In this document: in pieces, positions 1 to 64,000 of the stretch
Layout of the letters: the number at the start of each line of letters is the position of its first letter
Numbering within the stretch: position 1 is the stretch's first letter
NCBI GenBank assembly: GCA_040384705.1
Contig: JAZKIU010000001.1
Coordinates: 405,847 to 469,846 of the forward strand
Length of the DNA: 64,000 nucleotides
DNA from: Patescibacteria group bacterium
GTDB lineage: Bacteria; Patescibacteriota; Minisyncoccia; Phycocordibacterales; Phycocordibacteraceae
Direction: 5' to 3'
Position numbers and translations under genes: made by a program
Notes under the pieces: generated by a model
What the model was told of the DNA's origin: nothing
Databases searched by the model: none
Seen by the model: the letters and a program-made list of their open reading frames with translations, nothing else

Positions 1-59
1 GTTCCTCCCGAGAAGAACTCAGGAGAAGGGCGGAGGAAATCGCCGCTGAAGTCTCAGCC

Positions 60-179
60 ATGTCTGATGAAGAGGTGGCCACCTACATCAAGGAGAACGG
101 CCTGGAGAAGTTCATCAATCAGGAGCATACCGATCAGCTCTTGAGGGATGCGCTGGTGACGAGGCGCAATCATCCTTAG
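60..179 (+). CDS. small hypothetical ORF (39 aa) upstream of repeat copy A
   Basis: ATG..TAG ORF found by eye; not in the 60-aa ORF track. No recognisable domain. Lies at the window edge. Confidence 0.15.
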   Translation: MSDEEVATYIKENGLEKFINQEHTDQLLRDALVTRRNHP

Positions 180-227
180 ACCAAGAGGAGCTAGGAGCCA
201 CTCGAGAGGGTGGCTTTTCCTATTGCC

Positions 228-255
228 GTTCCAACATCGTCCCAGACCCCCAGCA
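228..255 (+). repeat. cassette-boundary repeat copy A (cGTTCCAACATCGTCCCAGACCCCCAGCA)
   Basis: Direct sequence match to the family consensus. Followed by a hairpin terminator and the minus-strand alpha-CTD gene. Confidence 0.85.
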
Positions 256-303
256 CTGCTCACCTCCACTAGCGGAAGGGTGTTCGAACCTTTGTAAAAA
301 GTT

Positions 304-330
304 CACCCCGCATTATCCAAATGCGGGGTG
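304..330 (-). terminator. intrinsic terminator of the alpha-CTD-like gene
   Basis: 10-bp perfect stem (caccccgcat / atgcggggtg). It is followed on the minus strand by a T-run (rc of aaaaagtt). It lies just 3' of the stop of ORF 364..756. Confidence 0.6.
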
Positions 331-363
331 ATTAGTGGGATTGAATGTTGCAGAGGTATCGAA

Positions 364-756
364 CTAGCCGGTTCCTCCGACGACCTTCGGCTCGTAGGGA
401 AGTTCGCCGAGGTCATGGCCAATGCTGGCCAACACCTCTTTGACCTCCTGAATACCCTTACGTCCGAAGTTCGGAATTCGGAGCAAAGTCACCTCCGTCT
501 GGCGAACAAGATCACCAACGGTCTTGATGTTCTCGTTCTTGAGGCAGTTCTCAGTCCGAACAGACCATTCCAAATCGTTCAGGGGACGGTCGAGGTCGTC
601 GGTCTTTAGCGCCGGCACGTCTACCCCGCAGATCCCCATGAAGACGGAGAAGTCCTTGCCGTTGAGCTTGGACTTCACAAATGCAATAGCTTCGCAGCTG
701 CGGCACGGACGAAGTGGCGTGCAGCCCTCTTCGTGTTCACTAAACAGAGCGGTCAT
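364..756 (-). CDS. orphan RNA polymerase alpha-subunit C-terminal domain (alpha-CTD) protein with an N-terminal 4-Cys region
   Basis: The C-terminal 70 aa (DLEWSVRTENCLKNENIKTVGDLVRQTEVTLLRIPNFGRKGIQEVKEVLASIGHDLG) matches the canonical alpha-CTD (E. coli: [57 protein letters not shown]). The N-terminus has C12, C18, C21, C43. There is no alpha-NTD. Confidence 0.75.
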   Translation of the reverse strand: MTALFSEHEEGCTPLRPCRSCEAIAFVKSKLNGKDFSVFMGICGVDVPALKTDDLDRPLNDLEWSVRTENCLKNENIKTVGDLVRQTEVTLLRIPNFGRKGIQEVKEVLASIGHDLGELPYEPKVVGGTG

Positions 757-879
757 GAGATGTCCTCACATCATTGATGGGTTATAGGAACAAGGTTCTT
801 CGTACTAAATAAGCATATTAAATGGGATACGTCAAGTTTGCTACGTAAATAGCGTTCGGTCTTGTGTTGGAAATAGCTC

Positions 880-910
880 GGTTCCAACATCGTCCCAGAC
901 CCCCAGCAAT
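880..910 (+). repeat. cassette-boundary repeat copy B (GGTTCCAACATCGTCCCAGACCCCCAGCAAT)
   Basis: Exact consensus copy. It sits 34 bp upstream of ORF 944 and upstream of the divergent minus gene 364..756. Confidence 0.9.
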
Positions 911-943
911 TGAAGCCTATGGACAGGTGGTATTCTTTGTTCA

Positions 944-1495
944 ATGGAATGGCTCGCAAATTTCTTTGTAGGTATTGCGGTTTCGATTGGTAGCCTGTTT
1001 GGTGTAACCTCGACACAGGATGTCCCACCAGTACCTCCCGAAATTCAGGTTGAGGTAGAGACAACGTCCACACCAGAGCCTAAAACGAACGCAATGGTAA
1101 AAGCTCAAACATACCTGGAGACACCCACCTCTACCCAAAAAACTACTCCGACCTCGATACTTGACCCACTAATCGCAGCATCAATACAAAACAAGAAGGG
1201 CGATGATATCATTCCCGATTGTACTCACACCCCAGCCGCATGCGAGCTCAATGTGTCTAAGGAGGTTGCTCTGGAAAAAATCGCAGCCCTCAGAATTAGT
1301 AAGGGTGAGATGAAATCAGAATCAGTCGTGTTGAGGGGTGGCAGTCCCTGGGTGAGTCCTGGCGAGTGCTTCGGGAAAGGTGGCGAGCTCAATCAGTCTG
1401 GTTTTTTCTGGACTTACTGGGATATATGGGGGGTTACTCAGGTAAATGCTACGACCGGAGAGGCAGAGTTTTGTCAGCTCGAAGTGTCGTTTTAA
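944..1495 (+). CDS. hypothetical secreted protein (signal peptide, Thr/Pro-rich linker)
   Basis: ORF with a hydrophobic N-terminus (FFVGIAVSIGSLFGV). No known domain. Flanked by repeat copies B and C. Confidence 0.5.
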   Translation: MEWLANFFVGIAVSIGSLFGVTSTQDVPPVPPEIQVEVETTSTPEPKTNAMVKAQTYLETPTSTQKTTPTSILDPLIAASIQNKKGDDIIPDCTHTPAACELNVSKEVALEKIAALRISKGEMKSESVVLRGGSPWVSPGECFGKGGELNQSGFFWTYWDIWGVTQVNATTGEAEFCQLEVSF

Positions 1496-1505
1496 ATAGA
1501 CATTC

Positions 1506-1536
1506 GGTTCCAACATCGTCCCAGACCCCCAGCAAT
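1506..1536 (+). repeat. cassette-boundary repeat copy C
   Basis: Exact consensus, 10 bp after the stop of ORF 944..1495. Followed by the hairpin at 1541-1562. Confidence 0.9.
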
Positions 1537-1540
1537 TAAG

Positions 1541-1562
1541 AAGAGGCGGTTTCCCGCCTCTT
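1541..1562. terminator. hairpin (aagaggcgg tttc ccgcctctt) between convergent genes
   Basis: 9-bp perfect stem. Weak U-tracts on both strands. Lies between the 3' ends of 944..1495 (+) and 1573..1965 (-). Confidence 0.4.
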
Positions 1563-1572
1563 CGTCGCCGTA

Positions 1573-1965
1573 TCATGCAAACCCATGGAAGCGGACATCC
1601 ATGCCTAATCGAGGGGCCTCTCCTTCAGTCGGTATCCGAAGATGCTTTTGGAAGAGCTCCCGGAACTCCTCCGAAGGAACGAGCGGCGAGATGACATGCG
1701 CCGTCGTTGGAAGACACATCTCGCCGTGCACTGCCACTAAAGCGACTGTCCGGTCGCATGGACTGAAGATCTCGGCGCAACTAAGCAAGTTGTTGTAGCG
1801 CACCCTGAGCCACAACCCAGTCGCTTGCGATAAGTCGCCGGCGAGCGCCTCGAGGTTTTTCTGAAAGTGAGCAACGTACTTATCGCCACTCCCTGCCCAT
1901 GAGCACGTCATGTTGAGTAGATGCGCGACGAATCTGTCACGCGGCCGTTCGAGTGTCCTGAACAT
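1573..1965 (-). CDS. hypothetical protein (130 aa)
   Basis: ORF only. No recognisable motif. Confidence 0.35.
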   Translation of the reverse strand: MFRTLERPRDRFVAHLLNMTCSWAGSGDKYVAHFQKNLEALAGDLSQATGLWLRVRYNNLLSCAEIFSPCDRTVALVAVHGEMCLPTTAHVISPLVPSEEFRELFQKHLRIPTEGEAPRLGMDVRFHGFA

Positions 1966-2009
1966 ATCTGTCTCCGATCTGTGCCTCTAGACAGAAACCT
2001 AACATAGGT

Positions 2010-3065
2010 GTGTGGGGGCTCCAATATAGCCCGAGAATTCTTTCAGGCCCGGGCTTAAGCACAGCTTTGTGGTATAATCCGCAGCATATGGAAACCACAC
2101 CCGCTATGAATGGATCGAAGACGACTCCGAAGGATTTCTTCCTCTGGGCAGGGGCGATGGTAGCGCTCTATCTTTCCGTAATCTCGTTCATCACCCTCCT
2201 CTTCGAGTACATCAACTACACGTTCCCGGACCCTAACGCGTACGCTGGCGACCCGTACTCGAGCGCCATGCGCTTCGCGATGGCCGCGCTCATCGTGCTC
2301 GTGCCGACCACGCTCGTCCTCCTCCGTCTCATCCGGGGCACTATCATGCAGGATTCTGGCAAGGCAATGATCTGGGTGCGTCGCTGGGTCCTCCAGCTCA
2401 CGGTCTTCGTGATGACGGTCACCATCCTCATCGATCTCATCACGCTCGTGAACTACTTCCTCAATGGGGAAGTCACCACCCGCTTCATCCTGAAGATAGT
2501 CGTTGTCCTTCTCGTCGCCGGGTTCCTCTTCATGCACTTCCTTGCTGACCTCAAGGGGTACTGGATAAAGCACCCGAAGAAGGCCGACCTCATTGGCATA
2601 GCTTCCGCAGCAGTGGCCCTTGCCGCCATCGTCGCCGGCTTCTTCATCGTCGGCAGCCCGAGCGCCGCGCGCGACACACGCCTCGATATGCAGCGCGTGA
2701 ATGACCTCATGAGTATCCAAAGCCAGGTCGTGAGCTTCTACCAGCAGAAGGAGGAGCTTCCAGGAACGCTCGCTGAGCTTTCTGACCCGCTCTCGTACTT
2801 CACGCTTCCTAAGGACCCTAAGACCGGCATGGACTACACGTACGAGAAGACCGGTGCGCTCGCCTTCAAGCTTTGCGCTGGCTTCGCACGCGAAGGCAAG
2901 GATATGACGGGACGGGGCGGGTACGCAGGCGACATGGCGGTCTCCTATCCATACCCGGGTCCCGATGGCGGAATAGAGAACTGGAAGCATGGGGCGGGAA
3001 CGGTCTGCTTCGACCGCACCATCGACCCAGAGCGCTATCCTGTATTCGAGAAGCCGCTACGATAA
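2010..3065 (+). CDS. hypothetical polytopic membrane protein (start uncertain, possibly about 2089)
   Basis: Several hydrophobic helices in the N-terminal 220 aa and a soluble C-terminal domain. The opposite-strand ORF 2055..2990 is an Arg/Glu-rich shadow. Confidence 0.5.
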   Translation: MWGLQYSPRILSGPGLSTALWYNPQHMETTPAMNGSKTTPKDFFLWAGAMVALYLSVISFITLLFEYINYTFPDPNAYAGDPYSSAMRFAMAALIVLVPTTLVLLRLIRGTIMQDSGKAMIWVRRWVLQLTVFVMTVTILIDLITLVNYFLNGEVTTRFILKIVVVLLVAGFLFMHFLADLKGYWIKHPKKADLIGIASAAVALAAIVAGFFIVGSPSAARDTRLDMQRVNDLMSIQSQVVSFYQQKEELPGTLAELSDPLSYFTLPKDPKTGMDYTYEKTGALAFKLCAGFAREGKDMTGRGGYAGDMAVSYPYPGPDGGIENWKHGAGTVCFDRTIDPERYPVFEKPLR

Positions 3066-3091
3066 CCAGTGCGCGTTAATCGAGTACCATC

Positions 3092-5974
3092 GTGGCGAAG
3101 GAACGATTCGATCATAAGGCGATAGAGCAGGCCGCCCAGAAGAAATGGGAGGAGCTCGATCTGTACACGACTGACCTCAAGGACGATTCCAAGGACCCGT
3201 ACTATCTCCTCTTCGAGTTCCCGTATCCTTCGGGCGATCTCCATATCGGCCACTGGTACGCATTCGCGCTCACCGACATCTTCGCCAGGTACCAGCGCAT
3301 GCAGGGGAAGAACGTCCTGTTCCCGATAGGGTTCGACGCGTTCGGGCTCCCGGCCGAGAACGCCGCCATCAAGCACGGGATCGATCCCAAGAAATGGACG
3401 TACGAGAACATGGACCGCATGCGCGAGCAGATACGTTCGATGGGAACGTCGGTCGATTGGACCAAGGAAGTCGTAACCTCGGACCCCGCGTACTACAAGT
3501 GGACGCAGTGGCTCTTCCTCAAGTTCTTCGAGCAGGGACTCGCGGAGCGCCGCAACGCTGCGGTGAAGTGGTGTCCGAACGATAAGACGGTGCTTGCGAA
3601 CGAGCAGGTGATGGACGGTCGCTGCGAGCGCTGCGGGCACGAAGTAGAGGAGAAGAATCTCACCCAGTGGTTCCTTACCATAACGAAGTACGCGGATAGG
3701 CTGCTCCGCGACCTTGACCCGCTTCCGTGGCGCGAGGAGATGAAGGAAGCGCAGCGTGCATGGATAGGGGAGTCAGAAGGCGCGAAGCTTTCCTTCCCCC
3801 TCCATTCCTATACTGCAGAAAGCGCAGCAGAGGGTGTCGACATGAACATGGCCATAGAGGTATTCACGACGCGTCCCGACACGCTATACGGTGCAACGTA
3901 TGTCGTGCTCGCTCCCGAGCATCCGCTCGTGGAGACGCTCCTGCCTGCTGCGCTAAACGCCGACGAGATGCGTGCGTACCGCACCGCGACCTCTCGTAAG
4001 ACGGAGCGCGAGCGCCAGGAAGAGAAGGATAAGACGGGGGTGCTAGTGGGCGGCATTATGGCCATCAACCCAGCGACGAACGAGCCCATCCCGGTATACC
4101 TCGCTGACTACGTGCTCGTGTCGTACGGCACGGGTGCGGTGATGGCGGTACCTGCCCACGACGAGCGCGACTTTGAGTTCGCGCAGAAGTTCGGCCTCCC
4201 CATGAAGCAGGTCGTCGTTACCTGCGCAGATGATCCTAATAATCCACCGCAGGAAGGATTCCCGGACGTGAAGCGCGATACCGTAATCGTGCACTTGCGC
4301 GATACGGCGACCGGGAAGTTCGCGCTTCTCGATTGGCATGGCTCGCTCGATGGCATCACCACCGCTATCATGGGCGGCGTCGAGGAGGGTCAGACTCCCG
4401 TAGAGGCAGCGCTCGCCGAGATCAGCGAGGAAGCGGCTATAGAAGGCGTCCGGATAGTGAAGCAGCTTCCTTGGATCACGGCTGCGAAATACTGTGCTTC
4501 GCATAAGAGCCAGAACCGGTGCGCGCACACGTATGCATTTCTTGCTGAAATCGACGGTCTTGAGAGCCAGGGCGAGATACCGGAGAACGAACAGGCGCTC
4601 CACACGCTTGTCTGGGTCGACGAGTCCGCTGTGCTTTCCCGTCTGACGCCTCCGCATCAGAAGCAGATGTGGCAGCTGCTCAATGAAGTCACGGCGCTTA
4701 CCGATGATGGGTATCTCATCAATTCGGGCGTCTTCGATGGCCGCAGCAATCGCGAAGCCCTGTGGGACATCGTCGCTGCAGCGGGCGGAGAACGTGTGAA
4801 GAACTATCGTCTCCGCGATTGGCTCGTGTCCCGCCAGCGATACTGGGGCTGTCCGATACCGGTAGTATATGACCCGGAGGGCATACCGCACGCCATACCG
4901 GCCGAGCACTTGCCGTGGCTCCTTCCGGAAGATGTGGACTTCACGCCCGGCAAGAACGAGAGCCCGCTCGCTTCTTCAACGGAACTCAAGGAGCGCGTCA
5001 CGAACATATTCGGTGAAGGGTGGACGCCCGAATACGATACGCTCGACACGTTCGTGGACTCCTCTTGGTACTACCTCCGATACCTCGACCCCGCCGACGA
5101 CCATGACTTCACTGACCAGAGTCTGCTCAAGAAGTGGCTGCCGGTGGATAGGTACTCGGGCGGCTCCGAGCACACCACAATGCATCTCCTGTACTCACGA
5201 TTCTTCCATAAGGCGCTGTATGACCTCGCGCTCGTACCGACCCCCGAGCCTTTCAACGAGCGATTCAATCGCGGCCTCATCCTCGGACCCGATGGCGCCA
5301 AGATGTCGAAGTCGAAAGGAAACGTCATCAACCCTGACGACTTCGTAGCGAAATACGGAGCTGATGCGGTGCGCATGTACCTCGCGTTCATCGGTCCATA
5401 CAACGAACCGGGGAATTACCCTTGGAACCTGGACGGAGTGGAAGCCATGCGCAAATTCCTCGATCGTATCAATGCGCTCAGCGAGCGCCTCACGGACGCT
5501 CCTGCAAGCGACACGCTCACCCGCGCGCTCGGTATCGCATCGGCGAAGGTAGGCACCGATACCGATCGCTTCAAGTTCAACACCGCGATATCGGCGCTCA
5601 TGGTCGCGCTCAAGGAATTCGAAGCGGCGCCAGAAGTATCGAGGGAAGCGTACCGCGCATACCTCCTAATGCTCGCGCCCTTCGCCCCTCACCTCGCGGA
5701 GCACTTGTACGAAAAGACAGGTGGCGAGGGGAGCGTGCACGAAGGGAGCTGGCCGGAGGCGGTTGTCGCGCAGTCGGATACCGCCACTATCATCGTGCAA
5801 GTCAATGGAAAGAAGCGTGGTGAAATCATGATGGCCCCGGGTGCGACCGAGGAAGAGGCGCTTCATGAAGCCATGAAGATAGAGGCGGTCATCAAAGTGA
5901 TCGGGGAGCAGTCCCCGCAAAGGACCGTGTATGTGCCTGGGCGGATACTGAATATCGTGGTGGCGAAGGCGTAG
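3092..5974 (+). CDS. leuS: leucyl-tRNA synthetase
   Basis: 960 aa. HIGH-type motif (PYPSGDLHIGHWYAF) and KMSKS (KMSKSKGN). Shows the typical LeuRS editing-domain insertion and overall architecture. Confidence 0.95.
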   Translation: MAKERFDHKAIEQAAQKKWEELDLYTTDLKDDSKDPYYLLFEFPYPSGDLHIGHWYAFALTDIFARYQRMQGKNVLFPIGFDAFGLPAENAAIKHGIDPKKWTYENMDRMREQIRSMGTSVDWTKEVVTSDPAYYKWTQWLFLKFFEQGLAERRNAAVKWCPNDKTVLANEQVMDGRCERCGHEVEEKNLTQWFLTITKYADRLLRDLDPLPWREEMKEAQRAWIGESEGAKLSFPLHSYTAESAAEGVDMNMAIEVFTTRPDTLYGATYVVLAPEHPLVETLLPAALNADEMRAYRTATSRKTERERQEEKDKTGVLVGGIMAINPATNEPIPVYLADYVLVSYGTGAVMAVPAHDERDFEFAQKFGLPMKQVVVTCADDPNNPPQEGFPDVKRDTVIVHLRDTATGKFALLDWHGSLDGITTAIMGGVEEGQTPVEAALAEISEEAAIEGVRIVKQLPWITAAKYCASHKSQNRCAHTYAFLAEIDGLESQGEIPENEQALHTLVWVDESAVLSRLTPPHQKQMWQLLNEVTALTDDGYLINSGVFDGRSNREALWDIVAAAGGERVKNYRLRDWLVSRQRYWGCPIPVVYDPEGIPHAIPAEHLPWLLPEDVDFTPGKNESPLASSTELKERVTNIFGEGWTPEYDTLDTFVDSSWYYLRYLDPADDHDFTDQSLLKKWLPVDRYSGGSEHTTMHLLYSRFFHKALYDLALVPTPEPFNERFNRGLILGPDGAKMSKSKGNVINPDDFVAKYGADAVRMYLAFIGPYNEPGNYPWNLDGVEAMRKFLDRINALSERLTDAPASDTLTRALGIASAKVGTDTDRFKFNTAISALMVALKEFEAAPEVSREAYRAYLLMLAPFAPHLAEHLYEKTGGEGSVHEGSWPEAVVAQSDTATIIVQVNGKKRGEIMMAPGATEEEALHEAMKIEAVIKVIGEQSPQRTVYVPGRILNIVVAKA

Positions 5975-5993
5975 GGGCCCGAACTATCCACAT

Positions 5994-6022
5994 TTGACTC
6001 ATTTACACCTATCTGGTATAAG
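5994..6022 (+). promoter_or_regulatory. sigma70-like promoter (TTGACT-17-TATAAG) upstream of 6040 gene
   Basis: -35 TTGACT at 5994-5999, a 17-bp spacer, -10 TATAAG at 6017-6022. Lies in an AT-rich intergenic stretch. Confidence 0.4.
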
Positions 6023-6039
6023 AATACCACATTTACTAT

Positions 6040-7149
6040 ATGCCCAAGAAACCCGTAAGCCCGAAAAAGGCCGTAAAAGCCAAGGTATCCTCGTCCGCCT
6101 CAAAGGCGGTCGCGAAGCGTGCCTCCACCAAGCTATCCTTCGATAGCACGGTTCTCGTGAAGCGCCTCCTGGCCGAAGTGCCGGAGCGCGCCCGCGAAGT
6201 GCTCGTATATCGCTTCGGGCTGGGCGCGTCCGCCGAGCGTGAGACCCTCGAGGCCATCGGCGAACGCTGGGGCATCACCCGCGAGCGCGTCCGCCAGATA
6301 GAGGCGTCGGGCATCGAGGCTATCCGCAACTCCAAGTCCTTCCGCGAGTCCACCGGCTCGTTCGGCGAACTTTCTGCACACATCGAATCTCTAGGAGCTA
6401 TCGTCCCCGAGGACACCCTCCTCAAGGGCCTCGCATCAGATGAGAAGGCGAAGAACCGCTTCCGCTTCCTTCTCGTCGTGGGCTCGGAGTTCTTCCGCGA
6501 GCGCGAGACCGACGAGTTCTACGCGCGCTGGCACGTCGACCACGGCACCGCCGACCTGGTGCACACCGCGCTTACCCGCCTCTATACCGCACTCGATGAC
6601 GAGGAGGTCCTCTCCGAAGGGGAGATAATCAACAAGTTCCTCGACGAGCTCAAGGGCATCAACTCCGCATACCAGCAGGAGGAGATCCTCAAGCGCTGGC
6701 TCTCCATCTCGAAGACCATCGGTGCTAACCCGCTTTCAGAGTGGGGCAAGGCGAACGCGCCCGCTATCCGCACCAAGGGCATCCGCGACTACGCGTACCT
6801 CGTCATCAAGCAGCGCGGCGAGCCTATGCACTTCGCTGATGTTGCCAAGGCCATCGTCGAGGTATTCGGCAAGAAGGCGCACGTCGCTACCACCCACAAC
6901 GAGCTCATCAAGGACTCCCGCTTCGTCCTCGTGGGCCGTGGTCTCTACGCGCTCGCTGAATGGGGCTTCTCACCGGGCGTAGTCCGCGATGTCGTCCGCG
7001 ACGTGCTCAAGAAGAAGCCGCTCACCCGCGATGAGGTCATCACCGAGGTGAAGAAGGTCCGCTACGTGAAGGACAACACCATCCTCGTGAACCTCAACGA
7101 TTCCAAATACTTCAAGCGGCAGAAGGACGGGAAATACACCGCCGTCTAA
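6040..7149 (+). CDS. transcription factor: Lys-rich histone-H1-like tail + sigma-70 region 4 HTH + C-terminal HARE-HTH-like domain
   Basis: The N-terminus is PKKPVSPKKAVKAKV. ETLEAIGERWGITRERVRQIEASGIEAIRN matches the sigma70 r4.2 signature. The C-terminal segment MHFADVAKAIVEVFG...FVLVGRGLYALAEWGF resembles HARE-HTH (RpoE-delta-like). Confidence 0.6.
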   Translation: MPKKPVSPKKAVKAKVSSSASKAVAKRASTKLSFDSTVLVKRLLAEVPERAREVLVYRFGLGASAERETLEAIGERWGITRERVRQIEASGIEAIRNSKSFRESTGSFGELSAHIESLGAIVPEDTLLKGLASDEKAKNRFRFLLVVGSEFFRERETDEFYARWHVDHGTADLVHTALTRLYTALDDEEVLSEGEIINKFLDELKGINSAYQQEEILKRWLSISKTIGANPLSEWGKANAPAIRTKGIRDYAYLVIKQRGEPMHFADVAKAIVEVFGKKAHVATTHNELIKDSRFVLVGRGLYALAEWGFSPGVVRDVVRDVLKKKPLTRDEVITEVKKVRYVKDNTILVNLNDSKYFKRQKDGKYTAV

Positions 7150-7154
7150 GCACC

Positions 7155-7180
7155 AGCGCCTTCGGGCGCTTTTCGCTTTT
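7155..7180 (+). terminator. intrinsic terminator after 6040..7149
   Basis: agcgcc ttcg ggcgct followed by tttcgctttt. Confidence 0.6.
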
Positions 7181-7208
7181 ACTCTCGAGCTCTTGCTATA
7201 CTTCTTCC

Positions 7209-8585
7209 ATGTCATCAGGCGGACACGGCTCGAGTAACGGACTGCCGTTCTTCGATATCGTTGAGGATTTCTTCGTTAAAGCGCATGGCCAAGGCGTGGC
7301 GATGGGTGCGAAGCCGTTCTTCATCGCGGGAGCGGTGATGCTGTTCGCCTTCCTTGTCGTATCGCCCGCGCAGACGCTGCGGAACTTCGAACTGCTCATC
7401 TTCCTCTCTCCCATCTGGATGACCATCGTCCTGGTGCGCTTCGCCGTCCATCGCTTCGTGGAGGCGAACCGAGTGGCATGGCTCTCGAAGCAGGAATACG
7501 TCCTGCTCGAGCTCAAGATGCCGCGCGATATCCGGAAGACGCCGCTCGCGATGGAGACCGTGATAACGAACCTCCATATCGGTCCGAACGAGTCGACCTG
7601 GTACAAGAAGTACATAAACGGTTCGGTGCGGCCGTGGTGGTCGTTCGAGATAGTATCGCTCGGCGGGAAGGTGCATTTCTATATCTGGACGCGCGAGGGA
7701 TTCCGCCGCGCGGTGGAGAGCTTCATATACGCGCAGTACCCGGGCGTGGAGCTTACCGAGGCCATGGACTACAGCCTCCTCTATGACCCTTCGCATCATC
7801 CGAATAAGATGTGGGGCTGCGACTACAAGAAGACGAAGGAGGACCCTATCCCTATCCGCACCTATGCGGAGTTCATAGACCCGACCTCCACGCTCGGGAA
7901 GCCGGAGGAGACCATCGACCCGCTGGCCCAGGTCATCGAGCTGCTCGGCTCCATAGGGCCGAAGGAACAGTTCTGGGTGCAGATAAACTTCCGCATGACG
8001 AAGAAGGAGAAGTATGGCGGCGAGAGGACCTGGAAGGAGGAAGGGCTCGACCTCATCCAGGAGATCCGCGACAAGGCCGTACGCAAGACGTCACGCATGA
8101 ATGCCGCTACAGGAATGATGGTGGAGGAAGAAGGATTCGGTCCGCTCACCAAAGGCCAGCAGGAGGATATCTATGCGATAGAACGCAACGTGAACAAGCC
8201 GGGCTTCGATGTCGGGATGCGCGCGATATACACGGCGCCGGAGGAAGCATTCCAGGGCTCGATGATCAGCTTCCTCATCGGCTTGTGGAAGCCAATGAGC
8301 TCCGAGAATGGTAACGGTATCGGCATCACGCGCTGGGACGCCATCTTCAACGACTATCCCTGGGAGGATAAGAGCGGGGCGCATAAGGCGCACCTCGAGC
8401 ACCAGCTCGTTGATGCGTACCGCAGACGTGCATTTTTCCACGAGCCATACAAGCTCGGATGGGCCATCATGAGCTCCGAGGAGCTTGCCACCCTCTTCCA
8501 TGTGCCGAGCGCGTCGGTGACCGCGCCATCGATACCGCGCATACAATCGTCGACGAAGGAGGCGCCTTCGAACCTCCCGCTGTAA
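7209..8585 (+). CDS. hypothetical membrane-anchored protein (458 aa)
   Basis: Two N-terminal TM helices and a large soluble domain. No known motif. Confidence 0.5.
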   Translation: MSSGGHGSSNGLPFFDIVEDFFVKAHGQGVAMGAKPFFIAGAVMLFAFLVVSPAQTLRNFELLIFLSPIWMTIVLVRFAVHRFVEANRVAWLSKQEYVLLELKMPRDIRKTPLAMETVITNLHIGPNESTWYKKYINGSVRPWWSFEIVSLGGKVHFYIWTREGFRRAVESFIYAQYPGVELTEAMDYSLLYDPSHHPNKMWGCDYKKTKEDPIPIRTYAEFIDPTSTLGKPEETIDPLAQVIELLGSIGPKEQFWVQINFRMTKKEKYGGERTWKEEGLDLIQEIRDKAVRKTSRMNAATGMMVEEEGFGPLTKGQQEDIYAIERNVNKPGFDVGMRAIYTAPEEAFQGSMISFLIGLWKPMSSENGNGIGITRWDAIFNDYPWEDKSGAHKAHLEHQLVDAYRRRAFFHEPYKLGWAIMSSEELATLFHVPSASVTAPSIPRIQSSTKEAPSNLPL

Positions 8586-8593
8586 TAGAAAAA

Positions 8594-8620
8594 GACCGCG
8601 GAATAGGTGCATCCGCGGCC
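8594..8620. terminator. hairpin between convergent genes (gaccgcgga...tccgcggcc)
   Basis: 7-8 bp GC stem between the stop of 7209..8585 and the stop of 8653..8958 (-). Confidence 0.35.
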
Positions 8621-8652
8621 TTGGCCCTTACAGGAACTCATTCGGCTTCCTC

Positions 8653-8958
8653 CTACCCGAATGTCTCGGTATCGGGTCCTGCGGGGTGGATATCCCACGC
8701 TATGACCTTCTTATCCCAGGTGGCGTTCAGAAGCTCTTCCATCGTGAGGCCGCGATTCCCTTGAGCGGGGAAGACGACCCACCATTCGTCCTCGTCATGA
8801 GGAACTTTGACGCCCTTCAGTTCGGCCTCGCCGTGCACCACCAGATGAGGTAGGCCGGCCCCATGGAGCCTCACCGATTTACTCTTGAGGACTTCTACCC
8901 TCATGTTCACGATATGGGTAGCGTCGCACACAGAACTCACCTCCTTTCGTTTCAGCAC
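8653..8958 (-). CDS. hypothetical protein (101 aa)
   Basis: ORF convergent with the upstream gene. No motif. Confidence 0.3.
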   Translation of the reverse strand: MLKRKEVSSVCDATHIVNMRVEVLKSKSVRLHGAGLPHLVVHGEAELKGVKVPHDEDEWWVVFPAQGNRGLTMEELLNATWDKKVIAWDIHPAGPDTETFG

Positions 8959-8997
8959 CTATAGCATTGCAACTTCCAGGATTCTGTCAACGGTGCT

Positions 8998-10041
8998 ATG
9001 ACTTACTTTATGAACGTGGCAGGCAAGCGCATATTCGTCGGGCTTTCAGGCGGCGTCGACTCTGCCGTATCAGCGAAGCTGCTTATTGATGCCGGAGCCG
9101 AAGTCGTCGGCGTATTCATCAAAGGCTGGTATCCGCCAGGAATGCCCTGCACATGGGCCGCTGATCGTCGCGATGCGATGCGTGTCGCTGCGAACCTTCA
9201 TATCCCTTTCCATACGCTCGATGCGAGCGAGGAATATAAGAAAGGAGTCATAGACTACCTGCTCGCCGAGTATAAAGCGGGACGCACGCCGAACCCGGAC
9301 GTCATGTGCAATCGGGAAGTGAAGTTCGGGGCGTTCTATGAGTTCGCAAAGAAGAGCGGTGCGGACTTCATCGCGACTGGGCACTATGCACGGAACGAGG
9401 ACGGAAAGCTTCTCCGTGGCATCGATGAGTCCAAGGACCAGAGCTATTTCCTATGGGCAGTGCCTAAAGAAGCTTTTTCCATGACGGTGTTCCCGCTCGG
9501 AAGCATGCCGAAGAGGGAGACGCGCAGCCTGGCCGAACGGTTCAAGCTCCCAGTCGCCCAGAAGAAGGACAGCCAGGGCATCTGCTTCCTCGGCTCCATT
9601 TCGGTCGATGATTTCCTGCGGCATGAATTCGGGAGCGAGGAAGGGAAGGCGCTCGATACTGCTGGCCAGGAAGTTGGCATGCATGACGGGGCGCTCCTTC
9701 ATACCATCGGGGAGCGCATCGCGCTTAGGAGTGCGTCAGCTGGGCCTTGGTACGTCACTAGTAAGGACATCGAGCGCAATATACTCGTCGTATCCCCTGA
9801 GCAAGGTAGCGGGAGCGGCACAGGCAGCATTGCCATTCGTGACACCAATTGGCTCTCGAAAACTGACGACGAGCCACTGGAGGCGCAGTACCGATACCAT
9901 GGCCCGAGGATAGCAGGACACCTTACCACTGAGCGTGATGCGTTTATCCCGACGGATGCAGTACCCGAACCCATCGCATCCGGTCAGTCGCTCGTGCTGT
10001 ACCGGGGAGAGGAATGCATTGGAGGTGGTATCATCGTGTAA
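8998..10041 (+). CDS. mnmA: tRNA-specific 2-thiouridylase
   Basis: PP-loop SGGVDS (IFVGLSGGVDSAVSAKLL). Length 347 aa. Shows the MnmA central and C-terminal domains. Confidence 0.9.
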   Translation: MTYFMNVAGKRIFVGLSGGVDSAVSAKLLIDAGAEVVGVFIKGWYPPGMPCTWAADRRDAMRVAANLHIPFHTLDASEEYKKGVIDYLLAEYKAGRTPNPDVMCNREVKFGAFYEFAKKSGADFIATGHYARNEDGKLLRGIDESKDQSYFLWAVPKEAFSMTVFPLGSMPKRETRSLAERFKLPVAQKKDSQGICFLGSISVDDFLRHEFGSEEGKALDTAGQEVGMHDGALLHTIGERIALRSASAGPWYVTSKDIERNILVVSPEQGSGSGTGSIAIRDTNWLSKTDDEPLEAQYRYHGPRIAGHLTTERDAFIPTDAVPEPIASGQSLVLYRGEECIGGGIIV

Positions 10042-10878
10042 ATGCAACCGGAGATAATCAAAGCAGATGGGACGATAGAGCCGTTCGATGGGACGAAGCT
10101 CGAGGCGTCGCTCCGCAAGGCAGGGGCGTCCGAGCGCACCGCCGAGCGCATCCGCCACACCATCGAGATGTCGCTCGCTCCCGCAGCGGAATCCAACGAT
10201 ATCTATCGTCGCGCGTTCCAGATGCTCCGCCGCGAAGCGCGCCCTGCAGCCGCACGCTACAGCCTCCGCCGTGCGCTCTTCGAGTTCGGTCCTACCGGGC
10301 ACCCGTTCGAGGACTTCGTGGCAGAGATATTCAAGAAGGAAGGATGGCTTGTGGAAGGACGACAGATGATTCCTGGGAAGTGCGTACCGCATGAGGTGGA
10401 CGTATACGCTACGCGCGGCCAGGAGCGCATCGCGGCCGAGCTCAAGTACCACAACGACCCAGGGTATAAGACCGATGTGAAGGTCGCGCTCTACGTGAAG
10501 GCGCGCTTCGACGATATCTGGCAGTGCGACCCGAAGGCACAGACCTGTCCCGTCGATCAAGGATTCCTCATCACCAACACCAAGTTCACGAGCCATGCGG
10601 TCCAGTACGCGAAGTGCTCGGGGCTCGGCCTCCTCGGATGGAGCTATCCTTCTGAAGGCAATCTCTATGACCGCATAGTCGCGAGCGGGGTGTATCCGGT
10701 CACTGCCCTCACCTCGATAAAGAAGGCGGAGAAGCGGCTCCTCATCGACCAGGGCATCGTCACGTGCGAGCAGGTGACCGAACGCCGGGATGTGCTGCGG
10801 GAGCTCGGGATAACGCCGGAGCGCATAGGAACCATCCTTGCGGAGGCCCGGACCATAATGTCGTCGGAAAGCGTATAA
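10042..10878 (+). CDS. ATP-cone domain fused to Mrr-type PD-(D/E)xK restriction-endonuclease-like domain
   Basis: The N-terminus IIKADGTIEPFDGTKLEASLRKAG matches the ATP-cone consensus (VIKRDGRVEPFD..KI..ai.kAG). The middle FEDFVAEIFKKEGW...HEVDVYATRGQERIAAELKYH matches the Mrr_cat core (FE..v...G ... D.GiDi ... E.K). The C-terminus is HhH-like. Confidence 0.65.
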   Translation: MQPEIIKADGTIEPFDGTKLEASLRKAGASERTAERIRHTIEMSLAPAAESNDIYRRAFQMLRREARPAAARYSLRRALFEFGPTGHPFEDFVAEIFKKEGWLVEGRQMIPGKCVPHEVDVYATRGQERIAAELKYHNDPGYKTDVKVALYVKARFDDIWQCDPKAQTCPVDQGFLITNTKFTSHAVQYAKCSGLGLLGWSYPSEGNLYDRIVASGVYPVTALTSIKKAEKRLLIDQGIVTCEQVTERRDVLRELGITPERIGTILAEARTIMSSESV

Positions 10879-10886
10879 TCAGGGTA

Positions 10887-11666
10887 ATGGAGTTCAAGAA
10901 ATACAATCCTAACCGCAGTCCTGATTGGAACTATGGCGGCAGCAAATGGCGCCTCTCGCGCTCGAAGATAGAGCTTTTCAATGAATGCCCCCGCTGCTTC
11001 TATCTCGATAATAAGCTGGGTACCAAGCGTCCGCAGGGTCCAGCGTTCACGCTCAACATCGCCGTCGATGCTCTCCTGAAGAAGGAGTTCGATGCGCATA
11101 GGGTGGCTGCCACGACGCATCCACTCATGAAGCAGTACGGCATCGACGCGGTGCCGCTCGTGCATAAGAATATGAATACGTGGCGTGAGAACTTCGAGGG
11201 AGTCGAGTTCTTCCATGAGTCCACCGGCTTCACCATCTCGGGCGCGGTGGACGATATCTGGGTAAATCCTGCGGGAGAGCTCATCGTCGTGGACTATAAG
11301 GCGACATCGAAGAACGGGACGATCGTATCGCTCTCTGATTCCTCGTGGGAAGGCTCCTATAAGCGGCAGATGGGCGTGTACCAGTGGCTGCTGCGTAATA
11401 ACGGCTTCACGGTCTCTCCTATGGGCTATTTCGTATACGCAAATGCGAGCTCCGACGGCGAGGCATTCGATGGGAAGCTCGAGTTCGAGGTCACGGTCGT
11501 GCCCTGCGAGGGCGACACGGATTGGATAGACGCTATCCTCCCGAGGATAAAGGAGGCGCTCGATAGCGATGCTATCCCGCCCACCGGAACGGCTTGTGAG
11601 TACTGCCCGTACCGGGAAGCCGCAGGGAAGAAGCTCCAGGCATTGCATAAGGCAGCTAAGAAATAG
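10887..11666 (+). CDS. PD-(D/E)xK nuclease, Cas4/RecB-like, with Cys cluster (CPRC ... C ... CEYC)
   Basis: VVDYKAT is motif III (D/E)xK. QMGVY is a QhxxY motif. CPRCFY at the N-terminus and CEYCPY at the C-terminus suggest an Fe-S-type cluster as in Cas4/AddB. No CRISPR array nearby. Confidence 0.55.
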   Translation: MEFKKYNPNRSPDWNYGGSKWRLSRSKIELFNECPRCFYLDNKLGTKRPQGPAFTLNIAVDALLKKEFDAHRVAATTHPLMKQYGIDAVPLVHKNMNTWRENFEGVEFFHESTGFTISGAVDDIWVNPAGELIVVDYKATSKNGTIVSLSDSSWEGSYKRQMGVYQWLLRNNGFTVSPMGYFVYANASSDGEAFDGKLEFEVTVVPCEGDTDWIDAILPRIKEALDSDAIPPTGTACEYCPYREAAGKKLQALHKAAKK

Positions 11667-11672
11667 CAAAAC

Positions 11673-11700
11673 CCCGGGCGTTTCCGTCCGGGGCTTCTTC
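11673..11700 (+). terminator. intrinsic terminator after Cas4-like gene
   Basis: ccccgggcg tttc cgtccgggg followed by cttcttct. Confidence 0.5.
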
Positions 11701-11715
11701 TGCTATGCGGCATCA

Positions 11716-11988
11716 TCAGGCCGCGTGTTGGCGAGAAGGATCTGCGGAGTAGGGGCTCGTAAAGGGCTCCTCACGTCCCAGATACCGCGCGTCCTCTGCG
11801 CTCACCACATTTCCGCCGAAGCAGAAACGTCCGAACTCCTCACCACGCCGTCGATATAAGCGGCGAGCCTCTTCCATGGTCCTCACGCGTAAGATGGGTT
11901 CGCACCCCTCGCGCGCGAGACGAGCCGCGAACTTCTTCACGCGGTCGTCGTCCTTCTCGACTAGCAAGCCTTTCTTAGTATTCTCCAC
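11716..11988 (-). CDS. hypothetical small protein (90 aa)
   Basis: ORF only. The N-terminus weakly resembles the start of a receiver domain. Confidence 0.25.
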   Translation of the reverse strand: MENTKKGLLVEKDDDRVKKFAARLAREGCEPILRVRTMEEARRLYRRRGEEFGRFCFGGNVVSAEDARYLGREEPFTSPYSADPSRQHAA

Positions 11989-12056
11989 GATTTGTGCCTC
12001 CCCGTGCGCTTCCTAATATATTTCGTATCATTAGTAGGTATGCGTGTCAAAACACT

Positions 12057-12725
12057 ATGAGTGTGCAGATAGAGGCTTCGTGGAGGAAAAATCTCGAAGA
12101 AGAGTTCGGCAAGGACTATTTCAATGAGCTCACCGCCTTCGTAAAGAAGGAATATGCGGAAGGTACGGTGTACCCGCACCCGAAGAACATCTTCAAGGCG
12201 TTCGAGCTCACTCCTTTCGATAAGGTAAAAGTGGTCATTCTCGGCCAAGACCCATATCACGGGCAAGGACAGGCAATAGGGCTATCGTTCGCAGTGAAGG
12301 AGGGGGTGCGCAACCCTCCATCGCTCCAGAACATATTCAAGGAGATAGAGGCGGATCTAGGACAGAAGCCTCATGTCGAGAACGGTGACCTCACCCGCTG
12401 GGCGGAGCAGGGCGTACTCCTCCTTAACGCAACGCTTACGGTGCGCGGAGGCATCGCTGGCTCGCATCAAGGGCGTGGGTGGGAATTGTTCACCGATGCA
12501 GTCATCAAGACGCTCTCGGACGAGCGTGAGCATCTGGTTTTCATACTCTGGGGCAACTATGCGAAGCAGAAGGGGGCGCACATAGACCGCAGCAAGCATC
12601 TCGTCATCGAGTCGGCGCATCCGTCGCCATTCTCGGCAGCTAATGGGTTCTTCGGGAGCAGGCCGTTCACCAGGGCGAATGGGTACCTTGAGTCTCAGGG
12701 TGAGAAGGCGATAGATTGGCGATAG
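12057..12725 (+). CDS. ung: uracil-DNA glycosylase (family 1)
   Basis: Carries the GQDPYH water-activating motif and the HPSPFS leucine-loop motif. Length about 222 aa. The TAG stop at 12723-12725 is the first 3 nt of the anchor repeat. Confidence 0.9.
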   Translation: MSVQIEASWRKNLEEEFGKDYFNELTAFVKKEYAEGTVYPHPKNIFKAFELTPFDKVKVVILGQDPYHGQGQAIGLSFAVKEGVRNPPSLQNIFKEIEADLGQKPHVENGDLTRWAEQGVLLLNATLTVRGGIAGSHQGRGWELFTDAVIKTLSDEREHLVFILWGNYAKQKGAHIDRSKHLVIESAHPSPFSAANGFFGSRPFTRANGYLESQGEKAIDWR

Positions 12726-12750
12726 GTTCGATACCTAGTCTGCCAGCAAT
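12723..12750 (+). repeat. anchor repeat 1 (TAGGTTCGATACCTAGTCTGCCAGCAAT), diverged member of the cassette-boundary family
   Basis: Its first 25 nt are identical to 18659-18683. It shares GGTTC...CCAGCAAT(A)AAA ends with the 30-bp family. It overlaps the ung stop codon. Confidence 0.8.
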
Positions 12751-12783
12751 ATAAAAATCTAGCCCCGCTATTGGATAGCAGGG

Positions 12784-13032
12784 CTAGGGAATAACGATGC
12801 AATCAAAGGTACCGCAGAGTTGGCACTTCTCGCAGACTAGGTAGCTATACGCTTCAGGCTGATCTCCTGTTAATCGCCACTGCCAGAAGATTCCTCCGCA
12901 ACGCCGGTGTTCGCGTCGGAGTCGCACCCACCACGAACGATCGCCATCAAAGTAGTTGCACAGACCCAATTCAACAACGTCGTCGGCTGAAGGGTCCCAT
13001 CGAGTGGAATCAGGCATTCGATCCTCCTTCAA
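12784..13032 (-). CDS. hypothetical Cys-rich small protein (82 aa, putative zinc ribbon)
   Basis: CNYF...C..C...CEKCQLCGTFDC pattern. Lies between the anchor and repeat copy D. Confidence 0.3.
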   Translation of the reverse strand: MKEDRMPDSTRWDPSADDVVELGLCNYFDGDRSWWVRLRREHRRCGGIFWQWRLTGDQPEAYSYLVCEKCQLCGTFDCIVIP

Positions 13033-13063
13033 TCCGGTTAGAGGCTAGCATGCTATGAAGTCT

Positions 13064-13094
13064 GTCTCCAACATCGTCCCAGACCTCCAGCAAT
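13064..13094 (+). repeat. cassette-boundary repeat copy D (GTCTCCAACATCGTCCCAGACCTCCAGCAAT)
   Basis: 29/31 match to consensus. 29 bp beyond the 5' end of the minus gene 12784..13032. Confidence 0.85.
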
Positions 13095-13104
13095 AAAATA
13101 GTCA

Positions 13105-13129
13105 GCCCCGCATCATCGTTGTGCGGGGC
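13105..13129 (-). terminator. intrinsic terminator of 13144..13551
   Basis: gccccgca / tgcggggc stem. On the minus strand it is followed by a T-rich run (rc of caataaaatagtc). Confidence 0.55.
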
Positions 13130-13143
13130 GTTGTCAAGCGTGC

Positions 13144-13551
13144 TCACCTAAGTGCGGCCTTAATTTTCTTCAGCCACGTCGGGCTGTTGTGCTTACTAAG
13201 TTTGTGAGAGCAACCATTTCGGAGAAGTAGCTTCTCCATACGATCATCCGTGGTCGCTGCAAACATCGGACCAGTAAAGCCGGCGGTCCTGAAGTCCGCA
13301 ACGATCTTTTCCGTCGTTGGCTCAGGATCTGTCGAAGACAGATTTCCATCGAAGATTATGGCCACGATGCTTTGGCGATTCGTCTTGAAATAATGCCGAG
13401 CTGCCCTGGAGCAGTCAGCAAAAATCACATCGAACTCTTCGCCCAGAACCTCTCGATACTTGTTCAACTGAAAGGAACTGTCCTCAATAGCAAGGATTGA
13501 ATCCATAGAACCCTCCAATGTTCTTTCGAGACAACTATACCATGTATCCAA
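13144..13551 (-). CDS. response-regulator receiver-domain-like protein (stand-alone, 135 aa)
   Basis: ILAIEDS...DVIFADC...IVAIIFDGNL...K pattern is compatible with a CheY-like fold. No output domain. Confidence 0.45.
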   Translation of the reverse strand: MDTWYSCLERTLEGSMDSILAIEDSSFQLNKYREVLGEEFDVIFADCSRAARHYFKTNRQSIVAIIFDGNLSSTDPEPTTEKIVADFRTAGFTGPMFAATTDDRMEKLLLRNGCSHKLSKHNSPTWLKKIKAALR

Positions 13552-13580
13552 TTTTTGTCAGTCTCATGCTCGAGATCAGA

Positions 13581-13611
13581 GTTCCAACATCGCCCCAGAC
13601 CCCCAGCTAAT
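13581..13611 (+). repeat. cassette-boundary repeat copy E (GTTCCAACATCGCCCCAGACCCCCAGCTAAT)
   Basis: Near-consensus. 28 bp from the 5' end of the minus gene 13144..13551. Confidence 0.85.
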
Positions 13612-13726
13612 GGAAATACGAAACGAGGAGAGTAGCGTGCCCTTAGCATCAAGACAATGAAAGTATTGACATTTCTATCTGAAATGCTATTATACTGCAC
13701 AGGTTTGAAAACAAGGAAACTGGTCC

Positions 13727-14221
13727 ATGCGTCAGGTAGTCGTAATCGCTGCACTGTCACTGCTGGCCGCTGCTTGCGGCGACGACCCAAGTTCGAAATC
13801 TCCAGCTCCACAGTCGGGAGCTGAACTGCTCGACATCAGTCTGCCGCGCACACCAGCGGCTGATGCCAAAGAGAACGATGCTGTTGCTGAACTTCAGATT
13901 CGGATCGGCACGAGCTACCAAGGCACCACCTACAGCTGTCAGTACGTCGACGAGGGTGTCGCCCTGCTGCGCGGTAGGGACGGTACGCTGTACCGCATCA
14001 AGAGTACCGAATTCGAGCGCTTCGGCAAAAGTTCCCGTCGCTACAAGAGCTACACGCTCGAGCCCTGGTGGGGAAGCGACACTGAACTCAGACTGTCGAC
14101 CGAGGAAACGGATGCGCTGCGGTGGAACAACTTCACCGGCGTGCTATGTCCCGAGGATGGCGAAAAATACGATCGCGCATGGCGGACCTACCGCTTCCGA
14201 GATCTCAATCGCCTCCCGTAA
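13727..14221 (+). CDS. hypothetical lipoprotein (164 aa)
   Basis: Signal peptide with a lipobox (LLAAACGDD). Confidence 0.5.
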   Translation: MRQVVVIAALSLLAAACGDDPSSKSPAPQSGAELLDISLPRTPAADAKENDAVAELQIRIGTSYQGTTYSCQYVDEGVALLRGRDGTLYRIKSTEFERFGKSSRRYKSYTLEPWWGSDTELRLSTEETDALRWNNFTGVLCPEDGEKYDRAWRTYRFRDLNRLP

Positions 14222-14239
14222 CTCATCGTCTTTTCGACT

Positions 14240-14274
14240 GGGCGCCGCACAATCTGCGGCGCCCCTCTTTTATT
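14240..14274 (+). terminator. intrinsic terminator after lipoprotein gene
   Basis: gggcgccgca caatc tgcggcgccc followed by ctcttttatt. Confidence 0.65.
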
Positions 14275-14309
14275 AGGGGAGACTCATGGAGAGTAAGTCA
14301 CACTAGCCC

Positions 14310-14339
14310 GGTCCAATCTCGCCCCAGGCCCCCAGCTAA
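14310..14339 (+). repeat. cassette-boundary repeat copy F (degenerate: GGTCCAATCTCGCCCCAGGCCCCCAGCTAA)
   Basis: About 22/30 match. Same position logic as other copies (between cassettes). Confidence 0.6.
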
Positions 14340-14385
14340 CTTTAGGCGGTTCTGGGTAGCGCTGGTACTGGGTTCACGTGTCGGC

Positions 14386-16377
14386 TTACCACACCATCTC
14401 GCGGTCCTTCGGCGCACGGTACATCTTATCGCTCTTCTTAACCTCATATGCCTCATAGAAGGCATCGAAGTTCGAGACCGGGCCATTGATGCGGAACTTG
14501 CCCGGAGCATGCGGGTCTGTGAGTACCTGCATCTTCTCGTATTCTGGGCGCACATTCTCGCGCTCGAAGAGGGCGAAGCCAAGGAAGAAGCGCTGCTCCG
14601 GTGTATACCCGCCGACATCCTTGCGGCCCGTGCGTGCGAGCTGGAGCTGGTACGCGTCGTATGCGATAGAGATGCCTCCGAGGTCAGCGATATTCTCGCC
14701 TAGAGTGAGCTTGCCGTTCACTTTCACGCCGTCGGCCACGACATACTTATCGAACTGCTTGCGTACCTTCTCGGCCTTCGCTTCGAAGCGCTTGCGGTCA
14801 GTCGCGGTCCACCAGCTCTTCAGGTTGCCCTTGGCGTCGTATTGCGAACCCTCGTCATCGAATCCGTGGGTTATCTCATGCCCTATGACTGTGCCTATCG
14901 CGCCATAATTAAGGGCATCATCCGCGGACATATCGAAGAAGGGAGCCTGGAGGATTCCAGCGGGGAACACTATGTCGTTCAGGTTCGGCGAGAAGTATGC
15001 ATTCACGGTCTGCGGATACATGTGCCACTCCGTTCGGTCGATGGGTCCATTGAGCTTCTTTATCTCCCGCTTATGCTCGAACTCGTTTGAGCGCAGTACA
15101 TTTCCTACATAGTCATCGCTCGTTATCGCGAGACCTTTGTACGATTTCCATTTGTCCGGGTACCCTATCTTGCGATTGAGCGCAGCAAGCTTCTTGAGCG
15201 CCTTCTTCTTCGTGGGAGGCGTCATCCAATCGAGGGACTTGAGCCTCGCTTCGTATGCGGTGAAGAGATCCTCTACCAAGATGCCCATCTTCTTCTTTGC
15301 CTCCGCAGGAAAATACTTCTTTACATAGATCTGGCCCAGAAGCTCTCCTACATGCCCGTTGACGTTCCCCAGCACGCGCCTCCAGAGCGGCTTCATCTGC
15401 TTCGTGCCGGTGAGCGCGGTTCCGTAGAAGGAGAAGCTCTGCTTCACGAATGCGTTCGAGAGAAGGCCGGCGAAATCATTCACCAGGTGCCATTCCGTAT
15501 ACGTCTTGAGGTCTTCAAGAGCTGCGCTAGCAAGGAGTTTCGATACTGCCTTCAGGAAGTCCGGCTGCATGACTATCACCTCCTTCACCTCCGCGCCTTG
15601 CTGAGTGAAATACCGCTTCCAATCGAGTTCGGGCGAGAGCTTCATGAGCCCTGCTACGGTCATCTTGTGATAGGTCTTCTCGGGATCTCGGCGGTCCTCT
15701 TTCTTCATGGAAGCCTTCGCGAGCGCTGTCTCTACGCGCATGAGCGTTTCCGTCGCGGCTTTCGCTTCAGCTGGTGTGCGGCCCATAAGACGGAACAATG
15801 CCGCGGCATGCTTTAGGTATGCGGAACGTACCCGCACCGACTCCGCATCATCCTTCAAATAGTAGTCCCGGTCAGGCATGCCGAGCCCATCCTGCGCCAT
15901 GTGCAAGATATACCGCTCGCTGTTCTTCGAGTCCTGGCCGATTCCCGAGCCGAAGAATACGCCTACACCGATGCGATGCAGCTCTCCGATAAGGCCCTTG
16001 AGCGCCGTTGTGTCCTTCGCATTCGTTATCTTCTTGCGGAGCGCGTCCAGGGGCTTTATGCCGAGTTCGTTCCGGCGCTTCATATCCATGCCGGAGCGCT
16101 GGAAGTCCCGGATTATCTGCTCCGGGCTACCCTTGGGAAGCGAGCGCTTGCTCTCGAGCTCAGTGAGGATGTCCCGGAGCTGGTGATCGGTCTTGTAGCG
16201 AAGCTCATTGAATGAGCCCCATCTCGATTCTGCAGGTGGAATGGGATGCGCCTTCATCCATCCCCCGTTCGCATGATGGAAGAAGTCATCCTGCGGACGA
16301 ACCTTCATATCCATACCTTTCGTATCGAACCCCCATCCTTTTTTAGTCATATCAGCGATTATATCCGAATTGAGCAC
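14386..16377 (-). CDS. pepO: M13 family zinc metalloendopeptidase (PepO/neprilysin-like)
   Basis: 663 aa. HEITHGFDD (HExxH), GENIADLGG and NAYY motifs typical of peptidase M13. Confidence 0.9.
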   Translation of the reverse strand: MLNSDIIADMTKKGWGFDTKGMDMKVRPQDDFFHHANGGWMKAHPIPPAESRWGSFNELRYKTDHQLRDILTELESKRSLPKGSPEQIIRDFQRSGMDMKRRNELGIKPLDALRKKITNAKDTTALKGLIGELHRIGVGVFFGSGIGQDSKNSERYILHMAQDGLGMPDRDYYLKDDAESVRVRSAYLKHAAALFRLMGRTPAEAKAATETLMRVETALAKASMKKEDRRDPEKTYHKMTVAGLMKLSPELDWKRYFTQQGAEVKEVIVMQPDFLKAVSKLLASAALEDLKTYTEWHLVNDFAGLLSNAFVKQSFSFYGTALTGTKQMKPLWRRVLGNVNGHVGELLGQIYVKKYFPAEAKKKMGILVEDLFTAYEARLKSLDWMTPPTKKKALKKLAALNRKIGYPDKWKSYKGLAITSDDYVGNVLRSNEFEHKREIKKLNGPIDRTEWHMYPQTVNAYFSPNLNDIVFPAGILQAPFFDMSADDALNYGAIGTVIGHEITHGFDDEGSQYDAKGNLKSWWTATDRKRFEAKAEKVRKQFDKYVVADGVKVNGKLTLGENIADLGGISIAYDAYQLQLARTGRKDVGGYTPEQRFFLGFALFERENVRPEYEKMQVLTDPHAPGKFRINGPVSNFDAFYEAYEVKKSDKMYRAPKDREMVW

Positions 16378-16424
16378 GGCAACCTACCGGGATTATTGAC
16401 AGACTACAAATAGTATGTATACTC

Positions 16425-16676
16425 TTGTCTAGGAAGAACGCTTGCGACTGCATGCATCAGGGGAGCCTCATGAAAGGCGTACGACTCACGACGAGCGAGG
16501 AAAGCCGGCTTCGGCGGGAACTCCATCAACTCGAGAACGAACCATGGCGTTGGCCGAGCGAGAAGGACCAGAAGAAGATTCCTGACCGCATCGCCACCGT
16601 CAAAGGCCAACTTCAGCGCAACCACACCGCGCAGATGCGCGACCAGCAGAAAGGACGGCATCAGCGCGTCCGATAA
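16425..16676 (+). CDS. hypothetical small basic protein
   Basis: ORF only (start may be 16452 or later). Confidence 0.25.
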   Translation: MSRKNACDCMHQGSLMKGVRLTTSEESRLRRELHQLENEPWRWPSEKDQKKIPDRIATVKGQLQRNHTAQMRDQQKGRHQRVR

Positions 16677-16711
16677 GTCCCGAAGGAGTCCCTCCGCTCG
16701 GGGCTTCTTCA

Positions 16712-16730
16712 TATCACTGCGTCTGTGATA
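16712..16730 (+). promoter_or_regulatory. palindrome TATCAC-N7-GTGATA immediately upstream of alaS start
   Basis: Perfect 6-bp inverted arms ending 12 bp before the alaS ATG. AlaRS is known to autoregulate via palindromic operators in E. coli. Confidence 0.3.
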
Positions 16731-16741
16731 TCTTCATATTT

Positions 16742-18661
16742 ATGACCGTTTCAGAAGTACGCAAGCGTTTCCTCGACTTCTATGCCGCTCGCGGGCATAC
16801 CGTCATCCCTTCTGCCCCTATCGTGCCCGGGAACGACCCGACCACGCTCTTCACGTCGTCCGGCATGCAGCCGCTCGTTCCGTACCTGCTCGGAAAGGAC
16901 CATCCGTCAGGTAACCGGCTGGTGAACTCGCAGATGAGCTTCCGTGCGGGCGATATAGAAGAAGTGGGGGATAACCGTCACACGACGTTCTTCGAGATGC
17001 TCGGGAACTGGTCGCTTGGCGACTATTTCAAGGCAGAGCAGCTTCCGTGGGTGTTCGAATACCTCACGAGCGAAAGCGAAGGCCTCGGCCTCGATCCCTC
17101 AAAGCTGTATGTCACGGTATTCGCGGGCGACGAGACGACGAAGATGGATGCGGACATGGAGGCAGTCGGCATATGGACCGAACTGTTCAAGAGCAAGGGC
17201 GTCCATGCGGAGTTCGCGAACATCGGCTCGGAAGCGGATGGATACGAGCATGGCATGAACGGCAACGAGCGCATCTTCGCGTATGACGCCAAGAAGAACT
17301 GGTGGAGCCGTGCGGGCGTGCCTTCCAATATGCCAGTGGGTGAGCCGGGCGGCCCCGATTCCGAGGTCTTCTATGACTTCGGCCTTCCGCATGACACGAA
17401 GTGGGGTCCTAAGTGCCACCCGAACTGCGATTGCGGCCGGTTCGTCGAGATAGGGAACTCGGTGTTCATGCAGTTCGTGAAGAGCGAGGATGGTAGCTTC
17501 CCCGAGCTCCCCAAGCGCAACGTCGACTTCGGCGGAGGTCTCGAGCGTCTTACCTTCGCAACCATCGGTATACCCGACGCCTTTCTTATAGACGTGTTCG
17601 CTGCTCCTCTTTCAATACTTGAGACGCGTTCAGGAAAGAAGTATGGAGATGATGAAGCGACTACCCGTGCCTTCCGCATCATCCTCGACCACATGCGCGC
17701 TGCAGCGTTCATGCTCGCGGAGAGCGTCGTTCCTTCGAACACCGAAGCGGGGTATGTGCTTCGCCGTCTCATCCGCCGCTCGATACGCGAAGCGGATAGG
17801 CTCGGCATCAAGGATGCGGTGCTTGCTGATGTGGCTAAGGGATACGGCGAGGTTTACGCCGACCACTATCCGCACGTGCTCGCGGCAGCTAGCAAGATCC
17901 ACGATGAGCTCGCGCAAGAGGAGGAACGTTTCCGTAAGACCCTTACGCAGGGGCTCAAGGAATTCGAGAAGCTCGCCGGCAAGCGCGAAGTGAGCGCCGA
18001 CGATGCCTTCGTCCTCTTTACTACCTACGGCTTCCCCATAGAGCTCACCGCGGAGCTTGCGCAGGAACGCGGTATCGCGCTCGATATGGATGCGGTCGGA
18101 GCGAAGATGAAAGAGCACCAGGATACCTCACGCGCAGGAGGCGCGCAGCGCTTCGCAGGAGGCCTAGCTGATCATGCGGAACAGACGGTGCGGTATCACA
18201 CGACGCACCACATCCTCCTTAAGGCGCTCCAGATGGTGCTCGGGACGGAGGTGAAGCAGAGGGGCTCCAATATCACTTCGGAGCGGTTGCGCATCGACTT
18301 CGCGTCGCCCGGGAAGATGACGGACGAGCAGAAGGCGGAAGTAGAGAAGATTGTGAACGACATCATCTATCAGGACCTTCCGGTGTCGCGCACCACGATG
18401 GCACGAGAGGAGGCGGAGAAGCTCGGTGCAGAGATGGAATTCGGCGTGAAGTATCCGGATATGGTGACGGTGTATTCAGTTGGACCGGCCACTGCTACTG
18501 AGGAGAACCCTGATATCCCGAACGCATTCTCGCTCGAGTTCTGCGGCGGTCCGCATGTGAACAATACGAGCGAGATACACGAAGGAGGAAAGAAGTTCAA
18601 GATACAGAAGGAAGAGGCGGTGGCGGCTGGTATTCGCCGTATAAAGGCGGTGTTGGTGTAG
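16742..18661 (+). CDS. alaS: alanyl-tRNA synthetase, short form lacking C-terminal C-Ala/DHHA1 domain
   Basis: Class II catalytic core and editing domain (HxxxH...CGGPH) present. Ends at GIRRIKAVLV, which corresponds to about residue 700 of E. coli AlaRS. The TAG stop at 18659-18661 is the first 3 nt of anchor repeat 2. Confidence 0.85.
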   Translation: MTVSEVRKRFLDFYAARGHTVIPSAPIVPGNDPTTLFTSSGMQPLVPYLLGKDHPSGNRLVNSQMSFRAGDIEEVGDNRHTTFFEMLGNWSLGDYFKAEQLPWVFEYLTSESEGLGLDPSKLYVTVFAGDETTKMDADMEAVGIWTELFKSKGVHAEFANIGSEADGYEHGMNGNERIFAYDAKKNWWSRAGVPSNMPVGEPGGPDSEVFYDFGLPHDTKWGPKCHPNCDCGRFVEIGNSVFMQFVKSEDGSFPELPKRNVDFGGGLERLTFATIGIPDAFLIDVFAAPLSILETRSGKKYGDDEATTRAFRIILDHMRAAAFMLAESVVPSNTEAGYVLRRLIRRSIREADRLGIKDAVLADVAKGYGEVYADHYPHVLAAASKIHDELAQEEERFRKTLTQGLKEFEKLAGKREVSADDAFVLFTTYGFPIELTAELAQERGIALDMDAVGAKMKEHQDTSRAGGAQRFAGGLADHAEQTVRYHTTHHILLKALQMVLGTEVKQRGSNITSERLRIDFASPGKMTDEQKAEVEKIVNDIIYQDLPVSRTTMAREEAEKLGAEMEFGVKYPDMVTVYSVGPATATEENPDIPNAFSLEFCGGPHVNNTSEIHEGGKKFKIQKEEAVAAGIRRIKAVLV

Positions 18662-18687
18662 GTTCGATACCTAGTCTGCCAGCCAAT
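18659..18687 (+). repeat. anchor repeat 2 (TAGGTTCGATACCTAGTCTGCCAGCCAAT)
   Basis: First 25 nt identical to 12723-12747. Overlaps the alaS stop codon. Upstream similarity extends about 8 more nt (TTGGYG.TAGG). Confidence 0.8.
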
Positions 18688-18910
18688 CAAAGTATGCAAA
18701 AAAAAGGCCGCTCACTGCCTTTCCAACCACGCTTACCACGGGTCAGTCGGCATAAAATCGGGCGTTGAGTACAAGAGACGATGCGCGCAAACGCCTCCCC
18801 GATGTGAGCGACCTAGAGCAAACTCCTTGCTTTGAAACCGAAGTCTCGCACTACGGACCCTGCTCCAAGGGTACCGGGAGCTGCATAAAGACTAGCCTAG
18901 TTCTAAAGAA

Positions 18911-18938
18911 GTTCCAACATCGTCTCAAACCCCAGTAA
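18911..18938 (+). repeat. cassette-boundary repeat copy G (GTTCCAACATCGTCTCAAACCCCAGTAAT)
   Basis: About 24/29 match to consensus. Confidence 0.7.
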
Positions 18939-18949
18939 TAAAACAAAAA

Positions 18950-18986
18950 GCCGCCCAACAAAGTCAGGCGACTTTCGTTAGGCGGC
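18950..18986 (-). terminator. long imperfect hairpin + T-run, terminator of minus small genes
   Basis: gccgcc caacaaagtc aggc gactttcgtt aggcggc. On the minus strand it is followed by ctttttgtttt. Confidence 0.5.
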
Positions 18987-18996
18987 AGGCTATTGT

Positions 18997-19197
18997 CTAG
19001 TTACCGCGATCGGGCTTCGTTCGCCAATCATCCTGATGGCGTGACATTTCGGCCGTGCGTTCACCGTGTCGTCTGCGCTGTTCATAGGAATCGTTGATTG
19101 TGTGATCGAACGCACCTTGTCGCGACATTTCCGCCATCTGTTCGCCGGCATGCTGTCTTGCGCGACGATCTTCTTCATCTCTCCAGTGTCGAGGCAT
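18997..19197 (-). CDS. hypothetical small highly charged protein (66 aa; alternative overlapping frame 18990..19178)
   Basis: Repeated AEMSR motif. Two overlapping frames, so which is real is unclear. Confidence 0.25.
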   Translation of the reverse strand: MPRHWRDEEDRRARQHAGEQMAEMSRQGAFDHTINDSYEQRRRHGERTAEMSRHQDDWRTKPDRGN

Positions 19198-19251
19198 TAC
19201 GTTTCTCCTTCGGGGTTCGAGTCTGGACAGAACCTATCACGATTGGATAAG

Positions 19252-19279
19252 GGTTCCAACATCGTCCCAGCCCCCAGTC
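19252..19279 (+). repeat. cassette-boundary repeat copy H (GGTTCCAACATCGTCCCAGCCCCCAGTCA)
   Basis: About 25/28 match. Followed by hairpin agccg..cggct + gtttt. Confidence 0.8.
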
Positions 19280-19296
19280 ACGCTCAGACAAAAAGA

Positions 19297-19320
19297 AGCC
19301 GCCCTGAGGACGGCTGTTTT
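19297..19320. terminator. hairpin with U-tracts on both strands (bidirectional terminator)
   Basis: agccg ccctgagga cggct gtttt on the plus strand. The minus strand has tctttttgtct after the stem. It lies 3' of minus gene 19340..19669. Confidence 0.5.
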
Positions 19321-19339
19321 GATCACGAGGGATCGAGTA

Positions 19340-19669
19340 TCAGGGCGGACTGAGGTGGGATTTCTCCCGGTAGTAGCGGGCCAGGGAAACTCCCTTCCAT
19401 CCGTACGGCGTGTAGCCGAGGAGATCGCCGATGGGGTAGTAGTGAAGGCTGCCGACGGGATAATCCACAAGGTAGGACTCTATTCCTTCCATGCAGTGCT
19501 CGACGATGTACCACACCCACCAGACGCGAACGACTTTGCCGTCGCGCTCGCCGAGAGCCCTGGGCATCCAGGCGAATTCATAGTTCTTGCCTCGTTCCAG
19601 CGGTTCGGCTGGGCGAGAGGGACGTATATTAATCTTCATCGTCACACTTCCTTTGTTCGATACCGCCAC
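19340..19669 (-). CDS. hypothetical protein (about 100 aa)
   Basis: ORF only. Confidence 0.35.
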   Translation of the reverse strand: MAVSNKGSVTMKINIRPSRPAEPLERGKNYEFAWMPRALGERDGKVVRVWWVWYIVEHCMEGIESYLVDYPVGSLHYYPIGDLLGYTPYGWKGVSLARYYREKSHLSPP

Positions 19670-19714
19670 GTCCTGTGGCAGAACTCTAGACAGAAGCTAG
19701 CATATGTTGCAGGG

Positions 19715-19745
19715 GGGTTCCAACATAGTCCCAAACTATCCACCA
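19715..19745 (+). repeat. cassette-boundary repeat copy I (degenerate: GGTTCCAACATAGTCCCAAACTATCCACCAT)
   Basis: First 20 nt near-consensus, 3' half diverged. 43 bp upstream of ORF 19788. Confidence 0.6.
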
Positions 19746-19787
19746 TAAAGTATGGAATCCCCAATTTGCTAATATGAGAATAAGCCC

Positions 19788-20078
19788 ATGCTTGATTTCA
19801 AATCCGCATATAATGACCTGCGCGAGAATCTTAAGACCCGGAAGCGGGTACTCATCGCGTGCATCGCTCTCGTGTTTCTAGCAGTTGCTGTGATTGGTCT
19901 ACTTATCCCCCTACTACCAACGAGCCTCATCGCCATACCAGGGCTCATTCTTCTCTCGCTCTATTCCCCGACGGTATATGCCTTTTTGAAGCAGAAGACG
20001 CAGAGTCACCCCAAGCTGCAGAGCAGGATGGATCGCATACGTAATGCTTTCATAAACTTCATTCACCCGTCTTCGTAG
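19788..20078 (+). CDS. YbaN/DUF454-family small inner-membrane protein
   Basis: IGLLIPLLPTSLIAIPGLILLSL matches the DUF454 signature (GxxLPLLPTTPFLLLA). Confidence 0.5.
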   Translation: MLDFKSAYNDLRENLKTRKRVLIACIALVFLAVAVIGLLIPLLPTSLIAIPGLILLSLYSPTVYAFLKQKTQSHPKLQSRMDRIRNAFINFIHPSS

Positions 20079-20348
20079 ATAGAAGTCGCGACGATCGTTA
20101 GAAACAGAAAACCGCCTAGCGGAGGTCTTCCTTCGCACGGAGCATACAAATTCCAACTCCTTGAGCTCCACTTGTGCCGCCGCCTCGCAGGTGTACGCTT
20201 GTTCTGGGTTGGTCTTCGGAGACGGAGCTTGGGTTATTCCCTTGGATGCCGAGCGATGGATCGTGCGATTATCGCTGCCTCGTTCACAAGCGGACTCTTG
20301 CTCCGTGTAAGCTCGGGGAGGAGCTGGCATCACCAACTCACTTCGTAG

Positions 20349-20372
20349 CCCGGACACGGTCCGGGTTTTTTG
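20349..20372 (+). terminator. intrinsic terminator/attenuator 18 bp upstream of PilM-like gene
   Basis: cccgga cacg gtccggg followed by tttttt. Confidence 0.55.
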
Positions 20373-20389
20373 CTTTATACTCAGAACGT

Positions 20390-21562
20390 ATGGGTTTCCT
20401 ATCATTCAATAAGAAGAACGCGCATAACGTCGTGCTCATCGACGTGAGCTCCGCTTCCGTGCGGGGCGCGTATGCTCGCATAGAGGAAGGGAAGCCGCCC
20501 ACCATCTGCTATACCGCGCACATTTCCATAGAACCGCAGACCGGTACCCCGGAAGTCGCAACACCGCTCGCAGGCGACATGCTCCGGGCCCTTGAGGAGC
20601 TCGTAGGGATACTGCAGAAGGAAGGGGCGGCTGCGCTTCGCGAGGCGACCGGCTCCGCGCACGTGAAGCATGTCTTCGTTTCCATAGGTGCGCCCTGGCA
20701 GGAGTCGAACGTGCGCGTGGAAAGCTTCGAGAAGGAGACCCCATTCGTATTCACGCGCGCGCTTCTTGAGGAGGCGACCAAGAGGAACGAGCTTCCCGAG
20801 GGCATGGTCGAGTCCAGCGAGGCGGTCATCGCCACCATCCTCAACGGATACGAGTCACGGCAGCCGCTCGGCAAGCGAGTGAAGCATGCCGATCTCGTCA
20901 TACTGTCCTCCATGCTGAACGAGGAAGTGATGCGCTCGGTGGAGAAGACGCTCCGTCACGCATACCATACGCATGAGGTGACCATCGCCGCGTTCGCTCC
21001 TGTGGCGTTCGAGATATTGCGTGACCAATACCCGCACCAGAAGGACTTTCTCATCCTCGACGTGGCGGGGACGGCGACCGATATCGCGGTCGTGAAGGGC
21101 GGGCTCCTGGTGGACGTGAAGACCATCGGAAACGGCGTCCATGACCTATTGCGCGCTGCCCGCACTTCAGGAGTCACCGGTACGGGCCTTACCGGCCTCG
21201 GCGATGGGGCGGGCGGCATCATCGATCCGGCGAGGAACGCGCAGTTTGCAAGCAAGGTGACGGAGGTCCAGGCGCTCTGGCTCGAGAACCTGCGGGCGGT
21301 ACTGTCCGACTTCTCGGGGCGGCACCCGCTCCCGCGCACCATATTCCTGCTCGCTGACACCGAGACCCGCGACTTCCTTAAGCGCCTGCTCGATACCGAT
21401 ACGCTCCGCTCGCTGTGGTTATCTGATGTCCCGTTCTCAATCATCCCCGTGCTCGCGGAGCAATTCGCGGGACCGGTCGTGACCAAGCCGCCCGCAGGAG
21501 GGGACGCGTATATCGCCATGCTCGCCCTGTATTACGTGAAGCGAGTGGCTCATTCAGCTTAA
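20390..21562 (+). CDS. actin-like ATPase, PilM/FtsA-like (putative type IV pilus assembly protein)
   Basis: N-terminal VVLIDVSSASVRGAY (phosphate-1-like). LILDVAGTATDIAVV (phosphate-2-like). Confidence 0.45.
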   Translation: MGFLSFNKKNAHNVVLIDVSSASVRGAYARIEEGKPPTICYTAHISIEPQTGTPEVATPLAGDMLRALEELVGILQKEGAAALREATGSAHVKHVFVSIGAPWQESNVRVESFEKETPFVFTRALLEEATKRNELPEGMVESSEAVIATILNGYESRQPLGKRVKHADLVILSSMLNEEVMRSVEKTLRHAYHTHEVTIAAFAPVAFEILRDQYPHQKDFLILDVAGTATDIAVVKGGLLVDVKTIGNGVHDLLRAARTSGVTGTGLTGLGDGAGGIIDPARNAQFASKVTEVQALWLENLRAVLSDFSGRHPLPRTIFLLADTETRDFLKRLLDTDTLRSLWLSDVPFSIIPVLAEQFAGPVVTKPPAGGDAYIAMLALYYVKRVAHSA

Positions 21563-21657
21563 TATCCTATCCACAGAACCCTCGGGGCGCTTTGCCCGGG
21601 CCCTGCGCGCTCTGTATACTTGGGAACATATCCCTTTCGGCTATTTAGACGCGCTTT

Positions 21658-22956
21658 ATGCAAAAAAACCTCAACGACATCATCCCGCCCTCACGACGCC
21701 GCGCGATGATGGGTGAAGACTCAGGAGCAGTTCCTGTTACGCTCACGCCGGACCTTCCACCACCCCCTCCTCGGATGGACTCTACCCCTCCCCAGATGCC
21801 GCGCAGGCCCGACCCTATTCGTACGCCTCGCCGCTTCCCGATGGGCACGCTCGTCATCGCGCTCCTGGTCATCGCAGGCTCGGTAGGCGCGCTCTTCGTG
21901 TTCTCGGGAGCAAGGGTCGAAGTAACCCCAACGGCGAATCCGGTCAGCGTCACCGGCACGTTCGCTTCTACTCTTGGTACGGGCGACCTCCCATTCGATA
22001 TCGTCACGGTCGAGAAGACCGCGACCGCGTCCATCGCTGCCGAGAGCACCGAGAATGTGACCCAGGCAGCCCAGGGCACCATCGTCGTATCGAACACCCA
22101 GGACGCTCCCCAGGCTCTCATCAAGAACACCCGCTTCGAGACCGAGGGCGGGCTTATCTTCCGTATCCGGGACTCCATAACGGTACCGAAGGCCGCTAAC
22201 GGCCAGCCAGGGACCCTTACGGTCACCGTATACGCAGATGAGGCAGGGGAGCGGTACAACGTACCCGCTACCTCCTTCACCCTTCCGGGCCTTGCCGGCA
22301 CTGATACCTTCACCAAGGTGACCGCACGCTCCGCTGACGCTATGCGCGGTGGGTTCTCGGGCGCGCGCCCTACCGTGTCGGACGCTACCAAGGAGGCGGA
22401 GTATGCGAAGCTCCAGGCTACGCTCGATACCGAGCTCAAGGCCGCAATTGCTGCCGAAGTCGCGAAGCGCCCTGGCTTCGTGCTGGTGCCGGGAGCTACC
22501 GCTTCCACGTTCGAAGAGCAGCCTGACACCGCAGGAGCGGGCAACACGGTCGAGATAGGGAACAAGGGCTCGATACGCGGGGTCATCTTCCCCGAGGAAG
22601 CGCTCGCACGCACCATCGCGTACCAGTCGGTCGGTACCTATTCAGGCCAGCCGCTCAAGTTCAAGGATCTCGCGGGTCTCGCACTCGCTCCAGCCGAAGG
22701 ACTCATCCCAACGGTAGGCGAGGAGACCTTCTCCTTCACCCTTACGGGCAACACCACCCTCGTGTGGAAGGTTGATACGAGCAAAATAGCGGGTGCGGTG
22801 GCCGGAAAGACCCGGGACGCAGCCGAGGTAATGCTTCAGGGATTCCCCGAGGTAGATAGCGCTCTGCTCGTACTTAAGCCGTTCTGGGTAGGTTCATTCC
22901 CCCAGGATCCGGAGAAGATAACGGTCACGGTGGCGGGTGAAGAGGAGGTTAAATAG
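21658..22956 (+). CDS. hypothetical single-pass membrane protein with Pro-rich cytoplasmic N-terminus
   Basis: TM helix LVIALLVIAGSVGALFVF. No known domain. Confidence 0.5.
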   Translation: MQKNLNDIIPPSRRRAMMGEDSGAVPVTLTPDLPPPPPRMDSTPPQMPRRPDPIRTPRRFPMGTLVIALLVIAGSVGALFVFSGARVEVTPTANPVSVTGTFASTLGTGDLPFDIVTVEKTATASIAAESTENVTQAAQGTIVVSNTQDAPQALIKNTRFETEGGLIFRIRDSITVPKAANGQPGTLTVTVYADEAGERYNVPATSFTLPGLAGTDTFTKVTARSADAMRGGFSGARPTVSDATKEAEYAKLQATLDTELKAAIAAEVAKRPGFVLVPGATASTFEEQPDTAGAGNTVEIGNKGSIRGVIFPEEALARTIAYQSVGTYSGQPLKFKDLAGLALAPAEGLIPTVGEETFSFTLTGNTTLVWKVDTSKIAGAVAGKTRDAAEVMLQGFPEVDSALLVLKPFWVGSFPQDPEKITVTVAGEEEVK

Positions 22957-23039
22957 GCTTCCGGGCCGCAGCTATGCCCTCAAATTGCGGAGGGTAGTTG
23001 ACGCTGATTACTAATATTGTTAATGTAGCTAGGCATCAC

Positions 23040-23258
23040 ATGGCAGAAGGAAAAGGGGTAGATACAGTAACCGGCACCGTTGAAGAGGTGCTTCCTAATT
23101 CGTTATTTCGAGTAAGGATGCCGACCGGAGAACTACTACTCGCATACCTCGCCGGTAAAATGCGGTTGCACCGTATCCGCGTGCTCGTTGGTGACCAGGT
23201 CGAACTGGTCACTGACCCGTATGGGGGACGTGCCCGTATCGTGAGGCGTTTGTCGTAA
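23040..23258 (+). CDS. infA: translation initiation factor IF-1
   Basis: TGTVEEVLPNSLFRVRMPTGELLLAYLAGKMR matches the IF-1 S1-like fold consensus. Confidence 0.9.
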   Translation: MAEGKGVDTVTGTVEEVLPNSLFRVRMPTGELLLAYLAGKMRLHRIRVLVGDQVELVTDPYGGRARIVRRLS

Positions 23259-23264
23259 CAAAAA

Positions 23265-23381
23265 ATGAAAGTCCGCGCATCAATCAAGGTCCAGCAGCCT
23301 GGAGATATCATCGTCCGCCGTCGCGGACGCTTGTACCGTATCAACAAGCGCAATCCACGTCGCAAGGCTCGTCAGGGGTAA
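23265..23381 (+). CDS. rpmJ: ribosomal protein L36, cysteine-less (non-zinc) form
   Basis: 38 aa, MKVRASIKV...[21 protein letters not shown]. Position is between infA and rpsM. None of the 4 Zn ligands are present. Confidence 0.75.
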
Positions 23382-23412
23382 TTTCAGTATTTAAACTTTC
23401 CATTTCATTCCT

Positions 23413-23793
23413 ATGCGTATCGCCGGTGTAACACTTCCTGATGACAAGCAGCTGCTCTATGCGCTGCCGCTTATCTATGGCATCGGCCCAGCTCGCTCAC
23501 GCGACATTTTGAAGGAGGCAGGCATCGCGGAGAACGCGAAGGGTAAGGATCTTTCCGCCGACGAGGAGCAGAAGATCCGTCTTCTTGCAGAAGCCTTCAC
23601 CATCGAAGGTGAGCTCCGTCGCCAGGTCGGCACCGACATCAAGCGCTTGAAGGATATCCGTTCCGCACGTGGCATCCGTCATGAGCGCCGTCTCCCGGTC
23701 CGCAACCAGCGTACCAAGACCAACTCCCGCACCGTCCGTGGGAACACCCGTAAGACTATGGGTTCTGGTCGCCGTACGCTCGAGAAGACCTAA
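23413..23793 (+). CDS. rpsM: ribosomal protein S13
   Basis: MRIAGV.LP..K....AL..IYGIG consensus. Confidence 0.95.
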   Translation: MRIAGVTLPDDKQLLYALPLIYGIGPARSRDILKEAGIAENAKGKDLSADEEQKIRLLAEAFTIEGELRRQVGTDIKRLKDIRSARGIRHERRLPVRNQRTKTNSRTVRGNTRKTMGSGRRTLEKT

Positions 23794-23817
23794 TCCTGTC
23801 TACTTCACTAAATTCCT

Positions 23818-24252
23818 ATGGGTAAGAAACGTATCATCAAGAAGTCGGGTAGGGGCATGGACCAGGGCCGCAAGGAGCGCGCTCTCGGCAAGTCCGTCAA
23901 GAAGCGCCTCGAGCGCGGTGTGCTCCATGTCGAGGCTACTTTCAACAACACCAAGGCAGTGCTCACCGACGAGAAGGGCAACACCTTCATTACCTCGTCC
24001 GCAGGCGCGCTCGGCTTCTCCGGCGCCCGCAAGTCCACTCCTTACGCAGCCGCTAAGGTGGGCGAGCTCATCGGAGAGCGCGCTGTCGCCATTGGCCTTA
24101 AGGAGGCATCCGTTGTTATTCGTGGTATCGGCGCCGGACGCGAGAGCGCACTCCGCGCATTCGCCGGCAAGGGCATCGCTATCCGCGCTATCAAGGACGC
24201 AACGCCGGTGCCGCACAACGGCCCGCGCCCTAAGAAGGCACGTCGCGTCTAA
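23818..24252 (+). CDS. rpsK: ribosomal protein S11
   Basis: Sequence and position. Confidence 0.95.
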   Translation: MGKKRIIKKSGRGMDQGRKERALGKSVKKRLERGVLHVEATFNNTKAVLTDEKGNTFITSSAGALGFSGARKSTPYAAAKVGELIGERAVAIGLKEASVVIRGIGAGRESALRAFAGKGIAIRAIKDATPVPHNGPRPKKARRV

Positions 24253-24258
24253 ACCAGT

Positions 24259-24876
24259 ATGAAACTAGGACCAAAATACAAAATCGCTAAGCGCCTCGGT
24301 GCTTCCGTATTCCCGAAGACCCAGACGCAGAAATTCGCGCTCGCGGAGGAGCGTGCCGCCATGAACAAGAAGCGTGGCCGCCGCAACAACCAGACCGAGT
24401 TCGGCAAGCAGCTCCTCGAGAAGCAGAAGGTACGTATGACGTACGGCATCAGCGAGCGCCAGTTCTCCAACTACGTCGCGCAGGCGACCTCAACGCACGG
24501 CGTCGTGCCATCCGAATTGCTCCACCGCCTCCTCGAGCTCCGTCTTGATAACGTGGTGTACCGCCTCGGGCTTGCTCCGAGCCGCCGTGCCGCTCGCCAG
24601 ATGACGTCGCACGGGCACATCACCGTGAACGGCGTGAAGACCACCATCCCTTCGAGGATGATGCGTCCTGGCGACAAGATAGCCGTCCGTGAGGGTTCAA
24701 AGTCAGCGGTGCTCTTCGAGAACTTCGCGGAGAAGTTCGCAGAGCGTCCGACCCTTTCGTCGTGGCTCATGTGGGATCCTAAGAAGATGGAAGGCGGCAT
24801 CAACGAACTGCCGACCGAAGCTTCGGCGGAGACCGCAGGGGACCTGGTCGCGGTGCTCTCGTTCTACAGCCGATAG
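24259..24876 (+). CDS. rpsD: ribosomal protein S4
   Basis: Sequence. S4 domain LDNVVYRLGLA. Confidence 0.95.
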   Translation: MKLGPKYKIAKRLGASVFPKTQTQKFALAEERAAMNKKRGRRNNQTEFGKQLLEKQKVRMTYGISERQFSNYVAQATSTHGVVPSELLHRLLELRLDNVVYRLGLAPSRRAARQMTSHGHITVNGVKTTIPSRMMRPGDKIAVREGSKSAVLFENFAEKFAERPTLSSWLMWDPKKMEGGINELPTEASAETAGDLVAVLSFYSR

Positions 24877-24911
24877 TTCGTTTTATTACCCATTGGTTAA
24901 TCGATTGCGTC

Positions 24912-25871
24912 ATGGAATACCACATCACCCTCCCGTCTAAGCCTCGTGTCGTCACTGAAGAAGGTCTTCAGGGCATCTACGAGATAGATTCGCTTTATCC
25001 CGGCTACGGCCACACGCTCGGCAACTCGCTTCGCCGTATCATCCTTTCGTCCCTTCCGGGAGCGACCGTTACGGCCGTTAAGATAGATGGCGTCTCTCAC
25101 GAGTTCGCCACCATCGAAGGCGTCCGCGAGACCGTCATGGAAGTGCTCCTCAACCTCAAGCGCGTGCACTTCACGCTTCAGGGTGACGAGCCGCAGACCA
25201 TCAGCATTTCAGTAAAGGGCCCGAAGCAGGTGACTGCAGCGGACTTCAACCTTCCTTCGCAGGTGGAGATAGCGAACCCGGGCCAGCACATCGCTGACAT
25301 CGCGGGCAAGATATCGTTCGACCTCGAGGCTACCATCGAGCGCGGCCTCGGCTACGTGCCGCGCGAGGTCCTTACCAAGGAGAAGGTGGACATCGGCACC
25401 ATCGCGCTCGATGCGACCTTCACCCCTATCCGCCGCGTGAACTACGAGGTTGAGGACATGCGTGTCGGTGACCGCACCAACTTCAACCGCCTCCGCATCC
25501 TCATCGAGACGAACGGAACCATCACACCTCGTGAGGCGCTCGAGCGTTCGATAGAGATAATGATCCACCAGCTCAAGTCCGTTGTGGGCTTCCAGGAGGA
25601 GAATGAGCAGGTTTCCGTCTCATCTTCCGAGCCTAAGGCGCTTGGTGGCGAGAAGGCAGCAGGAAAGGACCCAGCCAAGGTTAAGCTCGATGAGCTCGGC
25701 CTTCCTGCACGCATCGTCACGGCGCTCGAGGAGGGTGGCATCAAGTCCGTAGCAGGTCTCGTCCGCAAGACCGCGTCTTCTCTTAAGGAGCTCGACGGGG
25801 TCGGCGACAAGGCGGTCGTAGAGATAGTCGAGGCGCTCGACGCGCTCGGACTCGAGCTCAAAGGCGAGTAA
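24912..25871 (+). CDS. rpoA: DNA-directed RNA polymerase alpha subunit (divergent CTD)
   Basis: The N-terminal dimerisation domain is conserved. The C-terminal about 80 aa are HhH-like but only weakly similar to the canonical alpha-CTD. Confidence 0.95.
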   Translation: MEYHITLPSKPRVVTEEGLQGIYEIDSLYPGYGHTLGNSLRRIILSSLPGATVTAVKIDGVSHEFATIEGVRETVMEVLLNLKRVHFTLQGDEPQTISISVKGPKQVTAADFNLPSQVEIANPGQHIADIAGKISFDLEATIERGLGYVPREVLTKEKVDIGTIALDATFTPIRRVNYEVEDMRVGDRTNFNRLRILIETNGTITPREALERSIEIMIHQLKSVVGFQEENEQVSVSSSEPKALGGEKAAGKDPAKVKLDELGLPARIVTALEEGGIKSVAGLVRKTASSLKELDGVGDKAVVEIVEALDALGLELKGE

Positions 25872-25910
25872 TTCGACGTATTCATCAGAAAGTGGTAAAA
25901 GAAAGGACGT

Positions 25911-26261
25911 ATGCGGCATCAACATAAAGGACGGACATTCGGGAGGACCCACGATCAGCGCACCGCGCTGATGAAGGGCCTCATGCGCTCGCTCATCATC
26001 CATGAGCGTATTTCGACGACCGAGGCCAAGGCCAAGGAGCTCCGCCCTATCATGGAGAAGCTCGTCTCCCATGCCCGCAAGGACACGGTAGCGGCCCGCC
26101 GCCTCGTCACTGCGCGCCTCGGCGACGACGAGGCCGTCGTGAAGCTCTTCACCACCATCGCTCCTCGCTACACGGAGCGCCCAGGCGGGTACACCCGTAT
26201 CGTGAAGCGTGCAGCCTCGGCTACCGACGGCCGCAAGCAGGCCTACATCGCCTTCGTATAA
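25911..26261 (+). CDS. rplQ: ribosomal protein L17
   Basis: MRHQHKGRTFGR... Confidence 0.9.
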   Translation: MRHQHKGRTFGRTHDQRTALMKGLMRSLIIHERISTTEAKAKELRPIMEKLVSHARKDTVAARRLVTARLGDDEAVVKLFTTIAPRYTERPGGYTRIVKRAASATDGRKQAYIAFV

Positions 26262-26265
26262 TCCT

Positions 26266-26640
26266 ATGACTACCAAGACACAAAAAGGCGAGCGCACGCT
26301 CTACACCATCGACGCAAGCGGAGGCCACCTCGGCCGCGTGGCTTCTGAAGCTGCATCCGTACTCCTCGGCAAGAAGTCGGTGAACTTCGTTAAGAACGAG
26401 GTCCTTCCGGTTGAGGTCGAGATAGTGAACGCCTCGAAGCTCGTCATGAGCGAGAAGCGCATCGCCGGCAAGGAGTACACACGCTACACCGGGTACCCAG
26501 GCGGTCTCCGCATCACCTCGCTTGCTGCCCTCATCGAGAAGAAGGGTGTCGGGGAAGCGCTCCGCAAGGCAGTCGACGGCATGATCCCTCGCAACAAGCT
26601 CCGCAAGGAACGCATGAAGCGCCTTACTATCACCGATTAA
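26266..26640 (+). CDS. rplM: ribosomal protein L13
   Basis: Sequence (IDASGGHLGRVASEAA...). Confidence 0.9.
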   Translation: MTTKTQKGERTLYTIDASGGHLGRVASEAASVLLGKKSVNFVKNEVLPVEVEIVNASKLVMSEKRIAGKEYTRYTGYPGGLRITSLAALIEKKGVGEALRKAVDGMIPRNKLRKERMKRLTITD

Positions 26641-26648
26641 TCTTCGTT

Positions 26649-27050
26649 ATGGCTGAAACCAACAACTACACCACCGCTGTCGGACGCAGGAAGACTGCAT
26701 CCGCACGCGTGAAGCTCACGCCAGCAGAGAAGAACTCGGTGACCGTGAATGGCAAGCCGTCGCTCGAGTATTTCAAGACGAAGGAGCGCGACGCAGTCAC
26801 CATGGACGTCTTCAAGACCGTGGAGACGAAGCAGAACTATGCGGTTGAGGCCAAGGTAGCGGGAGGAGGCGTTGCCGCTCAGGCAGGGGCTGTCCGCCAT
26901 GCTATCGCCCGCGCCATCACCGTAGCGGAAGAGGGGAGCCGGGGCACCCTTAAGGCCGCAGGACTTCTCACTCGCGACCCTCGCTCGAAGGAGCGCAAGA
27001 AGCCGGGTCTTCTCAAGGCTCGCAAGCGACCGCAGTGGTCGAAGCGTTAG
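26649..27050 (+). CDS. rpsI: ribosomal protein S9
   Basis: C-terminal ...KKPGLLKARKRPQWSKR. Confidence 0.9.
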   Translation: MAETNNYTTAVGRRKTASARVKLTPAEKNSVTVNGKPSLEYFKTKERDAVTMDVFKTVETKQNYAVEAKVAGGGVAAQAGAVRHAIARAITVAEEGSRGTLKAAGLLTRDPRSKERKKPGLLKARKRPQWSKR

Positions 27051-27053
27051 AGC

Positions 27054-27092
27054 AAAACAATGGACGCCGCATCTGCGGCGTCCATTGTTTTA
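27054..27092 (+). terminator. strong intrinsic terminator after rpsI
   Basis: 14-bp perfect stem (acaatggacgccgc / gcggcgtccattgt) followed by ttt. Confidence 0.8.
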
Positions 27093-27154
27093 GGGCCTTG
27101 CATCTGCATCATTTTAGCCGCACTCTAATACAGTAACCACCCTAATCCGAATGC

Positions 27155-27616
27155 ATGCGCATATTTGTACCTAGCCGAATGGCTCGTGACTTGGGAGAGG
27201 AGAAGATAGGCAAGGGAGAATTCTACGCCTATGTCACTGTCTTTGTGGCAGCGAATCTCTTCTTCGTTGCTTTCCTAGTCGGATTAGAGCCTCTTATCTA
27301 CGTCCCCGCTTGGCTTGAATTAGCCGATAAGGGTCTCGCGATACTCTTTATCTTGGCGACACTCGCTCTTGGATATCAAGAGAACAAGCGAGGAGATGGA
27401 AAGCGATTCTGGTACCGCTTCATCTCGCTTGGTTTCCCAATCGCAATCATCACCACGGTGCCGTTGATTATCGCCATTTCCATCTTCGTCATCATGGGTC
27501 TTATCGATATTAATGCATTCGGATATATCGATCTGCTCCTCGCTATCCCGTTCTACATCCTCGGGTTGTACCTCACCGTTAAGTATATGCGTGTCGCTGC
27601 AGGCGGAACCGCGTAA
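27155..27616 (+). CDS. hypothetical membrane protein (153 aa)
   Basis: 4 predicted TM helices. Confidence 0.4.
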   Translation: MRIFVPSRMARDLGEEKIGKGEFYAYVTVFVAANLFFVAFLVGLEPLIYVPAWLELADKGLAILFILATLALGYQENKRGDGKRFWYRFISLGFPIAIITTVPLIIAISIFVIMGLIDINAFGYIDLLLAIPFYILGLYLTVKYMRVAAGGTA

Positions 27617-27659
27617 GTCATTTTGACTACCCGCATCATTTCCGGCATATTCTTTATAT

Positions 27660-28217
27660 ATGGATAGAGATGATGACATCACCGTCGAGCGTGACGGCCA
27701 CGAAGAGGATGGCGTAAGCGAAGTCGAGCTCGAGGAGCGCGAATCTAAGGTCGATAATAAGCTCGCTAAAGTTAAGAAGGAACTCGAAGTGGCTAAGGCC
27801 GAGAGTAAGGAACACCTTGATGGCTGGCAGCGCTCCAAAGCCGACTATGTGAATGCGCTCAAGCGGTTCGAGGCGGAGAAGGCTGCTGCCAAGGATTCTG
27901 GTGTCGTGAAGGCCATCAGCGCACTCCTCCCGGCATATGATGCGCTTGAACGCGCTAAGGAGCATGGCGAGCTTCCGGAAGGGTTCGAGAGCATTGTGAA
28001 GCAGATAGAGAGCGCATTTACAGCACTCGGCGTGACCACGCTCGGAGTAGTGGGCGAACCATTCGACCCGATGCGCCACGAGGCGCTCGGTACCGATATG
28101 ACCGAGGACCCGAAGGCGGACGACCACGTGACCAGCATCCTCGAAAAAGGATACATGGTGGGGCAGTCGGTGCTGCGTCCTGCCCGCGTGCGTGTGGCTC
28201 ATTACGAGGGCGCGTAG
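27660..28217 (+). CDS. grpE: nucleotide exchange factor GrpE
   Basis: Coiled-coil N-terminus. The C-terminal segment PFDPMRHEALGTDMTED...GYMVGQSVLRPARV resembles the GrpE C-terminal beta-domain consensus. Confidence 0.85.
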   Translation: MDRDDDITVERDGHEEDGVSEVELEERESKVDNKLAKVKKELEVAKAESKEHLDGWQRSKADYVNALKRFEAEKAAAKDSGVVKAISALLPAYDALERAKEHGELPEGFESIVKQIESAFTALGVTTLGVVGEPFDPMRHEALGTDMTEDPKADDHVTSILEKGYMVGQSVLRPARVRVAHYEGA

Positions 28218-28231
28218 CAGCTACTTGAAGC

Positions 28232-28245
28232 CTTCATTCATGAAG
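28232..28245 (+). promoter_or_regulatory. palindrome CTTCAT-TC-ATGAAG between grpE and dnaK
   Basis: Perfect 6-2-6 inverted repeat next to a TAAAAT -10-like box. Not CIRCE. Confidence 0.25.
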
Positions 28246-28318
28246 CGTAAAATGAGCGTACTTGGGTGACTTTAGGGCTTCCTTTCACCTGTAGCTTTAC
28301 TAATTTCAGCATTCACCT

Positions 28319-30235
28319 ATGGCAAAGATACTCGGTATTGATCTTGGAACGACCAACTCGGCGATGGCCATCATGGAGGGCGGCGAAGCACGCGTGCTCG
28401 AGAACGCTGAAGGCCAGCGCACGACCCCATCCGTTGTCGCAATCGCCAAGAACGGCGAGCGCCTCGTGGGTACGCTCGCGAAGCGCCAAGCGGTCACGAA
28501 CCCGAAGAACACCATATATGGCATCAAGCGCTTCATGGGTCACGCGTTCAAGGACGATGTGGTGCAGAAGGATAAGGATGTCGTGCCATACGAGATAAAG
28601 GCGGGGCCTGACGGAGGTGTCGTCGTGCATCTCGGCGAGAAGGACTACCGTCCCGAGGAAGTCTCCGCAATGATACTCGCGAAGCTGAAGGCTGACGCTG
28701 AGACCAAGCTCGGCGAGAAGATAACGGAAGCGGTCATCACCGTTCCTGCGTACTTCGACGACGCCCAGCGCGCGGCCACCAAGGCCGCGGGCCAGGTCGC
28801 AGGCCTCAACGTGCTCCGCATCATCAACGAACCAACCGCAGCGGCGCTCGCGTACGGTTTCAATAAGAAGAAGGACGAGAAGATAGTCGTGTACGACTTC
28901 GGTGGCGGTACCTTCGATGTGTCCGTGCTCGAGGTCGCCATGGGTGACGCGGGCGAGCTCACTATCGAGGTGCGCTCAACTGATGGCGATAGCCACATGG
29001 GCGGTCGCGACATCGACCAGAAGATAGTCCGGTACCTCGCCGACGAGTTCAAGAAGCAGAGCGGGCTGGACGTCACGAAGGACCCGCTCGCGCTCCAGCG
29101 CCTCGATGAGGGAGCGGAGAAGGCCAAGCATGAGCTCTCGACCGGTAGCGAGACGGAGGTGAACATCCCGTTCATCACGGTGGGTTCTGACGGCACTCCC
29201 CAACACCTCCTCGTGAAGCTCTCCCGCTCCACGCTCGAGACGCTCGCCGAGGAATACGTCACTCGCTCCATCGACATCACCAAGCGTGCGCTCGAGGCGT
29301 CCGGTATGAGCGCCAGCGAGATAGGGGAAGTGATACTGGTCGGTGGCCAGACCCGCATGCCGCTCATCCAGGCGGAAGTGGAGAAGCTCTTCGGCAAGAA
29401 GCCGCACATGGACGTGAATCCGGATGAGGTGGTCGCTATCGGCGCCGCTATCCAGGCGGGCGTGCTCCAGGGCGATGTGAAGGACATCCTTCTCGTGGAC
29501 GTCATCCCGCTCTCTCTTTCTATCGAGACCATGGGCGGCGTCGCCACCAAGCTCATCGAGCGAAACACCGCCATCCCGACTTCAAGGAGCCAGACCTTCT
29601 CGACGGCGTCTGATAACCAGACGAACGTGGAGATACACATCACCCAGGGCGAGCGCGCCATGGCAGCTGACAACAAGTCGCTCGGCCGGTTCATGCTCGA
29701 GGGTATTCCGCCCGCTCCTCGTGGCCTTCCGCAGGTTGAGGTCACCTTCGATGTGGACGCCAACGGCATCCTCACCGTGAAGGCCAAGGAGAAGACTACC
29801 GGCAAAGAGCAGTCTATCCGCATCGAGGGCTCCACCGGGCTCTCCAAGGAAGACATCGAGAAGATGCAGGCAGACGCTGAAGTGCATGCAGCAGAGGACG
29901 CCAAGCGCCGCGAGCTCGTCGAGGCGAAGAACCTCGCAGAGCAACTCATATACACCGCCGAGAAGGCAGTGAAGGATAACGGAGAGAAGGCGGGAACCGA
30001 GGTCGTCACTGAAGTGAACGAGAAGATAGCGGCTCTCCGCACCGCGCGCGAAGGCGAAGATATGGAAGCCATCAAGTCGGCTTCTGAGGCACTTTCCGTA
30101 TCGCTCTCGAAGATTGGCGAGGCTATGATGAAGAACGAGCCTGGTGCGCCAACTGAAGGCGCTGCACCGGAAGGGAACACGGATACCCCGCCTGAGGCAG
30201 GTGCGACGGACGCCGAGTTCACCGAGAAGCCATAG
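28319..30235 (+). CDS. dnaK: chaperone DnaK (Hsp70)
   Basis: [18 protein letters not shown], and full-length 638 aa homology. Confidence 0.97.
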
Positions 30236-30253
30236 CGGGAGTTAGTGGTTGAA

Positions 30254-30288
30254 GCAAACAGCGGCCCTCGGTCGCTGTTTGCTTTTCC
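30254..30288 (+). terminator. intrinsic terminator after dnaK
   Basis: gcaaacagcg ... cgctgtttgc + tttt. Confidence 0.7.
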
Positions 30289-30334
30289 CTCAAATGTACG
30301 TATATTCCTCACAGACTCATTGAAAGGGGTTGTC

Positions 30335-30655
30335 ATGCCAGTCGATCATCTCGCTCTCATCAGTGCCTTCGGGGCGCTCTTCGTATTCACGCTTGCCGCG
30401 CTCGCGGGAGCCTGGTGCAAATACCATCTCGCCCTGGCGACTGCGAACTGGACGGACACGCTCCAGTTCGATGCCGGCTTCCTCAGCTCCCTGATCCTCC
30501 TGCTCGCACTCGCTGCGATCGCGCTCACGCCGAGCGGGCTCGTGATGTTCGGGAAGGTCGGCCAGTTCCTCCTCGTGTTCCTGGTCTTCCTGGTGCTGGG
30601 GAGCGTACTGCTTCTCTGGGTGAACAGGCCGCGCAATCATCGAGGGAGTGGATGA
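30335..30655 (+). CDS. hypothetical small membrane protein
   Basis: 3 hydrophobic helices. Lies between dnaK and dnaJ. Confidence 0.35.
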
Positions 30656-30658
30656 GTC

Positions 30659-30910
30659 ATGGCGACACACTGGTTCTTCACTGAGGGCGACCTCGTCGCC
30701 CTCAAAGCCGATGCAGAAGGATATCCTTCTGTGCTTGCCGATGAGGCATGGCCGCTGCGGGCCGTGAGGGTGACGCGCGTGCCGGAGTATCTCGCCGACA
30801 TCACTCCTCACCCGCAGTACTTCTGCCTGCTGCGAGCTGACGACACATACATCGAACGAGGGCCAGGTGATCCCATGCGGGTGAATGGCTCCTGGTTCGA
30901 GAAGGCGTGA
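30659..30910 (+). CDS. hypothetical protein (83 aa)
   Basis: ORF only. Confidence 0.3.
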
Positions 30911-30990
30911 CAGAGGGCGGTCCGGAACATAACCGGGCCGCCCTTTCTCTTTTGCCCTCAAAAATCAGTGGGTGTACTATGGGAATAAAT

Positions 30991-32061
30991 ATGGCTAAGA
31001 ACTATTACGAAGTGCTCGGCGTCGACAAGAAGGCCACCAAGGACGACATCAAGAAGGCGTTCCGGAAGCTCGCGCAGAAGCATCACCCAGACAAGGGTGG
31101 TGATGAGGCGAAGTTCAAGGAGATAACGGAGGCGTACGCGACCTTGGCGGACGAGAAGCGCCGCCGCGAATACGATTCATACGGCCAGAGCTTCGGGGCA
31201 GGCGGGGGACCGGGAGCGGGGCCCGGCGGCTTCGACTTCAATGGGTTCCAGAACGGGAACATCGAGTTCGATCTCTCGGACCTTTTCGAGGGCTTCGGAG
31301 ACATATTCGGTGGGCAGTCCCAGGGACGCGGGCGCATGAAGCGCGGGCGCGACATTTCAATAGATATAGAGGTCTCGTTCAAGGAGTCGGTGCTCGGTGC
31401 CAAGCGCCAGGTGCTACTCACGAAAGTCAGCAAGTGCGATATCTGCGCGGGTTCGGGAGCCAAGCCCGGGACAGAGATGCTCTCCTGCACGACCTGCAAC
31501 GGTGCAGGGAGGGTGCATGAGACGCGCAACACGCCGTTCGGCCAGATGTCGAGCGTGCGCAACTGCCCGCAGTGCGAAGGCACAGGGAAGATTCCGAAGG
31601 AGAAGTGCGCTACCTGCAGCGGTCACGGCGTCCTCAAGAAAGAAGAGGAGATAAAGATAACTATCCCGGCCGGTATCGATGGCGGGGAGATGATACGCAT
31701 GCCAGGGCTCGGCGAGGCGGTTAAGGGTGGCACACCCGGCGACCTCTACGTAAAAGTGCATGTGAAGCCGCACGCCGTCTTCAAGAAACAGGGACTCAAC
31801 CTCATCATGAACATGCCGGTGAAGCTGACCGACTCGCTTCTGGGCACTACTGCCACGATCGAGACCATCGAAGGCAAGAAGCTCGAGGTGAAGGTCCCTC
31901 CCATGGAGGCTCCCGAGGAGACGCTTCGTATCCGGGGGAAGGGCGTGAACATCGACGGGACACACGGCGACCTCCTTATTAAGCTTTCGGTCACCCTTCC
32001 GAAGAAGCTTTCCACCAAAGCAAAGAAGGCAATTGAGGAACTCAAGTCCGAGGGTCTCTAG
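30991..32061 (+). CDS. dnaJ: chaperone DnaJ
   Basis: J-domain (YYEVLGV...HPDK). Gly-rich linker. Four CxxCxGxG repeats. Confidence 0.9.
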
Positions 32062-32082
32062 GAAGGAGTTATACTAGAACCT

Positions 32083-32610
32083 ATGGACGTTAACTCCGTA
32101 GCGGTGCAGGTATCCGACTTCGCGACGAGCGGTATCTCGGACATCTGGCTGTGGGTGGGGAACTTCGTGGTTCTGCTCGTGCTCACCGTCGTGATGCTCC
32201 TCTTTTCGTACAAGGGAGGGAGAGGAGGCATTATCTCGCTCATCCTCGCGCTTTACGTGGGGTACGCCATCTATATCGTCTTCCCGTATACGGACCAGAT
32301 AATAGCGGCAGGAGGGACGACGATGATAAAGGCGGTCATCAGCGTCATCATCTACGGCATCTCCACCTTCATACCATTCATATTCATCCAGCGGCTCACG
32401 GGCGGTGGGTTCGGCGTCCTTTCGGTCGTACCGCGCTTCGCGCTCTCGTTCCTCGCAGCAGCGTTCCTGCTCGCGCTTTCGTACCATGTCTTTGATATCA
32501 GCAATATCTATACGTTCCCAGCTCCGCTCGATACGCTCTTCGCTCCGCAGGGATACTTCTTCTGGTGGTTCATTGCGCCGCTTGCGGGTCTCATCTTCTT
32601 GGTTCACTAG
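32083..32610 (+). CDS. hypothetical membrane protein (175 aa)
   Basis: 5 hydrophobic helices. Confidence 0.4.
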   Translation: MDVNSVAVQVSDFATSGISDIWLWVGNFVVLLVLTVVMLLFSYKGGRGGIISLILALYVGYAIYIVFPYTDQIIAAGGTTMIKAVISVIIYGISTFIPFIFIQRLTGGGFGVLSVVPRFALSFLAAAFLLALSYHVFDISNIYTFPAPLDTLFAPQGYFFWWFIAPLAGLIFLVH

Positions 32611-32657
32611 GCTAGTTTTTTCGCGGCTGTAAAGTCGTTATGTTAGAATGGTTTCTT

Positions 32658-34445
32658 ATGTCGAAAATCGACGAGACAAAGAAGACGCGTATAGCGCCCG
32701 TCCTGCGGGCGTATTTCAAGGTAGCTATACAGTATCCATGGCTGCTTGCGCTCATATTCCTCGGTGGCGCCATCATCGAAGGAGCAGGAGTGTGGTCCGC
32801 GCTCGTCATCAAGGATTTCGCGGACCTGATTTCGCAAGGAACACCAACCGCTGACGTCGTCACGAGCCTCTTCTGGGTTCTCGCGCTCTTCGCAGGGGTT
32901 TCGTTCCTTGGCTGGTGTGGCCAGCGCATGCGCCAGCTCGGTCTCGTGTATATCGAGCCGAAAGCGATGAACGACCTCTCCCGCTCTGCGTTCACGTACT
33001 TGATAGGGCACTCGCATGATTTCTTCGCATCCAACTTCGCTGGCTCCTTGAGCCGTCGCGTGACGCGCTACGCCCGCTCATTCGAGAGCGTGCTGGATAA
33101 CATATCCTTCAATTTCTATTCCACACTCCTGTATACGGTGGGCATCCTCGTCGTGCTTTCCATGAAGAGCCTAGTGCTCGGTGCAATAGTGCTCGCATGG
33201 ACCATTTTCTTCATATACCTGCAGATAGCGATGGCGAAGTGGCGCCAACCGCTACGCATCCTCCGTGCGGAAGAGGACAGCAAGGTCACGGGCGTGCTCT
33301 CGGATGCGATAGGGAACCACTCTGCCATAAGCCAGTTCGCAGCCGAGAAGCATGAGATCTCGATATTCGATAAGACGCTCGATAGCTGGAAGGCTGCGAC
33401 GCTCAAGTCGTGGCTCGCCGATAACTGGATATGGGCCGTCCAGGGGTTGTTCGTGCTCTTCATTGAAGTGGCGATACTCGCCGCGAGCATACTGCTATGG
33501 GAACGTGGGCTCTTCACGGTGGGCGACTTCGTGCTCATCCAGATCTATATCATCGGTCTTATCGATAAGGTCTGGAACATCGGGCACGCTATGAAGAACC
33601 TGTACTCCGCATTCGCGGAGGCGTACGAGATGGTGGAGATATTCGAGAAGCCGCACGCGATTCAGGATGTTGCGGACGCAAAGCCGCTCATACTCACCAA
33701 GGGGCAGGTGGACTTCAATGACGTGACCTTCAGGTTTAATGAGGACCGGGTCATCCTTGAGAAATTCAATCTCACGATACACGGCGGGGAGAAGGTGGCG
33801 CTTGTGGGTCCGTCCGGAGCCGGCAAATCGACGCTGACACGACTCCTTCTGCGCCTGTATGACGTGAGTGATGGAGCGGTGCGTATCGATGGCCAGGACG
33901 TGCGAACACTCACCCAGGCAAGCCTGCGCGAGAACATCTCCTTCGTACCGCAGGAGCCGGTCCTTTTCCATCGAACGCTGCGTGAGAACATCGCGTATGG
34001 GAGGCCGGACGCCACGCTCGAGGAGATCATCATCGCAGCGAAGAAGGCGCACTGCCATGAGTTCATCGATTCGCTCCCGCAGAAGTACGAGACGTATGTG
34101 GGTGAGCGGGGGATAAAGCTATCAGGAGGCGAGCGCCAGCGCGTCGCTATCGCGCGCGCCATTCTCAAGAACGCTCCTGTGCTTATACTCGACGAGGCGA
34201 CTTCGAGCCTGGATTCCGAGTCCGAAGCTCTCATCCAGGACGCGCTCCGTGTCCTCATGGAAGGGAAGACGGTCATTGTCGTGGCGCACCGCCTCTCTAC
34301 CATCATGAGCATGGACCGTATCCTTGTTATCGAGGGTGGCCGTATAGCGGCTGAGGGTACGCATGACCAACTACTAGACGAGAAGGATGGACTCTATCAC
34401 AAGCTGTGGAGTATTCAGGCGGGTGGGTTTCTTTCCGAAAACTAG
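32658..34445 (+). CDS. ABC transporter, fused permease/ATP-binding (MsbA/exporter type)
   Basis: Six N-terminal TM helices. Walker A GPSGAGKST. Signature LSGGERQRVAIARA. Walker B ILDEATS. Confidence 0.9.
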   Translation: MSKIDETKKTRIAPVLRAYFKVAIQYPWLLALIFLGGAIIEGAGVWSALVIKDFADLISQGTPTADVVTSLFWVLALFAGVSFLGWCGQRMRQLGLVYIEPKAMNDLSRSAFTYLIGHSHDFFASNFAGSLSRRVTRYARSFESVLDNISFNFYSTLLYTVGILVVLSMKSLVLGAIVLAWTIFFIYLQIAMAKWRQPLRILRAEEDSKVTGVLSDAIGNHSAISQFAAEKHEISIFDKTLDSWKAATLKSWLADNWIWAVQGLFVLFIEVAILAASILLWERGLFTVGDFVLIQIYIIGLIDKVWNIGHAMKNLYSAFAEAYEMVEIFEKPHAIQDVADAKPLILTKGQVDFNDVTFRFNEDRVILEKFNLTIHGGEKVALVGPSGAGKSTLTRLLLRLYDVSDGAVRIDGQDVRTLTQASLRENISFVPQEPVLFHRTLRENIAYGRPDATLEEIIIAAKKAHCHEFIDSLPQKYETYVGERGIKLSGGERQRVAIARAILKNAPVLILDEATSSLDSESEALIQDALRVLMEGKTVIVVAHRLSTIMSMDRILVIEGGRIAAEGTHDQLLDEKDGLYHKLWSIQAGGFLSEN

Positions 34446-34508
34446 TTTTGGAGATTTAATTTTATAGACACTTTCTAAAAATAAGATATATTCATTAATA
34501 ATCTAGTA

Positions 34509-35630
34509 ATGGAAAAGAGGCCAAAATCACAGCAGATAGAAGCACCTTCATTCTCGAAGTCGATTCGCAATGCCTTGGAACGAGTACACCAAGAAGAATC
34601 CCTGGATATTGATGTAAGGGCTGCGGACCCATTGGAAGCCGATAGTTTTTTCAAGGACTCGCTGCCGCAGCTAAATAAGAAAGATTCTTCCGAAGAAGTG
34701 ATTAAGCAAATTCGTATACTTATTCCGGATGCAGAGAAAATTGAAGTTTATACATTGGTCGAGGCGCGAGCTGCGCTCCGGGATTTAGGACATATTGCTG
34801 CGTCATTACGTAAAAAGAATACTGCGATCTCGAAAGTGCCCGAGCTCGAAGATGCACTTCTGGCGATTGGCCTTAAAATTAATGAGGTGCCACGCGATAC
34901 TGTTTTCAGCTATGGCCCAAGAAACCCATTGGATGAACGTGAGAGAACATTCACTGGGCTTGAGGCGGAGAAGCTTTTTATCCGCAGCTTCAGGGAAGGT
35001 ATGAGTGAGTTATACGCAGGTGTAGATGCTCTTATATCTGCATATGAAGCAGGACCAGAAAGCGAGATTTGGGAAAGGGAGTGCAGAAAAGCTACAACAG
35101 CATTCGAACGGATGGTGGAGGCAATTAGGAGCATACGAAAGAATTTACCTCCCGAGACGTTTACCTACGAATTGCGGCCATATTTTGATCCAATTGAGCT
35201 GGAAGGCAAAACCTATTACGCCCCGGGTGGCGCACAAATGCCCGTTCTTCTCTACGATCAATTGCTTTGGGGTTCAGATTCAAATGATGAAAGCTACAAA
35301 GCTTATAAAGAAGATAATATCGCTTATAGTCCGCCTGCTGTACGCGAATTATCCGCATCGCTCGATGGGGCACCAAGCATGCTGACGAAGTTGCTCAATG
35401 CAAGTAATGGAGGGGATCCGGAGCAGACGCGAAAAAGTGCGGCCGCTCTTCTACAGCTGTCAAACAGTCTTCTTCGTTTTCGTGCGCCACACCAAAAAGT
35501 AGCAGCTGACAATTTTGCACTGCGATCTGAACACTCCCTAGGAAGCGGCGGATATACCCCTGAAATTCTGCAAAGATTGTCCGACCACGTTCAAGAAGTG
35601 CGCGCGCAAATCGTGCAGCTAGCAAACTAA
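34509..35630 (+). CDS. hypothetical protein (373 aa), first gene of low-GC island
   Basis: AT-rich codon usage unlike its neighbours. No confident domain. Confidence 0.55.
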   Translation: MEKRPKSQQIEAPSFSKSIRNALERVHQEESLDIDVRAADPLEADSFFKDSLPQLNKKDSSEEVIKQIRILIPDAEKIEVYTLVEARAALRDLGHIAASLRKKNTAISKVPELEDALLAIGLKINEVPRDTVFSYGPRNPLDERERTFTGLEAEKLFIRSFREGMSELYAGVDALISAYEAGPESEIWERECRKATTAFERMVEAIRSIRKNLPPETFTYELRPYFDPIELEGKTYYAPGGAQMPVLLYDQLLWGSDSNDESYKAYKEDNIAYSPPAVRELSASLDGAPSMLTKLLNASNGGDPEQTRKSAAALLQLSNSLLRFRAPHQKVAADNFALRSEHSLGSGGYTPEILQRLSDHVQEVRAQIVQLAN

Positions 35631-35633
35631 CTT

Positions 35634-36716
35634 ATGGAAGCATTGAAGACTATCCCGGTTGGACTGGTGCGTTCCGTAGTGGAGGAGAATATTCCGACGG
35701 GCTCTGTTCCTAAGTATTCTAAAGTTTACATGAGTTATCCAATGCGGCTCGAAGCAATGGCTCTTGATCCAAGCAAGATCGAAATTCGAGAGGATGCCTC
35801 GTATGCAGCTGGTCAAATCAACTTTAAACTTGGCGCTTTTAGAAATGTAACAGTCAAGAATAATAACAATTCGAATGAGTTAATCATTAGGGCATTGCCG
35901 GCACGAATAGCCCTAGTGCGCCATTCAGCAGAGCTGCTGCGACAAGCCTTAGGCTATGCTGGCGGTTTGATAATTGACGTTGAAAGCGAAATTGATGAAT
36001 TGAGGCATTGCGGCCTGGGCTCAAGTAGCAACACAATCGCGTGCGTTGGCTATGCTATCAACGAATTTTTTGGGAATCCAATTTCTCCTATAGCCCTGAT
36101 GAGATACCTCGCTAGGAATCACGGCGAGGAGATAGATGCGAACCCAAAAGTACTATCCCCTGTTCAATGCATCGGCGGCTCGGCAGCGGCCGGAATCACG
36201 GATGGAGGGGTATTTGTTATTGCCGGATCCCAGACTGTAATTGCTACGCAGCTAGTACCTGATGATTTCACTATTGTACTTGGTATTCCTACGGACTTCG
36301 AGTATCCGGACGCAGAGTATCTCCTTAAGAAGGAGGCCGAGGCAATGCCGAAATTTCTGCACACCGGCAGACAATATGGACCTGAGATTGCTTATCGACT
36401 AGTGCATGAAGGGTTGCCGGACCTGGTCGAGGGTCGCCTAAGCGGTATCGGTAGACTTATCTACGATTACAGATTCAAAATGGGCAGCATCGATAACTGC
36501 TCATTTGTATATCCTCGTATGAATGAGATAGCGCAGGATATTTCTCCTCTATTTGAAGAACATCATGCTGAGATTTTGGCATTGTCGTCCGTGGGTCCGG
36601 GTTTTTTTGCGGTTACAAGAGAGTCAAGCTACTGTGAAGAAATTTTCTCGGCGAGCGGCCTCACTACCTATTCGTTTAAACCTCATAACGGGAAGTACAA
36701 TATAGTATATGGATAA
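35634..36716 (+). CDS. GHMP-kinase-fold enzyme, beta-ribofuranosylaminobenzene-5-phosphate (beta-RFAP) synthase-like
   Basis: The Gly/Ser-rich loop HCGLGSSSNTIACVGYA resembles the GHMP/beta-RFAP synthase motif. About 360 aa. Adjacent and translationally coupled to the neighbours. Confidence 0.45.
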   Translation: MEALKTIPVGLVRSVVEENIPTGSVPKYSKVYMSYPMRLEAMALDPSKIEIREDASYAAGQINFKLGAFRNVTVKNNNNSNELIIRALPARIALVRHSAELLRQALGYAGGLIIDVESEIDELRHCGLGSSSNTIACVGYAINEFFGNPISPIALMRYLARNHGEEIDANPKVLSPVQCIGGSAAAGITDGGVFVIAGSQTVIATQLVPDDFTIVLGIPTDFEYPDAEYLLKKEAEAMPKFLHTGRQYGPEIAYRLVHEGLPDLVEGRLSGIGRLIYDYRFKMGSIDNCSFVYPRMNEIAQDISPLFEEHHAEILALSSVGPGFFAVTRESSYCEEIFSASGLTTYSFKPHNGKYNIVYG

Positions 36717-37368
36717 TTTCATTATCAGTAACGAGTATTGGAATACGGGGGAGACCGTTGAATATTTTGGAACCAAGCCTCCTGATCCACGAATCGTTAA
36801 ACGAGCGAAAGCATTGCTATTAGCGAATCCCGGTATAGCGTTGCGGGCACTTGATCTTGGCTGTGGAGGTGGAAGGCATACACGTATGCTGCGAGATCTT
36901 GGATTTGATGTAGATGCCTGTGATGTAAATCCAGCAATGCTTGAGGCAACGCGATCCATCGCGCCTGAACTCGCTGGACAGGTTGTGGAGGCATCCATAT
37001 TGTCATTGCCATACGCAGACCGAACATTCGACATGATAGTTTCAACGGGTGTGCTGCATCAAGTGTATTCCATAGAGGAGTATGGTCGAGCAACTAAAGA
37101 AATAGCACGCGTCATGAAGCCTGGTGCGATATTTTGCATGAACGTTTTCACCTCCAAGACTATCGATTCTAGACTGCAGAAAATGCGGACTGACGAGCCG
37201 GTCTACCTGACCAATGAGGGATTGCCTATGACGTTATTGAGCAGCACCGAAGTGTGTGAGCTACTGGAGCGACAAGGTATTAGGCTTGAAGGAAAGCCAG
37301 AAGAATCCGATAAGCAAGAACCCACTGGAATCCGCACTGTGTTCCGAGCTATCTTTAAACGAGATTAG
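36709..37368 (+). CDS. class I SAM-dependent methyltransferase
   Basis: Motif I ALDLGCGGGRHT. Motif post-I DVDACD. MTase fold length. Confidence 0.7.
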   Translation: MDNFIISNEYWNTGETVEYFGTKPPDPRIVKRAKALLLANPGIALRALDLGCGGGRHTRMLRDLGFDVDACDVNPAMLEATRSIAPELAGQVVEASILSLPYADRTFDMIVSTGVLHQVYSIEEYGRATKEIARVMKPGAIFCMNVFTSKTIDSRLQKMRTDEPVYLTNEGLPMTLLSSTEVCELLERQGIRLEGKPEESDKQEPTGIRTVFRAIFKRD

Positions 37369-37910
37369 CGGGTTGCGAGAAAGTCGGCTATCTCTTCGAA
37401 ATTCTTGCTCCACACGCCGGAGCGCTCGCTTTCGGGATATTCCGTAAACGCTCTAGTCTCGCCCGCGAGTGCAAGCACGCCATTCCATCCGCCGCGCGGA
37501 TCACCGATAACTTCTTCTGTTTTAATATGGATTTCTACACGATAACTGTACTCTTTTAGGAATCCGTCCGGCTCCGCATAGGCGGCGGCTATTTCAAAAT
37601 AGCCTGTTCGGTCGAGGACTCCTTGCAAAAGCATTAATAACTTTGCTGCAGGCACTTGGCGTTCTACGTATTGCGTATAGGGACCAGGAAGACCGAGATG
37701 CCGTATGAAAAGACTGTGGTCCTCTCGAATCGCAGGCGCCCCGTAGTCCTTAGCTGCTTGAAGAGCCGTCGTACGCGCAATCTCGGCACTCGTATCGGCT
37801 TGGATTTCGGGATAGTCCCGATCAACCGGAAACAGCTCGACACCGTATTTCCCGAAGCTTTCACTCGCTGCACGAACCTTTCCTGGGTTTTGTGTAACTA
37901 GATAAATCAT
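37365..37910 (-). CDS. Ham1/RdgB-family non-canonical NTP pyrophosphatase-like
   Basis: The N-terminus IYLVTQNPGKVRAASE resembles the RdgB LATGNxGKVxE motif. About 180 aa. Confidence 0.5.
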   Translation of the reverse strand: MIYLVTQNPGKVRAASESFGKYGVELFPVDRDYPEIQADTSAEIARTTALQAAKDYGAPAIREDHSLFIRHLGLPGPYTQYVERQVPAAKLLMLLQGVLDRTGYFEIAAAYAEPDGFLKEYSYRVEIHIKTEEVIGDPRGGWNGVLALAGETRAFTEYPESERSGVWSKNFEEIADFLATR

Positions 37911-37969
37911 GCTATAATAATAGCAGACGATAGCAGTTCGTCACAACACCATGTGGATGGAGCACGGAA

Positions 37970-38554
37970 ATGATATTTCTTACCGGCCCGCATGGATCGG
38001 GCAAGACCACAGGAAGCAAGTTGCTTGAGCAATACGGATTCAAAGTCATTGATTTGGGACCGACACTTCGTCGCCTCCACACCGAGAGCGATTCCTCGCT
38101 GTCCTTCGGGGAATGGTGCAGAGCCGGGGAAGCAGATCAAGGAGCGAACTTCACGGATAACCTGCTCATCAACGAGATTAATAAGAGGTTCAGCGCAGTC
38201 GGAGGATCTTCTTCTGATTTCCTGGATCTATTGATTGTGGGTAGTCGTTCCGCTGAGGGCATCCAATATCTTCGGACGCGCGCAAAATGCGAAACAGCAT
38301 ACACCGATTCGATCATCTTTCTGGATGCCCCGTTCGAGATACTTCTGCGCAATTACAGTGAGCGTGAGGGATCACGATATTCGCGAGGTACGTTTCAAGT
38401 TATTCTGGAGCGTGATCGCGAGATGGGTCTGGAATCAATTCGATCGATCGCAAACTATGTGGTCAGAAACGATGGGTCGCTAGAGCTTCTTGCCGCCAAT
38501 TTGGAGGCGTTAATCTTTGTGACGCTTAAATATCGAAGGAGGGTCGTTGAATGA
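37970..38554 (+). CDS. P-loop NTPase / small nucleotide kinase-like
   Basis: Walker A GPHGSGKTT at the N-terminus. 194 aa. Confidence 0.5.
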   Translation: MIFLTGPHGSGKTTGSKLLEQYGFKVIDLGPTLRRLHTESDSSLSFGEWCRAGEADQGANFTDNLLINEINKRFSAVGGSSSDFLDLLIVGSRSAEGIQYLRTRAKCETAYTDSIIFLDAPFEILLRNYSEREGSRYSRGTFQVILERDREMGLESIRSIANYVVRNDGSLELLAANLEALIFVTLKYRRRVVE

Positions 38555-39015
38555 CCAGATCAGATGTACTGGATGCCTGGGAAGCTTTTTTGAAAGGAAA
38601 GCTGACGGAGCAGGAGGCCTCGCTGGACGATGCCGAGAGTACCGCTCGCGATGCTCCAGGATCAAATGTAACGCGATCGGACCAGAGCCGCGAGCAATAC
38701 AGCAACCTGGCACTCGGCCTTCAACAAGTCATCGCGGCAACGAAGGATGCGCTTGGGTTCGTCCAGAAGATTCGACTACAACCGCGCACAACGAACATAA
38801 TCCGACCAGGTTCTCTTGTCAGGACGAGTTCGCCGAACTCGGCGGTTAGTTTCCTTGTCATTCCATTCGCGCAAGGTGACAAACTTACCATCGGCCACGA
38901 AGAAATTCTTGTGATTTCGCCTGAAAGCCCTATCGGCGCTCAGTTAATCGGAAAGGAGGTGGGCGACGAGCTGCGGTATAAGAGTGAAGAGCTAGATATC
39001 GACGAGATTCTCTAG
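38551..39015 (+). CDS. GreA/GreB C-terminal-domain-like protein (Rnk-like)
   Basis: The C-terminal segment VISPESPIGAQLIGKEVGDEL resembles GreA (SPIARGLIGKEEDD). Confidence 0.5.
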   Translation: MTRSDVLDAWEAFLKGKLTEQEASLDDAESTARDAPGSNVTRSDQSREQYSNLALGLQQVIAATKDALGFVQKIRLQPRTTNIIRPGSLVRTSSPNSAVSFLVIPFAQGDKLTIGHEEILVISPESPIGAQLIGKEVGDELRYKSEELDIDEIL

Positions 39016-39047
39016 AGGGTTCCGAAGCGCAGATATTGACCCAAGCC

Positions 39048-39076
39048 AAGGGCCCGCCATGCGGGCCCTTTTCTTT
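39048..39076. terminator. bidirectional intrinsic terminator
   Basis: aagggcccgc cat gcgggccctt + ttcttt. Lies between convergent genes. Confidence 0.7.
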
Positions 39077-39094
39077 ACGGATAAGCCGAAGGCC

Positions 39095-39556
39095 TTACCA
39101 GGCTGAAGTGATCGCTCTTTTGTCCAGCCATTCTTCAATCCTCCGACGTGTCCCGGACGATACGCAATCAGGTAAGTCGCACGGGTCGAAGAAAGACCAT
39201 TGCCCGATTTCAAAGTGTCCGGTTGGGGCAAATGTGAAGGCCTTGATAACGAAAACGGTGATTGTATCCTTCTTATGCTCATACTGATTCAAATACTCGC
39301 TGAGCTCGGCGGCATAGGAAAATTCCGAGATGCCAAGTTCTTCCCTTAATTCGCGACGTAAAGTAGCCTCAGCAGCCTCATCCCGCTTGCCTGCTCCTCC
39401 AGGCAGATACCATCTCTCGTCGTATCGGTGTCGGACAAGTAGGACTTGACCTTGCGGATTAACCAGAATCGCCCTCGCGCCTATTGTGACCGGTCGGGCC
39501 AACCGCCAATACAGTTTCCTTATAATAGTCGCGAGTTTGAGAATGATTTCAAGCAT
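39095..39556 (-). CDS. NUDIX hydrolase
   Basis: Nudix box GGAGKRDEAAEATLRRELREELGI. Confidence 0.8.
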   Translation of the reverse strand: MLEIILKLATIIRKLYWRLARPVTIGARAILVNPQGQVLLVRHRYDERWYLPGGAGKRDEAAEATLRRELREELGISEFSYAAELSEYLNQYEHKKDTITVFVIKAFTFAPTGHFEIGQWSFFDPCDLPDCVSSGTRRRIEEWLDKRAITSAW

Positions 39557-39708
39557 GTTTGCCTCTATTCTAACTGCTACCCAAATAGCGGGTGGCAGGG
39601 GGATACTTGCAAAATATATAAGATATGCTATAGTATATTACAGTGGTTGGATACGACTCATTTGAGCCATATCCCGCCTGAACCTTCAATCTGCAGAGGA
39701 GGCGAGCG

Positions 39709-40341
39709 ATGCTCGTATATATCATCGCCGTGCTTGCGTACGGCGCCGCTATCGCCGCTACCACTGCGGCCTACTGGCACTACGATCGCGACCACCAAGC
39801 GGGCCATACGGTTCCGAATCGCTGGTCCTGGCTCATCTGGGGCGTCACCACCATCGTGGAGGCCCTCACGTTCCAGGCTATCAGCGAGGGTGCGACGGTG
39901 ATCGAGAACGTGCTGAAGACTTCGGTCTTCTACGTTTCAGGCATCTGTTGCATCCTGGTCACCATCCGCATCTGGCGGAAGGCCGAATGGAAGATGCCGC
40001 AGTGGAACGAGGTGATATCCGTTATCGCCTCTCTCGCCGCCATCGTCCTCTGGGTCATCTACCATGAAGCGTGGTGGGCCCACGTGGTCGCCATCGTCGC
40101 CATCCCAGTCTCGTTCATTCCGAGCTGGATCGATGCGCGAAGGAACCCGGAAGCTGAGCAAAGTCGTGCGTGGGGCCTTTGGACCCTCGGTGACGCGCTC
40201 ACTTTCGGCGGCATTCTGCTTCTCATCGACACCGATAAGGAGCTTCCGTACATCATCACTGAGTTCGGGTGCCATGCGGCCATGTGGCTGCTGGTCTGGC
40301 GCACGCGGCTATGCGCTACAGCAAAACGGCTATTGGCCTAG
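39709..40341 (+). CDS. hypothetical membrane protein (210 aa)
   Basis: 6 hydrophobic helices. Confidence 0.4.
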   Translation: MLVYIIAVLAYGAAIAATTAAYWHYDRDHQAGHTVPNRWSWLIWGVTTIVEALTFQAISEGATVIENVLKTSVFYVSGICCILVTIRIWRKAEWKMPQWNEVISVIASLAAIVLWVIYHEAWWAHVVAIVAIPVSFIPSWIDARRNPEAEQSRAWGLWTLGDALTFGGILLLIDTDKELPYIITEFGCHAAMWLLVWRTRLCATAKRLLA

Positions 40342-40448
40342 AGCTAGTAGCCGCGCCCACGGGGGACAGCGCGTACCGCTGTCCCCTTTATTGTTTTCCT
40401 CTGTCTTTCAATTCTGGTTATCAGCACGGTATATAATCCAATCAACCT

Positions 40449-41009
40449 ATGAAGGTGCTCGTCCTCAATAATTTCGCCATTGGGCAAACACATCTCGGAC
40501 AATCCGTCTTCGCTGCGCGTACCTTCAAGAAGGGGGACGTCATTACGAAGTTCACCGGCCCCATACTTCATAAATCGGAGATACCGAAGCGCTATAAGGG
40601 CGAAGCGGATCGCTACGTGCAGATAGGGGCGGATGAGTTCATGGGACCCTCGGGCGAAATAGACGATTTGATAAACCACTCGTGCGAGCCCAACGCCGGC
40701 CTTAAATTCTCCAAGGCAGGAATTCTTCTAGTCGCTATACACCCAATCGAAGAGGGGGAGGAAATTACGTGGGATTACTCTACTACCATGTTCGAGAATG
40801 CCTGGAAGATGAAGTGTGACTGCAGAAAAGGCACCTGTCGCAAGATAATTGGGGACTTCATGCTCCTCGATACACCCCTCCAGCAGATGTACCGCCGCTT
40901 AAACATTATTCCCAAGTACTTGAAAAACTACATGGATAGTGCGGAATATAATGTATATACTGAAGGCATTCAGCAACTACGCAAGCATGCCGCAACAAAA
41001 GGGAAATAA
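40449..41009 (+). CDS. SET-domain protein (lysine methyltransferase-like)
   Basis: NHSCEPN and a Y-containing C-terminal motif (ITWDY). Post-SET-like Cys (CDCRKGTC). Confidence 0.7.
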   Translation: MKVLVLNNFAIGQTHLGQSVFAARTFKKGDVITKFTGPILHKSEIPKRYKGEADRYVQIGADEFMGPSGEIDDLINHSCEPNAGLKFSKAGILLVAIHPIEEGEEITWDYSTTMFENAWKMKCDCRKGTCRKIIGDFMLLDTPLQQMYRRLNIIPKYLKNYMDSAEYNVYTEGIQQLRKHAATKGK

Positions 41010-41165
41010 GCTGTTCTGGGGAGTCGCCATCACTTGCTACGCGCTTGTCGTATTAGCCACGTACTTCCGCATGTACGTCTATCACGCATACCCCATTTAC
41101 TATACGGAGGATGAGATACCTGACGCAGCAGGCGAGATCTGGACTGCCATTAGCGAACTCGGCCT

Positions 41166-42800
41166 ATGATGTGCGAGTGGGATGTCGCGCAGTTTCTTAT
41201 CTTCTCGACGAACGGTGAGCCGCTTATATACTACTCGCATCTTACGTCGATAGTCATATTCCTTGCGCTCCTCGGTTTCACCCTCCTTAAGCTCAAGCAG
41301 TGGCCGCGTGGCGCTTTCCGCCTCATGGCTATCGCCTACATCGTATGGCTGTTCTGCGACTTAGTGCTGTGGGCGAACGACAACATCGAGCATGTATTGT
41401 TCTTCTGGACGCTCATCAACCTCGTTGAGCCACTCATATTCGTCGCGGCATTCGCGTATTGTATCCAGTTCATCGATAACCGTACGCTTTCCTCCAAGAG
41501 CCGGTGGGCGATCTTCGCGCTTCTTTTCCCCACACTGGTCATGGCACCCATGGGCCTCTCGGTCGTCGGCTTTGACTACACCACGTGCGACCGCAATGTT
41601 GTGGAGGGAATTGCTGCGTACTACAACTATTTCCTCGAAGCGCTCTTTGTATTCCTACTCCTACTTAAGACCGGTAGCATCCTTATATACAAGCGATATG
41701 CAGGACGTCGCGTCAGGCTTACGCTGGTCGTCGTTGGAACATCCCTACTCCTCTTCTCGTTCCTCATAGCTAACTTCCTGGGGACGTTCACGGGCGATTA
41801 TGTAACAAGCCAGTACGGACACATTGCCGTACCGATATTCGCTGCCTTCCTGGCATATATCACCATTAAGTACGAGTCGTTCGAGCCGCGCATTCTCCTC
41901 GTGGATACACTGGTCGTTGCGCTGTTTATCCTTCTCCTCTCTCTTCTCTTCGTCGAAGAGAATAACTACCAGATATATGCGAATGCTCTCGCGTTCGCGA
42001 TAATGATCCCACTCGGCTACACCCTCGTGACAAGTATCCGCAAGGAGGTGAAGACAAGGAAAGAGATTCAGCAACTCGCTACCAATCTCGAGTCTGCGAA
42101 CGGAAAGCTGAAGGAACTAGATCAGCTCAAGAGTGAATTCCTCTCGGTCGCGACGCACCAGTTGCGTGCACCGCTCACGGCAATACGCGGCTACGCAGCC
42201 AATATTAGCGAAGGCAGCTACGGTGCGGTCCCAGAATATCTGAACGATCCACTGCATGTCATCCAGGAATCCACCCGGCTTATGGTCAACTCCATCGAGG
42301 ACTACCTCAACATCTCCCGTATCGAGCAGGGACGCATGAAGTATGAGAAGAGCGACTTCGATATCTCCGATATATCGAAGCGAGTCATCGAGGAACTCCT
42401 GCCGGTGGCAACCAAGAAGGGCCTTGCTCTTACCCTCACCGCAAACGAGCCGATAACGGTCAATGCGGATATCGGCAAGATAAAGCAAGTGCTGACGAAT
42501 CTCGTCGATAACGCCATCAAGTACACGGAGAAGGGGAGCATTGCTGTGACTGTAGAGAAGAAGGAGAAGGTCGCACGAGTAACCATCACCGATAGTGGTG
42601 TGGGCATAGCCGCTGATGAGATAGATAAGCTCTTCTCCAAGTTCACTCGAGCGCGTGCTGCGAACGAAGTGAACACGACCGGTACCGGCCTCGGACTCTA
42701 CGTAGCGAAGCAGCTCGTCGAGGGTAATGGTGGAAAGGTGTGGGTGGAATCAGACGGACTTGGTAAGGGTTCTCGGTTCGTCGTTGAGCTTCCGGTATAA
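41166..42800 (+). CDS. membrane sensor histidine kinase (orphan)
   Basis: About 7 TM helices. HisKA (LSVATHQLRAPLTAIRGY). HATPase_c N/G1/G2 boxes (DNAIKYT, DSGVGI, GTGLGLY). Confidence 0.85.
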   Translation: MMCEWDVAQFLIFSTNGEPLIYYSHLTSIVIFLALLGFTLLKLKQWPRGAFRLMAIAYIVWLFCDLVLWANDNIEHVLFFWTLINLVEPLIFVAAFAYCIQFIDNRTLSSKSRWAIFALLFPTLVMAPMGLSVVGFDYTTCDRNVVEGIAAYYNYFLEALFVFLLLLKTGSILIYKRYAGRRVRLTLVVVGTSLLLFSFLIANFLGTFTGDYVTSQYGHIAVPIFAAFLAYITIKYESFEPRILLVDTLVVALFILLLSLLFVEENNYQIYANALAFAIMIPLGYTLVTSIRKEVKTRKEIQQLATNLESANGKLKELDQLKSEFLSVATHQLRAPLTAIRGYAANISEGSYGAVPEYLNDPLHVIQESTRLMVNSIEDYLNISRIEQGRMKYEKSDFDISDISKRVIEELLPVATKKGLALTLTANEPITVNADIGKIKQVLTNLVDNAIKYTEKGSIAVTVEKKEKVARVTITDSGVGIAADEIDKLFSKFTRARAANEVNTTGTGLGLYVAKQLVEGNGGKVWVESDGLGKGSRFVVELPV

Positions 42801-42807
42801 TTTCCGA

Positions 42808-43845
42808 ATGGAGTTCCAGAAGCTTCCGAAGCTATTGCCGGGCGACAAGGTGGCTGTCCTTTCGCCGTCGTTCGCTGCGCCAGGAAAATGGCCGCATATA
42901 CACGACCTTGGACTGAAGCGCCTCCGCGAAATATTCGAGCTCGAGCCGGTCGAATTCTCAGCGACCAGGAAGCTGGGCGCTTCGGGCGCGGAGCGGAGTG
43001 CCGATCTCGTCGCAGCATTCGAGGACCCGAGCATCAAGGGTGTCATAGCATCGCTTGGTGGTGATGATCAGATCACGTATATAAAGAACTTGCCACCCAC
43101 GCCTTTCGTACAGAATCCGAAGCCTTTCTTCGGCTTCAGTGACAACACACACTTCGCTAACTTTCTCTGGTTGAACGGCGTACCTTCATATTACGGTGGC
43201 GCTCTCTTTACGCAGTTCGCTATGCAAAAGGAAATGGATGCCTTCACTACGGAGTATCTTCGGGTAGCGCTTTTCGAGGAGAGCGAGTATGAACTCAAGG
43301 CAAGCGACTATTTCAAGGAGGTTGGGCTCGGGTGGGATGATCCGGCAAACATGGATAGAGAGCGTGAGCGACGCCCGAATGCTGGTTGGCGATGGGACGG
43401 TGAAGAAAACGTTGAAGGAGTGACGTGGGGCGGCTGCCTGGAGTCCATCGATGAGCTTCTGCGGCATGGAGTAGCGATTCCGACTCTCGAGCAGTTCTCC
43501 AGTGTCGTCCTCATGACAGAAACGTCAGAGGAACTGCCTTCTGCAGATTATGTCAGACGGGTATATCGCGCTCTCGGCGAGCGCGGTATCCTCGCCCGCG
43601 TCCGTGCGATTCTTGTTGGACGTCCGAAAGCATGGGAATTCGATAAGCCTAATTCTATCGAGGAACGAGATATTTATAGACAACGTCAGCAAGAAATCAT
43701 TCTCGCTACAGTGCGTCACTATAACTCCACTGTCCCGGTTATCCAGAATCTTGACTTTGGCCATACGGACCCTCAAATACCGATGCCGTACGGTCGACAT
43801 ATACGCATCGACTCGGCGAAGAGAAGTGTCAGTGCGGAATTTTGA
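42808..43845 (+). CDS. LD-carboxypeptidase (peptidase S66, LdcA/MccF-like)
   Basis: GDKVAVLSPS...SLGGDD matches the S66 N-terminal consensus. Confidence 0.75.
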   Translation: MEFQKLPKLLPGDKVAVLSPSFAAPGKWPHIHDLGLKRLREIFELEPVEFSATRKLGASGAERSADLVAAFEDPSIKGVIASLGGDDQITYIKNLPPTPFVQNPKPFFGFSDNTHFANFLWLNGVPSYYGGALFTQFAMQKEMDAFTTEYLRVALFEESEYELKASDYFKEVGLGWDDPANMDRERERRPNAGWRWDGEENVEGVTWGGCLESIDELLRHGVAIPTLEQFSSVVLMTETSEELPSADYVRRVYRALGERGILARVRAILVGRPKAWEFDKPNSIEERDIYRQRQQEIILATVRHYNSTVPVIQNLDFGHTDPQIPMPYGRHIRIDSAKRSVSAEF

Positions 43846-43857
43846 TATAGTCAGCTC

Positions 43858-44490
43858 ATGAAAACCATCTACTTCGTTCGGCACGGAGAGAGCGAGGGAA
43901 ATATCGGTACGCATTATCAGGAAGAGAGCACGCCCCTAAGCGAGAACGGGCGTGCTCAGGCTGAGGCCATGGCTGATCGAGCGAAACGGCTTACGTTGGA
44001 TGGCATCGTAGCGAGCACGATGGTGCGTGCGCAGGAGACTGCTGCTGCTATCTCGCTGGCCACCGGTATTCCAGTTGTGTCGACCGATCTGCTCATCGAA
44101 CGCCGGCGTCCGTCCGAACAGGTGAATCAATTGAAAGTCAGTCCGGCAGCCGTGCTTGCCGAGGAGGAGATCATCAAGAACTCGGGCATTCCTGGCTATA
44201 GATATTCCGACGAAGAGAACTTCGATGAGCTCATGGAGCGAGCGGCGCTAGCGCTTTCGTATTTGCGGGATCATCCAGGACAGGACCTTCTTGTCGTGAC
44301 GCACGGCGTGTTCCTGCGGGTGCTGGTCACCTACGCAATTTTCGGAGAGGGAACCACCGAGCGTGAATTCAAGGGCATACTGAACGCACTTACCTGCTCG
44401 AATACCGGCCTCACTGTCCTGAAGCACGACGCTTCGCGGGAATGCCCATGGTCGCTCCTGACCTGGAACGACCACGCTCATCTGGGATAG
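43858..44490 (+). CDS. histidine phosphatase (phosphoglycerate mutase family)
   Basis: RHGESEGN motif. Confidence 0.8.
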   Translation: MKTIYFVRHGESEGNIGTHYQEESTPLSENGRAQAEAMADRAKRLTLDGIVASTMVRAQETAAAISLATGIPVVSTDLLIERRRPSEQVNQLKVSPAAVLAEEEIIKNSGIPGYRYSDEENFDELMERAALALSYLRDHPGQDLLVVTHGVFLRVLVTYAIFGEGTTEREFKGILNALTCSNTGLTVLKHDASRECPWSLLTWNDHAHLG

Positions 44491-44509
44491 GGTTTGATAT
44501 ACTCCTTTC

Positions 44510-45757
44510 ATGAACCTCGCTGAAGACCTGACGAAACGCGGGCTGGTGGAGCATTCGTCCGCCCCCATCGAGAAGATTCTTGAGAAGAAGCGCACTATAT
44601 ACCTCGGCATAGACCCGACCGCGGACTCGATGCACGTAGGGCACCTCGTTCCGCTCACCACGATGAAGCGGCTCGCGTCCGACGGCCACCGGATAGTGCT
44701 CCTGGTCGGCGGCGGCACCGGCATGATAGGGGACCCGAAGGAGAAGGGCGAACGCATCTTGCTCGACGCGAGGACCATCAATCGGAACAAGAAAGCGCTC
44801 AAGGCGCAGATGCAGAAGTTCATCGGCGCCCGGATAACGGTCGTCGATAACGCCGACTGGCTCGCCAAGGTGAAGCTCATCGATTTCCTCCGCGATATCG
44901 GGAAGTACTTCACGGTGAACGAGCTCATCAAGCGCGACCTGATAAAGCGCCGTCTCGAGACCCCGGACGAGAGCATCTCGTACACGGAGTTCGCCTATGC
45001 GCTCCTGCAGGGCTATGATTTCCTCGAACTCTATAAGAAGAAGGGTGTCGACGTGCAGCTCGGGAGCTCCGACCAATGGACGAACATCCTTTCCGGCGTC
45101 GAACTCATCCGCCGCAAGCTCGGGAAGGAAGCATTCGCGCTCGCTGGCCCCCTCATAACAGACGCGAACGGCAAGAAGTTCGGTAAGTCCGAAGGGAACG
45201 CCGTTTGGCTCGACCCTAAGAAGACCTCGCCCTATCAGTTCTATCAGTTCTGGCTTGGCCTTCCCGACATAGGGCTGGAGAAGTATTTCCGTGCCTACAC
45301 GTTCCTCGACGTGGACGAGATAGACGCGCTCATCACCACGCACATTCAGAACCCAGGCGCGCGCGAGGCGCAGGAGACGCTTGCGCGCGTCGTGACCGAG
45401 CTCGTGCATGGCCCGGCTGCCGCAGCCACTGCCGCAGCAGCCTCAAGCGCTCTCTTCGGGGGATCGCTCGCTGACCTTCCGCGTGAGGCTCATGCCGTCA
45501 TCCTCAACGAAGCGCCCTCCCTGCGCATATCGAGGTCAAATCTCGATATGGATAACGGAGTGCTCGACGCGCTCGTGGAGAGCAAGCTCGCAGCTTCCAA
45601 GTCCGATGCTCGTCGGCTTATCGAGTCGAAAGGAGTGAGCGTGAACGGGAAGACGGTTGAATCGGTAGAGCAGAAGCTTGCGGGGACTGACTTCGTGAAT
45701 GGGCTCGCGCTCCTTAAGAAGGGGAGGCGTGATATCGTCGTACTGGTTCTTAAATAG
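44510..45757 (+). CDS. tyrS: tyrosyl-tRNA synthetase
   Basis: HIGH (MHVGHLV). KFGKS. C-terminal S4-like domain. Confidence 0.95.
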   Translation: MNLAEDLTKRGLVEHSSAPIEKILEKKRTIYLGIDPTADSMHVGHLVPLTTMKRLASDGHRIVLLVGGGTGMIGDPKEKGERILLDARTINRNKKALKAQMQKFIGARITVVDNADWLAKVKLIDFLRDIGKYFTVNELIKRDLIKRRLETPDESISYTEFAYALLQGYDFLELYKKKGVDVQLGSSDQWTNILSGVELIRRKLGKEAFALAGPLITDANGKKFGKSEGNAVWLDPKKTSPYQFYQFWLGLPDIGLEKYFRAYTFLDVDEIDALITTHIQNPGAREAQETLARVVTELVHGPAAAATAAAASSALFGGSLADLPREAHAVILNEAPSLRISRSNLDMDNGVLDALVESKLAASKSDARRLIESKGVSVNGKTVESVEQKLAGTDFVNGLALLKKGRRDIVVLVLK

Positions 45758-45760
45758 GCC

Positions 45761-46348
45761 ATGCAAACCGAATACGAAGCAACCTTCTGGCCAATCGACA
45801 AGGCTGATATGCGCCAGAAGCTCGCTAGGCTTGAAGCGCACAGAGAGTATCCCGAACGGCTCATGCACCGCATCGCCTATAACCTCCCTGAGAGCAAGGC
45901 AATCGGCGACCCGAGCCGTACATGGGGTCGCGTACGGGCCGAAGGCGACCAGGTGACCATGAGCATAAAGAGCGTCACGGGACCGAATATCGAGGACCAG
46001 AAGGAGGCGCAGGTGACTATTGATACATTCGAGAACGGACGTGCCTTTATGGATTCCATGGGGTGCGTGGAGAAGTCGTACCAGGAGAGCAAACGTGAGC
46101 TATGGAAGCTCGACGGTGTGGAGATTATGATCGATGAGTGGCCTTTTCTCGACCCCTTCGTGGAGATAGAAGGAGTCACCGAAGAGGCAGTACGTGCGGT
46201 TGCCCAGAAGCTCGGATTCGATTGGTCTGAGGCGCACTTTGGAAATGTGGGCGCTTTCTATATTTCGAAATACGGGATAACGGAGGATCGTATCTACAAT
46301 CACACGCCACGCCTTGTTTTTGGGGATGCGCTTCCGTTCGAGCAGTAG
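45761..46348 (+). CDS. hypothetical protein, possible CYTH-like fold
   Basis: N-terminal EYEATF resembles the CYTH ExExK start, but K is missing. Weak call. Confidence 0.3.
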   Translation: MQTEYEATFWPIDKADMRQKLARLEAHREYPERLMHRIAYNLPESKAIGDPSRTWGRVRAEGDQVTMSIKSVTGPNIEDQKEAQVTIDTFENGRAFMDSMGCVEKSYQESKRELWKLDGVEIMIDEWPFLDPFVEIEGVTEEAVRAVAQKLGFDWSEAHFGNVGAFYISKYGITEDRIYNHTPRLVFGDALPFEQ

Positions 46349-46389
46349 GATTTTATCTTTCCATCATCTTCCTTCGCCATACTGCAGAT

Positions 46390-47028
46390 ATGGCGATGCT
46401 TTCAGCCGGACAGAGAATTCAGGCCGCCAATCTCTATCGGAGCGGGCTTAGCGTCCAGCAAGTCGCTGACCACTTTGGAGTAACACTGGACGCAACATTC
46501 TATGCGCTTCGCAAGTTAGGGGTTCCAAGACGGACGGCCCAAGAATCGAATAGGATACGGTTCGAGAATAAGCCTCTTTCCTATAGCATCAAGGATTACC
46601 TGACGCAGGAGGAAGAGGACTTGAAGCTAGCTGCGGTGATGCTGTACTGGGCGGAGGGTTACAAAGTCGGGAAAACCATTGACTTCACGAACTCCGACCC
46701 CGACATGGTTATCATATTCAGACGTTTCCTAAGGGAAATATGTCGAGTAGATGAGAGTCGTATCCGTGCAAGCCTGTATTGCTATGAGGGTCAGGATATC
46801 GAGAGCCTGCATGTTTTCTGGAGTGAGCTCCTAGGCATACCTCGCTCCCAGTTTATTAAGCCCTATATAAAAGCAGCGGCGCCTGGCCCTCGAGGCCCCC
46901 GAATGATTCACGGTCTTGTTCATGTCCGATACTGTGATACAAAGTTACTTACGCAGATACTTCGTTGGATAGATGAATATCGGCAGAAATGCGTCGGTGG
47001 CAGAGTGGTCAATTGCGACTGGCTGTAA
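46390..47028 (+). CDS. HTH + LAGLIDADG-like putative endonuclease; 3' 38 nt overlap tRNA-Tyr
   Basis: N-terminal HTH (LSVQQVADHFGV). LKLAAVMLYWAEGYK resembles LAGLIDADG. The last 12 codons read through the tRNA, so the true end is uncertain. Confidence 0.3.
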   Translation: MAMLSAGQRIQAANLYRSGLSVQQVADHFGVTLDATFYALRKLGVPRRTAQESNRIRFENKPLSYSIKDYLTQEEEDLKLAAVMLYWAEGYKVGKTIDFTNSDPDMVIIFRRFLREICRVDESRIRASLYCYEGQDIESLHVFWSELLGIPRSQFIKPYIKAAAPGPRGPRMIHGLVHVRYCDTKLLTQILRWIDEYRQKCVGGRVVNCDWL

Positions 47029-47073
47029 CCCAGTTGACTTAGGTCTACGAAGGTTCGAATCCTTCCCGGCGCA
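46991..47073 (+). tRNA. tRNA-Tyr (anticodon GUA), type II long variable arm
   Basis: Acceptor gcgtcgg/ccggcgc. D-stem gcag/ttgc. Anticodon stem actgg/ccagt with loop cuGUAac. 14-nt variable arm. T-arm gaagg-ttcgaat-ccttc. Discriminator A. No encoded CCA. Confidence 0.85.
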
Positions 47074-47076
47074 CAA

Positions 47077-47118
47077 ACGAAAGTCGCCCTAAGCGAAAGC
47101 TTGGGGCGACTTTCGTTA
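47077..47118 (+). terminator. 13-bp perfect hairpin 3' of tRNA-Tyr
   Basis: acgaaagtcgccc ... gggcgactttcgt. No strong U-tract. Confidence 0.4.
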
Positions 47119-47138
47119 CACTAGCGTTCGGGTGCAAA

Positions 47139-49415
47139 GTGCCACATACTATTCCCATTGCTATGAAGAAGCTGATGGGGCGCTACCTGGCCGCTTTCCT
47201 CATCCTCGGACTCGCGTTCGGGCCTTTTTCAGTCATTGCTGACGAGGAGCCTGCCTTCGAGCCTCCACAAGAGGCGGAAGCGGTAGAGATGACTCCTCCC
47301 GTTATAGTCGATGAGCCAGTACCAGTTGCGGACGCGACAAGCACACCTCCTATCGAGCCCGGCGAACCTGCTGCGGAAGCTGCCATTGAAGAAGCCTCGG
47401 TTCCCGTAGAGGCTGCGCCGGAATTTACGGAACCGGTTGAAGCAATCGCTCCCATCGATCCGGACACCTATGTCCCAGGCGAAGTCATCGTGAAGTTCAA
47501 GGAGCAGCATATCGACCTTGAAGAAGAGCAGGGAGTCGAGGAGAGCGAGGCGCTTATAGAGAAGCTCGACCTTACGACCGAGAATCTCATCGAGGGCCAG
47601 AACGTAGCGGTGCTGGGGACTGAAACCTCCATAGAACGCACGATCGCGCTCCTGGAAGCGAATCCGGAAGTCGAGTATGCGGAGCCGAATTACATTCGCA
47701 CTGTTGACGTCGCTACGACCGATACTCATATAACAAAGCAGTGGGCTCTCGATAATATCGGCCAAATATTCGCGACTGATGCTTCGGGAACGGCCGATGC
47801 TGACATAGATGCACCGGAGGCATGGGCACTATCGAAGGGAACCGGCATCGTTATTGCCGTGATCGACACAGGTATCGATTACGAGCATCCGGACCTGATG
47901 GATAATATGTGGGACGGTAGCGCCTGCATAGCATCCTCAACACCGCTCGGTGGCTGTATTCACGGGTACGATTTCTACGAGCAAGATGTCAACCCTGAGC
48001 AGGCAGGAGACCAGGAACTCCACGGAACTCACGTCTCCGGAATCATCGCGGCCGAGATGAATAACAGCATGGGAGTAGCAGGCGTTGCTCCGGAGGCGAA
48101 GATAATGGCGCTTCGCGTCGGTACGACCACATTCAGCACTTCTGCAATCGTCCGAGCAATAAATTTCGCTACAGAAAACGGCGCGGACATCATAAACGCC
48201 AGTTATAGCGGAGCAGGATTTTCGGACGCTGAGAAGGCGGCAATGCAGCGATTCGAGGACGCAGGAGGCATCTTCGTCACCGCAGCGGCAAATAGCGGCA
48301 ATGATATAGACAGTACGCCCGCATACCCCGCAAGCTATGACTTAGCTAGCATCATCAGCGTCGCTGCGACCGACGAGAATGACAACCTTGCAGAATTTTC
48401 TAACTACGGAGAAGAATCAGTCGATATCGGGGCGCCGGGTAATTCGATACTAAGTACGATACCTGCTGGATATGGCTATCTTGATGGAACCTCTATGGCG
48501 ACACCTCACGTCGCGGGCGTTGCGGCGCTCGTAAAGTCGTATCAGCCATCATTCACGGCCGCCCAGATAAAAGCAGCGTTGCTCGACACCGGAGATGCGC
48601 TCGATGGACTTTGCGAGAAGACGGTATCGGGGAAGCGCCTGAATGCACACAATGCATTGCTTGGCTCCACCACACCTGTATGCGATATCCAGCCTCCGAG
48701 CATCTCTCTCAATGGGCCTGATCCACTCACGCTCACAATCGGTGACACGTTCGTAGATCCGGGAGTTACCGTTATCGATAATCTGGATCCATCGCCATCG
48801 ATGATCGTGACGGGGAGTGTGGATACCTCAAGCGCAACGACGATGATCCTTATTTACACGGCGACCGACGCAAACAGCAATTCTGCTTCCACGACTCGTA
48901 CAGTCGTTGTGAGCGCTGCCGCTCCACCGCCGGTCTCAAGTGGTGGCGGTGGGGGAGGCGGAGGTGGCGGAGGTAGCACCAAGAAAAAGAGCGAGCCCGC
49001 AAAGCCTGTCGTGAAGCCTAAGGTGACCCCTAAGCTGGTACCCATGCCAGAACCGTCCGTCCCACGATTCCCACAGGCGGAAGTTCTCGGCGCCTCTACC
49101 TCATATACATTCACGCTCACTCTTTCCCTTGGCTCAACGGGTCAGGAAGTCACCGAACTCCAGAAGAAGCTCAAGGAGCTCGGGTTCTTCAGCGGGGAAG
49201 CGACTGGGTACTTCGGTCCACTGACCGAGACCGCAGTTAAGGCATTTCAATCCTCGAAGGGACTGGCGCCAGTGGGTACCGTAGGTCCGGAGACACGCGC
49301 TGCCCTTAATGGAACGGTATCGTTGCCAGCTTCGACTGATATCGCCTCGCTCAAGGCGCAGATAGCGGTGCTCCAGGCACAATTGGCGCTTCTTCTTGCG
49401 CAGGTGAAAAAGTAG
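47139..49415 (+). CDS. secreted subtilisin-like serine protease (S8) with poly-Gly linker and C-terminal peptidoglycan-binding domain
   Basis: Signal peptide. D/H/S catalytic triad motifs (VIDTGID, HGTHVSG, GTSMATPH). G11 run. PG_binding_1-like GYFGPLTETAVKAFQ. Terminal coiled coil. Confidence 0.9.
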   Translation: MPHTIPIAMKKLMGRYLAAFLILGLAFGPFSVIADEEPAFEPPQEAEAVEMTPPVIVDEPVPVADATSTPPIEPGEPAAEAAIEEASVPVEAAPEFTEPVEAIAPIDPDTYVPGEVIVKFKEQHIDLEEEQGVEESEALIEKLDLTTENLIEGQNVAVLGTETSIERTIALLEANPEVEYAEPNYIRTVDVATTDTHITKQWALDNIGQIFATDASGTADADIDAPEAWALSKGTGIVIAVIDTGIDYEHPDLMDNMWDGSACIASSTPLGGCIHGYDFYEQDVNPEQAGDQELHGTHVSGIIAAEMNNSMGVAGVAPEAKIMALRVGTTTFSTSAIVRAINFATENGADIINASYSGAGFSDAEKAAMQRFEDAGGIFVTAAANSGNDIDSTPAYPASYDLASIISVAATDENDNLAEFSNYGEESVDIGAPGNSILSTIPAGYGYLDGTSMATPHVAGVAALVKSYQPSFTAAQIKAALLDTGDALDGLCEKTVSGKRLNAHNALLGSTTPVCDIQPPSISLNGPDPLTLTIGDTFVDPGVTVIDNLDPSPSMIVTGSVDTSSATTMILIYTATDANSNSASTTRTVVVSAAAPPPVSSGGGGGGGGGGGSTKKKSEPAKPVVKPKVTPKLVPMPEPSVPRFPQAEVLGASTSYTFTLTLSLGSTGQEVTELQKKLKELGFFSGEATGYFGPLTETAVKAFQSSKGLAPVGTVGPETRAALNGTVSLPASTDIASLKAQIAVLQAQLALLLAQVKK
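48946..48978 (+). repeat. GGN/GGT codon run encoding Gly11 linker
   Basis: ggtggcggtgggggaggcggaggtggcggaggt. Confidence 0.9.
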
Positions 49416-49484
49416 TTGCCTTTTAAGAACGCAGGTATAGAGTGAAAAGGACCGCCATGTGGGGGTCAATTGTCGTTAATCTAG

Positions 49485-49781
49485 ATGGGGGACGTTGCGA
49501 TGAGCACGTCAAAGATCACACCGCCGACCGTGACCAGCAAGCTCAAGAGGGGCTCGGTGGTGCAAATCGAGGTCATCCTCGGAGAAGCCTGTACGAAGAA
49601 GAAGACGGCGTTCAATTGGACGGTCGAGATGCGGGCAGCCTTCCTGGCCGCCTACCGCGCCGGCCTCGCCATCGCCCAAGAGATCAAGGATCGCTTCGGC
49701 ATTACCGCCAAGCTCATCGGAGATTGGGCGAAGAACGCCGGCGTGATCGCGAAACGCGACCAATACTTCGTTCCTGCCTAG
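49485..49781 (+). CDS. hypothetical protein (98 aa)
   Basis: ORF only. Confidence 0.3.
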   Translation: MGDVAMSTSKITPPTVTSKLKRGSVVQIEVILGEACTKKKTAFNWTVEMRAAFLAAYRAGLAIAQEIKDRFGITAKLIGDWAKNAGVIAKRDQYFVPA

Positions 49782-49818
49782 GAACGGGACCGGGCAGAAC
49801 GCCCGGATATAGACCGCA

Positions 49819-49850
49819 GAGCCGCACCATCTGGTGCGGCTCATTGTTTT
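49819..49850 (+). terminator. intrinsic terminator upstream of trpS
   Basis: gagccgcacca ... tggtgcggctc + attgtttt. Confidence 0.65.
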
Positions 49851-49885
49851 CCACCCTCGCCCATGCGGTATGGTATCGTACGCAT

Positions 49886-50839
49886 ATGAACCAGAAGCCC
49901 GTCCTCCTCTCCGGCATGAAGCCGACCGGTATCGCGCATATCGGCAACTATTTCGGTGCGCTCAAGCAGTGGGTCGACCTCCAGGAAGCAGGGGAGCACG
50001 AGTGCTTCCTTATGATTGCCGACTACCACGCGCTCAATTTCATACAGGACGCAGGCCAGATGCATGCGCTTACGCGCGAGCTTGCACGCACCCTCCTTGC
50101 GATAGGCCTCGACCCCGAGAAGGTCACCATCTTCAAGCAATCGAGTGTGCAGGCGCACACCGAGCTTGCCTGGGTGTTCGACACCATCACCACGATGCCG
50201 TACCTCATGCGCGCGCATGCCTTCAAGGATGCTGAAGCGAAGGATAAGGAGATAAACGTCGGGACGTTCAACTATCCGATGCTCATGGCGGCCGATATCC
50301 TTCTGTATGACGCTGCGGTCGTGCCGGTGGGCCAGGACCAGAAGCAGCACATCGAATACGCCCGCGATACCGCGGAGAAGTTCAATCGCATCTTCGGCGA
50401 GACCTTCATGCTTCCTGAGCCTTTGATAATGCCGGAGGTCGCGGTCGTTCCGGGAGTGGATGGCCAGAAGATGTCCAAGAGCTATAGCAATACCATCCCA
50501 CTCTTCGCTTCAAGGGAGGAACTCACCAAGGCGGTCATGAGCATCGTGACCGATTCCTCGGGAGGCCGCCCAGAGAACGTATATGCGATTCATAAGCTGG
50601 TGCGTAGCGAGTCGGAGCTTGAAGCCCTGTACAAGGATAACGAGGGCCAGTACAAGGCGCTCAAGGATGCGCTCATCGAAGACCTCGATGCACTCATTGC
50701 TCCTATGCGAGCTCGATACCAGGAGCTCGAACAGGACCCGAATGCTATCGATGCAGTACTTATGAAGGGCGGGGAGAAAGCATGCGAGCGTGCCGAGGCG
50801 AAGATGGCGGAGGTGCGCAAGGCTATTGGGGTGAACTAG
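49886..50839 (+). CDS. trpS: tryptophanyl-tRNA synthetase
   Basis: TGIAHIGNY (HIGH-like). KMSKS. 317 aa. The long ORF start at 49442 is an upstream read-through. Confidence 0.9.
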   Translation: MNQKPVLLSGMKPTGIAHIGNYFGALKQWVDLQEAGEHECFLMIADYHALNFIQDAGQMHALTRELARTLLAIGLDPEKVTIFKQSSVQAHTELAWVFDTITTMPYLMRAHAFKDAEAKDKEINVGTFNYPMLMAADILLYDAAVVPVGQDQKQHIEYARDTAEKFNRIFGETFMLPEPLIMPEVAVVPGVDGQKMSKSYSNTIPLFASREELTKAVMSIVTDSSGGRPENVYAIHKLVRSESELEALYKDNEGQYKALKDALIEDLDALIAPMRARYQELEQDPNAIDAVLMKGGEKACERAEAKMAEVRKAIGVN

Positions 50840-50882
50840 GCACTCGCGCAGCTTTTGCGCGGGCGTGCTAATTTATAGGGAT

Positions 50883-52214
50883 ATGACCGAACGAACGCTT
50901 ATTTCCGACCTCGCAGGCAAGGCAGGCGAGATTGTTTCCATACAGGGCTGGGTGGACGTGAGGCGCGATCAGGGGAAGCTCGTCTTCTTCGATTTCCGTG
51001 ACCGTTCGGGCACTGTCCAGGGCGTGGTGCTTCCGGGAGACGAAGCGCTCATGACCGCTGCAAAGGAAGTCCGTAACGAGTTCGTGGTGTCGGTCGAGGG
51101 CATCGTAAACAATCGTCCCGAGAAGAATATCCAGGAAGGGAAGCTGAACGGAGCTATCGAGCTCGAGATAAAGGGCATCGAGGTGCTCGCGAAGGCGCAG
51201 GAGCTTCCGTTCGATAAGGATACGGACCTCAACATCGAGACACGCTTCGACTATCGTCCGTTCACGCTTCGCAGCGAACGCGATCGCGACATCTTCCTCG
51301 TGCAAGCGACTGCCGTTGCCGCATACCGCAATGCACTCGCAAGCCGTGGATTCACTGACTTCCAGGCACCAGCACTCGTAGGTGGCGACGCCGAAGGAGG
51401 CGCGGCCGTCTTCAAGGTCCAGTACTACAACGACCAGACCGCATACCTCGCGACCAGCCCGCAGCTGTACAAGCAGATAATGGTCGGGGCGTTCGAGCGC
51501 GTGTTCACCATTGCGAAGATATTCCGAGCCGAGAAGAGTGCCACCACCCGCCACCTCTCCGAACTCACCCAGATGGACTTCGAGATGGGCTTCATCAACG
51601 ACGAGCACGATGTCATGAACACGCTCGAGGCGGTCATCCGCGACACGGTGCGCGAGGTGGCGGCTAAGCATGGTGACGTGTTCGTCCGTATGAACGTCGA
51701 GACTCCTGCGCTCGGCGAGAAGTTCCCGGTACTTACGCTCGCGGAGGCCCATGCGACGCTCGGCGTGGAGCCCGAGGACGATATGACCCCCGAGCATGAA
51801 CGCGCCATCTGCGAGTGGGCGAAGAAGGAGCATAACTGCGACTTCGTATTCATTACCCGATTCCCGACAGCAGCCCGCGCGTTCTATACGATGGCGGATA
51901 GCGAGGACCCAACCTTCAGTAAGGGATTCGATCTTCTGTTCCGCGGCCTTGAGATAAACAGCGGGGCGCAGCGCATCCATGACTACGATGAGATGGTCGC
52001 CCGCATCGAGGAACGCGGCATGGATCCCAAGAAGTTCGACTTCTACCTCCAGGCTTTCAAGTATGGACTTCCTCCCCACGGCGGCTGCTCAACTGGTCTT
52101 GAGCGCTTCACCGCCCGCATGCTCGAGCTCGCGAACGTGAAGGAGGCGAGCCCATTCCCGCGCGATATGAACCGCATCGATACCTTCCTCTCCAAGAATG
52201 AAGCTGACGTTTAG
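50883..52214 (+). CDS. aspS: aspartyl/asparaginyl-tRNA synthetase, archaeal/eukaryal-type short class IIb (AspRS or AsnRS)
   Basis: OB-fold N-terminus. Motif 3 GLPPHGGCSTGLERFTARM. About 440 aa. Confidence 0.8.
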   Translation: MTERTLISDLAGKAGEIVSIQGWVDVRRDQGKLVFFDFRDRSGTVQGVVLPGDEALMTAAKEVRNEFVVSVEGIVNNRPEKNIQEGKLNGAIELEIKGIEVLAKAQELPFDKDTDLNIETRFDYRPFTLRSERDRDIFLVQATAVAAYRNALASRGFTDFQAPALVGGDAEGGAAVFKVQYYNDQTAYLATSPQLYKQIMVGAFERVFTIAKIFRAEKSATTRHLSELTQMDFEMGFINDEHDVMNTLEAVIRDTVREVAAKHGDVFVRMNVETPALGEKFPVLTLAEAHATLGVEPEDDMTPEHERAICEWAKKEHNCDFVFITRFPTAARAFYTMADSEDPTFSKGFDLLFRGLEINSGAQRIHDYDEMVARIEERGMDPKKFDFYLQAFKYGLPPHGGCSTGLERFTARMLELANVKEASPFPRDMNRIDTFLSKNEADV

Positions 52215-53613
52215 CACCAGCGGAATCGATGCAGCTCCGAAAGGATACGTCCGCGTACGGCTGACGCAGGAGCCGAAATCGGTGCGCCGATTCGTGCGGG
52301 ACAATGGGGTTGAGTGGCTCGAGATAGGGGCAGGGAAGCCGGGCGAGATGAACAACCGCCAGTTCATCATCCTCTGCCGCGCGATCGTGAACGCAGCGAA
52401 GACGAACAAGATAAAGAAGGTAGCGGTTCAGTTCGACATAACGCCGGAGCTTTGGGAGAAGCTCGTCTTCACCACGCCCGAGCAGCCGTGCGAGATAGCG
52501 GCTACCAACTTCGAGATGGCGAACTTCGAGTTCCGCACGTTCAAGACGAAGCCCAAGGAAGGGTGGAACGAGGTCGAAGAGATACTCATCTGCGACAAGG
52601 CATCCAAGGCCATGAAGGATGGCCTTGCTCGCGGCCAAGCGATAGGGCGCGCAGTGAACGCGTGCCGCGAGCTCGCGAACACGCCGGGGGGCGACATGAC
52701 GCCGAAGAGGCTCGCGAGCGAAGCGAAGAAGGCTGCTACAGGCCTTCCCATCACCGTCACGACGATTGGGCGCGCGCAGATGCAGAAGCTCTCCATGGGC
52801 GCCCTGCTCGGCGTCGCGAAGGGATCGTCGGAGGAGCCGACATTCACCATCATGGAGTACAAGGGCGGGAAGGGCGCGCCCATCGTACTTGCAGGAAAAG
52901 GCATCACCTTCGACTCGGGCGGCTTGAACCTGAAGTCTTCCGACCACATCTACGAAATGCACATGGATATGTCGGGCGCGGCTGCCGTGATCCACAGCGT
53001 CGCGCTCGCTGCTCGCCTCAAGCTTAAGAAGAATGTCATTGGTCTCATTCCTGCGGCGGAGAACATGCCGGGCAATAACGCGGTGCGTCCTGGCGATATC
53101 CTTACCTCGCTCTCGGGGAAGACCATCGAGATCACCGACACGGACGCTGAAGGGAGGTTGATACTCGCGGACGCGATAACGTACGCGAAGCGCTTCAAGC
53201 CGTCCGTTGTGCTCGATGTGGCGACGTTGACCGGAGCCGCCATGTCCGCGCTCGGCCTCTTCGCTTCCGGCCTTCTGACGCGTGACGATGCGCTCGCCGA
53301 GGAGCTGCTCGCGCGCGGCGAGGAGAGCGGTGACTATCTCTGGCGGCTTCCGCTCTGGGATGAGTATGAGAAGGGGACTGAGAGCGATTTCGCCGACCTC
53401 GCGAATTATCCTAGCAACAGGAGCTTCCGGTACGGAGGCGCCTCGAACGGCGGCATCTTCCTCTGGCAGTTCGCCAAGGAGCTCGACTGCCCCTGGGCGC
53501 ACCTCGACATAGCGCCGAGGATGACCGCGGCGCCAGGAGACGAGCTCGCCAAGGGCGCGGCCGGAACGCCCGTGCGGCTCTTGCTATCATTCATAGAGTC
53601 ATGGAAGGCGTAG
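52198..53613 (+). CDS. pepA: leucyl aminopeptidase (M17)
   Basis: NTDAEGRL. GKGITFDSGG. M17 C-terminal domain. Confidence 0.9.
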   Translation: MKLTFSTSGIDAAPKGYVRVRLTQEPKSVRRFVRDNGVEWLEIGAGKPGEMNNRQFIILCRAIVNAAKTNKIKKVAVQFDITPELWEKLVFTTPEQPCEIAATNFEMANFEFRTFKTKPKEGWNEVEEILICDKASKAMKDGLARGQAIGRAVNACRELANTPGGDMTPKRLASEAKKAATGLPITVTTIGRAQMQKLSMGALLGVAKGSSEEPTFTIMEYKGGKGAPIVLAGKGITFDSGGLNLKSSDHIYEMHMDMSGAAAVIHSVALAARLKLKKNVIGLIPAAENMPGNNAVRPGDILTSLSGKTIEITDTDAEGRLILADAITYAKRFKPSVVLDVATLTGAAMSALGLFASGLLTRDDALAEELLARGEESGDYLWRLPLWDEYEKGTESDFADLANYPSNRSFRYGGASNGGIFLWQFAKELDCPWAHLDIAPRMTAAPGDELAKGAAGTPVRLLLSFIESWKA

Positions 53614-54335
53614 CTACCCGTTTTCATATAAAGACGGAGTCCTATGAAGGACCGTTCGAGCTTATCCTCGATCTAATCGAGCGGCGCCAGCTTTCCATAA
53701 ACGAGCTTTCGCTCGCGCAGGTCACCGATGACTACATACAGCACGTGCGTGGGCACGGAACCTTTCCGATGGAGGATGCCGCCCAGTTCATCGGTATTGC
53801 CGCGACCCTGCTCCTCATCAAGTCGAAGTCCCTCATCCCTGACCTCGAGCTCACCGGAGAGGAAGAAGAGGACATGGACGACCTCAAGCGCCGGCTCGCG
53901 GAATACGAGCGTGTGCGCGAGATGATGCGTGAGCTCTCCCGCATATTCGGGAAGAATGTCATGGTGTCTGCTGGCGAGCGTGCCCCGGAAGTCGTGTTCG
54001 CTCCAGCGCGTGACCTTACGCTCGCCAAGCTTGAGAGCGCGCTTGCTGACGCGCTTGCGGCCCTTGAGAAGGAAGAGAAGCTGCCTGAAGCGAGAGTGCG
54101 CCCCTTGGTGACCATCGAAGAGATGATGGACACCCTCCTTACACGCGTGCAGAAGGCGATGACAATCTCGTTTAAAGAGTTCTCGGGAACCGCCAAGGAG
54201 AAGGTGGAAGTCATCGTATCGTTCCTGGCACTCCTTGAGCTCGTGAAGGAGGGGGCGGTGGAGGCGCTCCAGAGCGGCTCGTTCTCGGACATCAGCATTA
54301 CGAATACGTCGTCGAGCGTTCCGCATTATGGCTAA
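53601..54335 (+). CDS. scpA: segregation and condensation protein A
   Basis: ScpA kleisin N/C motifs. Pairs with scpB downstream. Confidence 0.8.
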   Translation: MEGVATRFHIKTESYEGPFELILDLIERRQLSINELSLAQVTDDYIQHVRGHGTFPMEDAAQFIGIAATLLLIKSKSLIPDLELTGEEEEDMDDLKRRLAEYERVREMMRELSRIFGKNVMVSAGERAPEVVFAPARDLTLAKLESALADALAALEKEEKLPEARVRPLVTIEEMMDTLLTRVQKAMTISFKEFSGTAKEKVEVIVSFLALLELVKEGAVEALQSGSFSDISITNTSSSVPHYG

Positions 54336-54930
54336 GCAGATAGTCATCATTCATGGAGGCAGTGCGCAGAACTCGTACGAAGAGTATGTGGAGCGACTGA
54401 GGACCAGGGAGGTAACCATTGATGACTTCAAAAAGCATAAGGGGTGGAAGGACTTCATCGTTAGTGAACTCGGTAATGACTGGGAGATGCTCACTCCGGA
54501 AATGCCCAGCAAGAAGAATGCGAAATACCTTGAGTGGAAGATCTGGTTCGAACGAATGCTCCCATTCATAGAGGATGGGGCTGTATTCATTGGGCATTCG
54601 CTTGGCGGTCTCTTCTTGGCTAAATACCTCTCGGAGGAAACGTACCCGAAGTCAATACGAGCCACCATTCTCGTGGCTGCCCCATACAATACGCTGACCG
54701 AACACCCACGCGCTGATTTCAATATCACCAAACCCCTGCGCGGCCTCGAGGAGCAGGGAGGAGAGGTATTCCTCTATCACAGCCCTGATGACACTGTGGT
54801 TCCGCTCTCGAACTTCGAGCATTACCGCAATGATTTACCGGGAGCGCACGCGATCGTGCTTGAGGGTCGTGGTCATTTCAACGAGCCGACATTCCCAGAG
54901 CTTGTAGAAAAGATCCTGGAAATGGATTGA
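54328..54930 (+). CDS. alpha/beta hydrolase, YdeN/RBBP9-like serine hydrolase
   Basis: GHSLGG nucleophile elbow. 200 aa. Confidence 0.6.
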   Translation: MAKQIVIIHGGSAQNSYEEYVERLRTREVTIDDFKKHKGWKDFIVSELGNDWEMLTPEMPSKKNAKYLEWKIWFERMLPFIEDGAVFIGHSLGGLFLAKYLSEETYPKSIRATILVAAPYNTLTEHPRADFNITKPLRGLEEQGGEVFLYHSPDDTVVPLSNFEHYRNDLPGAHAIVLEGRGHFNEPTFPELVEKILEMD

Positions 54931-55189
54931 CAGGCAGCTCCGACACGTTAGTATCGTCAGGCCGCCAGATTGTGGGGTAATCGAGGGAGAAGACGGATTA
55001 TGTCCGCCAATAAAAGTACCGGGAAGCACAGCAAGAAGTCGAACGCCGAGGGCCGCCGGACCTTTCCGAGCAGGAAGCCCAGGACTCGTTCCAAGGACGC
55101 GGGGAACCCCGCCACGACTCGCTGACACCCAGTCAGCCTGAAATACCGCGTCCCGTTGCTCGCGCAACGGGACGTATTTCTTTAGTACG

Positions 55190-55993
55190 CTAGAACAAGA
55201 TCACGAAGAAGAATAGGAGCGCGATGGCGATGCGGTACACGCCGAACGGGATGAACGTGTAGCGCTTCACGATGCGCAGGAGGAATTTCATGGAAACGAG
55301 GGCGACTACGAGCGACACTATAAATCCAACGGCCATAAACTGGACATCAGCGGAGGCGAACGTGTGTGCGCTCTTCAGGAGGTCGTATCCGGTTGCTGCG
55401 ACCATGGTAGGCACCGCGAGCAGGAAGGAGAACTCGACGATGGAGATGCGGCGCATGCCAGCGAGCAGACCCCCCACGATGGTAGCAGCTGAGCGCGAGA
55501 CGCCCGGGATGATGGCGATGGATTGGAAGAGGCCGACCAGTATCGCTTGCTTATACGTGATGGATTTCGCATCGAGGGACGCGTCCTCCCGCTCCTTATG
55601 CAGTAGCTCGAACACGATGAGGGCGATACCACCCACGAAGAGAGATATGACCACCACCGTTGAGTTACCTAGCAGATATCCCTTTACGTATGGATACACC
55701 AGGAAGCCTACGAGCCCCGTTGGTAGGAAGGCCACAAAGAGCTTCTTCAAGAGCCCGATATCGAGGAATGAGCGCCAGTAGAGGATGACCACGGCTGCAA
55801 TAGCGCCGAGCTGGACTGCTATCTGGAAGGACTTGAGGAACTCGGTGGAGGGGAGCCCAAGAAGCTCGCTCGCGAGAATTAGATGCCCTGTAGAGGAGAT
55901 GGGGAGGAATTCGGTGAATCCTTCGAGGGCGCCGAGGATAATGCTATCGAGCAACGTCATGATAGCGCTAGTGTAGCATTCGGAGGAGGGCAT
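55190..55993 (-). CDS. uppP: undecaprenyl-diphosphate phosphatase
   Basis: FLPISSTGH and PGVSRSAATI motifs. Confidence 0.9.
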   Translation of the reverse strand: MPSSECYTSAIMTLLDSIILGALEGFTEFLPISSTGHLILASELLGLPSTEFLKSFQIAVQLGAIAAVVILYWRSFLDIGLLKKLFVAFLPTGLVGFLVYPYVKGYLLGNSTVVVISLFVGGIALIVFELLHKEREDASLDAKSITYKQAILVGLFQSIAIIPGVSRSAATIVGGLLAGMRRISIVEFSFLLAVPTMVAATGYDLLKSAHTFASADVQFMAVGFIVSLVVALVSMKFLLRIVKRYTFIPFGVYRIAIALLFFFVILF

Positions 55994-56028
55994 CCGTTGA
56001 CCACAAAAAGAGGGTTGTAGTCCAGTCT

Positions 56029-56607
56029 TTGAGCGGGTATTCTAGAGATACTATGGGACTCGCTACTGACGCCCGTCTTGAGGCTGTATTGTTCGCAGCC
56101 GGTGAGCCGCTCACCAAGAAAAGGCTTTCCGCCCTTCTCGATATTCCGTATGCCGTGCTCGATGAGGCGGTTGCTGTTCTGCGTGACTCACTTTCAGAAA
56201 GGGGCCTCACGCTCATCGAGACCGATACGGAAGTCGAGCTGCGCACGAGCGCGGAAGCTGCGGACGATATCAAGAAGCTCCGTGAGAGCGAGCTTTCGCG
56301 CGACCTCGGAAAAGCGAGCCTCGAGACGCTCGCTATGGTCGTGTATAGAGGAGGAGCGACGCGAGGGGAGATAGATTTCGTACGTGGAGTGAATTCCGCT
56401 GCTGCAGTGCGCACGCTCCTTCTTCGGGGCCTTATAGAGCGCACCGAGGACCCGGGCGATAAGCGACGCGCGCGCTACCTTCCGACCGTGGACGCGCTTG
56501 CGCACCTGGGAGTAGGGAAGAGGGAGGAGCTGCCGCGCTATGCTGAGTTCACCGCAACGCTTATGGAACAGGAAGGGAAAGCCCAGCTCGCCGAAGAACC
56601 CGCATGA
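56029..56607 (+). CDS. scpB: segregation and condensation protein B
   Basis: Tandem winged-helix ScpB pattern (EAVLFAAGEPL...). Confidence 0.85.
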   Translation: MSGYSRDTMGLATDARLEAVLFAAGEPLTKKRLSALLDIPYAVLDEAVAVLRDSLSERGLTLIETDTEVELRTSAEAADDIKKLRESELSRDLGKASLETLAMVVYRGGATRGEIDFVRGVNSAAAVRTLLLRGLIERTEDPGDKRRARYLPTVDALAHLGVGKREELPRYAEFTATLMEQEGKAQLAEEPA

Positions 56608-57551
56608 ACGACAAACGAGAACTCCAAGCCCTCATAAAACGCTACCAAGCGCGGCAGAGCCGCCAGATGGGAGTAGCGATACTTGCGGGCACGCTAGTGC
56701 TCGCGCTTGCCGTGTTCTTGGCACCGAAACCCGATACTGAAGAGGCAGTAGTCGCTGAGTTGCCTGCGGTAGTCGCACCGAATGCGTACGAGGACGTGAC
56801 GCTTATAGGTAAGGCAGCCATTGTCTACGATCTTAAGACTGGGGAAGTATTGTTCGAACGCAACGCGAAAGCGCAGCTGCCGCTCGCGTCACTGACCAAG
56901 CTCCTTACCGTCTATGCGGCCGCTTCCGCGCTTTCACCAACCACGCCCGTCACCATTACCGAGAGCGCGCTACTCGCTGACGGGGAGAGCGGGTTCATGG
57001 CTGGTGAGACATTCGCCTTTGCCGATCTTGCGCGTCTCGCACTCGTCTCCTCGAGCAATGACGCGACGCAAGCTATCGCGGAGACGACAGGGAACAAGCG
57101 TGCGCAGTCAGGCCCTAATCTTCTTGCGAGCGCGGCTGCAGCTGCCGGCCTCTCTCAGACCTATGCGCTTAACGGTACCGGACTCGACGAGAGCACCTCG
57201 GTATCGGGCGGCTATGGCTCGGCTACCGACGTTGCGAAGCTCGCAGGAGCGCTCCTCACTACCGCACCCGATATTGCGCATGCCAGCACGCAGTCCTCGC
57301 TCACCATAAACTCCGTTTCGGGAGTCCCTCATACGCTCAAGAACACGAACCCGAACGTCATCCATGTGCCGAACATCCTGCTTTCCAAGACCGGGTTCAC
57401 CGATCTTGCGGGAGGGAACCTCGTTGTGGTGTTCGATGCAGCCATAGGGCACCCGGTCGCTATCGTGGTGCTCGGCTCCACCGTTGACGGGCGCTTCAGT
57501 GATGTCGATAGGCTGCTCACGAAGACACTGGAGCACTTCGCTGGTATATAA
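56604..57551 (+). CDS. dacA: D-alanyl-D-alanine carboxypeptidase (S11, PBP5-like)
   Basis: SLTK (SxxK). SSN (SxN). KTGFT (KTG). Confidence 0.8.
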   Translation: MNDKRELQALIKRYQARQSRQMGVAILAGTLVLALAVFLAPKPDTEEAVVAELPAVVAPNAYEDVTLIGKAAIVYDLKTGEVLFERNAKAQLPLASLTKLLTVYAAASALSPTTPVTITESALLADGESGFMAGETFAFADLARLALVSSSNDATQAIAETTGNKRAQSGPNLLASAAAAAGLSQTYALNGTGLDESTSVSGGYGSATDVAKLAGALLTTAPDIAHASTQSSLTINSVSGVPHTLKNTNPNVIHVPNILLSKTGFTDLAGGNLVVVFDAAIGHPVAIVVLGSTVDGRFSDVDRLLTKTLEHFAGI

Positions 57552-57553
57552 CC

Positions 57554-58615
57554 ATGATCCTCGACGCCGCAACCGTACTCATCCCGTTCGTCATCGCCTT
57601 CGTCATAGGTATCGCGCTGTCGCCCATCCTCACCCACTACCTGTATAAGTATCGGGCATGGAAGAAGAAGGGAGGGAAGGAGAAGGGAATGGGGGACGAT
57701 GGCGGCACACCCCTCTTCAATGAGCTGCATAAGGAGCGGGAGGTATCGACTCCGCGCATGGGAGGCATCATCGTCTGGGCCTCGGTCATCATCACCGCTA
57801 TCGGCACCTCGCTCCTTGCGGCGTTCTTCGGGGAGCCGTTCGCATCGTTCGACTTCGTGAACCGTGAGCAGACCTGGCTTCCGCTCGTGGCGCTCATGGT
57901 GGGCGCACTCGTAGGGCTTGTGGATGACGTTCTGGAGGTGACCCGCTCGGCCGGCGGATTGTCGCTGCGCTGGCGCCTTCTCGTGGTGGCGGCCCTGGGT
58001 GCGTTCTCCGGCTGGTGGTTCTATGCGAAGCTCGGTGTCTCCGCTATCGGCATACCGTTTGTGGGCGTGCTTCCGCTCGGCGGATTTTTCATACTGTTCT
58101 TCGTCCTGGTGACGCTCGCGCTGTACGCGGGCGGCATCATCGATGGCATCGATGGGCTTGCAGGAGGCATCTTCGCCATCGTGTTCATGGCGTATGCAGG
58201 TATCGCGTTCGCGCAGGAACAGTACTCGCTCGCAGCGTTCGCGGCTACCGTTGCAGGAGCCCTCTTCGCGTTCCTTTGGTTCAATATCCCGCCTGCCAGA
58301 TTCTACTTATCCGAGACGGGGAGCATGGCGCTGACCTGTGCGCTTGCGGTGACGGCGTTCTCAACCGATGTGCTCGGTGAGGGAGTGGGCGTGTCCGTGC
58401 TTCCCATCATCGCCCTTCCGCTTACGGTGACGGTCGTGACGAGCGCGATACAGGTCGTCTCCAAGCGTGTATTCAAGAAGAAGGTGTTCCGCATCGCTCC
58501 TATCCATCATCACTTCGAGGCTATCGGATGGCCTGCGTACAAGGTTACCATGCGGTATTGGGTCATCACTATCATCGCGAGTATCTTTGGGTTGGCGATT
58601 GCGTTATTGAAATAA
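57554..58615 (+). CDS. mraY: phospho-N-acetylmuramoyl-pentapeptide transferase
   Basis: 10-TM MraY topology and conserved Asp/His motifs (DDxxD-like VDDVLEV, HHHFE). Confidence 0.9.
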   Translation: MILDAATVLIPFVIAFVIGIALSPILTHYLYKYRAWKKKGGKEKGMGDDGGTPLFNELHKEREVSTPRMGGIIVWASVIITAIGTSLLAAFFGEPFASFDFVNREQTWLPLVALMVGALVGLVDDVLEVTRSAGGLSLRWRLLVVAALGAFSGWWFYAKLGVSAIGIPFVGVLPLGGFFILFFVLVTLALYAGGIIDGIDGLAGGIFAIVFMAYAGIAFAQEQYSLAAFAATVAGALFAFLWFNIPPARFYLSETGSMALTCALAVTAFSTDVLGEGVGVSVLPIIALPLTVTVVTSAIQVVSKRVFKKKVFRIAPIHHHFEAIGWPAYKVTMRYWVITIIASIFGLAIALLK

Positions 58616-58705
58616 TTCGGTTACGAGCGATACGCATATTTGACGCGAACCCTGGAAAGAGGTTAGCTGTGGCTAGAATAAGCCAGTTTGATCTAGGAGA
58701 TTGCC

Positions 58706-59146
58706 ATGAATACGACGTTAGCGTCGCGCGCAGATCTGGTTCGCCAAGCGTCGGATTGCGTTGCGGCAAGAACGCGCGCTACCCGTTATCACGAGCTCGC
58801 AGCGCAGCGGCGATTCGAACTTGCTATTGATGCGGAGGTGAGGACCTCGATCGCGGCTATCTATCAGGAGCGCTGCGCTGAAGCCATCACGGAAGCGGTG
58901 ACCGCGAACCAGAGATTGGTCCTCATCGACATTCCCACCTACTATGGAGATGCGGAGCCTGCTTACCGAGAATACTGGTGGAAGGCAGGGGTACGCTGCA
59001 AAGCGATAGTCAGGCACCTCTCGGCGTATCTTCGCCATGAGGGATTCACTGTTCTTGAGGGAGAACAATACTACACACGGACCTATCGCGGAGCCAAAAG
59101 GGGCAACATCGGCCTCCACGCCATTCCGCTGACCATCCTCTGGTAA
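58706..59146 (+). CDS. hypothetical protein (146 aa) in the position normally occupied by murD
   Basis: ORF only. Lies between mraY and ftsW. Confidence 0.35.
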   Translation: MNTTLASRADLVRQASDCVAARTRATRYHELAAQRRFELAIDAEVRTSIAAIYQERCAEAITEAVTANQRLVLIDIPTYYGDAEPAYREYWWKAGVRCKAIVRHLSAYLRHEGFTVLEGEQYYTRTYRGAKRGNIGLHAIPLTILW

Positions 59147-59256
59147 TTAGCTGTGCGGCAACCATGGAATCGCAGGAGAGCAATGCTCTCCTGTTTTCAT
59201 ATCCAAGGGCCGTTAGCGCCCCAACCAACAGGGGTTGTTCGGCGCGGTATTATAGA

Positions 59257-60375
59257 ATGAACGCTATGCACATCTCCGGGGACCGAGCCTTCGCCATCAT
59301 CGTCACTATGCTCGTGGTGGGTGGGGCGGGAATCTTCCTTTCTGCTGCGCTCGGCCTCCTTGCGCGCGAGAATGTGTCGCTTGGTCACATTGCGGTGACG
59401 CAGCTTCTCTTGGGTCTCGTTCCTGGGCTCATCGCGCTCGCGATACTCCGCTTCATGCCTCCCGTATGGCTCATGAAGCTCATCGTACCGCTGTATATAG
59501 GAGCAATTGCTCTGACCTGTCTCGTGTTCATTCCGGGTATCGGAGTGCACGCAGGAGGGGCGACACGTTGGATAGACCTGGGGCCGTTCACGGTGCAGCC
59601 GGCCGAGTTCCTGAAGATAGGGGTGGTGCTGATGTTCGCGCTGTATCTCGCGAAGACGAAGGACAAGATAAAGGAATGGCGGTATGGGCTTCTTGGGTAC
59701 GGACTCATCGTCGGTATCCCCGCGTTCATACTGCTCATGCAGCCAAATACCTCCACCGTGCTCATTCTGGGAGCTACGACTGCAGCGCTCTATTTCCTTG
59801 CAGGCGCTCCGTGGCGTGACTTCGCCATACTCGCGCTCATCGCTATCATCGCATTGGGAGCGCTCGTCATGACGCGCCCATATCTCATGCATCGCGTGAC
59901 GACATTCATCAATCCCGCAGGAGACTCACTTGGGAAGGGGTACCAGATACAGCAGTCGCTTATTGCGATAGGTTCGGGAGGATTGCTTGGGCGCGGGTTC
60001 GGGCAGAGCGTGCAGAAGTTCAACTATCTGCCGGAACCGGTGGGCGATTCGGTATTCGCCGTGTACGGAGAGGAGTTCGGGTTCCTCGGCACCGTATTCC
60101 TTGTACTTCTGTTCACTGCCTTTGCCGCGCGAGGGTTCACGATAGCGTCGCAGGCCAAGGATTCCTTCGGTTCATACGCTGCGGCCGGGCTTACACTCAT
60201 CATCACGCTCTCCGCTCTCATGAATATCGGGGCCATGCTCGGCGTCCTCCCCTTAACGGGGCTTCCGCTGCCGTTCGTGTCGCATGGGGGCACGGCGCTC
60301 CTGTGCGCTCTAGCTTCGGTGGGCATCATTCTGAATGTTGCGGCGCATAGGACGAAGAAGCGTGCGCTTGCCTAG
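59257..60375 (+). CDS. ftsW: peptidoglycan glycosyltransferase FtsW/RodA (SEDS)
   Basis: SEDS family 10-TM pattern. Conserved C-terminal LP..G.PLPF.S.GG. Confidence 0.85.
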   Translation: MNAMHISGDRAFAIIVTMLVVGGAGIFLSAALGLLARENVSLGHIAVTQLLLGLVPGLIALAILRFMPPVWLMKLIVPLYIGAIALTCLVFIPGIGVHAGGATRWIDLGPFTVQPAEFLKIGVVLMFALYLAKTKDKIKEWRYGLLGYGLIVGIPAFILLMQPNTSTVLILGATTAALYFLAGAPWRDFAILALIAIIALGALVMTRPYLMHRVTTFINPAGDSLGKGYQIQQSLIAIGSGGLLGRGFGQSVQKFNYLPEPVGDSVFAVYGEEFGFLGTVFLVLLFTAFAARGFTIASQAKDSFGSYAAAGLTLIITLSALMNIGAMLGVLPLTGLPLPFVSHGGTALLCALASVGIILNVAAHRTKKRALA

Positions 60376-60376
60376 T

Positions 60377-60727
60377 ATGCGGAAGGTATCAGTAGGCGAA
60401 GCGGAGGAATTCAAGAGCGGGACGGTTATGACGGCCTGTGAGTACGGACTCGGTGACGAGACTATCAATACCGCAAAGATAGAGGTGCATGGACGGTACC
60501 CAGAGACCGGATGGGCCATGAACGAGGAGTCGAAACAGCTCTGCTACATCCTCGAGGGAGCGGGTTCGCTCTTCGTGGAAGGGGAGGAATATACGATAGC
60601 TCCGGAGGATACCTTTCTAATACAGCCAGGCGAGCGCTTTTACTGGGAAGCGAATATAGGTATGCTGGTAACATGCACGCCAGCGTGGACTCCCGAGCAA
60701 TATAAGCATCTAGAACAATACTCATGA
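60377..60727 (+). CDS. cupin-domain small protein
   Basis: Two beta-barrel motifs. About 116 aa. Confidence 0.45.
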   Translation: MRKVSVGEAEEFKSGTVMTACEYGLGDETINTAKIEVHGRYPETGWAMNEESKQLCYILEGAGSLFVEGEEYTIAPEDTFLIQPGERFYWEANIGMLVTCTPAWTPEQYKHLEQYS

Positions 60728-61878
60728 AAGTCGTATTCGCAGGCTCGGGCTCCGGTGGCCATTTCTATCCCCTCATCGCGGTCGCCGAGGCTATCCAGGA
60801 AGTGGTGGCTGAGCGCCGTCTCGTGGCGCCCCAGCTCTACTTCATGGCGCCCAACGCCTTCGATGAGGACTCGCTCTTCCAGAACAGCATCGTGTTCGTG
60901 AAGGTCCCGGCCGGGAAGGTGCGTCGGTATTTCAGCCTCCAGAACTTCTTCGATATCTTCGTCACCATATATGGCTTCTTCGTCGCCTTCGGCCTCCTCC
61001 TCAAGATCTATCCGGACGTCATATTCTCGAAAGGCGGCTACGCGAGCGTACCGGTTGTCGCTGCCGCATGGGTGCTCCGTATCCCTATCATCATCCATGA
61101 GTCTGACGCGAAGCCCGGTCGCGCGAATCTCTTCGCTGCACCGCTCGCGTACAGGATAGCGGTGGCATTCGAGAGCGCGACGACTATGTTCCCGCCAAAG
61201 ACTCGAGGGAAGATAGCGCGTATCGGTATCCCGGTGCGTAGGGAAGTCGCGCACATAGAGCGCGAGGGAGCGCGCGAGCTTCTCGGTCTCGATACCTCTG
61301 TCCCTACCGTCGTCATCTTCGGCGGCTCGCTCGGGAGCATGCGCATCAACGAGACCGTGCTCTCTGCACTCCCTGACCTCGTGTCGTTCGCGAACGTCAT
61401 CCATCAGACCGGTAAGGACCACTTCGAAGGAGTGCGTCAGACCGCATCCGTTGCGCTCAAGGAAAGCCCTCAAGCCTCCCGCTATCATCCGTTTCCGTAC
61501 CTCAACGCAGAGAGCATCCGTCGCGCCGCCGGAGCTGCGAACGTCATCATCTCTCGCGCAGGCTCTACCGCAATCACCGAGATATCGCTCTGGAAGGTCC
61601 CGGCCATCCTCATCCCTATCCCTGAGAGCGTGAGCCATGATCAGCGCACGAACGCGTATGCATATGCACATACGGGAGCTGCAGTAGTGCTCGAAGAAGG
61701 GAATCTCACCCCGCACGTGCTCGTGTCCGAAGCGAAGCGGCTTGCGACCGATACGGAAGTTGCAAGCAAGATGAGCGCGGCCGCAGCGACATTCACCACA
61801 CCTGACGCTGCCCGTATCATTGCGGACGAGATAGCGAACATCGCCATCTCGCACGACCCTATCCCTCCTGCCGTATGA
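60724..61878 (+). CDS. murG: UDP-GlcNAc:lipid I N-acetylglucosaminyltransferase
   Basis: GGSGGHFYP N-terminus. GT28 C-terminal GG(S)LG...A...E. Confidence 0.9.
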   Translation: MKVVFAGSGSGGHFYPLIAVAEAIQEVVAERRLVAPQLYFMAPNAFDEDSLFQNSIVFVKVPAGKVRRYFSLQNFFDIFVTIYGFFVAFGLLLKIYPDVIFSKGGYASVPVVAAAWVLRIPIIIHESDAKPGRANLFAAPLAYRIAVAFESATTMFPPKTRGKIARIGIPVRREVAHIEREGARELLGLDTSVPTVVIFGGSLGSMRINETVLSALPDLVSFANVIHQTGKDHFEGVRQTASVALKESPQASRYHPFPYLNAESIRRAAGAANVIISRAGSTAITEISLWKVPAILIPIPESVSHDQRTNAYAYAHTGAAVVLEEGNLTPHVLVSEAKRLATDTEVASKMSAAAATFTTPDAARIIADEIANIAISHDPIPPAV

Positions 61879-63197
61879 TTCGGACCCGTATAGCACCATC
61901 GCCGACCGGAAGGCTCCACATAGGTACGGTTCGTACCGCGCTCTTCAACTATCTGTACGCCAAGCATCATGGCGGGGTGTACGCGATGCGTATCGAGGAC
62001 ACGGATAGGGCGCGGAGCAAGAAGGAGCATGAGGAGGAGATAGTCGAAGGCCTCGCATGGCTCGGTATCAAGCATGAGGAATTCGTACGCCAGAGCGAAC
62101 GGTTGCCACGCCACCAAGAACTCCTTGAGAAGCTTGTCGCTGAGGACAAGGCATACATCTCCGAAGAGGAGAGTAAGCTTGAGCCTGGGAAGACCGTGTC
62201 AGTGGTGCGCCTGCGTAACCCGAGCCGGGATGTGACGTTCAACGACATCGTGCGCGGCGATATTACTTTTCATACAGGCGAGCTCGGCGACTTCGTCATC
62301 GCACGCGCGATAGACGATCCGCTCTACCACTTCGCGGTCGTTACCGATGACTGGGACATGGAAGTCACGCACGTCATACGCGGGGAGGACCATATCTCGA
62401 ACACCACGCGCCAGATACTCATCCAGGAAGCGCTCGGCGCTCCTCGACCTCTGTACGCGCACCTTCCACTCATTCTTGCTAGCGATCGCTCCAAGCTCTC
62501 GAAACGAAACGGCGCAACCTCGCTCATCGAGTACCGTGACGAAGGATTTCTTCCTGAAGCCATCGTCAACTATCTCGCACTCCTCGGCTGGAACCCGGGC
62601 GGTAACGAGGAGCACTATTCGCTCGATGACCTCGTGCGTCTCTTCGATCTAGATGGGGTGCAGAAGGGAGGAGCGGTATGGGACCGCGAGAAGCTGCTTT
62701 CGGTGAACCAGCGCTGGATGCGTACCTTGAGCGATGAGGAGTTCCTAACGCGCGCCGGATTCGAGGGGTACGACAGAGAGATGCTCAAGAAAGCTGCGCC
62801 GCTCCTCAAGGAACGAGCTCGGACTCTCACTGAAGCTAAAGCCATGCTCGAGGGTGAGCTTTCGGGACTATTCCGAGCTCCAGAATTGATCAGGGAAACC
62901 TTGGTCGCCAAGGAGCCGGTAGAGCGTGGAGGAGCCACCAAAAGCGCCCTGGAAGCTGTTCTCGGGCTCCTGGAAGCCCTTGCCGGTGACGTTACGGCAG
63001 AGTCCGCCAAAGAAGCCCTTATGCCGCTCGCAGACGCCGAGGAAGCAAAAGGGAAGGGAGGCAGGGGATCGGTCCTTTGGCCTTTGCGATATGCACTTTC
63101 AGGCCAGGAGAAATCACCGGACCCCTTCACGCTCGTCGCAGTCCTGGGTGTTCATGAAGCTGCTTCGCGCGTACGGACGGCGCTTGATATACTCTAG
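61875..63197 (+). CDS. gltX: glutamyl-tRNA synthetase
   Basis: RIAPSPTGRLHIGT (HIGH). KLSKR. 440 aa. Confidence 0.9.
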   Translation: MIRTRIAPSPTGRLHIGTVRTALFNYLYAKHHGGVYAMRIEDTDRARSKKEHEEEIVEGLAWLGIKHEEFVRQSERLPRHQELLEKLVAEDKAYISEEESKLEPGKTVSVVRLRNPSRDVTFNDIVRGDITFHTGELGDFVIARAIDDPLYHFAVVTDDWDMEVTHVIRGEDHISNTTRQILIQEALGAPRPLYAHLPLILASDRSKLSKRNGATSLIEYRDEGFLPEAIVNYLALLGWNPGGNEEHYSLDDLVRLFDLDGVQKGGAVWDREKLLSVNQRWMRTLSDEEFLTRAGFEGYDREMLKKAAPLLKERARTLTEAKAMLEGELSGLFRAPELIRETLVAKEPVERGGATKSALEAVLGLLEALAGDVTAESAKEALMPLADAEEAKGKGGRGSVLWPLRYALSGQEKSPDPFTLVAVLGVHEAASRVRTALDIL

Positions 63198-63200
63198 TTA

Positions 63201-64000
63201 ATGGTATCGGTTCGTACGTACGTATTCTTTTTCATACTAGCCGCGTGCGTGCTTGGCAGTGTTTCTCCGTATACCTCTCACGCAGAGACCGAAGCGGAGA
63301 TAAAAGCACGGATAGAGCAGCACAATAGCGCCATCAAGACGCTCGAGAGCGAGATAGCGACATACCAGAAGGAATTGAACGTGCTCGGCGGCCAGAAGCA
63401 GACGCTGCAATCAGCGATACAGACGCTCGACGTATCGCGCCAGCAGACGAGCACGCAGATCCGCGTTACGGAGAACAAGATAGGGGCGACGAACCTGAAG
63501 CTCCAGGAGCTCTCAGGGGAGATTAGCCGGAAGGAATACCTCATCGAGCTCGACAAGCGGACGGTGGCGCAGTCGCTCCGCGATATATATAACGAGGGCG
63601 ATAACACGCTCATCGAGCAGCTGTTCGCCTCGGTCTCGCTCGCCGACGCATGGGAGAACATGGACTCGAAGGCGTCGGTCAGTGAAGCGCTCCGCGCGAA
63701 CGCGAACATGCTCTCAAAGGACAAGCAGGAGCTCACCGTTAAGAAGACTGAGGAGGACGGGAAGAAGAAGGAGCTCTCGAGCCACAGTTCGACGCTGCAG
63801 AACCAGAAGAAGACGCTTGACGTGCAGAAGTCGGAGAAGGATAAGCTGCTCACGCAGACCAAGAACCAGGAGACGACGTACCAGAGCATCATCGCGCAGA
63901 AGCAGGCGCAGCGGAAGGCGTTCGAAGCCGAGCTCTCGGCGCTTGAGAATAGCCTCACGTCGGTTGGTTCTGCTGCGGTGCCGAAGGTGGGTTCGGGAAT
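63201..64000 (+). CDS. partial: secreted coiled-coil protein (EnvC-like murein hydrolase activator / M23 peptidase N-terminal region), continues beyond window
   Basis: ATG at 63201. Signal peptide. About 230 aa of heptad-rich coiled coil (Q/K/E/L rich). Not in the ORF track because there is no in-window stop. The minus-strand ORF 63278..63958 is its shadow. Confidence 0.6.
   Translation, partial: MVSVRTYVFFFILAACVLGSVSPYTSHAETEAEIKARIEQHNSAIKTLESEIATYQKELNVLGGQKQTLQSAIQTLDVSRQQTSTQIRVTENKIGATNLKLQELSGEISRKEYLIELDKRTVAQSLRDIYNEGDNTLIEQLFASVSLADAWENMDSKASVSEALRANANMLSKDKQELTVKKTEEDGKKKELSSHSSTLQNQKKTLDVQKSEKDKLLTQTKNQETTYQSIIAQKQAQRKAFEAELSALENSLTSVGSAAVPKVGSG

What the first reader, a model, noticed from the sequence alone, without database searches (positions are those of the whole stretch)
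228..19745. Novel 25-31 bp direct-repeat family delimiting small gene cassettes (integron-like or hotspot array without a visible integrase)
There are eleven same-orientation copies of a GGTTCCAACATCGTCCCAGACCCCCAGCAAT-like element. Core copies start at 228, 880, 1506, 13064, 13581, 14310, 18911, 19252 and 19715. Two diverged anchor copies start at 12723 and 18659. Each interval between copies holds exactly one small gene, in either orientation. Most cassettes also carry their own hairpin terminator. The genes are an orphan alpha-CTD protein, a secreted protein, a receiver-like protein, a lipoprotein, an M13 peptidase, small charged proteins and a YbaN-like protein. The repeat always faces the same way regardless of gene strand, so it is unlikely to be a promoter or an RNA element. 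It behaves like a recombination or cassette-boundary site such as attC or the target of a site-specific recombinase. It is not palindromic and does not match dif, attC R-box, REP/BIME or CRISPR architecture. Two cassette arrays (12.7-16.4 kb and 18.7-20.1 kb) each begin at an anchor copy fused to the stop codon of a conserved gene.
Basis: seen in the sequence. Interest (0 to 1): 0.88.

Follow-up and report, generated by a model that had tools for sequence, protein, structure and literature searches.

The report
Gene-cassette arrays bounded by recombinase sites
The 31-base repeat that separates small orphan genes in this Patescibacteria (candidate phyla radiation) genome is most likely the attachment half-site of a large serine recombinase that mimics the 3' end of tRNA-Gln, which would make these loci integron-like gene-collecting arrays built by a different enzyme.

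Summary
There are nine same-strand core copies and two identical anchors at the stated coordinates, plus one degenerate copy at about 2014. None occur in the other 44 kb of the window.

The core is sharply bounded at about 34 nt. It recurs in about 25 Patescibacteria MAGs and always forms co-oriented arrays of roughly 300-1500 bp single-gene cassettes with unrelated, mostly orphan cargo. Relatives keep the same flanks (ung, alaS, a DUF5671 gene) but carry entirely different cassettes.

Nearly every array starts at an anchor. The anchor is either a real tRNA-Gln 3' end or an isolated fragment of one, often overlapping the stop codon of a conserved gene.

The core equals that tRNA 3' segment with 5 nt inserted after the T-loop motif. 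This matches the published attP-versus-attB half-site geometry of large serine recombinases (LSRs).

Seven independently fetched LSR elements of 3.7-6.6 kb, most also carrying a Rep gene, have their LSR end at a tRNA or an anchor and end distally with this core.

Best reading: the arrays come from serial LSR integration. No recombinase is visible in the window, and whether single cassettes move in trans is unproven. I rate this a new variant of a known kind.

The parts
227..257 (+). Core copy 1 (P-type site), CGTTCCAACATCGTCCCAGACCCCCAGCACT
303..756 (-). Cassette: orphan RNA polymerase alpha-CTD protein gene (364-756) with its terminator hairpin (303-331). Homologous cassettes with the same geometry occur in L036 and L126.
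880..910 (+). Core copy 2, exact consensus
944..1495 (+). Cassette gene, 183 aa, N-terminal hydrophobic segment, no Pfam hit
1506..1536 (+). Core copy 3, exact consensus
1540..1965 (-). Cassette gene, 130 aa (1573-1965), with hairpin 1540-1562. Its promoter module lies at about 1984-2013.
2014..2041 (+). Degenerate terminal core (GGGGGCTCCAATATAGCCCGAGA), the last site of array 1, directly before the conserved DUF5671 gene
12723..12750 (+). Anchor 1 (B-type site): the tRNA-Gln 3'-end-like sequence TAGGTTCGATACCTAGTCTGCCAGCAAT. Its TAG is the UDG stop codon. It is conserved after UDG in L018.
12759..13032 (-). Cassette gene, 82 aa (12784-13032), plus terminator 12759-12787
13064..13094 (+). Core copy 4
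13100..13551 (-). Cassette gene, 135 aa (13144-13551), plus hairpin; sigma-70-like promoter at 13534-13561
13580..13611 (+). Core copy 5
13727..14264 (+). Cassette gene, 164 aa, with a lipobox-like N-terminus (13727-14221), plus terminator 14240-14264
14309..14340 (+). Core copy 6, the most diverged (71% identity). It is the last detectable site of array 2.
14386..16377 (-). M13 peptidase gene. It is variable (absent from the syntenic L037 locus), so it is probably distal cargo of array 2.
18659..18687 (+). Anchor 2 (B-type site), TAGGTTCGATACCTAGTCTGCCAGCCAAT. Its TAG is the AlaRS stop codon. It is conserved after AlaRS in L006 and L037 and absent from 80 more distant AlaRS loci.
18910..18937 (+). 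Core copy 7
18946..19178 (-). Cassette gene, 62 aa, charged (18990-19178), plus terminator 18946-18976
19252..19281 (+). Core copy 8
19297..19669 (-). Cassette gene, about 99-109 aa (19340-19669; likely ATG at 19639), plus terminator 19297-19315
19715..19745 (+). Core copy 9, the terminal site of array 3. The left (P) part is conserved and the right part has diverged (attR-like).
19788..20078 (+). DUF454/YbaN-like small membrane protein gene distal to the last core. The Pfam hit is below the gathering score.
11994..12725 (+). Conserved flank: uracil-DNA glycosylase family gene. Orthologues in L018 are 79% identical and in L037 69% identical.
16742..18661 (+). Conserved flank: alanyl-tRNA synthetase. 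Orthologues in L006 are 91% identical and in L037 78% identical.

Best explanation
The repeat is a site-specific recombination site of a large serine recombinase (LSR) family that targets the 3' end of tRNA genes in Patescibacteria.

The anchor, (TA)GGTTCGAWNCCYAG-TCTSCCA-G-CAAT, is the B-type (attB-like) half-site. It is the T-loop, the T-stem 3' strand, the acceptor 3' strand and the discriminator of tRNA-Gln, present either as a real tRNA-Gln gene or as an isolated fragment.

The core, RRGTTCCAA-CATCG-TCCCAG-ACCCCCA-G-CAAT, is the P-type (attP-like) half-site. It is the same sequence with 5 bp inserted between the outer GTTCSAA motif and the inner acceptor-like part. By analogy with the Listeria phage integrase, the outer motif would be bound by the zinc-ribbon domain and the inner part by the recombinase domain. 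The crossover would then lie at or near the CA of CCAGC, at the right edge of the conserved block.

Incoming DNA carrying a P-type site integrates at the anchor and pushes older insertions distally. Each insertion leaves a P-type core on its far side. This gives the order anchor, newest cassette, core, older cassette, core, and so on, with all sites co-oriented and the last one decaying.

The autonomous elements are 3.7-6.6 kb units carrying the LSR gene, most with a Rep gene beside it. The window holds only recombinase-less, single-gene cassettes, each with its own promoter and terminator.

Shown: the site anatomy, the array architecture, cassette turnover between conserved flanks, the 5-bp relation, and the physical association with LSR elements in other genomes.

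Inferred: that the LSR acts on these sites, the crossover position, and whether the small cassettes are mobilised in trans or are streamlined leftovers.
For: 1. The site is sharply bounded. It is a block of about 34 nt (-6 to +27) conserved in 106 unique sites from about 25 Patescibacteria genomes, with no conservation on either flank.
2. It forms no single-strand hairpin: minimum free energy is 0 kcal/mol.
3. It has no Rfam or tRNA hit.
4. Sites are co-oriented within each array, but the longest ORF is on the same strand in 20 cassettes and the opposite strand in 29.
5. Cassettes are 291-2874 bp with a median near 500 bp, and their contents are unrelated. Only 3 of 32 cargo proteins hit Pfam.
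6. The same flanks carry different cassettes: L018/L021, L037 and L006 compared with the window.
7. An alpha-CTD cassette recurs with identical geometry but different neighbours in the window, L036 and L126.
8. Arrays begin at tRNA-Gln in L004, L005, L015, L027, L033 and L036. They begin at isolated tRNA-Gln-like anchors in at least 15 other arrays.
9. Global alignments of 10 anchor-or-tRNA versus core pairs place a single 5-nt gap after GTTCSAA in 8 of them. This includes a tRNA-Ser-targeting element.
10. Rutherford et al. 2013 (PMC3783163) show that the zinc-ribbon-domain motif sits 5 bp closer to the centre in attB than in attP, and that a half-site is 25 bp.
11. L033 has an LSR (Resolvase, Recombinase and Zn_ribbon_recom domains) and a Rep gene between tRNA-Gln and a core.
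12. LSR homologues were fetched by protein identity alone (L120-L125). All six have their 3' end at a tRNA-Gln, a tRNA-Ser, an anchor or a core, and all have a P-type site 3.7-6.6 kb away on the tRNA strand.
13. The motif GYTCCAANNTNGTC occurs 15 times in 127 kb of LSR loci, always on that strand, against once in 969 kb of control loci.
14. Anchor tails (TCTGCCAG or TCTCCCAG) are never exchanged for core tails (CCCCCAG). This fits a crossover to the right of them.
Against: - No LSR or any other recombinase was found in the 64 kb window among the ORFs scanned.
- None recurs within 8 kb of the arrays in 119 ORFs from L001-L037, apart from L033 and a distant LSR in L032.
- Cassette cores have no conserved second half-site on the right. 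Canonical LSR sites are bound by a dimer on two half-sites.
- Canonical LSRs do not recombine attL with attP, so serial integration at the anchor needs a non-canonical rule.
- No circular or attP form of an element was found.
- There is no strain-level presence/absence polymorphism with breakpoints at the site. The closest relative has 91% AlaRS identity.
- LSR chemistry does not explain how B-type anchors came to lie at the stop codons of alaS, ung and ychF.
- No LSR gene remnants are found in the cassettes.
Confidence: 0.65

Rival explanations
1. Graveyard model. The sites are LSR attR scars, but the small cassettes never move on their own. Each is the streamlined remnant of a full element of about 5 kb carrying the LSR and replication genes, which integrated at the anchor and then lost those genes by deletion. 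The arrays are fossil stacks rather than an active cassette system.
For: - Full elements sit at the head of arrays in L033 and L120, with single-gene cassettes distal to them.
- Terminal cores are degenerate.
- Cassette cores lack a second half-site.
- Tycheposon islands show the same pushing and decay.
Against: - About 50 cassettes contain no LSR or Rep remnants at all.
- Cassettes are compact transcription units: one ORF covers 60-95% of the length and has its own promoter and terminator.
- The internal cores remain almost invariant over about 100 copies, which suggests continued selection.
- The alpha-CTD cassette keeps its boundaries in three genomes with different neighbours.
Confidence: 0.2
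2. A different recombinase, such as a tyrosine recombinase encoded elsewhere in the genome, uses the tRNA-Gln-like sites. The LSR elements merely share the popular tRNA-Gln landing site.
For: - No recombinase is adjacent to most arrays.
- tRNA 3' ends are classic targets of tyrosine integrases.
- L124 carries a Phage_integrase gene inside the element.
Against: - The core has no inverted-repeat core-type binding sites around an overlap region.
- The 5-bp P-versus-B offset is specific to LSR site geometry.
- The P-type motif also ends an LSR element that targets tRNA-Ser. There its inner part matches tRNA-Ser rather than tRNA-Gln.
- The motif is about 100-fold enriched in LSR loci.
Confidence: 0.1
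3. The repeat is not a recombination site. It is a regulatory or structural intergenic repeat, such as a promoter or UP element, an insulator, a REP-like element or a DNA-uptake sequence, which happens to accumulate in variable regions.
For: - In about 14 copies the core abuts a conserved minus-strand promoter-like module of the form TGnTAGGnT.
- The core always lies between genes.
Against: - Its orientation is independent of gene strand.
- It is not palindromic and not structured.
- It is absent from 44 kb of housekeeping genes in the window and from 969 kb of related contigs.
- It is derived from the tRNA-Gln 3' end with a fixed 5-nt insertion, and it ends LSR elements.
Confidence: 0.04

Closest known systems
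Large serine recombinase (serine integrase) attP/attB/attL/attR sites, e.g. Listeria phage A118 LI integrase, Bxb1, phiC31
   Same: - The half-site is about 25 bp, ending at a central crossover.
- The outer motif lies 5 bp further from the centre in the P-type site than in the B-type site.
- An LSR gene with Resolvase, Recombinase and Zn-ribbon domains lies next to the site in the autonomous elements.
   Different: - Only one half-site is conserved in the cassette cores.
- Sites are stacked in long tandem arrays, which canonical attP x attB directionality does not predict.
- The target is a tRNA 3' end or an isolated fragment of one.
SCCmec, psi-SCC and SCC composite islands (Ccr large serine recombinases at the 3' end of rlmH/orfX); Enterococcus cassette chromosome
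   Same: - The elements are driven by a serine recombinase.
- They insert at the extreme 3' end of a conserved gene.
- They form tandem arrays in which recombinase-less modules are separated by short direct repeats of the attachment sequence.
   Different: - The cassettes here are single genes of about 0.3-1.5 kb rather than elements of 10-60 kb.
- There are many anchors per genome, behind alaS, ung, ychF and tRNA-Gln.
- The site mimics a tRNA.
- Homology of the LSR to Ccr was not tested.
Tycheposons and tRNA-linked genomic islands of Prochlorococcus (bioRxiv 10.1101/2020.12.28.424599)
   Same: - Elements integrate at tRNA genes.
- Newcomers push older elements into the island.
- Partial tRNAs are scattered through the island.
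- Elements pair an integrase module with a replication module and carry cargo.
- A streamlined genome with few other routes of gene exchange builds its flexible gene pool this way.
   Different: - Tycheposons use mostly tyrosine recombinases.
- Their repeats are plain partial tRNAs, not a distinct P-type variant with 5 extra bases.
- They do not form regular single-gene cassette arrays.
Integrons (IntI, attI, attC cassette arrays)
   Same: - One privileged entry site (anchor, like attI) is followed by co-oriented cassette-boundary sites (core, like attC).
- Cassettes are single genes of a few hundred bp.
- Cargo is overwhelmingly of unknown function.
- Cassette content turns over completely between close relatives.
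   Different: - There is no IntI tyrosine recombinase.
- The core is unstructured and conserved in sequence, whereas attC is conserved in structure as a folded single strand.
- Cassettes have their own promoters and terminators and lie in both orientations.
- There is no Pc promoter.

Membership tests
Integron | IntI-type tyrosine recombinase next to the array | tested here: not met
   No Phage_integrase hit among the window ORFs scanned. None is recurrent among 119 ORFs flanking arrays in L001-L037. Not every window ORF was scanned.
Integron | attC: an imperfect palindrome that folds as a single strand, conserved in structure rather than sequence | tested here: not met
   Both strands of the core fold at 0 to -0.7 kcal/mol, no better than shuffles. 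The sequence is nearly invariant over 106 sites.
Integron | Mostly promoterless cassettes, co-oriented and expressed from Pc | tested here: not met
   The longest ORF is on the same strand as the site in 20 cassettes and the opposite strand in 29. Cassettes have their own promoter-like sites and terminators.
Large serine recombinase att sites | LSR gene (Resolvase, Recombinase and Zn-ribbon domains) adjacent to the att site of the autonomous element | tested here: met
   This was met in related loci, not in the window. L033 shows it. L120-L125 and L189 have the LSR 3' end at a tRNA-Gln, a tRNA-Ser, an anchor or a core.
Large serine recombinase att sites | The P-type half-site equals the B-type half-site with the outer (zinc-ribbon-domain) motif shifted 5 bp away from the centre | tested here: met
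   8 of 10 unbiased global alignments place one 5-nt gap after GTTCSAA. The rule is taken from PMC3783163.
Large serine recombinase att sites | Two half-sites (pseudo-palindrome) flanking a central dinucleotide | tested here: not met
   There is no conservation right of about +28 in 106 sites, and no inverted copy of the outer motif. The LSR-proximal arms of autonomous elements do share a GnnTTTTG motif, but that stretch may be coding sequence.
Large serine recombinase att sites | The enzyme recombines the sites | not testable with these tools
   This needs in vitro or in vivo recombination assays.
tRNA-targeting integrative elements / genomic islands | Integration at a tRNA 3' end, with the element flanked by the tRNA and a direct-repeat copy of its 3' part | tested here: met
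   Arrays start at tRNA-Gln in L004, L005, L015, L027, L033 and L036. The core tail co-varies with the local tRNA or anchor acceptor sequence.
REP / BIME / MITE intergenic repeats | Palindromic units, or elements with terminal inverted repeats, scattered between core genes | tested here: not met
   The core is not palindromic. It is confined to three variable clusters in the window. It is absent from 969 kb of related contigs.
CRISPR array | Regularly spaced repeats separated by short non-coding spacers | tested here: not met
   Spacing is 291-2874 bp, and each interval holds a gene.
Known RNA families (Rfam) / tRNA genes | Match to a curated covariance model, or a tRNA call | tested here: not met
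   In the window the only hit is tRNA-Tyr at 46991, and nothing lies at the repeats. In the loci no hit overlaps a core.

The most novel reading that the evidence does not exclude
This would be a serine-recombinase analogue of the integron. Only the left half-site carries the P or B identity, so any B-type anchor could recombine reversibly with any P-type core without a directionality factor. Single-gene cassettes that carry their own promoters would be captured, stacked and released in trans by LSRs supplied by small mobile elements carrying the LSR and a Rep gene. Several such platforms, seeded behind tRNA-Gln and behind the stop codons of housekeeping genes, would make this a main engine of the flexible genome in streamlined Patescibacteria.
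Probability: 0.3. Interest if true: 0.85.

Novelty: new variant of a known kind. Interest (0 to 1): 0.66.

Why it matters
Patescibacteria have tiny genomes and few recognised routes of gene exchange. How they acquire and turn over accessory genes is poorly understood.

These arrays appear to be a dedicated, widespread landing system. One MAG of roughly 1 Mb has at least 6 arrays and at least 22 sites. They collect orphan genes at defined sites behind essential genes and tRNA-Gln.

If the LSR link is correct, three things follow:
- It gives a natural example of LSR sites used iteratively, like an integron.
- It provides a naturally paired attB/attP half-site set that displays the 5-bp rule across many lineages.
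- It offers a simple sequence tag, RRGTTCCAACATCGTCC, for finding the flexible genome of these organisms in metagenomes.

It also supplies candidate compact serine integrases with defined tRNA-derived sites for testing.

Tried and rejected
- **Promoter or RNA element.** Rejected because site orientation is independent of gene strand, there is no Rfam hit and there is no structure. A conserved promoter-like module does sit beside some cores, but it lies outside the conserved site.
- **Part of a larger RNA or tRNA gene.** Rejected. ARAGORN and Rfam find nothing at the sites, and the flanks are unrelated.
- **Integron attC, REP/MITE, CRISPR.** Rejected; see the membership tests.
- **dif/Xer site.** Rejected by inspection, since there are no inverted arms.
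- **IS200/IS605-like ends.** Considered and dropped. There is only one conserved block per boundary, and the hairpins next to it are diverse terminators.
- **Exact-protein look-ups.** Look-ups for UDG, AlaRS and two alpha-CTD proteins found nothing on record. I therefore could not extend the window or fetch the 640 kb source contig.
- **Metagenome scan with AlaRS.** It returned only relatives at 68% identity or less, all without sites. This is useful as a negative control but gave no strain-level comparison.
- **Searches for a free (attP) form of the elements.**
  - The 21-mer pattern in viral contigs gave one chance-like hit.
  - A 16-mer gave 59 hits with no LSR nearby. About 35 of them are a C5-methyltransferase coding motif.
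  - LSR profile scans of viral contigs found only integrated copies next to tRNAs.
- **Literature.** Full-text searches for the sequence, and for Patescibacteria or CPR with serine recombinase, found no description of these arrays.
- **Third 'anchor-like' copy.** The match at 58276 lies inside a coding region and is a chance match.

Full report
**1. The observation**

The 31-mer GGTTCCAACATCGTCCCAGACCCCCAGCAAT occurs with up to 3 mismatches four times on the + strand, against 0.00 expected from shuffles. Repeat finding and an nhmmer profile recover nine + strand copies, at 227, 880, 1506, 13064, 13580, 14309, 18910, 19252 and 19715, with E-values from 2e-10 to 2e-5. A weak tenth copy lies at about 2014-2041. 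Nothing is found in 20-64 kb.

Two identical 25-mers, TAGGTTCGATACCTAGTCTGCCAGC, lie at 12723 and 18659. Their TAG is the stop codon of a UDG-family gene (11994-12725) and of AlaRS (16742-18661).

Between the sites lie single small ORFs on either strand:
- an orphan RNA polymerase alpha-CTD protein (364-756);
- an M13 peptidase (14386-16377);
- a weak DUF454 hit (19788-20078);
- several ORFs without any Pfam hit.

Strong terminator-like hairpins follow five of these genes, and two more are seen by eye. The three clusters have lower G+C (0.52-0.55) than their surroundings (0.57-0.60). The small exceptions are that 18688-18909 has no convincing gene and that the interval after 14340 holds a large gene plus another small ORF.

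**2. Where else the site occurs**

Pfam content places the window in Patescibacteria/CPR: DUF5671, a short AlaRS, and a LeuRS with a NUDIX insert.

An exact-pattern scan of one genome per species found 37 loci. Almost all are Patescibacteria MAGs (Parcubacteria/Paceibacterota, Kaiserbacteria, Amesbacteria, and MAGs labelled Saccharibacteria). Several have 2-8 copies within 8 kb.

The copies are sharply bounded and their flanks are unrelated. In 106 unique sites, information content is high from -6 to +27 relative to the G of GTTCC and is nil outside that range. Positions 0-19 were used to select the sites, so only the flanks are unbiased.

No Rfam family and no tRNA call overlaps a site. Neither strand folds.

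The motif is not a general feature of the group. Eighty contigs encoding AlaRS at 45-68% identity, 969 kb in all, contain no core and no anchor.

**3. Cassette behaviour**

Consecutive co-oriented sites define 53 intervals of 291-2874 bp, with a median near 500 bp. Each holds essentially one ORF covering 60-95% of its length. The ORF is on the same strand as the site in 20 cases and on the opposite strand in 29. Cassette contents are unrelated to one another, and only 3 of 32 cargo proteins hit Pfam.

Three relatives share the window's conserved flanks:
- L018/L021 has Mrr-PDDEXK-UDG (UDG 79% identical) and the DUF5671 gene.
- L037 has Mrr-PDDEXK-UDG (UDG 69% identical) and AlaRS (78% identical).
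- L006 has AlaRS (91% identical).

None of the window's cassette genes is present at those loci. At 91% AlaRS identity the array behind alaS has been completely replaced.

Conversely, an alpha-CTD cassette is found in three genomes with the same geometry: core, terminator, antisense gene, core. The copies are window 228-911, L036 670-1330 and L126 5915-6490. The neighbours differ in each case, and in L036 the cassette lies next to tRNA-Gln. This is the behaviour of discrete, exchangeable cassettes.

**4. The anchor is the 3' end of tRNA-Gln**

In six loci the array starts directly after a real tRNA-Gln gene on the same strand: L004, L005, L015, L027, L033 and L036.

In at least 15 other arrays, including both in the window, the first cassette is preceded by an isolated copy of GGTTCGAWNCCYAGTCTSCCAGCAAT. 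This sequence is the T-loop, the T-stem 3' strand, the acceptor 3' strand and the discriminator of tRNA-Gln.

The same anchor follows AlaRS in the window, L006 and L037, and follows UDG in the window and L018. More distant AlaRS genes end ...AVLE-TAA without it.

In at least ten isolated anchors a long same-strand ORF ends at a TAG inside the anchor or within 5 nt of it. These genes include alaS, ung, ychF in L021, and one gene shared by L003 and L034.

**5. The core is the anchor plus five bases, and it ends serine-recombinase elements**

Global alignment of ten tRNA-or-anchor versus core pairs places one 5-nt gap (CATCG, GATCG, TATCG or CTTTG) immediately after GTTCSAA in eight of them. The inner part of the core follows the local tRNA or anchor. 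For example, in L120 the anchor is AGTTCCAA-----TCCAGGTGCGCCAGCCA and the core is AGTTCCAACATCGTCCAGGTGCGCCAGCAAC.

L033 provided the lead. Between its tRNA-Gln and a single core lies a 5.3 kb island. It encodes a large serine recombinase (Resolvase, Recombinase and Zn_ribbon_recom domains) and a rolling-circle Rep protein. The LSR 3' end overlaps the tRNA in antisense.

Homologues of this LSR are common in CPR bacteria. Contexts fetched by protein identity alone gave the same picture every time:
- The LSR 3' end abuts tRNA-Gln in L123, L124, L125 and L189.
- It abuts tRNA-Ser in L119 and L122.
- It abuts a tRNA-Gln-like anchor behind a sortase gene in L120.
- It abuts a core-type site in L121.
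- A P-type site lies 3.7-6.6 kb away on the tRNA strand in L120-L125. In L120 it is followed by four more single-gene cassettes.

In L122 the element targets tRNA-Ser. There the inner part of the core matches tRNA-Ser, while the outer motif and the 5-nt insertion are kept.

The motif GYTCCAANNTNGTC occurs 15 times in 127 kb of these LSR loci, always on that strand. It occurs once in the 969 kb control set.

**6. How this fits known LSR biology**

Rutherford et al. 2013 (PMC3783163) studied the Listeria phage integrase. They showed that the C-terminal domains contact a 25-bp half-site. [quoted passage not shown]

Reading the core in the same way gives the following layout:
- the outer motif GGTTCCAAC would occupy positions 24-16;
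- ATCGTCCCAGACCCC would occupy positions 15-1;
- the crossover would fall at or near the CA of CCAGC.

This agrees with three independent observations:
- The right boundary of conservation lies a few bases further on.
- Anchor tails (TCTGCCAG or TCTCCCAG) are never replaced by core tails (CCCCCAG).
- Terminal cores keep the left part and diverge on the right, as at 19715.

The crossover position is an inference from geometry, not a measurement.

**7. Proposed mechanism**

DNA carrying a P-type site integrates at a B-type anchor, and older insertions are displaced distally. The result is an anchor followed by alternating cassettes and P-type cores, all co-oriented.

The autonomous elements carry the LSR gene, and most carry a Rep gene beside it. 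They may be related to the CPR inoviruses reported by Roux et al. 2019. That link is not tested here.

The window contains only recombinase-less cassettes. Whether these are mobilised in trans or are streamlined leftovers is open.
- For independent mobility: there are no LSR or Rep remnants in about 50 cassettes, the internal cores are nearly invariant, and the alpha-CTD cassette recurs as a unit.
- Against: the cassette cores have no conserved second half-site, and canonical LSRs do not recombine attL with attP.
- A possible way out is that only the left half-site encodes P or B identity. Then attL would behave as attB and attR as attP, making integration at the anchor repeatable and reversible. 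This is speculation.

**8. What remains unexplained**

- LSR chemistry does not move a B half-site, yet near-identical anchors sit at the stop codons of several housekeeping genes. One idea is that decayed tRNA-Gln copies were trimmed by deletion until the upstream stop codon overlapped the half-site, which remained under selection. I could not test this.
- I found no free attP form of the elements.
- I found no strain-level polymorphism.
- I found no recombinase in the window.

**9. Comparison with known systems, and novelty**

The system works like an integron but fails every defining integron feature that I could test. The site anatomy matches LSR att sites except for the missing second half-site. 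The closest biological analogues are:
- SCCmec/psi-SCC composite islands, where a serine recombinase acts at the 3' end of a conserved gene and recombinase-less modules are separated by direct repeats;
- tycheposon islands, with tRNA targets, newcomers pushing older elements inward, and scattered partial tRNAs.

Full-text searches found no description of these arrays or of this sequence. The library searched is incomplete.

I classify it as a new variant of a known kind: tandem LSR-type attachment sites that organise single-gene cassettes at tRNA-Gln-derived landing pads in Patescibacteria.

My confidence that it is a tRNA-Gln-derived recombination site is about 0.9. My confidence that the enzyme is this LSR family is about 0.65-0.7. 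My confidence that single cassettes move in trans is about 0.3-0.4.

Noticed in passing
window 19683-19714, 19220-19251, 13033-13063, 1984-2013; also L003, L006, L011, L012, L016, L018, L021, L028, L029: About 14 cores are preceded by a conserved module of about 32 nt, TCTAGACAGAACCTAACATAnnTTGCATAAGG. On the minus strand it reads as an extended -10 promoter (TGnTAGGnT) with a conserved start region, TCTGTCYAGA. It drives the antisense cassette gene. It lies outside the recombinase half-site, and I do not know why it is conserved across genomes.
   Followed up: partly
L130-L188 (IMG/VR contigs), e.g. L132 13401-13416, L139 6147-6162: About 35 high-GC viral contigs carry the identical 21-mer GGTTCCAACATCGTCCCAGAC inside a C5 DNA methyltransferase gene. 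The antisense strand encodes ...PIWDDVGTFDG..., between the methyltransferase motifs CSGIG and GFPCQPFS. This is probably coincidence (rough p of about 0.02). It shows that exact-pattern hits outside Patescibacteria, such as L023, L035 and L038, need not be the same element.
   Followed up: partly
L033 4194-5705; L119, L122-L125, L189; more distant relatives L191-L199: In this LSR clade the gene's 3' end overlaps, or lies 40-90 nt from, the 3' end of a tRNA gene in antisense. The tRNAs are Gln, Ser, Ala, Gly, Thr and Pro. In several cases the last roughly 20 codons of the ORF are read from the antisense of the tRNA. The attP site therefore lies at or within the end of the recombinase gene.
   Followed up: partly
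window 3092-5974: The leucyl-tRNA synthetase carries a NUDIX domain hit (residues 418-523) between the editing domain and the rest of the catalytic core.
   Followed up: no
window 34000-42000: This is a second low-G+C stretch (0.48-0.52) without any core or anchor. It encodes a PrnB-like protein (34509-35630), a GHMP-kinase-like protein (35634-36716) and a histidine kinase (41166-42800). It may be another acquired region of a different kind.
   Followed up: no
window 6040-7149: This gene combines a Sigma70 region 4 domain with a HARE-HTH domain, an unusual small transcription-factor architecture. It lies between leuS and the next genes.
   Followed up: no
L004 7090-7917; L120 6829-7320; L027 (oriented) 2773-3033; L005 (oriented) 2280-2699: Recognisable cargo in or next to arrays in other genomes includes a reverse transcriptase, a ThsB-like TIR protein, an HNH endonuclease, a HIT-family protein and a 5-hmdU DNA kinase domain. 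This hints at defence or nucleic-acid-related functions among the otherwise orphan cassettes.
   Followed up: no
window 364-756, and proteins P0122 and P0125: P0122 is 99% identical to the window's alpha-CTD protein. P0125 is a paralogue at 68% identity. Both lie on the same 640,007 bp NCBI Patescibacteria contig, which is probably the source genome. That genome would therefore hold at least two alpha-CTD cassettes.
   Followed up: partly
L125 (reverse strand) just upstream of tRNA-Gln 5175-5246: A partial duplicate of the 5' part of tRNA-Gln (TGTCGAGTCGTCTAACGGTA...) lies about 130 nt upstream of the intact gene, next to an LSR element.
   Followed up: no

What the first reader, a model, noticed from the sequence alone, without database searches (positions are those of the whole stretch)
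12723..18687. Identical 25-nt anchor repeats fused to the TAG stop codons of ung and alaS
TAGGTTCGATACCTAGTCTGCCAGC occurs twice (12723-12747 and 18659-18683) as direct repeats. In both cases the TAG is the stop codon of an unrelated housekeeping gene, ung at the first site and alaS at the second. Each copy is followed by a cassette array. The anchor shares its 5' GGTTC and 3' CCAGCAAT(A)AAA with the 30-bp family, so it looks like an attI-like primary site. It contains a T-loop-like GGTTCGATACC, and the second copy has CCA. This resembles a tRNA 3' half used as an integration target, although no complete tRNA can be folded. The AlaRS ORF terminates exactly here at GIRRIKAVLV, so it lacks the about 170-aa C-Ala/DHHA1 domain. 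That means either the gene 3' end was remodelled by the insertion or this lineage has a natural short AlaRS.
Basis: seen in the sequence. Interest (0 to 1): 0.72.

Follow-up and report, generated by a model that had tools for sequence, protein, structure and literature searches.

The report
tRNA-mimic docking sites for gene cassettes
The repeated 25-mer after ung and alaS copies the 3' end of a tRNA-Gln gene and most likely serves as the chromosomal docking site where a serine-recombinase family, common in these tiny CPR bacteria, stacks small gene cassettes, much as an integron does but with different enzymes and sites.

Summary
TAGGTTCGATACCTAGTCTGCCAGC occurs twice and only twice. Each TAG is the stop codon of ung or alaS, and each copy heads an array of 30-nt repeats (S).

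The anchor (A) matches the last ~25 nt of real tRNA-Gln genes in relatives, but it is not a tRNA.

In related Paceibacteria genomes:
- Orphan A sites sit at the ends of many different genes, several per genome.
- Same-strand S arrays follow them.
- The cassettes differ between genomes.

A large serine recombinase (LSR) family links the two sites:
- In integrated LSR+Rep elements, the LSR gene's 3' end overlaps a tRNA-Gln 3' end or an orphan A, and S lies at the far end.
- In a 5.7-kb circular form, the same gene end overlaps S.

So S is an attP-type site and A an attB/attL-type site. From GGTTC to the shared CA is 19 nt in A and 24 nt in S, which fits the 20- and 25-bp half-sites of serine integrases.

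The short AlaRS (639 aa) is normal for the clade, so the insertion did not truncate it.

The window itself has no recombinase. Catalysis, mobilisation of cassettes in trans, and how orphan anchors reach stop codons are all inferred or unknown.

I rate it a new variant of a known kind.

The parts
12057..12725 (+). ung (uracil-DNA glycosylase). Its TAG stop (12723-12725) overlaps the first base of the anchor.
   Evidence: Pfam UDG. An identical 222-aa product is called on a public contig. The C-terminus ...IDWR* is the same in relative L002, which has no anchor.
12725..12750 (+). Anchor A1. The attB-type half-site GGTTCGATACCTAGTCTGC spans 12725-12743, the proposed crossover dinucleotide CA is 12744-12745, and GCAAT follows.
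   Evidence: It matches the 3' end of real tRNA-Gln genes. The same site type overlaps LSR gene ends in L119, L155 and L158.
12746..13089 (.). Cassette 1 of the ung array. It holds an 82-aa ORF (12784-13032, minus strand) and a minus-strand terminator at 12787-12759, and ends with repeat S (13064-13094, + strand).
   Evidence: No Pfam hit.
13090..13605 (.). Cassette 2 of the ung array. It holds a 135-aa ORF (13144-13551, minus strand) with its own promoter-like site, and ends with S (13579-13612, + strand).
13606..14334 (.). Cassette 3 of the ung array. It holds a 164-aa ORF (13727-14221, + strand) that looks like a lipoprotein, with promoter- and terminator-like sites. It ends with a degenerate S (14310-14342, + strand).
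14386..16377 (-). M13 peptidase gene, the host gene on the far side of the ung array. In L002 and L006 it lies 9 nt and 1 nt from ung's TAG.
16742..18661 (+). alaS, a 639-aa form natural to this clade. Its TAG stop (18659-18661) overlaps the first base of the anchor.
   Evidence: Pfam tRNA-synt_2c plus tRNA_SAD. Homologues are uniformly ~639 aa.
18661..18687 (+). Anchor A2. The half-site GGTTCGATACCTAGTCTGC spans 18661-18679, CA is 18680-18681, and GCCAATC follows, resembling the G-CCA end of a real tRNA-Gln.
18682..19745 (.). The alaS array of three units, bounded by S at 18910-18937, 19251-19282 and 19714-19747 (all + strand). ORFs lie at 18997-19197 (minus, 66 aa) and 19340-19669 (minus, 109 aa), with minus-strand terminators just right of the first two S sites. 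The last S loses similarity right after ...CCA.
1..2047 (.). A third array of the same family, with S at 227-257, 879-913, 1505-1539 and a degenerate one at 2016-2047 (all + strand). Its anchor would lie upstream of the window. ORFs are 3-179 (+, partial), 364-756 (minus, RNA polymerase alpha-CTD domain), 944-1495 (+) and 1573-1965 (minus).

Best explanation
The anchor (A) and the 30-nt repeat (S) are the two attachment-site types of a family of large serine recombinase (LSR) elements. These elements also carry a rolling-circle Rep gene and are common in Paceibacteria (CPR).

S is the attP-type site. It has a 25-bp left half-site, GGTTCCAACATCGTCCCAGACnn(C), then a CA crossover, then GCAA.

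A is the attB/attL-type site. It has a 20-bp left half-site, GGTTCGAT(A/C)CCTAGTCTG(C), then the same CA-GCA core. This half-site copies the T-arm and acceptor 3' strand of tRNA-Gln.

Proposed mechanism: circular DNA carrying an S site recombines with a chromosomal A site.
- A stays next to the host gene.
- The incoming DNA lands immediately after A.
- The incoming S ends up on the far side.
Repeating this gives A-c1-S-c2-S-...-S(terminal), like an integron array built at attI.

The window holds three such arrays and no recombinase, so its single-gene cassettes would be moved in trans.

Shown: the sites, their geometry, their physical overlap with LSR genes in integrated and circular forms, and turnover of cassettes between genomes.

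Inferred: that the LSR catalyses the events, that the crossover is at CA, that insertion is serial at A, and that cassettes without an LSR are mobilised in trans.

Unknown: how orphan A half-sites came to lie exactly at stop codons.
For: (1) A is a tRNA-Gln 3' end.
- A genome-wide pattern scan gave 27 loci. Five are real tRNA-Gln genes ending CTAGGTTCGATCCCTAGTCTGGCAGCCA.
- The other 22 are orphan sites; apart from one in a Planctomicrobium-labelled MAG (L021), they are in MAGs labelled Parcubacteria/Paceibacterota/Patescibacteria, Saccharibacteria or unclassified bacterium.
- Of the 22, 12 directly follow the stop codon of an ORF of 220 or more codons, and 17 have same-strand S repeats downstream.
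- Several orphan sites occur per genome.

(2) LSR link.
- In the S-based metagenome scan, five loci carry one LSR family (Resolvase + Recombinase + Zn_ribbon_recom). In every case the LSR is on the minus strand, to the left of S on the plus strand.
- L155: the LSR stop codon lies inside a real tRNA-Gln(CUG) 3' end, and S sites begin about 4.3 kb away.
- L158 and L119: the LSR stop lies inside an orphan A, followed by Rep and then 6 (L119) to 12 or more (L158) S sites.

(3) S is attP.
- Protein P0135's element assembles in 13 samples. The six contigs read have 55- or 30-nt terminal overlaps, and two of them were confirmed as circular permutations of one 5,696-bp circle.
- In that circle, GGTTCCAACATCGTCCCAGACTGC-CA-CCAGCTC overlaps the LSR 3' end. 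L199 shows the same arrangement.
- Independently, 11 of 120 LSR homologues end ...LL(A/G)VWDDVGT..., which is the antisense of S. About 40 end ML(G/A/R)(D/E)*, where the stop comes from the CTAG of A or tRNA-Gln.

(4) Geometry. From GG to CA is 19 nt in A and 24 nt in S. With one base of the crossover this gives 20- and 25-bp half-sites. In serine integrases the zinc-ribbon-domain motif is shifted 5 bp toward the centre in attB relative to a 25-bp attP half-site (PMC3783163).

(5) Junction. Terminal S sites of arrays lose similarity right after ...CCA. 15 of 30 terminal sites lack CAGC, against 31 of 147 internal sites (Fisher p = 0.002).

(6) Dynamics.
- L002 and L006 have empty ung sites, and L003 and L006 have empty alaS sites.
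- Orthologous anchors carry unrelated cassettes.
- One cassette family is shared between arrays at different host genes.
- L117 against L038 differ by one internal unit between two S sites.

(7) Scale. 293 S hits in 140 loci (including a few MTase false positives), always co-oriented within an array, with median spacing 530 bp.
Against: - No LSR lies in the 64-kb window or in most array loci, and there are no LSR remnants in the arrays. The link to the window's arrays therefore rests on shared sites alone.
- Canonical serine integrases do not re-use attL as an attB and do not recombine attP with attP. Serial insertion at A and S-by-S unit loss would need relaxed right half-sites or another process such as homologous recombination.
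- The right half-sites are barely conserved beyond GCAA.
- The variable dinucleotide before CCA differs between A (TG) and the window's S sites (CC). I therefore placed the crossover at CA by inference only.
- The 20-bp B half-site is not present at the empty ung site of L002. Simple integration at a native pseudo-site therefore cannot explain how the anchor got there.
Confidence: 0.72

Rival explanations
1. Tyrosine-integrase genomic islands of the tycheposon or tRNA-island type. The anchor would be a leftover partial tRNA from integrations by a tyrosine recombinase, and S the repeated att core of those elements.
For: The anchor is a partial tRNA-Gln. Tandem accumulation with partial-tRNA repeats is what tycheposon islands show (bioRxiv 10.1101/2020.12.28.424599).
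Against: - No Phage_integrase-family gene appears in any locus with precomputed Pfam annotation.
- A motif screen of 490 flanking proteins found no tyrosine-recombinase signature.
- Every recombinase found next to A or S is an LSR whose ORF overlaps the site.
- The internal repeats are not partial tRNAs but a site 5 nt longer, as expected for serine-integrase attP.
Confidence: 0.06
2. Classical or divergent integron. The anchor would be attI, S would be attC, and cassettes would be moved by an IntI encoded elsewhere.
For: The architecture fits: one primary site, then co-oriented short repeats separating mostly single-gene, promoter-poor cassettes with a median of 530 bp.
Against: - S is about 30-35 nt and not palindromic. 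Neither strand folds better than shuffles, with z from -0.95 to +1.09.
- No IntI was found near any anchor.
- There are several anchors per genome, each at a housekeeping gene end.
- The sites overlap LSR genes.
Confidence: 0.02
3. The anchor is mainly an RNA-level element. It would be a tRNA-like minihelix, terminator or processing signal at the 3' end of the ung and alaS mRNAs, and the arrays would be incidental.
For: It sits exactly at stop codons, or directly after terminator T-runs (L008, L158). It contains a T-arm-like hairpin, TAGGT/ACCTA. Upstream bases can extend the helix.
Against: - Fold energies are not significant, with z of -1.6 and -0.7.
- No tRNA-model hit was found.
- Relatives lack it at the same genes without compensation.
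- It is usually followed by S arrays (17 of 22 orphan sites).
- LSR ORFs terminate inside it.
A secondary RNA role is not excluded.
Confidence: 0.05
4. The arrays are graveyards. Each unit would be the decayed remnant of a full LSR element that once integrated, not a cassette that can move.
For: - Cassette left ends begin GCAA(T). In intact elements the corresponding sequence is the antisense of the last LSR codons (...LL/ML).
- Full LSR elements do sit first in some arrays (L119, L155, L158).
Against: - No LSR or Rep fragments are detectable in the window or in most arrays by tblastn.
- Units are uniformly small (middle half 408-679 bp) and mostly hold a single ORF, several with a terminator- or promoter-like site.
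- S sites stay near-identical across genomes whose AlaRS is only ~80% identical.
- Related cassettes occur in arrays at different genes.
Confidence: 0.12

Closest known systems
Serine-integrase (large serine recombinase) attP/attB systems, e.g. Listeria phage A118/LI, phiC31, Bxb1
   Same: - The recombinase has Resolvase, Recombinase and zinc-ribbon domains.
- attP lies at the integrase gene in the circular form.
- Integrated copies show hybrid junctions.
- The attP-type half-site is 25 bp and the attB-type 20 bp, with the distal motif shifted by 5 bp.
   Different: - The target is a tRNA 3' end or an orphan copy of it, not a unique gene site.
- There are many docking sites per genome.
- Tandem arrays contain many attP-type sites, which canonical directionality rules do not predict.
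- Right half-sites are almost unconserved.
- Most units lack the integrase.
Tycheposons and their genomic islands (Prochlorococcus)
   Same: - Elements integrate at tRNA 3' ends.
- Successive integrations push older ones outward.
- Cargo accumulates next to the tRNA.
- A minority of the integrase-carrying elements found in that study (27 of 937, tycheposons and cryptic elements together) carry an LSR instead of a tyrosine recombinase.
- An integrase sits at one end with a small replication module.
   Different: - Here the enzyme family is LSR plus a rolling-circle Rep.
- The internal repeats are attP-type sites rather than partial tRNAs.
- Units are single-gene cassettes of about 0.5 kb.
- Most docking sites are orphan tRNA-like half-sites fused to stop codons of protein genes, not tRNA genes.
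SCCmec / Enterococcus cassette chromosome (CcrAB)
   Same: LSR-driven elements insert at the 3' end of a housekeeping gene, with att repeats flanking elements of variable cargo. Some carry a rolling-circle rep gene (PMC6222049).
   Different: - SCC uses one fixed site in rlmH with core TATCATAA.
- SCC uses a CcrA/CcrB pair.
- SCC elements are tens of kb.
- Here the same tRNA-like site is found at many different genes, and units are tiny.
Integrons (IntI, attI, attC)
   Same: It works alike at the level of architecture. One primary site stays put, and co-oriented cassettes, each carrying the recombination site at its distal end, are stacked behind it. Content turns over fast.
   Different: The enzyme class is different (serine rather than tyrosine). 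The sites are double-stranded-type and do not fold. No adjacent integrase or Pc promoter was identified next to any anchor (a promoter was not searched for specifically). There are multiple platforms per genome.

Membership tests
Large serine recombinase att-site system | A recombinase with Resolvase catalytic domain, Recombinase domain and zinc ribbon | tested here: met
   Met in related loci L119, L125 and L146 and in L155-L158 and L193-L199. Not present in the window itself.
Large serine recombinase att-site system | attP lies on the circular or excised element, and attL/attR hybrids flank the integrated element | tested here: met
   The 5,696-bp circle has an S-type site overlapping the LSR 3' end. 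Integrated copies have A or tRNA-Gln at the LSR end and S at the far end.
Large serine recombinase att-site system | The attP half-site is about 25 bp, and the attB half-site has the distal (ZD) motif 5 bp closer to the centre | tested here: met
   From GGTTC to CA is 24 nt in S and 19 nt in A. The rule is taken from PMC3783163.
Large serine recombinase att-site system | A shared non-palindromic central dinucleotide at which strands are exchanged | tested here: inconclusive
   CA is common to tRNA-Gln, A, S, attL and attP. Terminal sites diverge right after it. The L038/L117 comparison only limits the crossover to within S.
Large serine recombinase att-site system | The recombinase catalyses attP x attB recombination | not testable with these tools
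   Needs a biochemical or genetic assay.
Integron | An IntI tyrosine recombinase gene next to attI | tested here: not met
   ung, alaS and other housekeeping genes flank the anchors. No integrase appears in the Pfam scans or precomputed annotations.
Integron | attC sites are imperfect palindromes that fold as single strands | tested here: not met
   S with its flanks folds no better than shuffles on either strand, and no common structure appears.
tRNA or tmRNA gene | A complete cloverleaf recognised by ARAGORN or the Rfam tRNA model | tested here: not met
   Only the 3' ~25 nt match tRNA-Gln.
Tycheposon | A tycheposon-lineage tyrosine recombinase, with partial-tRNA repeats at the junctions | tested here: not met
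   No tyrosine recombinase was found. Internal junctions are S sites, not partial tRNAs. Integration at a tRNA 3' end and tandem stacking are shared.
SCC/ECC cassette chromosome | CcrAB or CcrC recombinases and an attB in the 3' end of rlmH with core TATCATAA | tested here: not met
   The site sequence is different and the host genes are many.
   Relatives are 635-645 aa. L003 and L006, which lack the anchor, end at the same residue.

The most novel reading that the evidence does not exclude
CPR bacteria of the Paceibacteria group run an integron-like gene-capture system built on a large serine recombinase.
- Orphan 20-bp tRNA-Gln-mimic half-sites are planted at the very ends of several housekeeping genes per genome and act as permanent docking sites.
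- Recombinase-less single-gene cassettes, each carrying a 25-bp attP-type half-site, are inserted and removed in trans.
- The attL junction stays competent for further insertion, which departs from the strict attP x attB directionality of known serine integrases.
Probability: 0.4. Interest if true: 0.82.

Novelty: new variant of a known kind. Interest (0 to 1): 0.7.

Why it matters
CPR/Patescibacteria have tiny genomes, and how they gain and lose genes is poorly understood. A compact cassette system with several platforms per genome and fast turnover would be a major source of their strain-level variation. One circular element carries a Shedu-type nuclease domain, so some cargo may be defence-related.

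For recombinase biology, it offers three things:
- a natural serine-integrase family that targets tRNA 3' ends;
- matched attB/attP half-sites that can be read directly from genomes;
- possibly a relaxation of directionality that allows serial insertion.
These are of interest for genome engineering.

In practice, the repeated anchor breaks assemblies. Two public contigs end exactly at it. These arrays are therefore probably under-represented in MAGs.

Tried and rejected
- Integron attC reading: rejected because there are no hairpins and no IntI.
- Complete tRNA, tmRNA or tRNA-like RNA at the anchors: no model hit.
- AlaRS truncation: rejected.
- Variable dinucleotide at S positions 23-24 as the crossover: dropped, because A (TG) and the window's S sites (CC) differ there.
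- S antisense supplying a -35 box for minus-strand cassette genes: the consensus scan did not support it. The one clear promoter lies outside S.
- Viral-contig scan for S: all 34 hits were a phage C5-methyltransferase coding sequence, as were 5 metagenome hits. These are false positives.
- Viral-contig search for the LSR: only one distant relative.
- Search for LSR remnants inside arrays: none.
- Look-up of the window's AlaRS and of a cassette protein to extend the window: not on record.
- Clean target-site duplication or an empty-site match at the right end of the ung array: none found.
- Literature searches for an existing description (integron or cassettes in Patescibacteria; CPR hypervariable repeats; LSR with tRNA and cassette arrays): nothing matching.

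Full report
**1. The observation**

TAGGTTCGATACCTAGTCTGCCAGC occurs at 12723-12747 and 18659-18683 on the + strand. No other copy appears even with three mismatches, and none in 100 shuffles.

The first TAG closes a UDG-family ORF. The second closes a class II alanyl-tRNA synthetase ORF of 639 aa.

A ~30-nt repeat, consensus A.AAAGGTTCCAACATCGTCCCAGACnSCCAGCAA and here called S, follows each anchor on the same strand three times. A third array of four S copies lies at the start of the window. The anchor (A) and S share GGTTC on the left and CCAGCAA on the right.

**2. The organism and AlaRS**

DUF5671 and the names attached to AlaRS homologues place the window in Paceibacteria/Parcubacteria (CPR).

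The 120 best AlaRS homologues (79-92% identical) are almost all 635-645 aa and lack a C-Ala domain. Relatives with no anchor end at the same residue: L003 ...KAVLV-TAA and L006 ...KAVLL-TAA. The short AlaRS is a lineage trait, not a result of the insertion.

Ung likewise ends ...IDWR* in the window and in L002, which has no anchor.

**3. Presence and absence in relatives**

- L002 (AlaRS 92% identical): ung's TAG is followed after 9 nt by the stop of the convergent M13 peptidase gene. There is no anchor and no array, yet its alaS ends TAG plus anchor, and the contig stops there.
- L003: TAG-TTCGATACCTAGTCTGCCAGCAAT after ung with five S sites, but alaS ends TAA with no anchor.
- L006: both sites are empty, but the anchor follows the TAG of yceG/mltG, with an array.

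The anchor plus array is therefore a variable insertion found at several gene ends.

**4. What the anchor is**

Scanning one genome per species for TTCGATMCCTAGTCTGSCAG gave 27 loci.

- Five are real tRNA-Gln genes, whose 3' ends read CTAGG-TTCGATC-CCTAG-TCTGGCA-G-CCA.
- The other 22 are orphan copies (TCTGCCAGCAA). Apart from one in a Planctomicrobium-labelled MAG (L021), they are in MAGs labelled Parcubacteria/Paceibacterota/Patescibacteria, Saccharibacteria or unclassified bacterium.
- Of the 22, 12 directly follow the stop codon of an ORF of 220 or more codons. Others follow a terminator T-run.
- 17 of the 22 have S repeats downstream on the same strand, and none has S upstream.
- Several genomes hold three orphan anchors.

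A therefore copies tRNA-Gln from the T-stem to the discriminator. It is not a tRNA and does not fold significantly.

**5. The repeat family**

With the other loci this gives 293 S hits in 140 loci (five loci are methyltransferase false positives, section 11). Sites are always co-oriented within an array. The median spacing is 530 bp, and the middle half of spacings falls between 408 and 679 bp.

Orthologous anchors at ung, alaS, yceG and a fourth gene carry unrelated cassettes in different genomes. One cassette family occurs in arrays at two different host genes. L117 and L038 share both flanks of an S site but differ by one internal unit.

**6. The recombinase**

Clustering the proteins near the arrays showed one large serine recombinase family in five S-scan loci. 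In every case the LSR is on the minus strand, to the left of S on the plus strand. Pfam finds Resolvase, Recombinase and Zn_ribbon_recom, with a rolling-circle Rep (REP_ORF2-G2P/RepSA) next to it.

- L119: a tRNA-Gln is followed after 13 nt by an orphan A. That A's CTAG supplies the LSR stop codon. About 7 kb further on lies an S, then more cassettes.
- L155: the LSR stop codon lies inside a real tRNA-Gln(CUG), and S sites start about 4.3 kb away.
- L158: an orphan A overlaps the LSR stop, followed by 12 or more S sites.
- L156: a related LSR abuts a tRNA-Trp.

The family has 2,528 members at E ≤ 1e-40 among the candidates scored.

**7. S is attP**

I predicted that an LSR ORF running through S would read ...LL(A/G)VWDDVGT. 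Eleven of 120 homologues end that way. About 40 end ML(G/A/R)(D/E)*, the form expected at tRNA-Gln or A. Many others read into the antisense of other tRNA T-arms, giving DLDSNQD...SYH, ESNP or FEPR.

One VWDDVGT protein, P0135, lies on a contig assembled in 13 samples. The six contigs read are 5,751 or 5,726 nt with 55- or 30-nt terminal overlaps, and the gene sits at different positions in them. Two were confirmed as exact circular permutations of one 5,696-bp circle. The circle carries Rep, the LSR and a SduA_C-domain gene. In it, GGTTCCAACATCGTCCCAGACTGC-CA-CCAGCTC overlaps the LSR 3' end. L199 shows the same arrangement.

**8. Geometry**

Aligned on the shared CA, the distance from GG to CA is 19 nt in A, in tRNA-Gln and in attL. 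It is 24 nt in S and in attP.

Serine integrases contact a 25-bp attP half-site. In attB the zinc-ribbon motif lies 5 bp closer to the centre (PMC3783163). The two sites fit this rule exactly. The distal motif would be GGTTC and the proximal motif CC(C/T)AG(A/T)C.

Terminal S sites of arrays keep similarity through ...CCA and then diverge. 15 of 30 terminal sites lack CAGC, against 31 of 147 internal sites (p = 0.002). This is what a P-CA-B' junction would look like, while internal sites look like P-CA-P'.

**9. Model**

A chromosomal A recombines with an S on circular DNA.
- A stays at the gene end.
- The insert lands right behind A.
- The insert's S ends up distal.

Repetition builds the arrays. 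The window's three arrays contain no LSR and no LSR remnants. Their cassettes are small and mostly hold a single ORF, and several carry a terminator- or promoter-like site. They would therefore have to be moved in trans.

Several steps are inferred rather than shown: catalysis by the LSR, the CA crossover, and re-use of the attL junction. Re-use of attL runs against canonical serine-integrase directionality.

**10. What remains unexplained**

The 20-bp B half-site is absent from empty sites. Plain integration into native sequence therefore cannot have created the orphan anchors.

Three observations bear on their origin:
- Their left edge falls at the stop codon (TAG, once TAA) or at the end of a terminator.
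- The A/C variant of the anchor is mostly uniform within a genome.
- Junctions at the same gene differ by small indels: TAGG, TAG-, TAAG and TAGAAG.

Possible routes include microhomology-mediated events at TA(G) or trimming of spacer DNA in these compact genomes. None was tested.

**11. False positives and literature**

The 22-nt left part of S is identical to the antisense of a phage C5-methyltransferase coding stretch (VWDDVGT). All 34 viral hits and 5 metagenome hits fall there and are unrelated to the arrays.

Full-text searches found no description of this system. The nearest relatives in concept are serine-integrase att systems, tycheposon islands, SCC/ECC elements and integrons.

Noticed in passing
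window 1-2047: A third array of the same S repeats (227, 879, 1505, and a degenerate one at 2016) starts before the window. Its anchor and host gene must lie upstream and could not be retrieved.
   Followed up: partly
window 364-756 (-): One cassette encodes a 130-aa protein that is essentially a stand-alone RNA polymerase alpha C-terminal domain (PF03118, E = 1e-20). This is an odd cargo for a mobile cassette.
   Followed up: no
L159-L191 (viral contigs); L053, L072, L089, L109, L130: The 22-nt left half of S (AGGTTCCAACATCGTCCCAGAC) is identical to the antisense of a stretch near the 5' end of a phage C5-cytosine methyltransferase gene (..VVWDDVGTFDGRPW..PCQPFS) in high-GC phages. It is in the same frame an LSR ORF reads through S. 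It could be chance or shared origin; this is unresolved.
   Followed up: partly
L001 end (5683); L002/L033 end: Two independent public contigs end 23 nt after the stop codon, inside the anchor. The repeated 25-mer breaks short-read assemblies, so these arrays are probably under-represented in MAGs.
   Followed up: partly
L193-L198: A 5,696-bp circular element was recovered from 13 assemblies. It carries a rolling-circle Rep, the LSR, a 526-aa unknown protein and a 404-aa protein with a Shedu SduA_C nuclease domain, which may be anti-phage cargo.
   Followed up: partly
L119 108-121; L155 ~11449-11461; L158; proteins P0121-P0240: The host-side site supplies the LSR stop codon (the CTAG of the tRNA-Gln T-stem). 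The protein's C-terminal tail therefore differs between the integrated form (...MLGD*) and the circular form (...LLAVWDDVGT...). This could be a built-in switch.
   Followed up: partly
L156/L157 ~11452-11523: A related LSR plus Rep element is integrated at the 3' end of a tRNA-Trp with no S repeats nearby. It lies on the same 267-kb contig that carries an orphan-anchor array (L023). The LSR family therefore has sub-lineages with other tRNA targets.
   Followed up: no
L119 8-121: This tRNA-Gln has an unusual T-loop (ATCGTAC) and a 3' end ...CCCAGCAAC with no encoded CCA. A second, orphan anchor follows 13 nt later, giving two docking-type sites in tandem.
   Followed up: no
window 34000-44000: This stretch has lower GC (47-53% against ~58%). 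It encodes a PrnB-like protein, a GHMP-kinase-like protein, a methyltransferase, a Ham1-family protein and a SET-domain protein. It may be an acquired island, and no S or A sites lie in it.
   Followed up: no
window 46390-47074: An ORF starting with an HTH_23 domain (212 aa as listed) runs into the start of the only tRNA gene in the window, tRNA-Tyr at 46991-47074. Similar HTH proteins recur near arrays in other loci (L036, L043, L077, L139).
   Followed up: no
L021 5060-5079: One exact anchor match lies in a MAG labelled Planctomicrobium, with no S repeats nearby. It could be binning contamination or chance.
   Followed up: no
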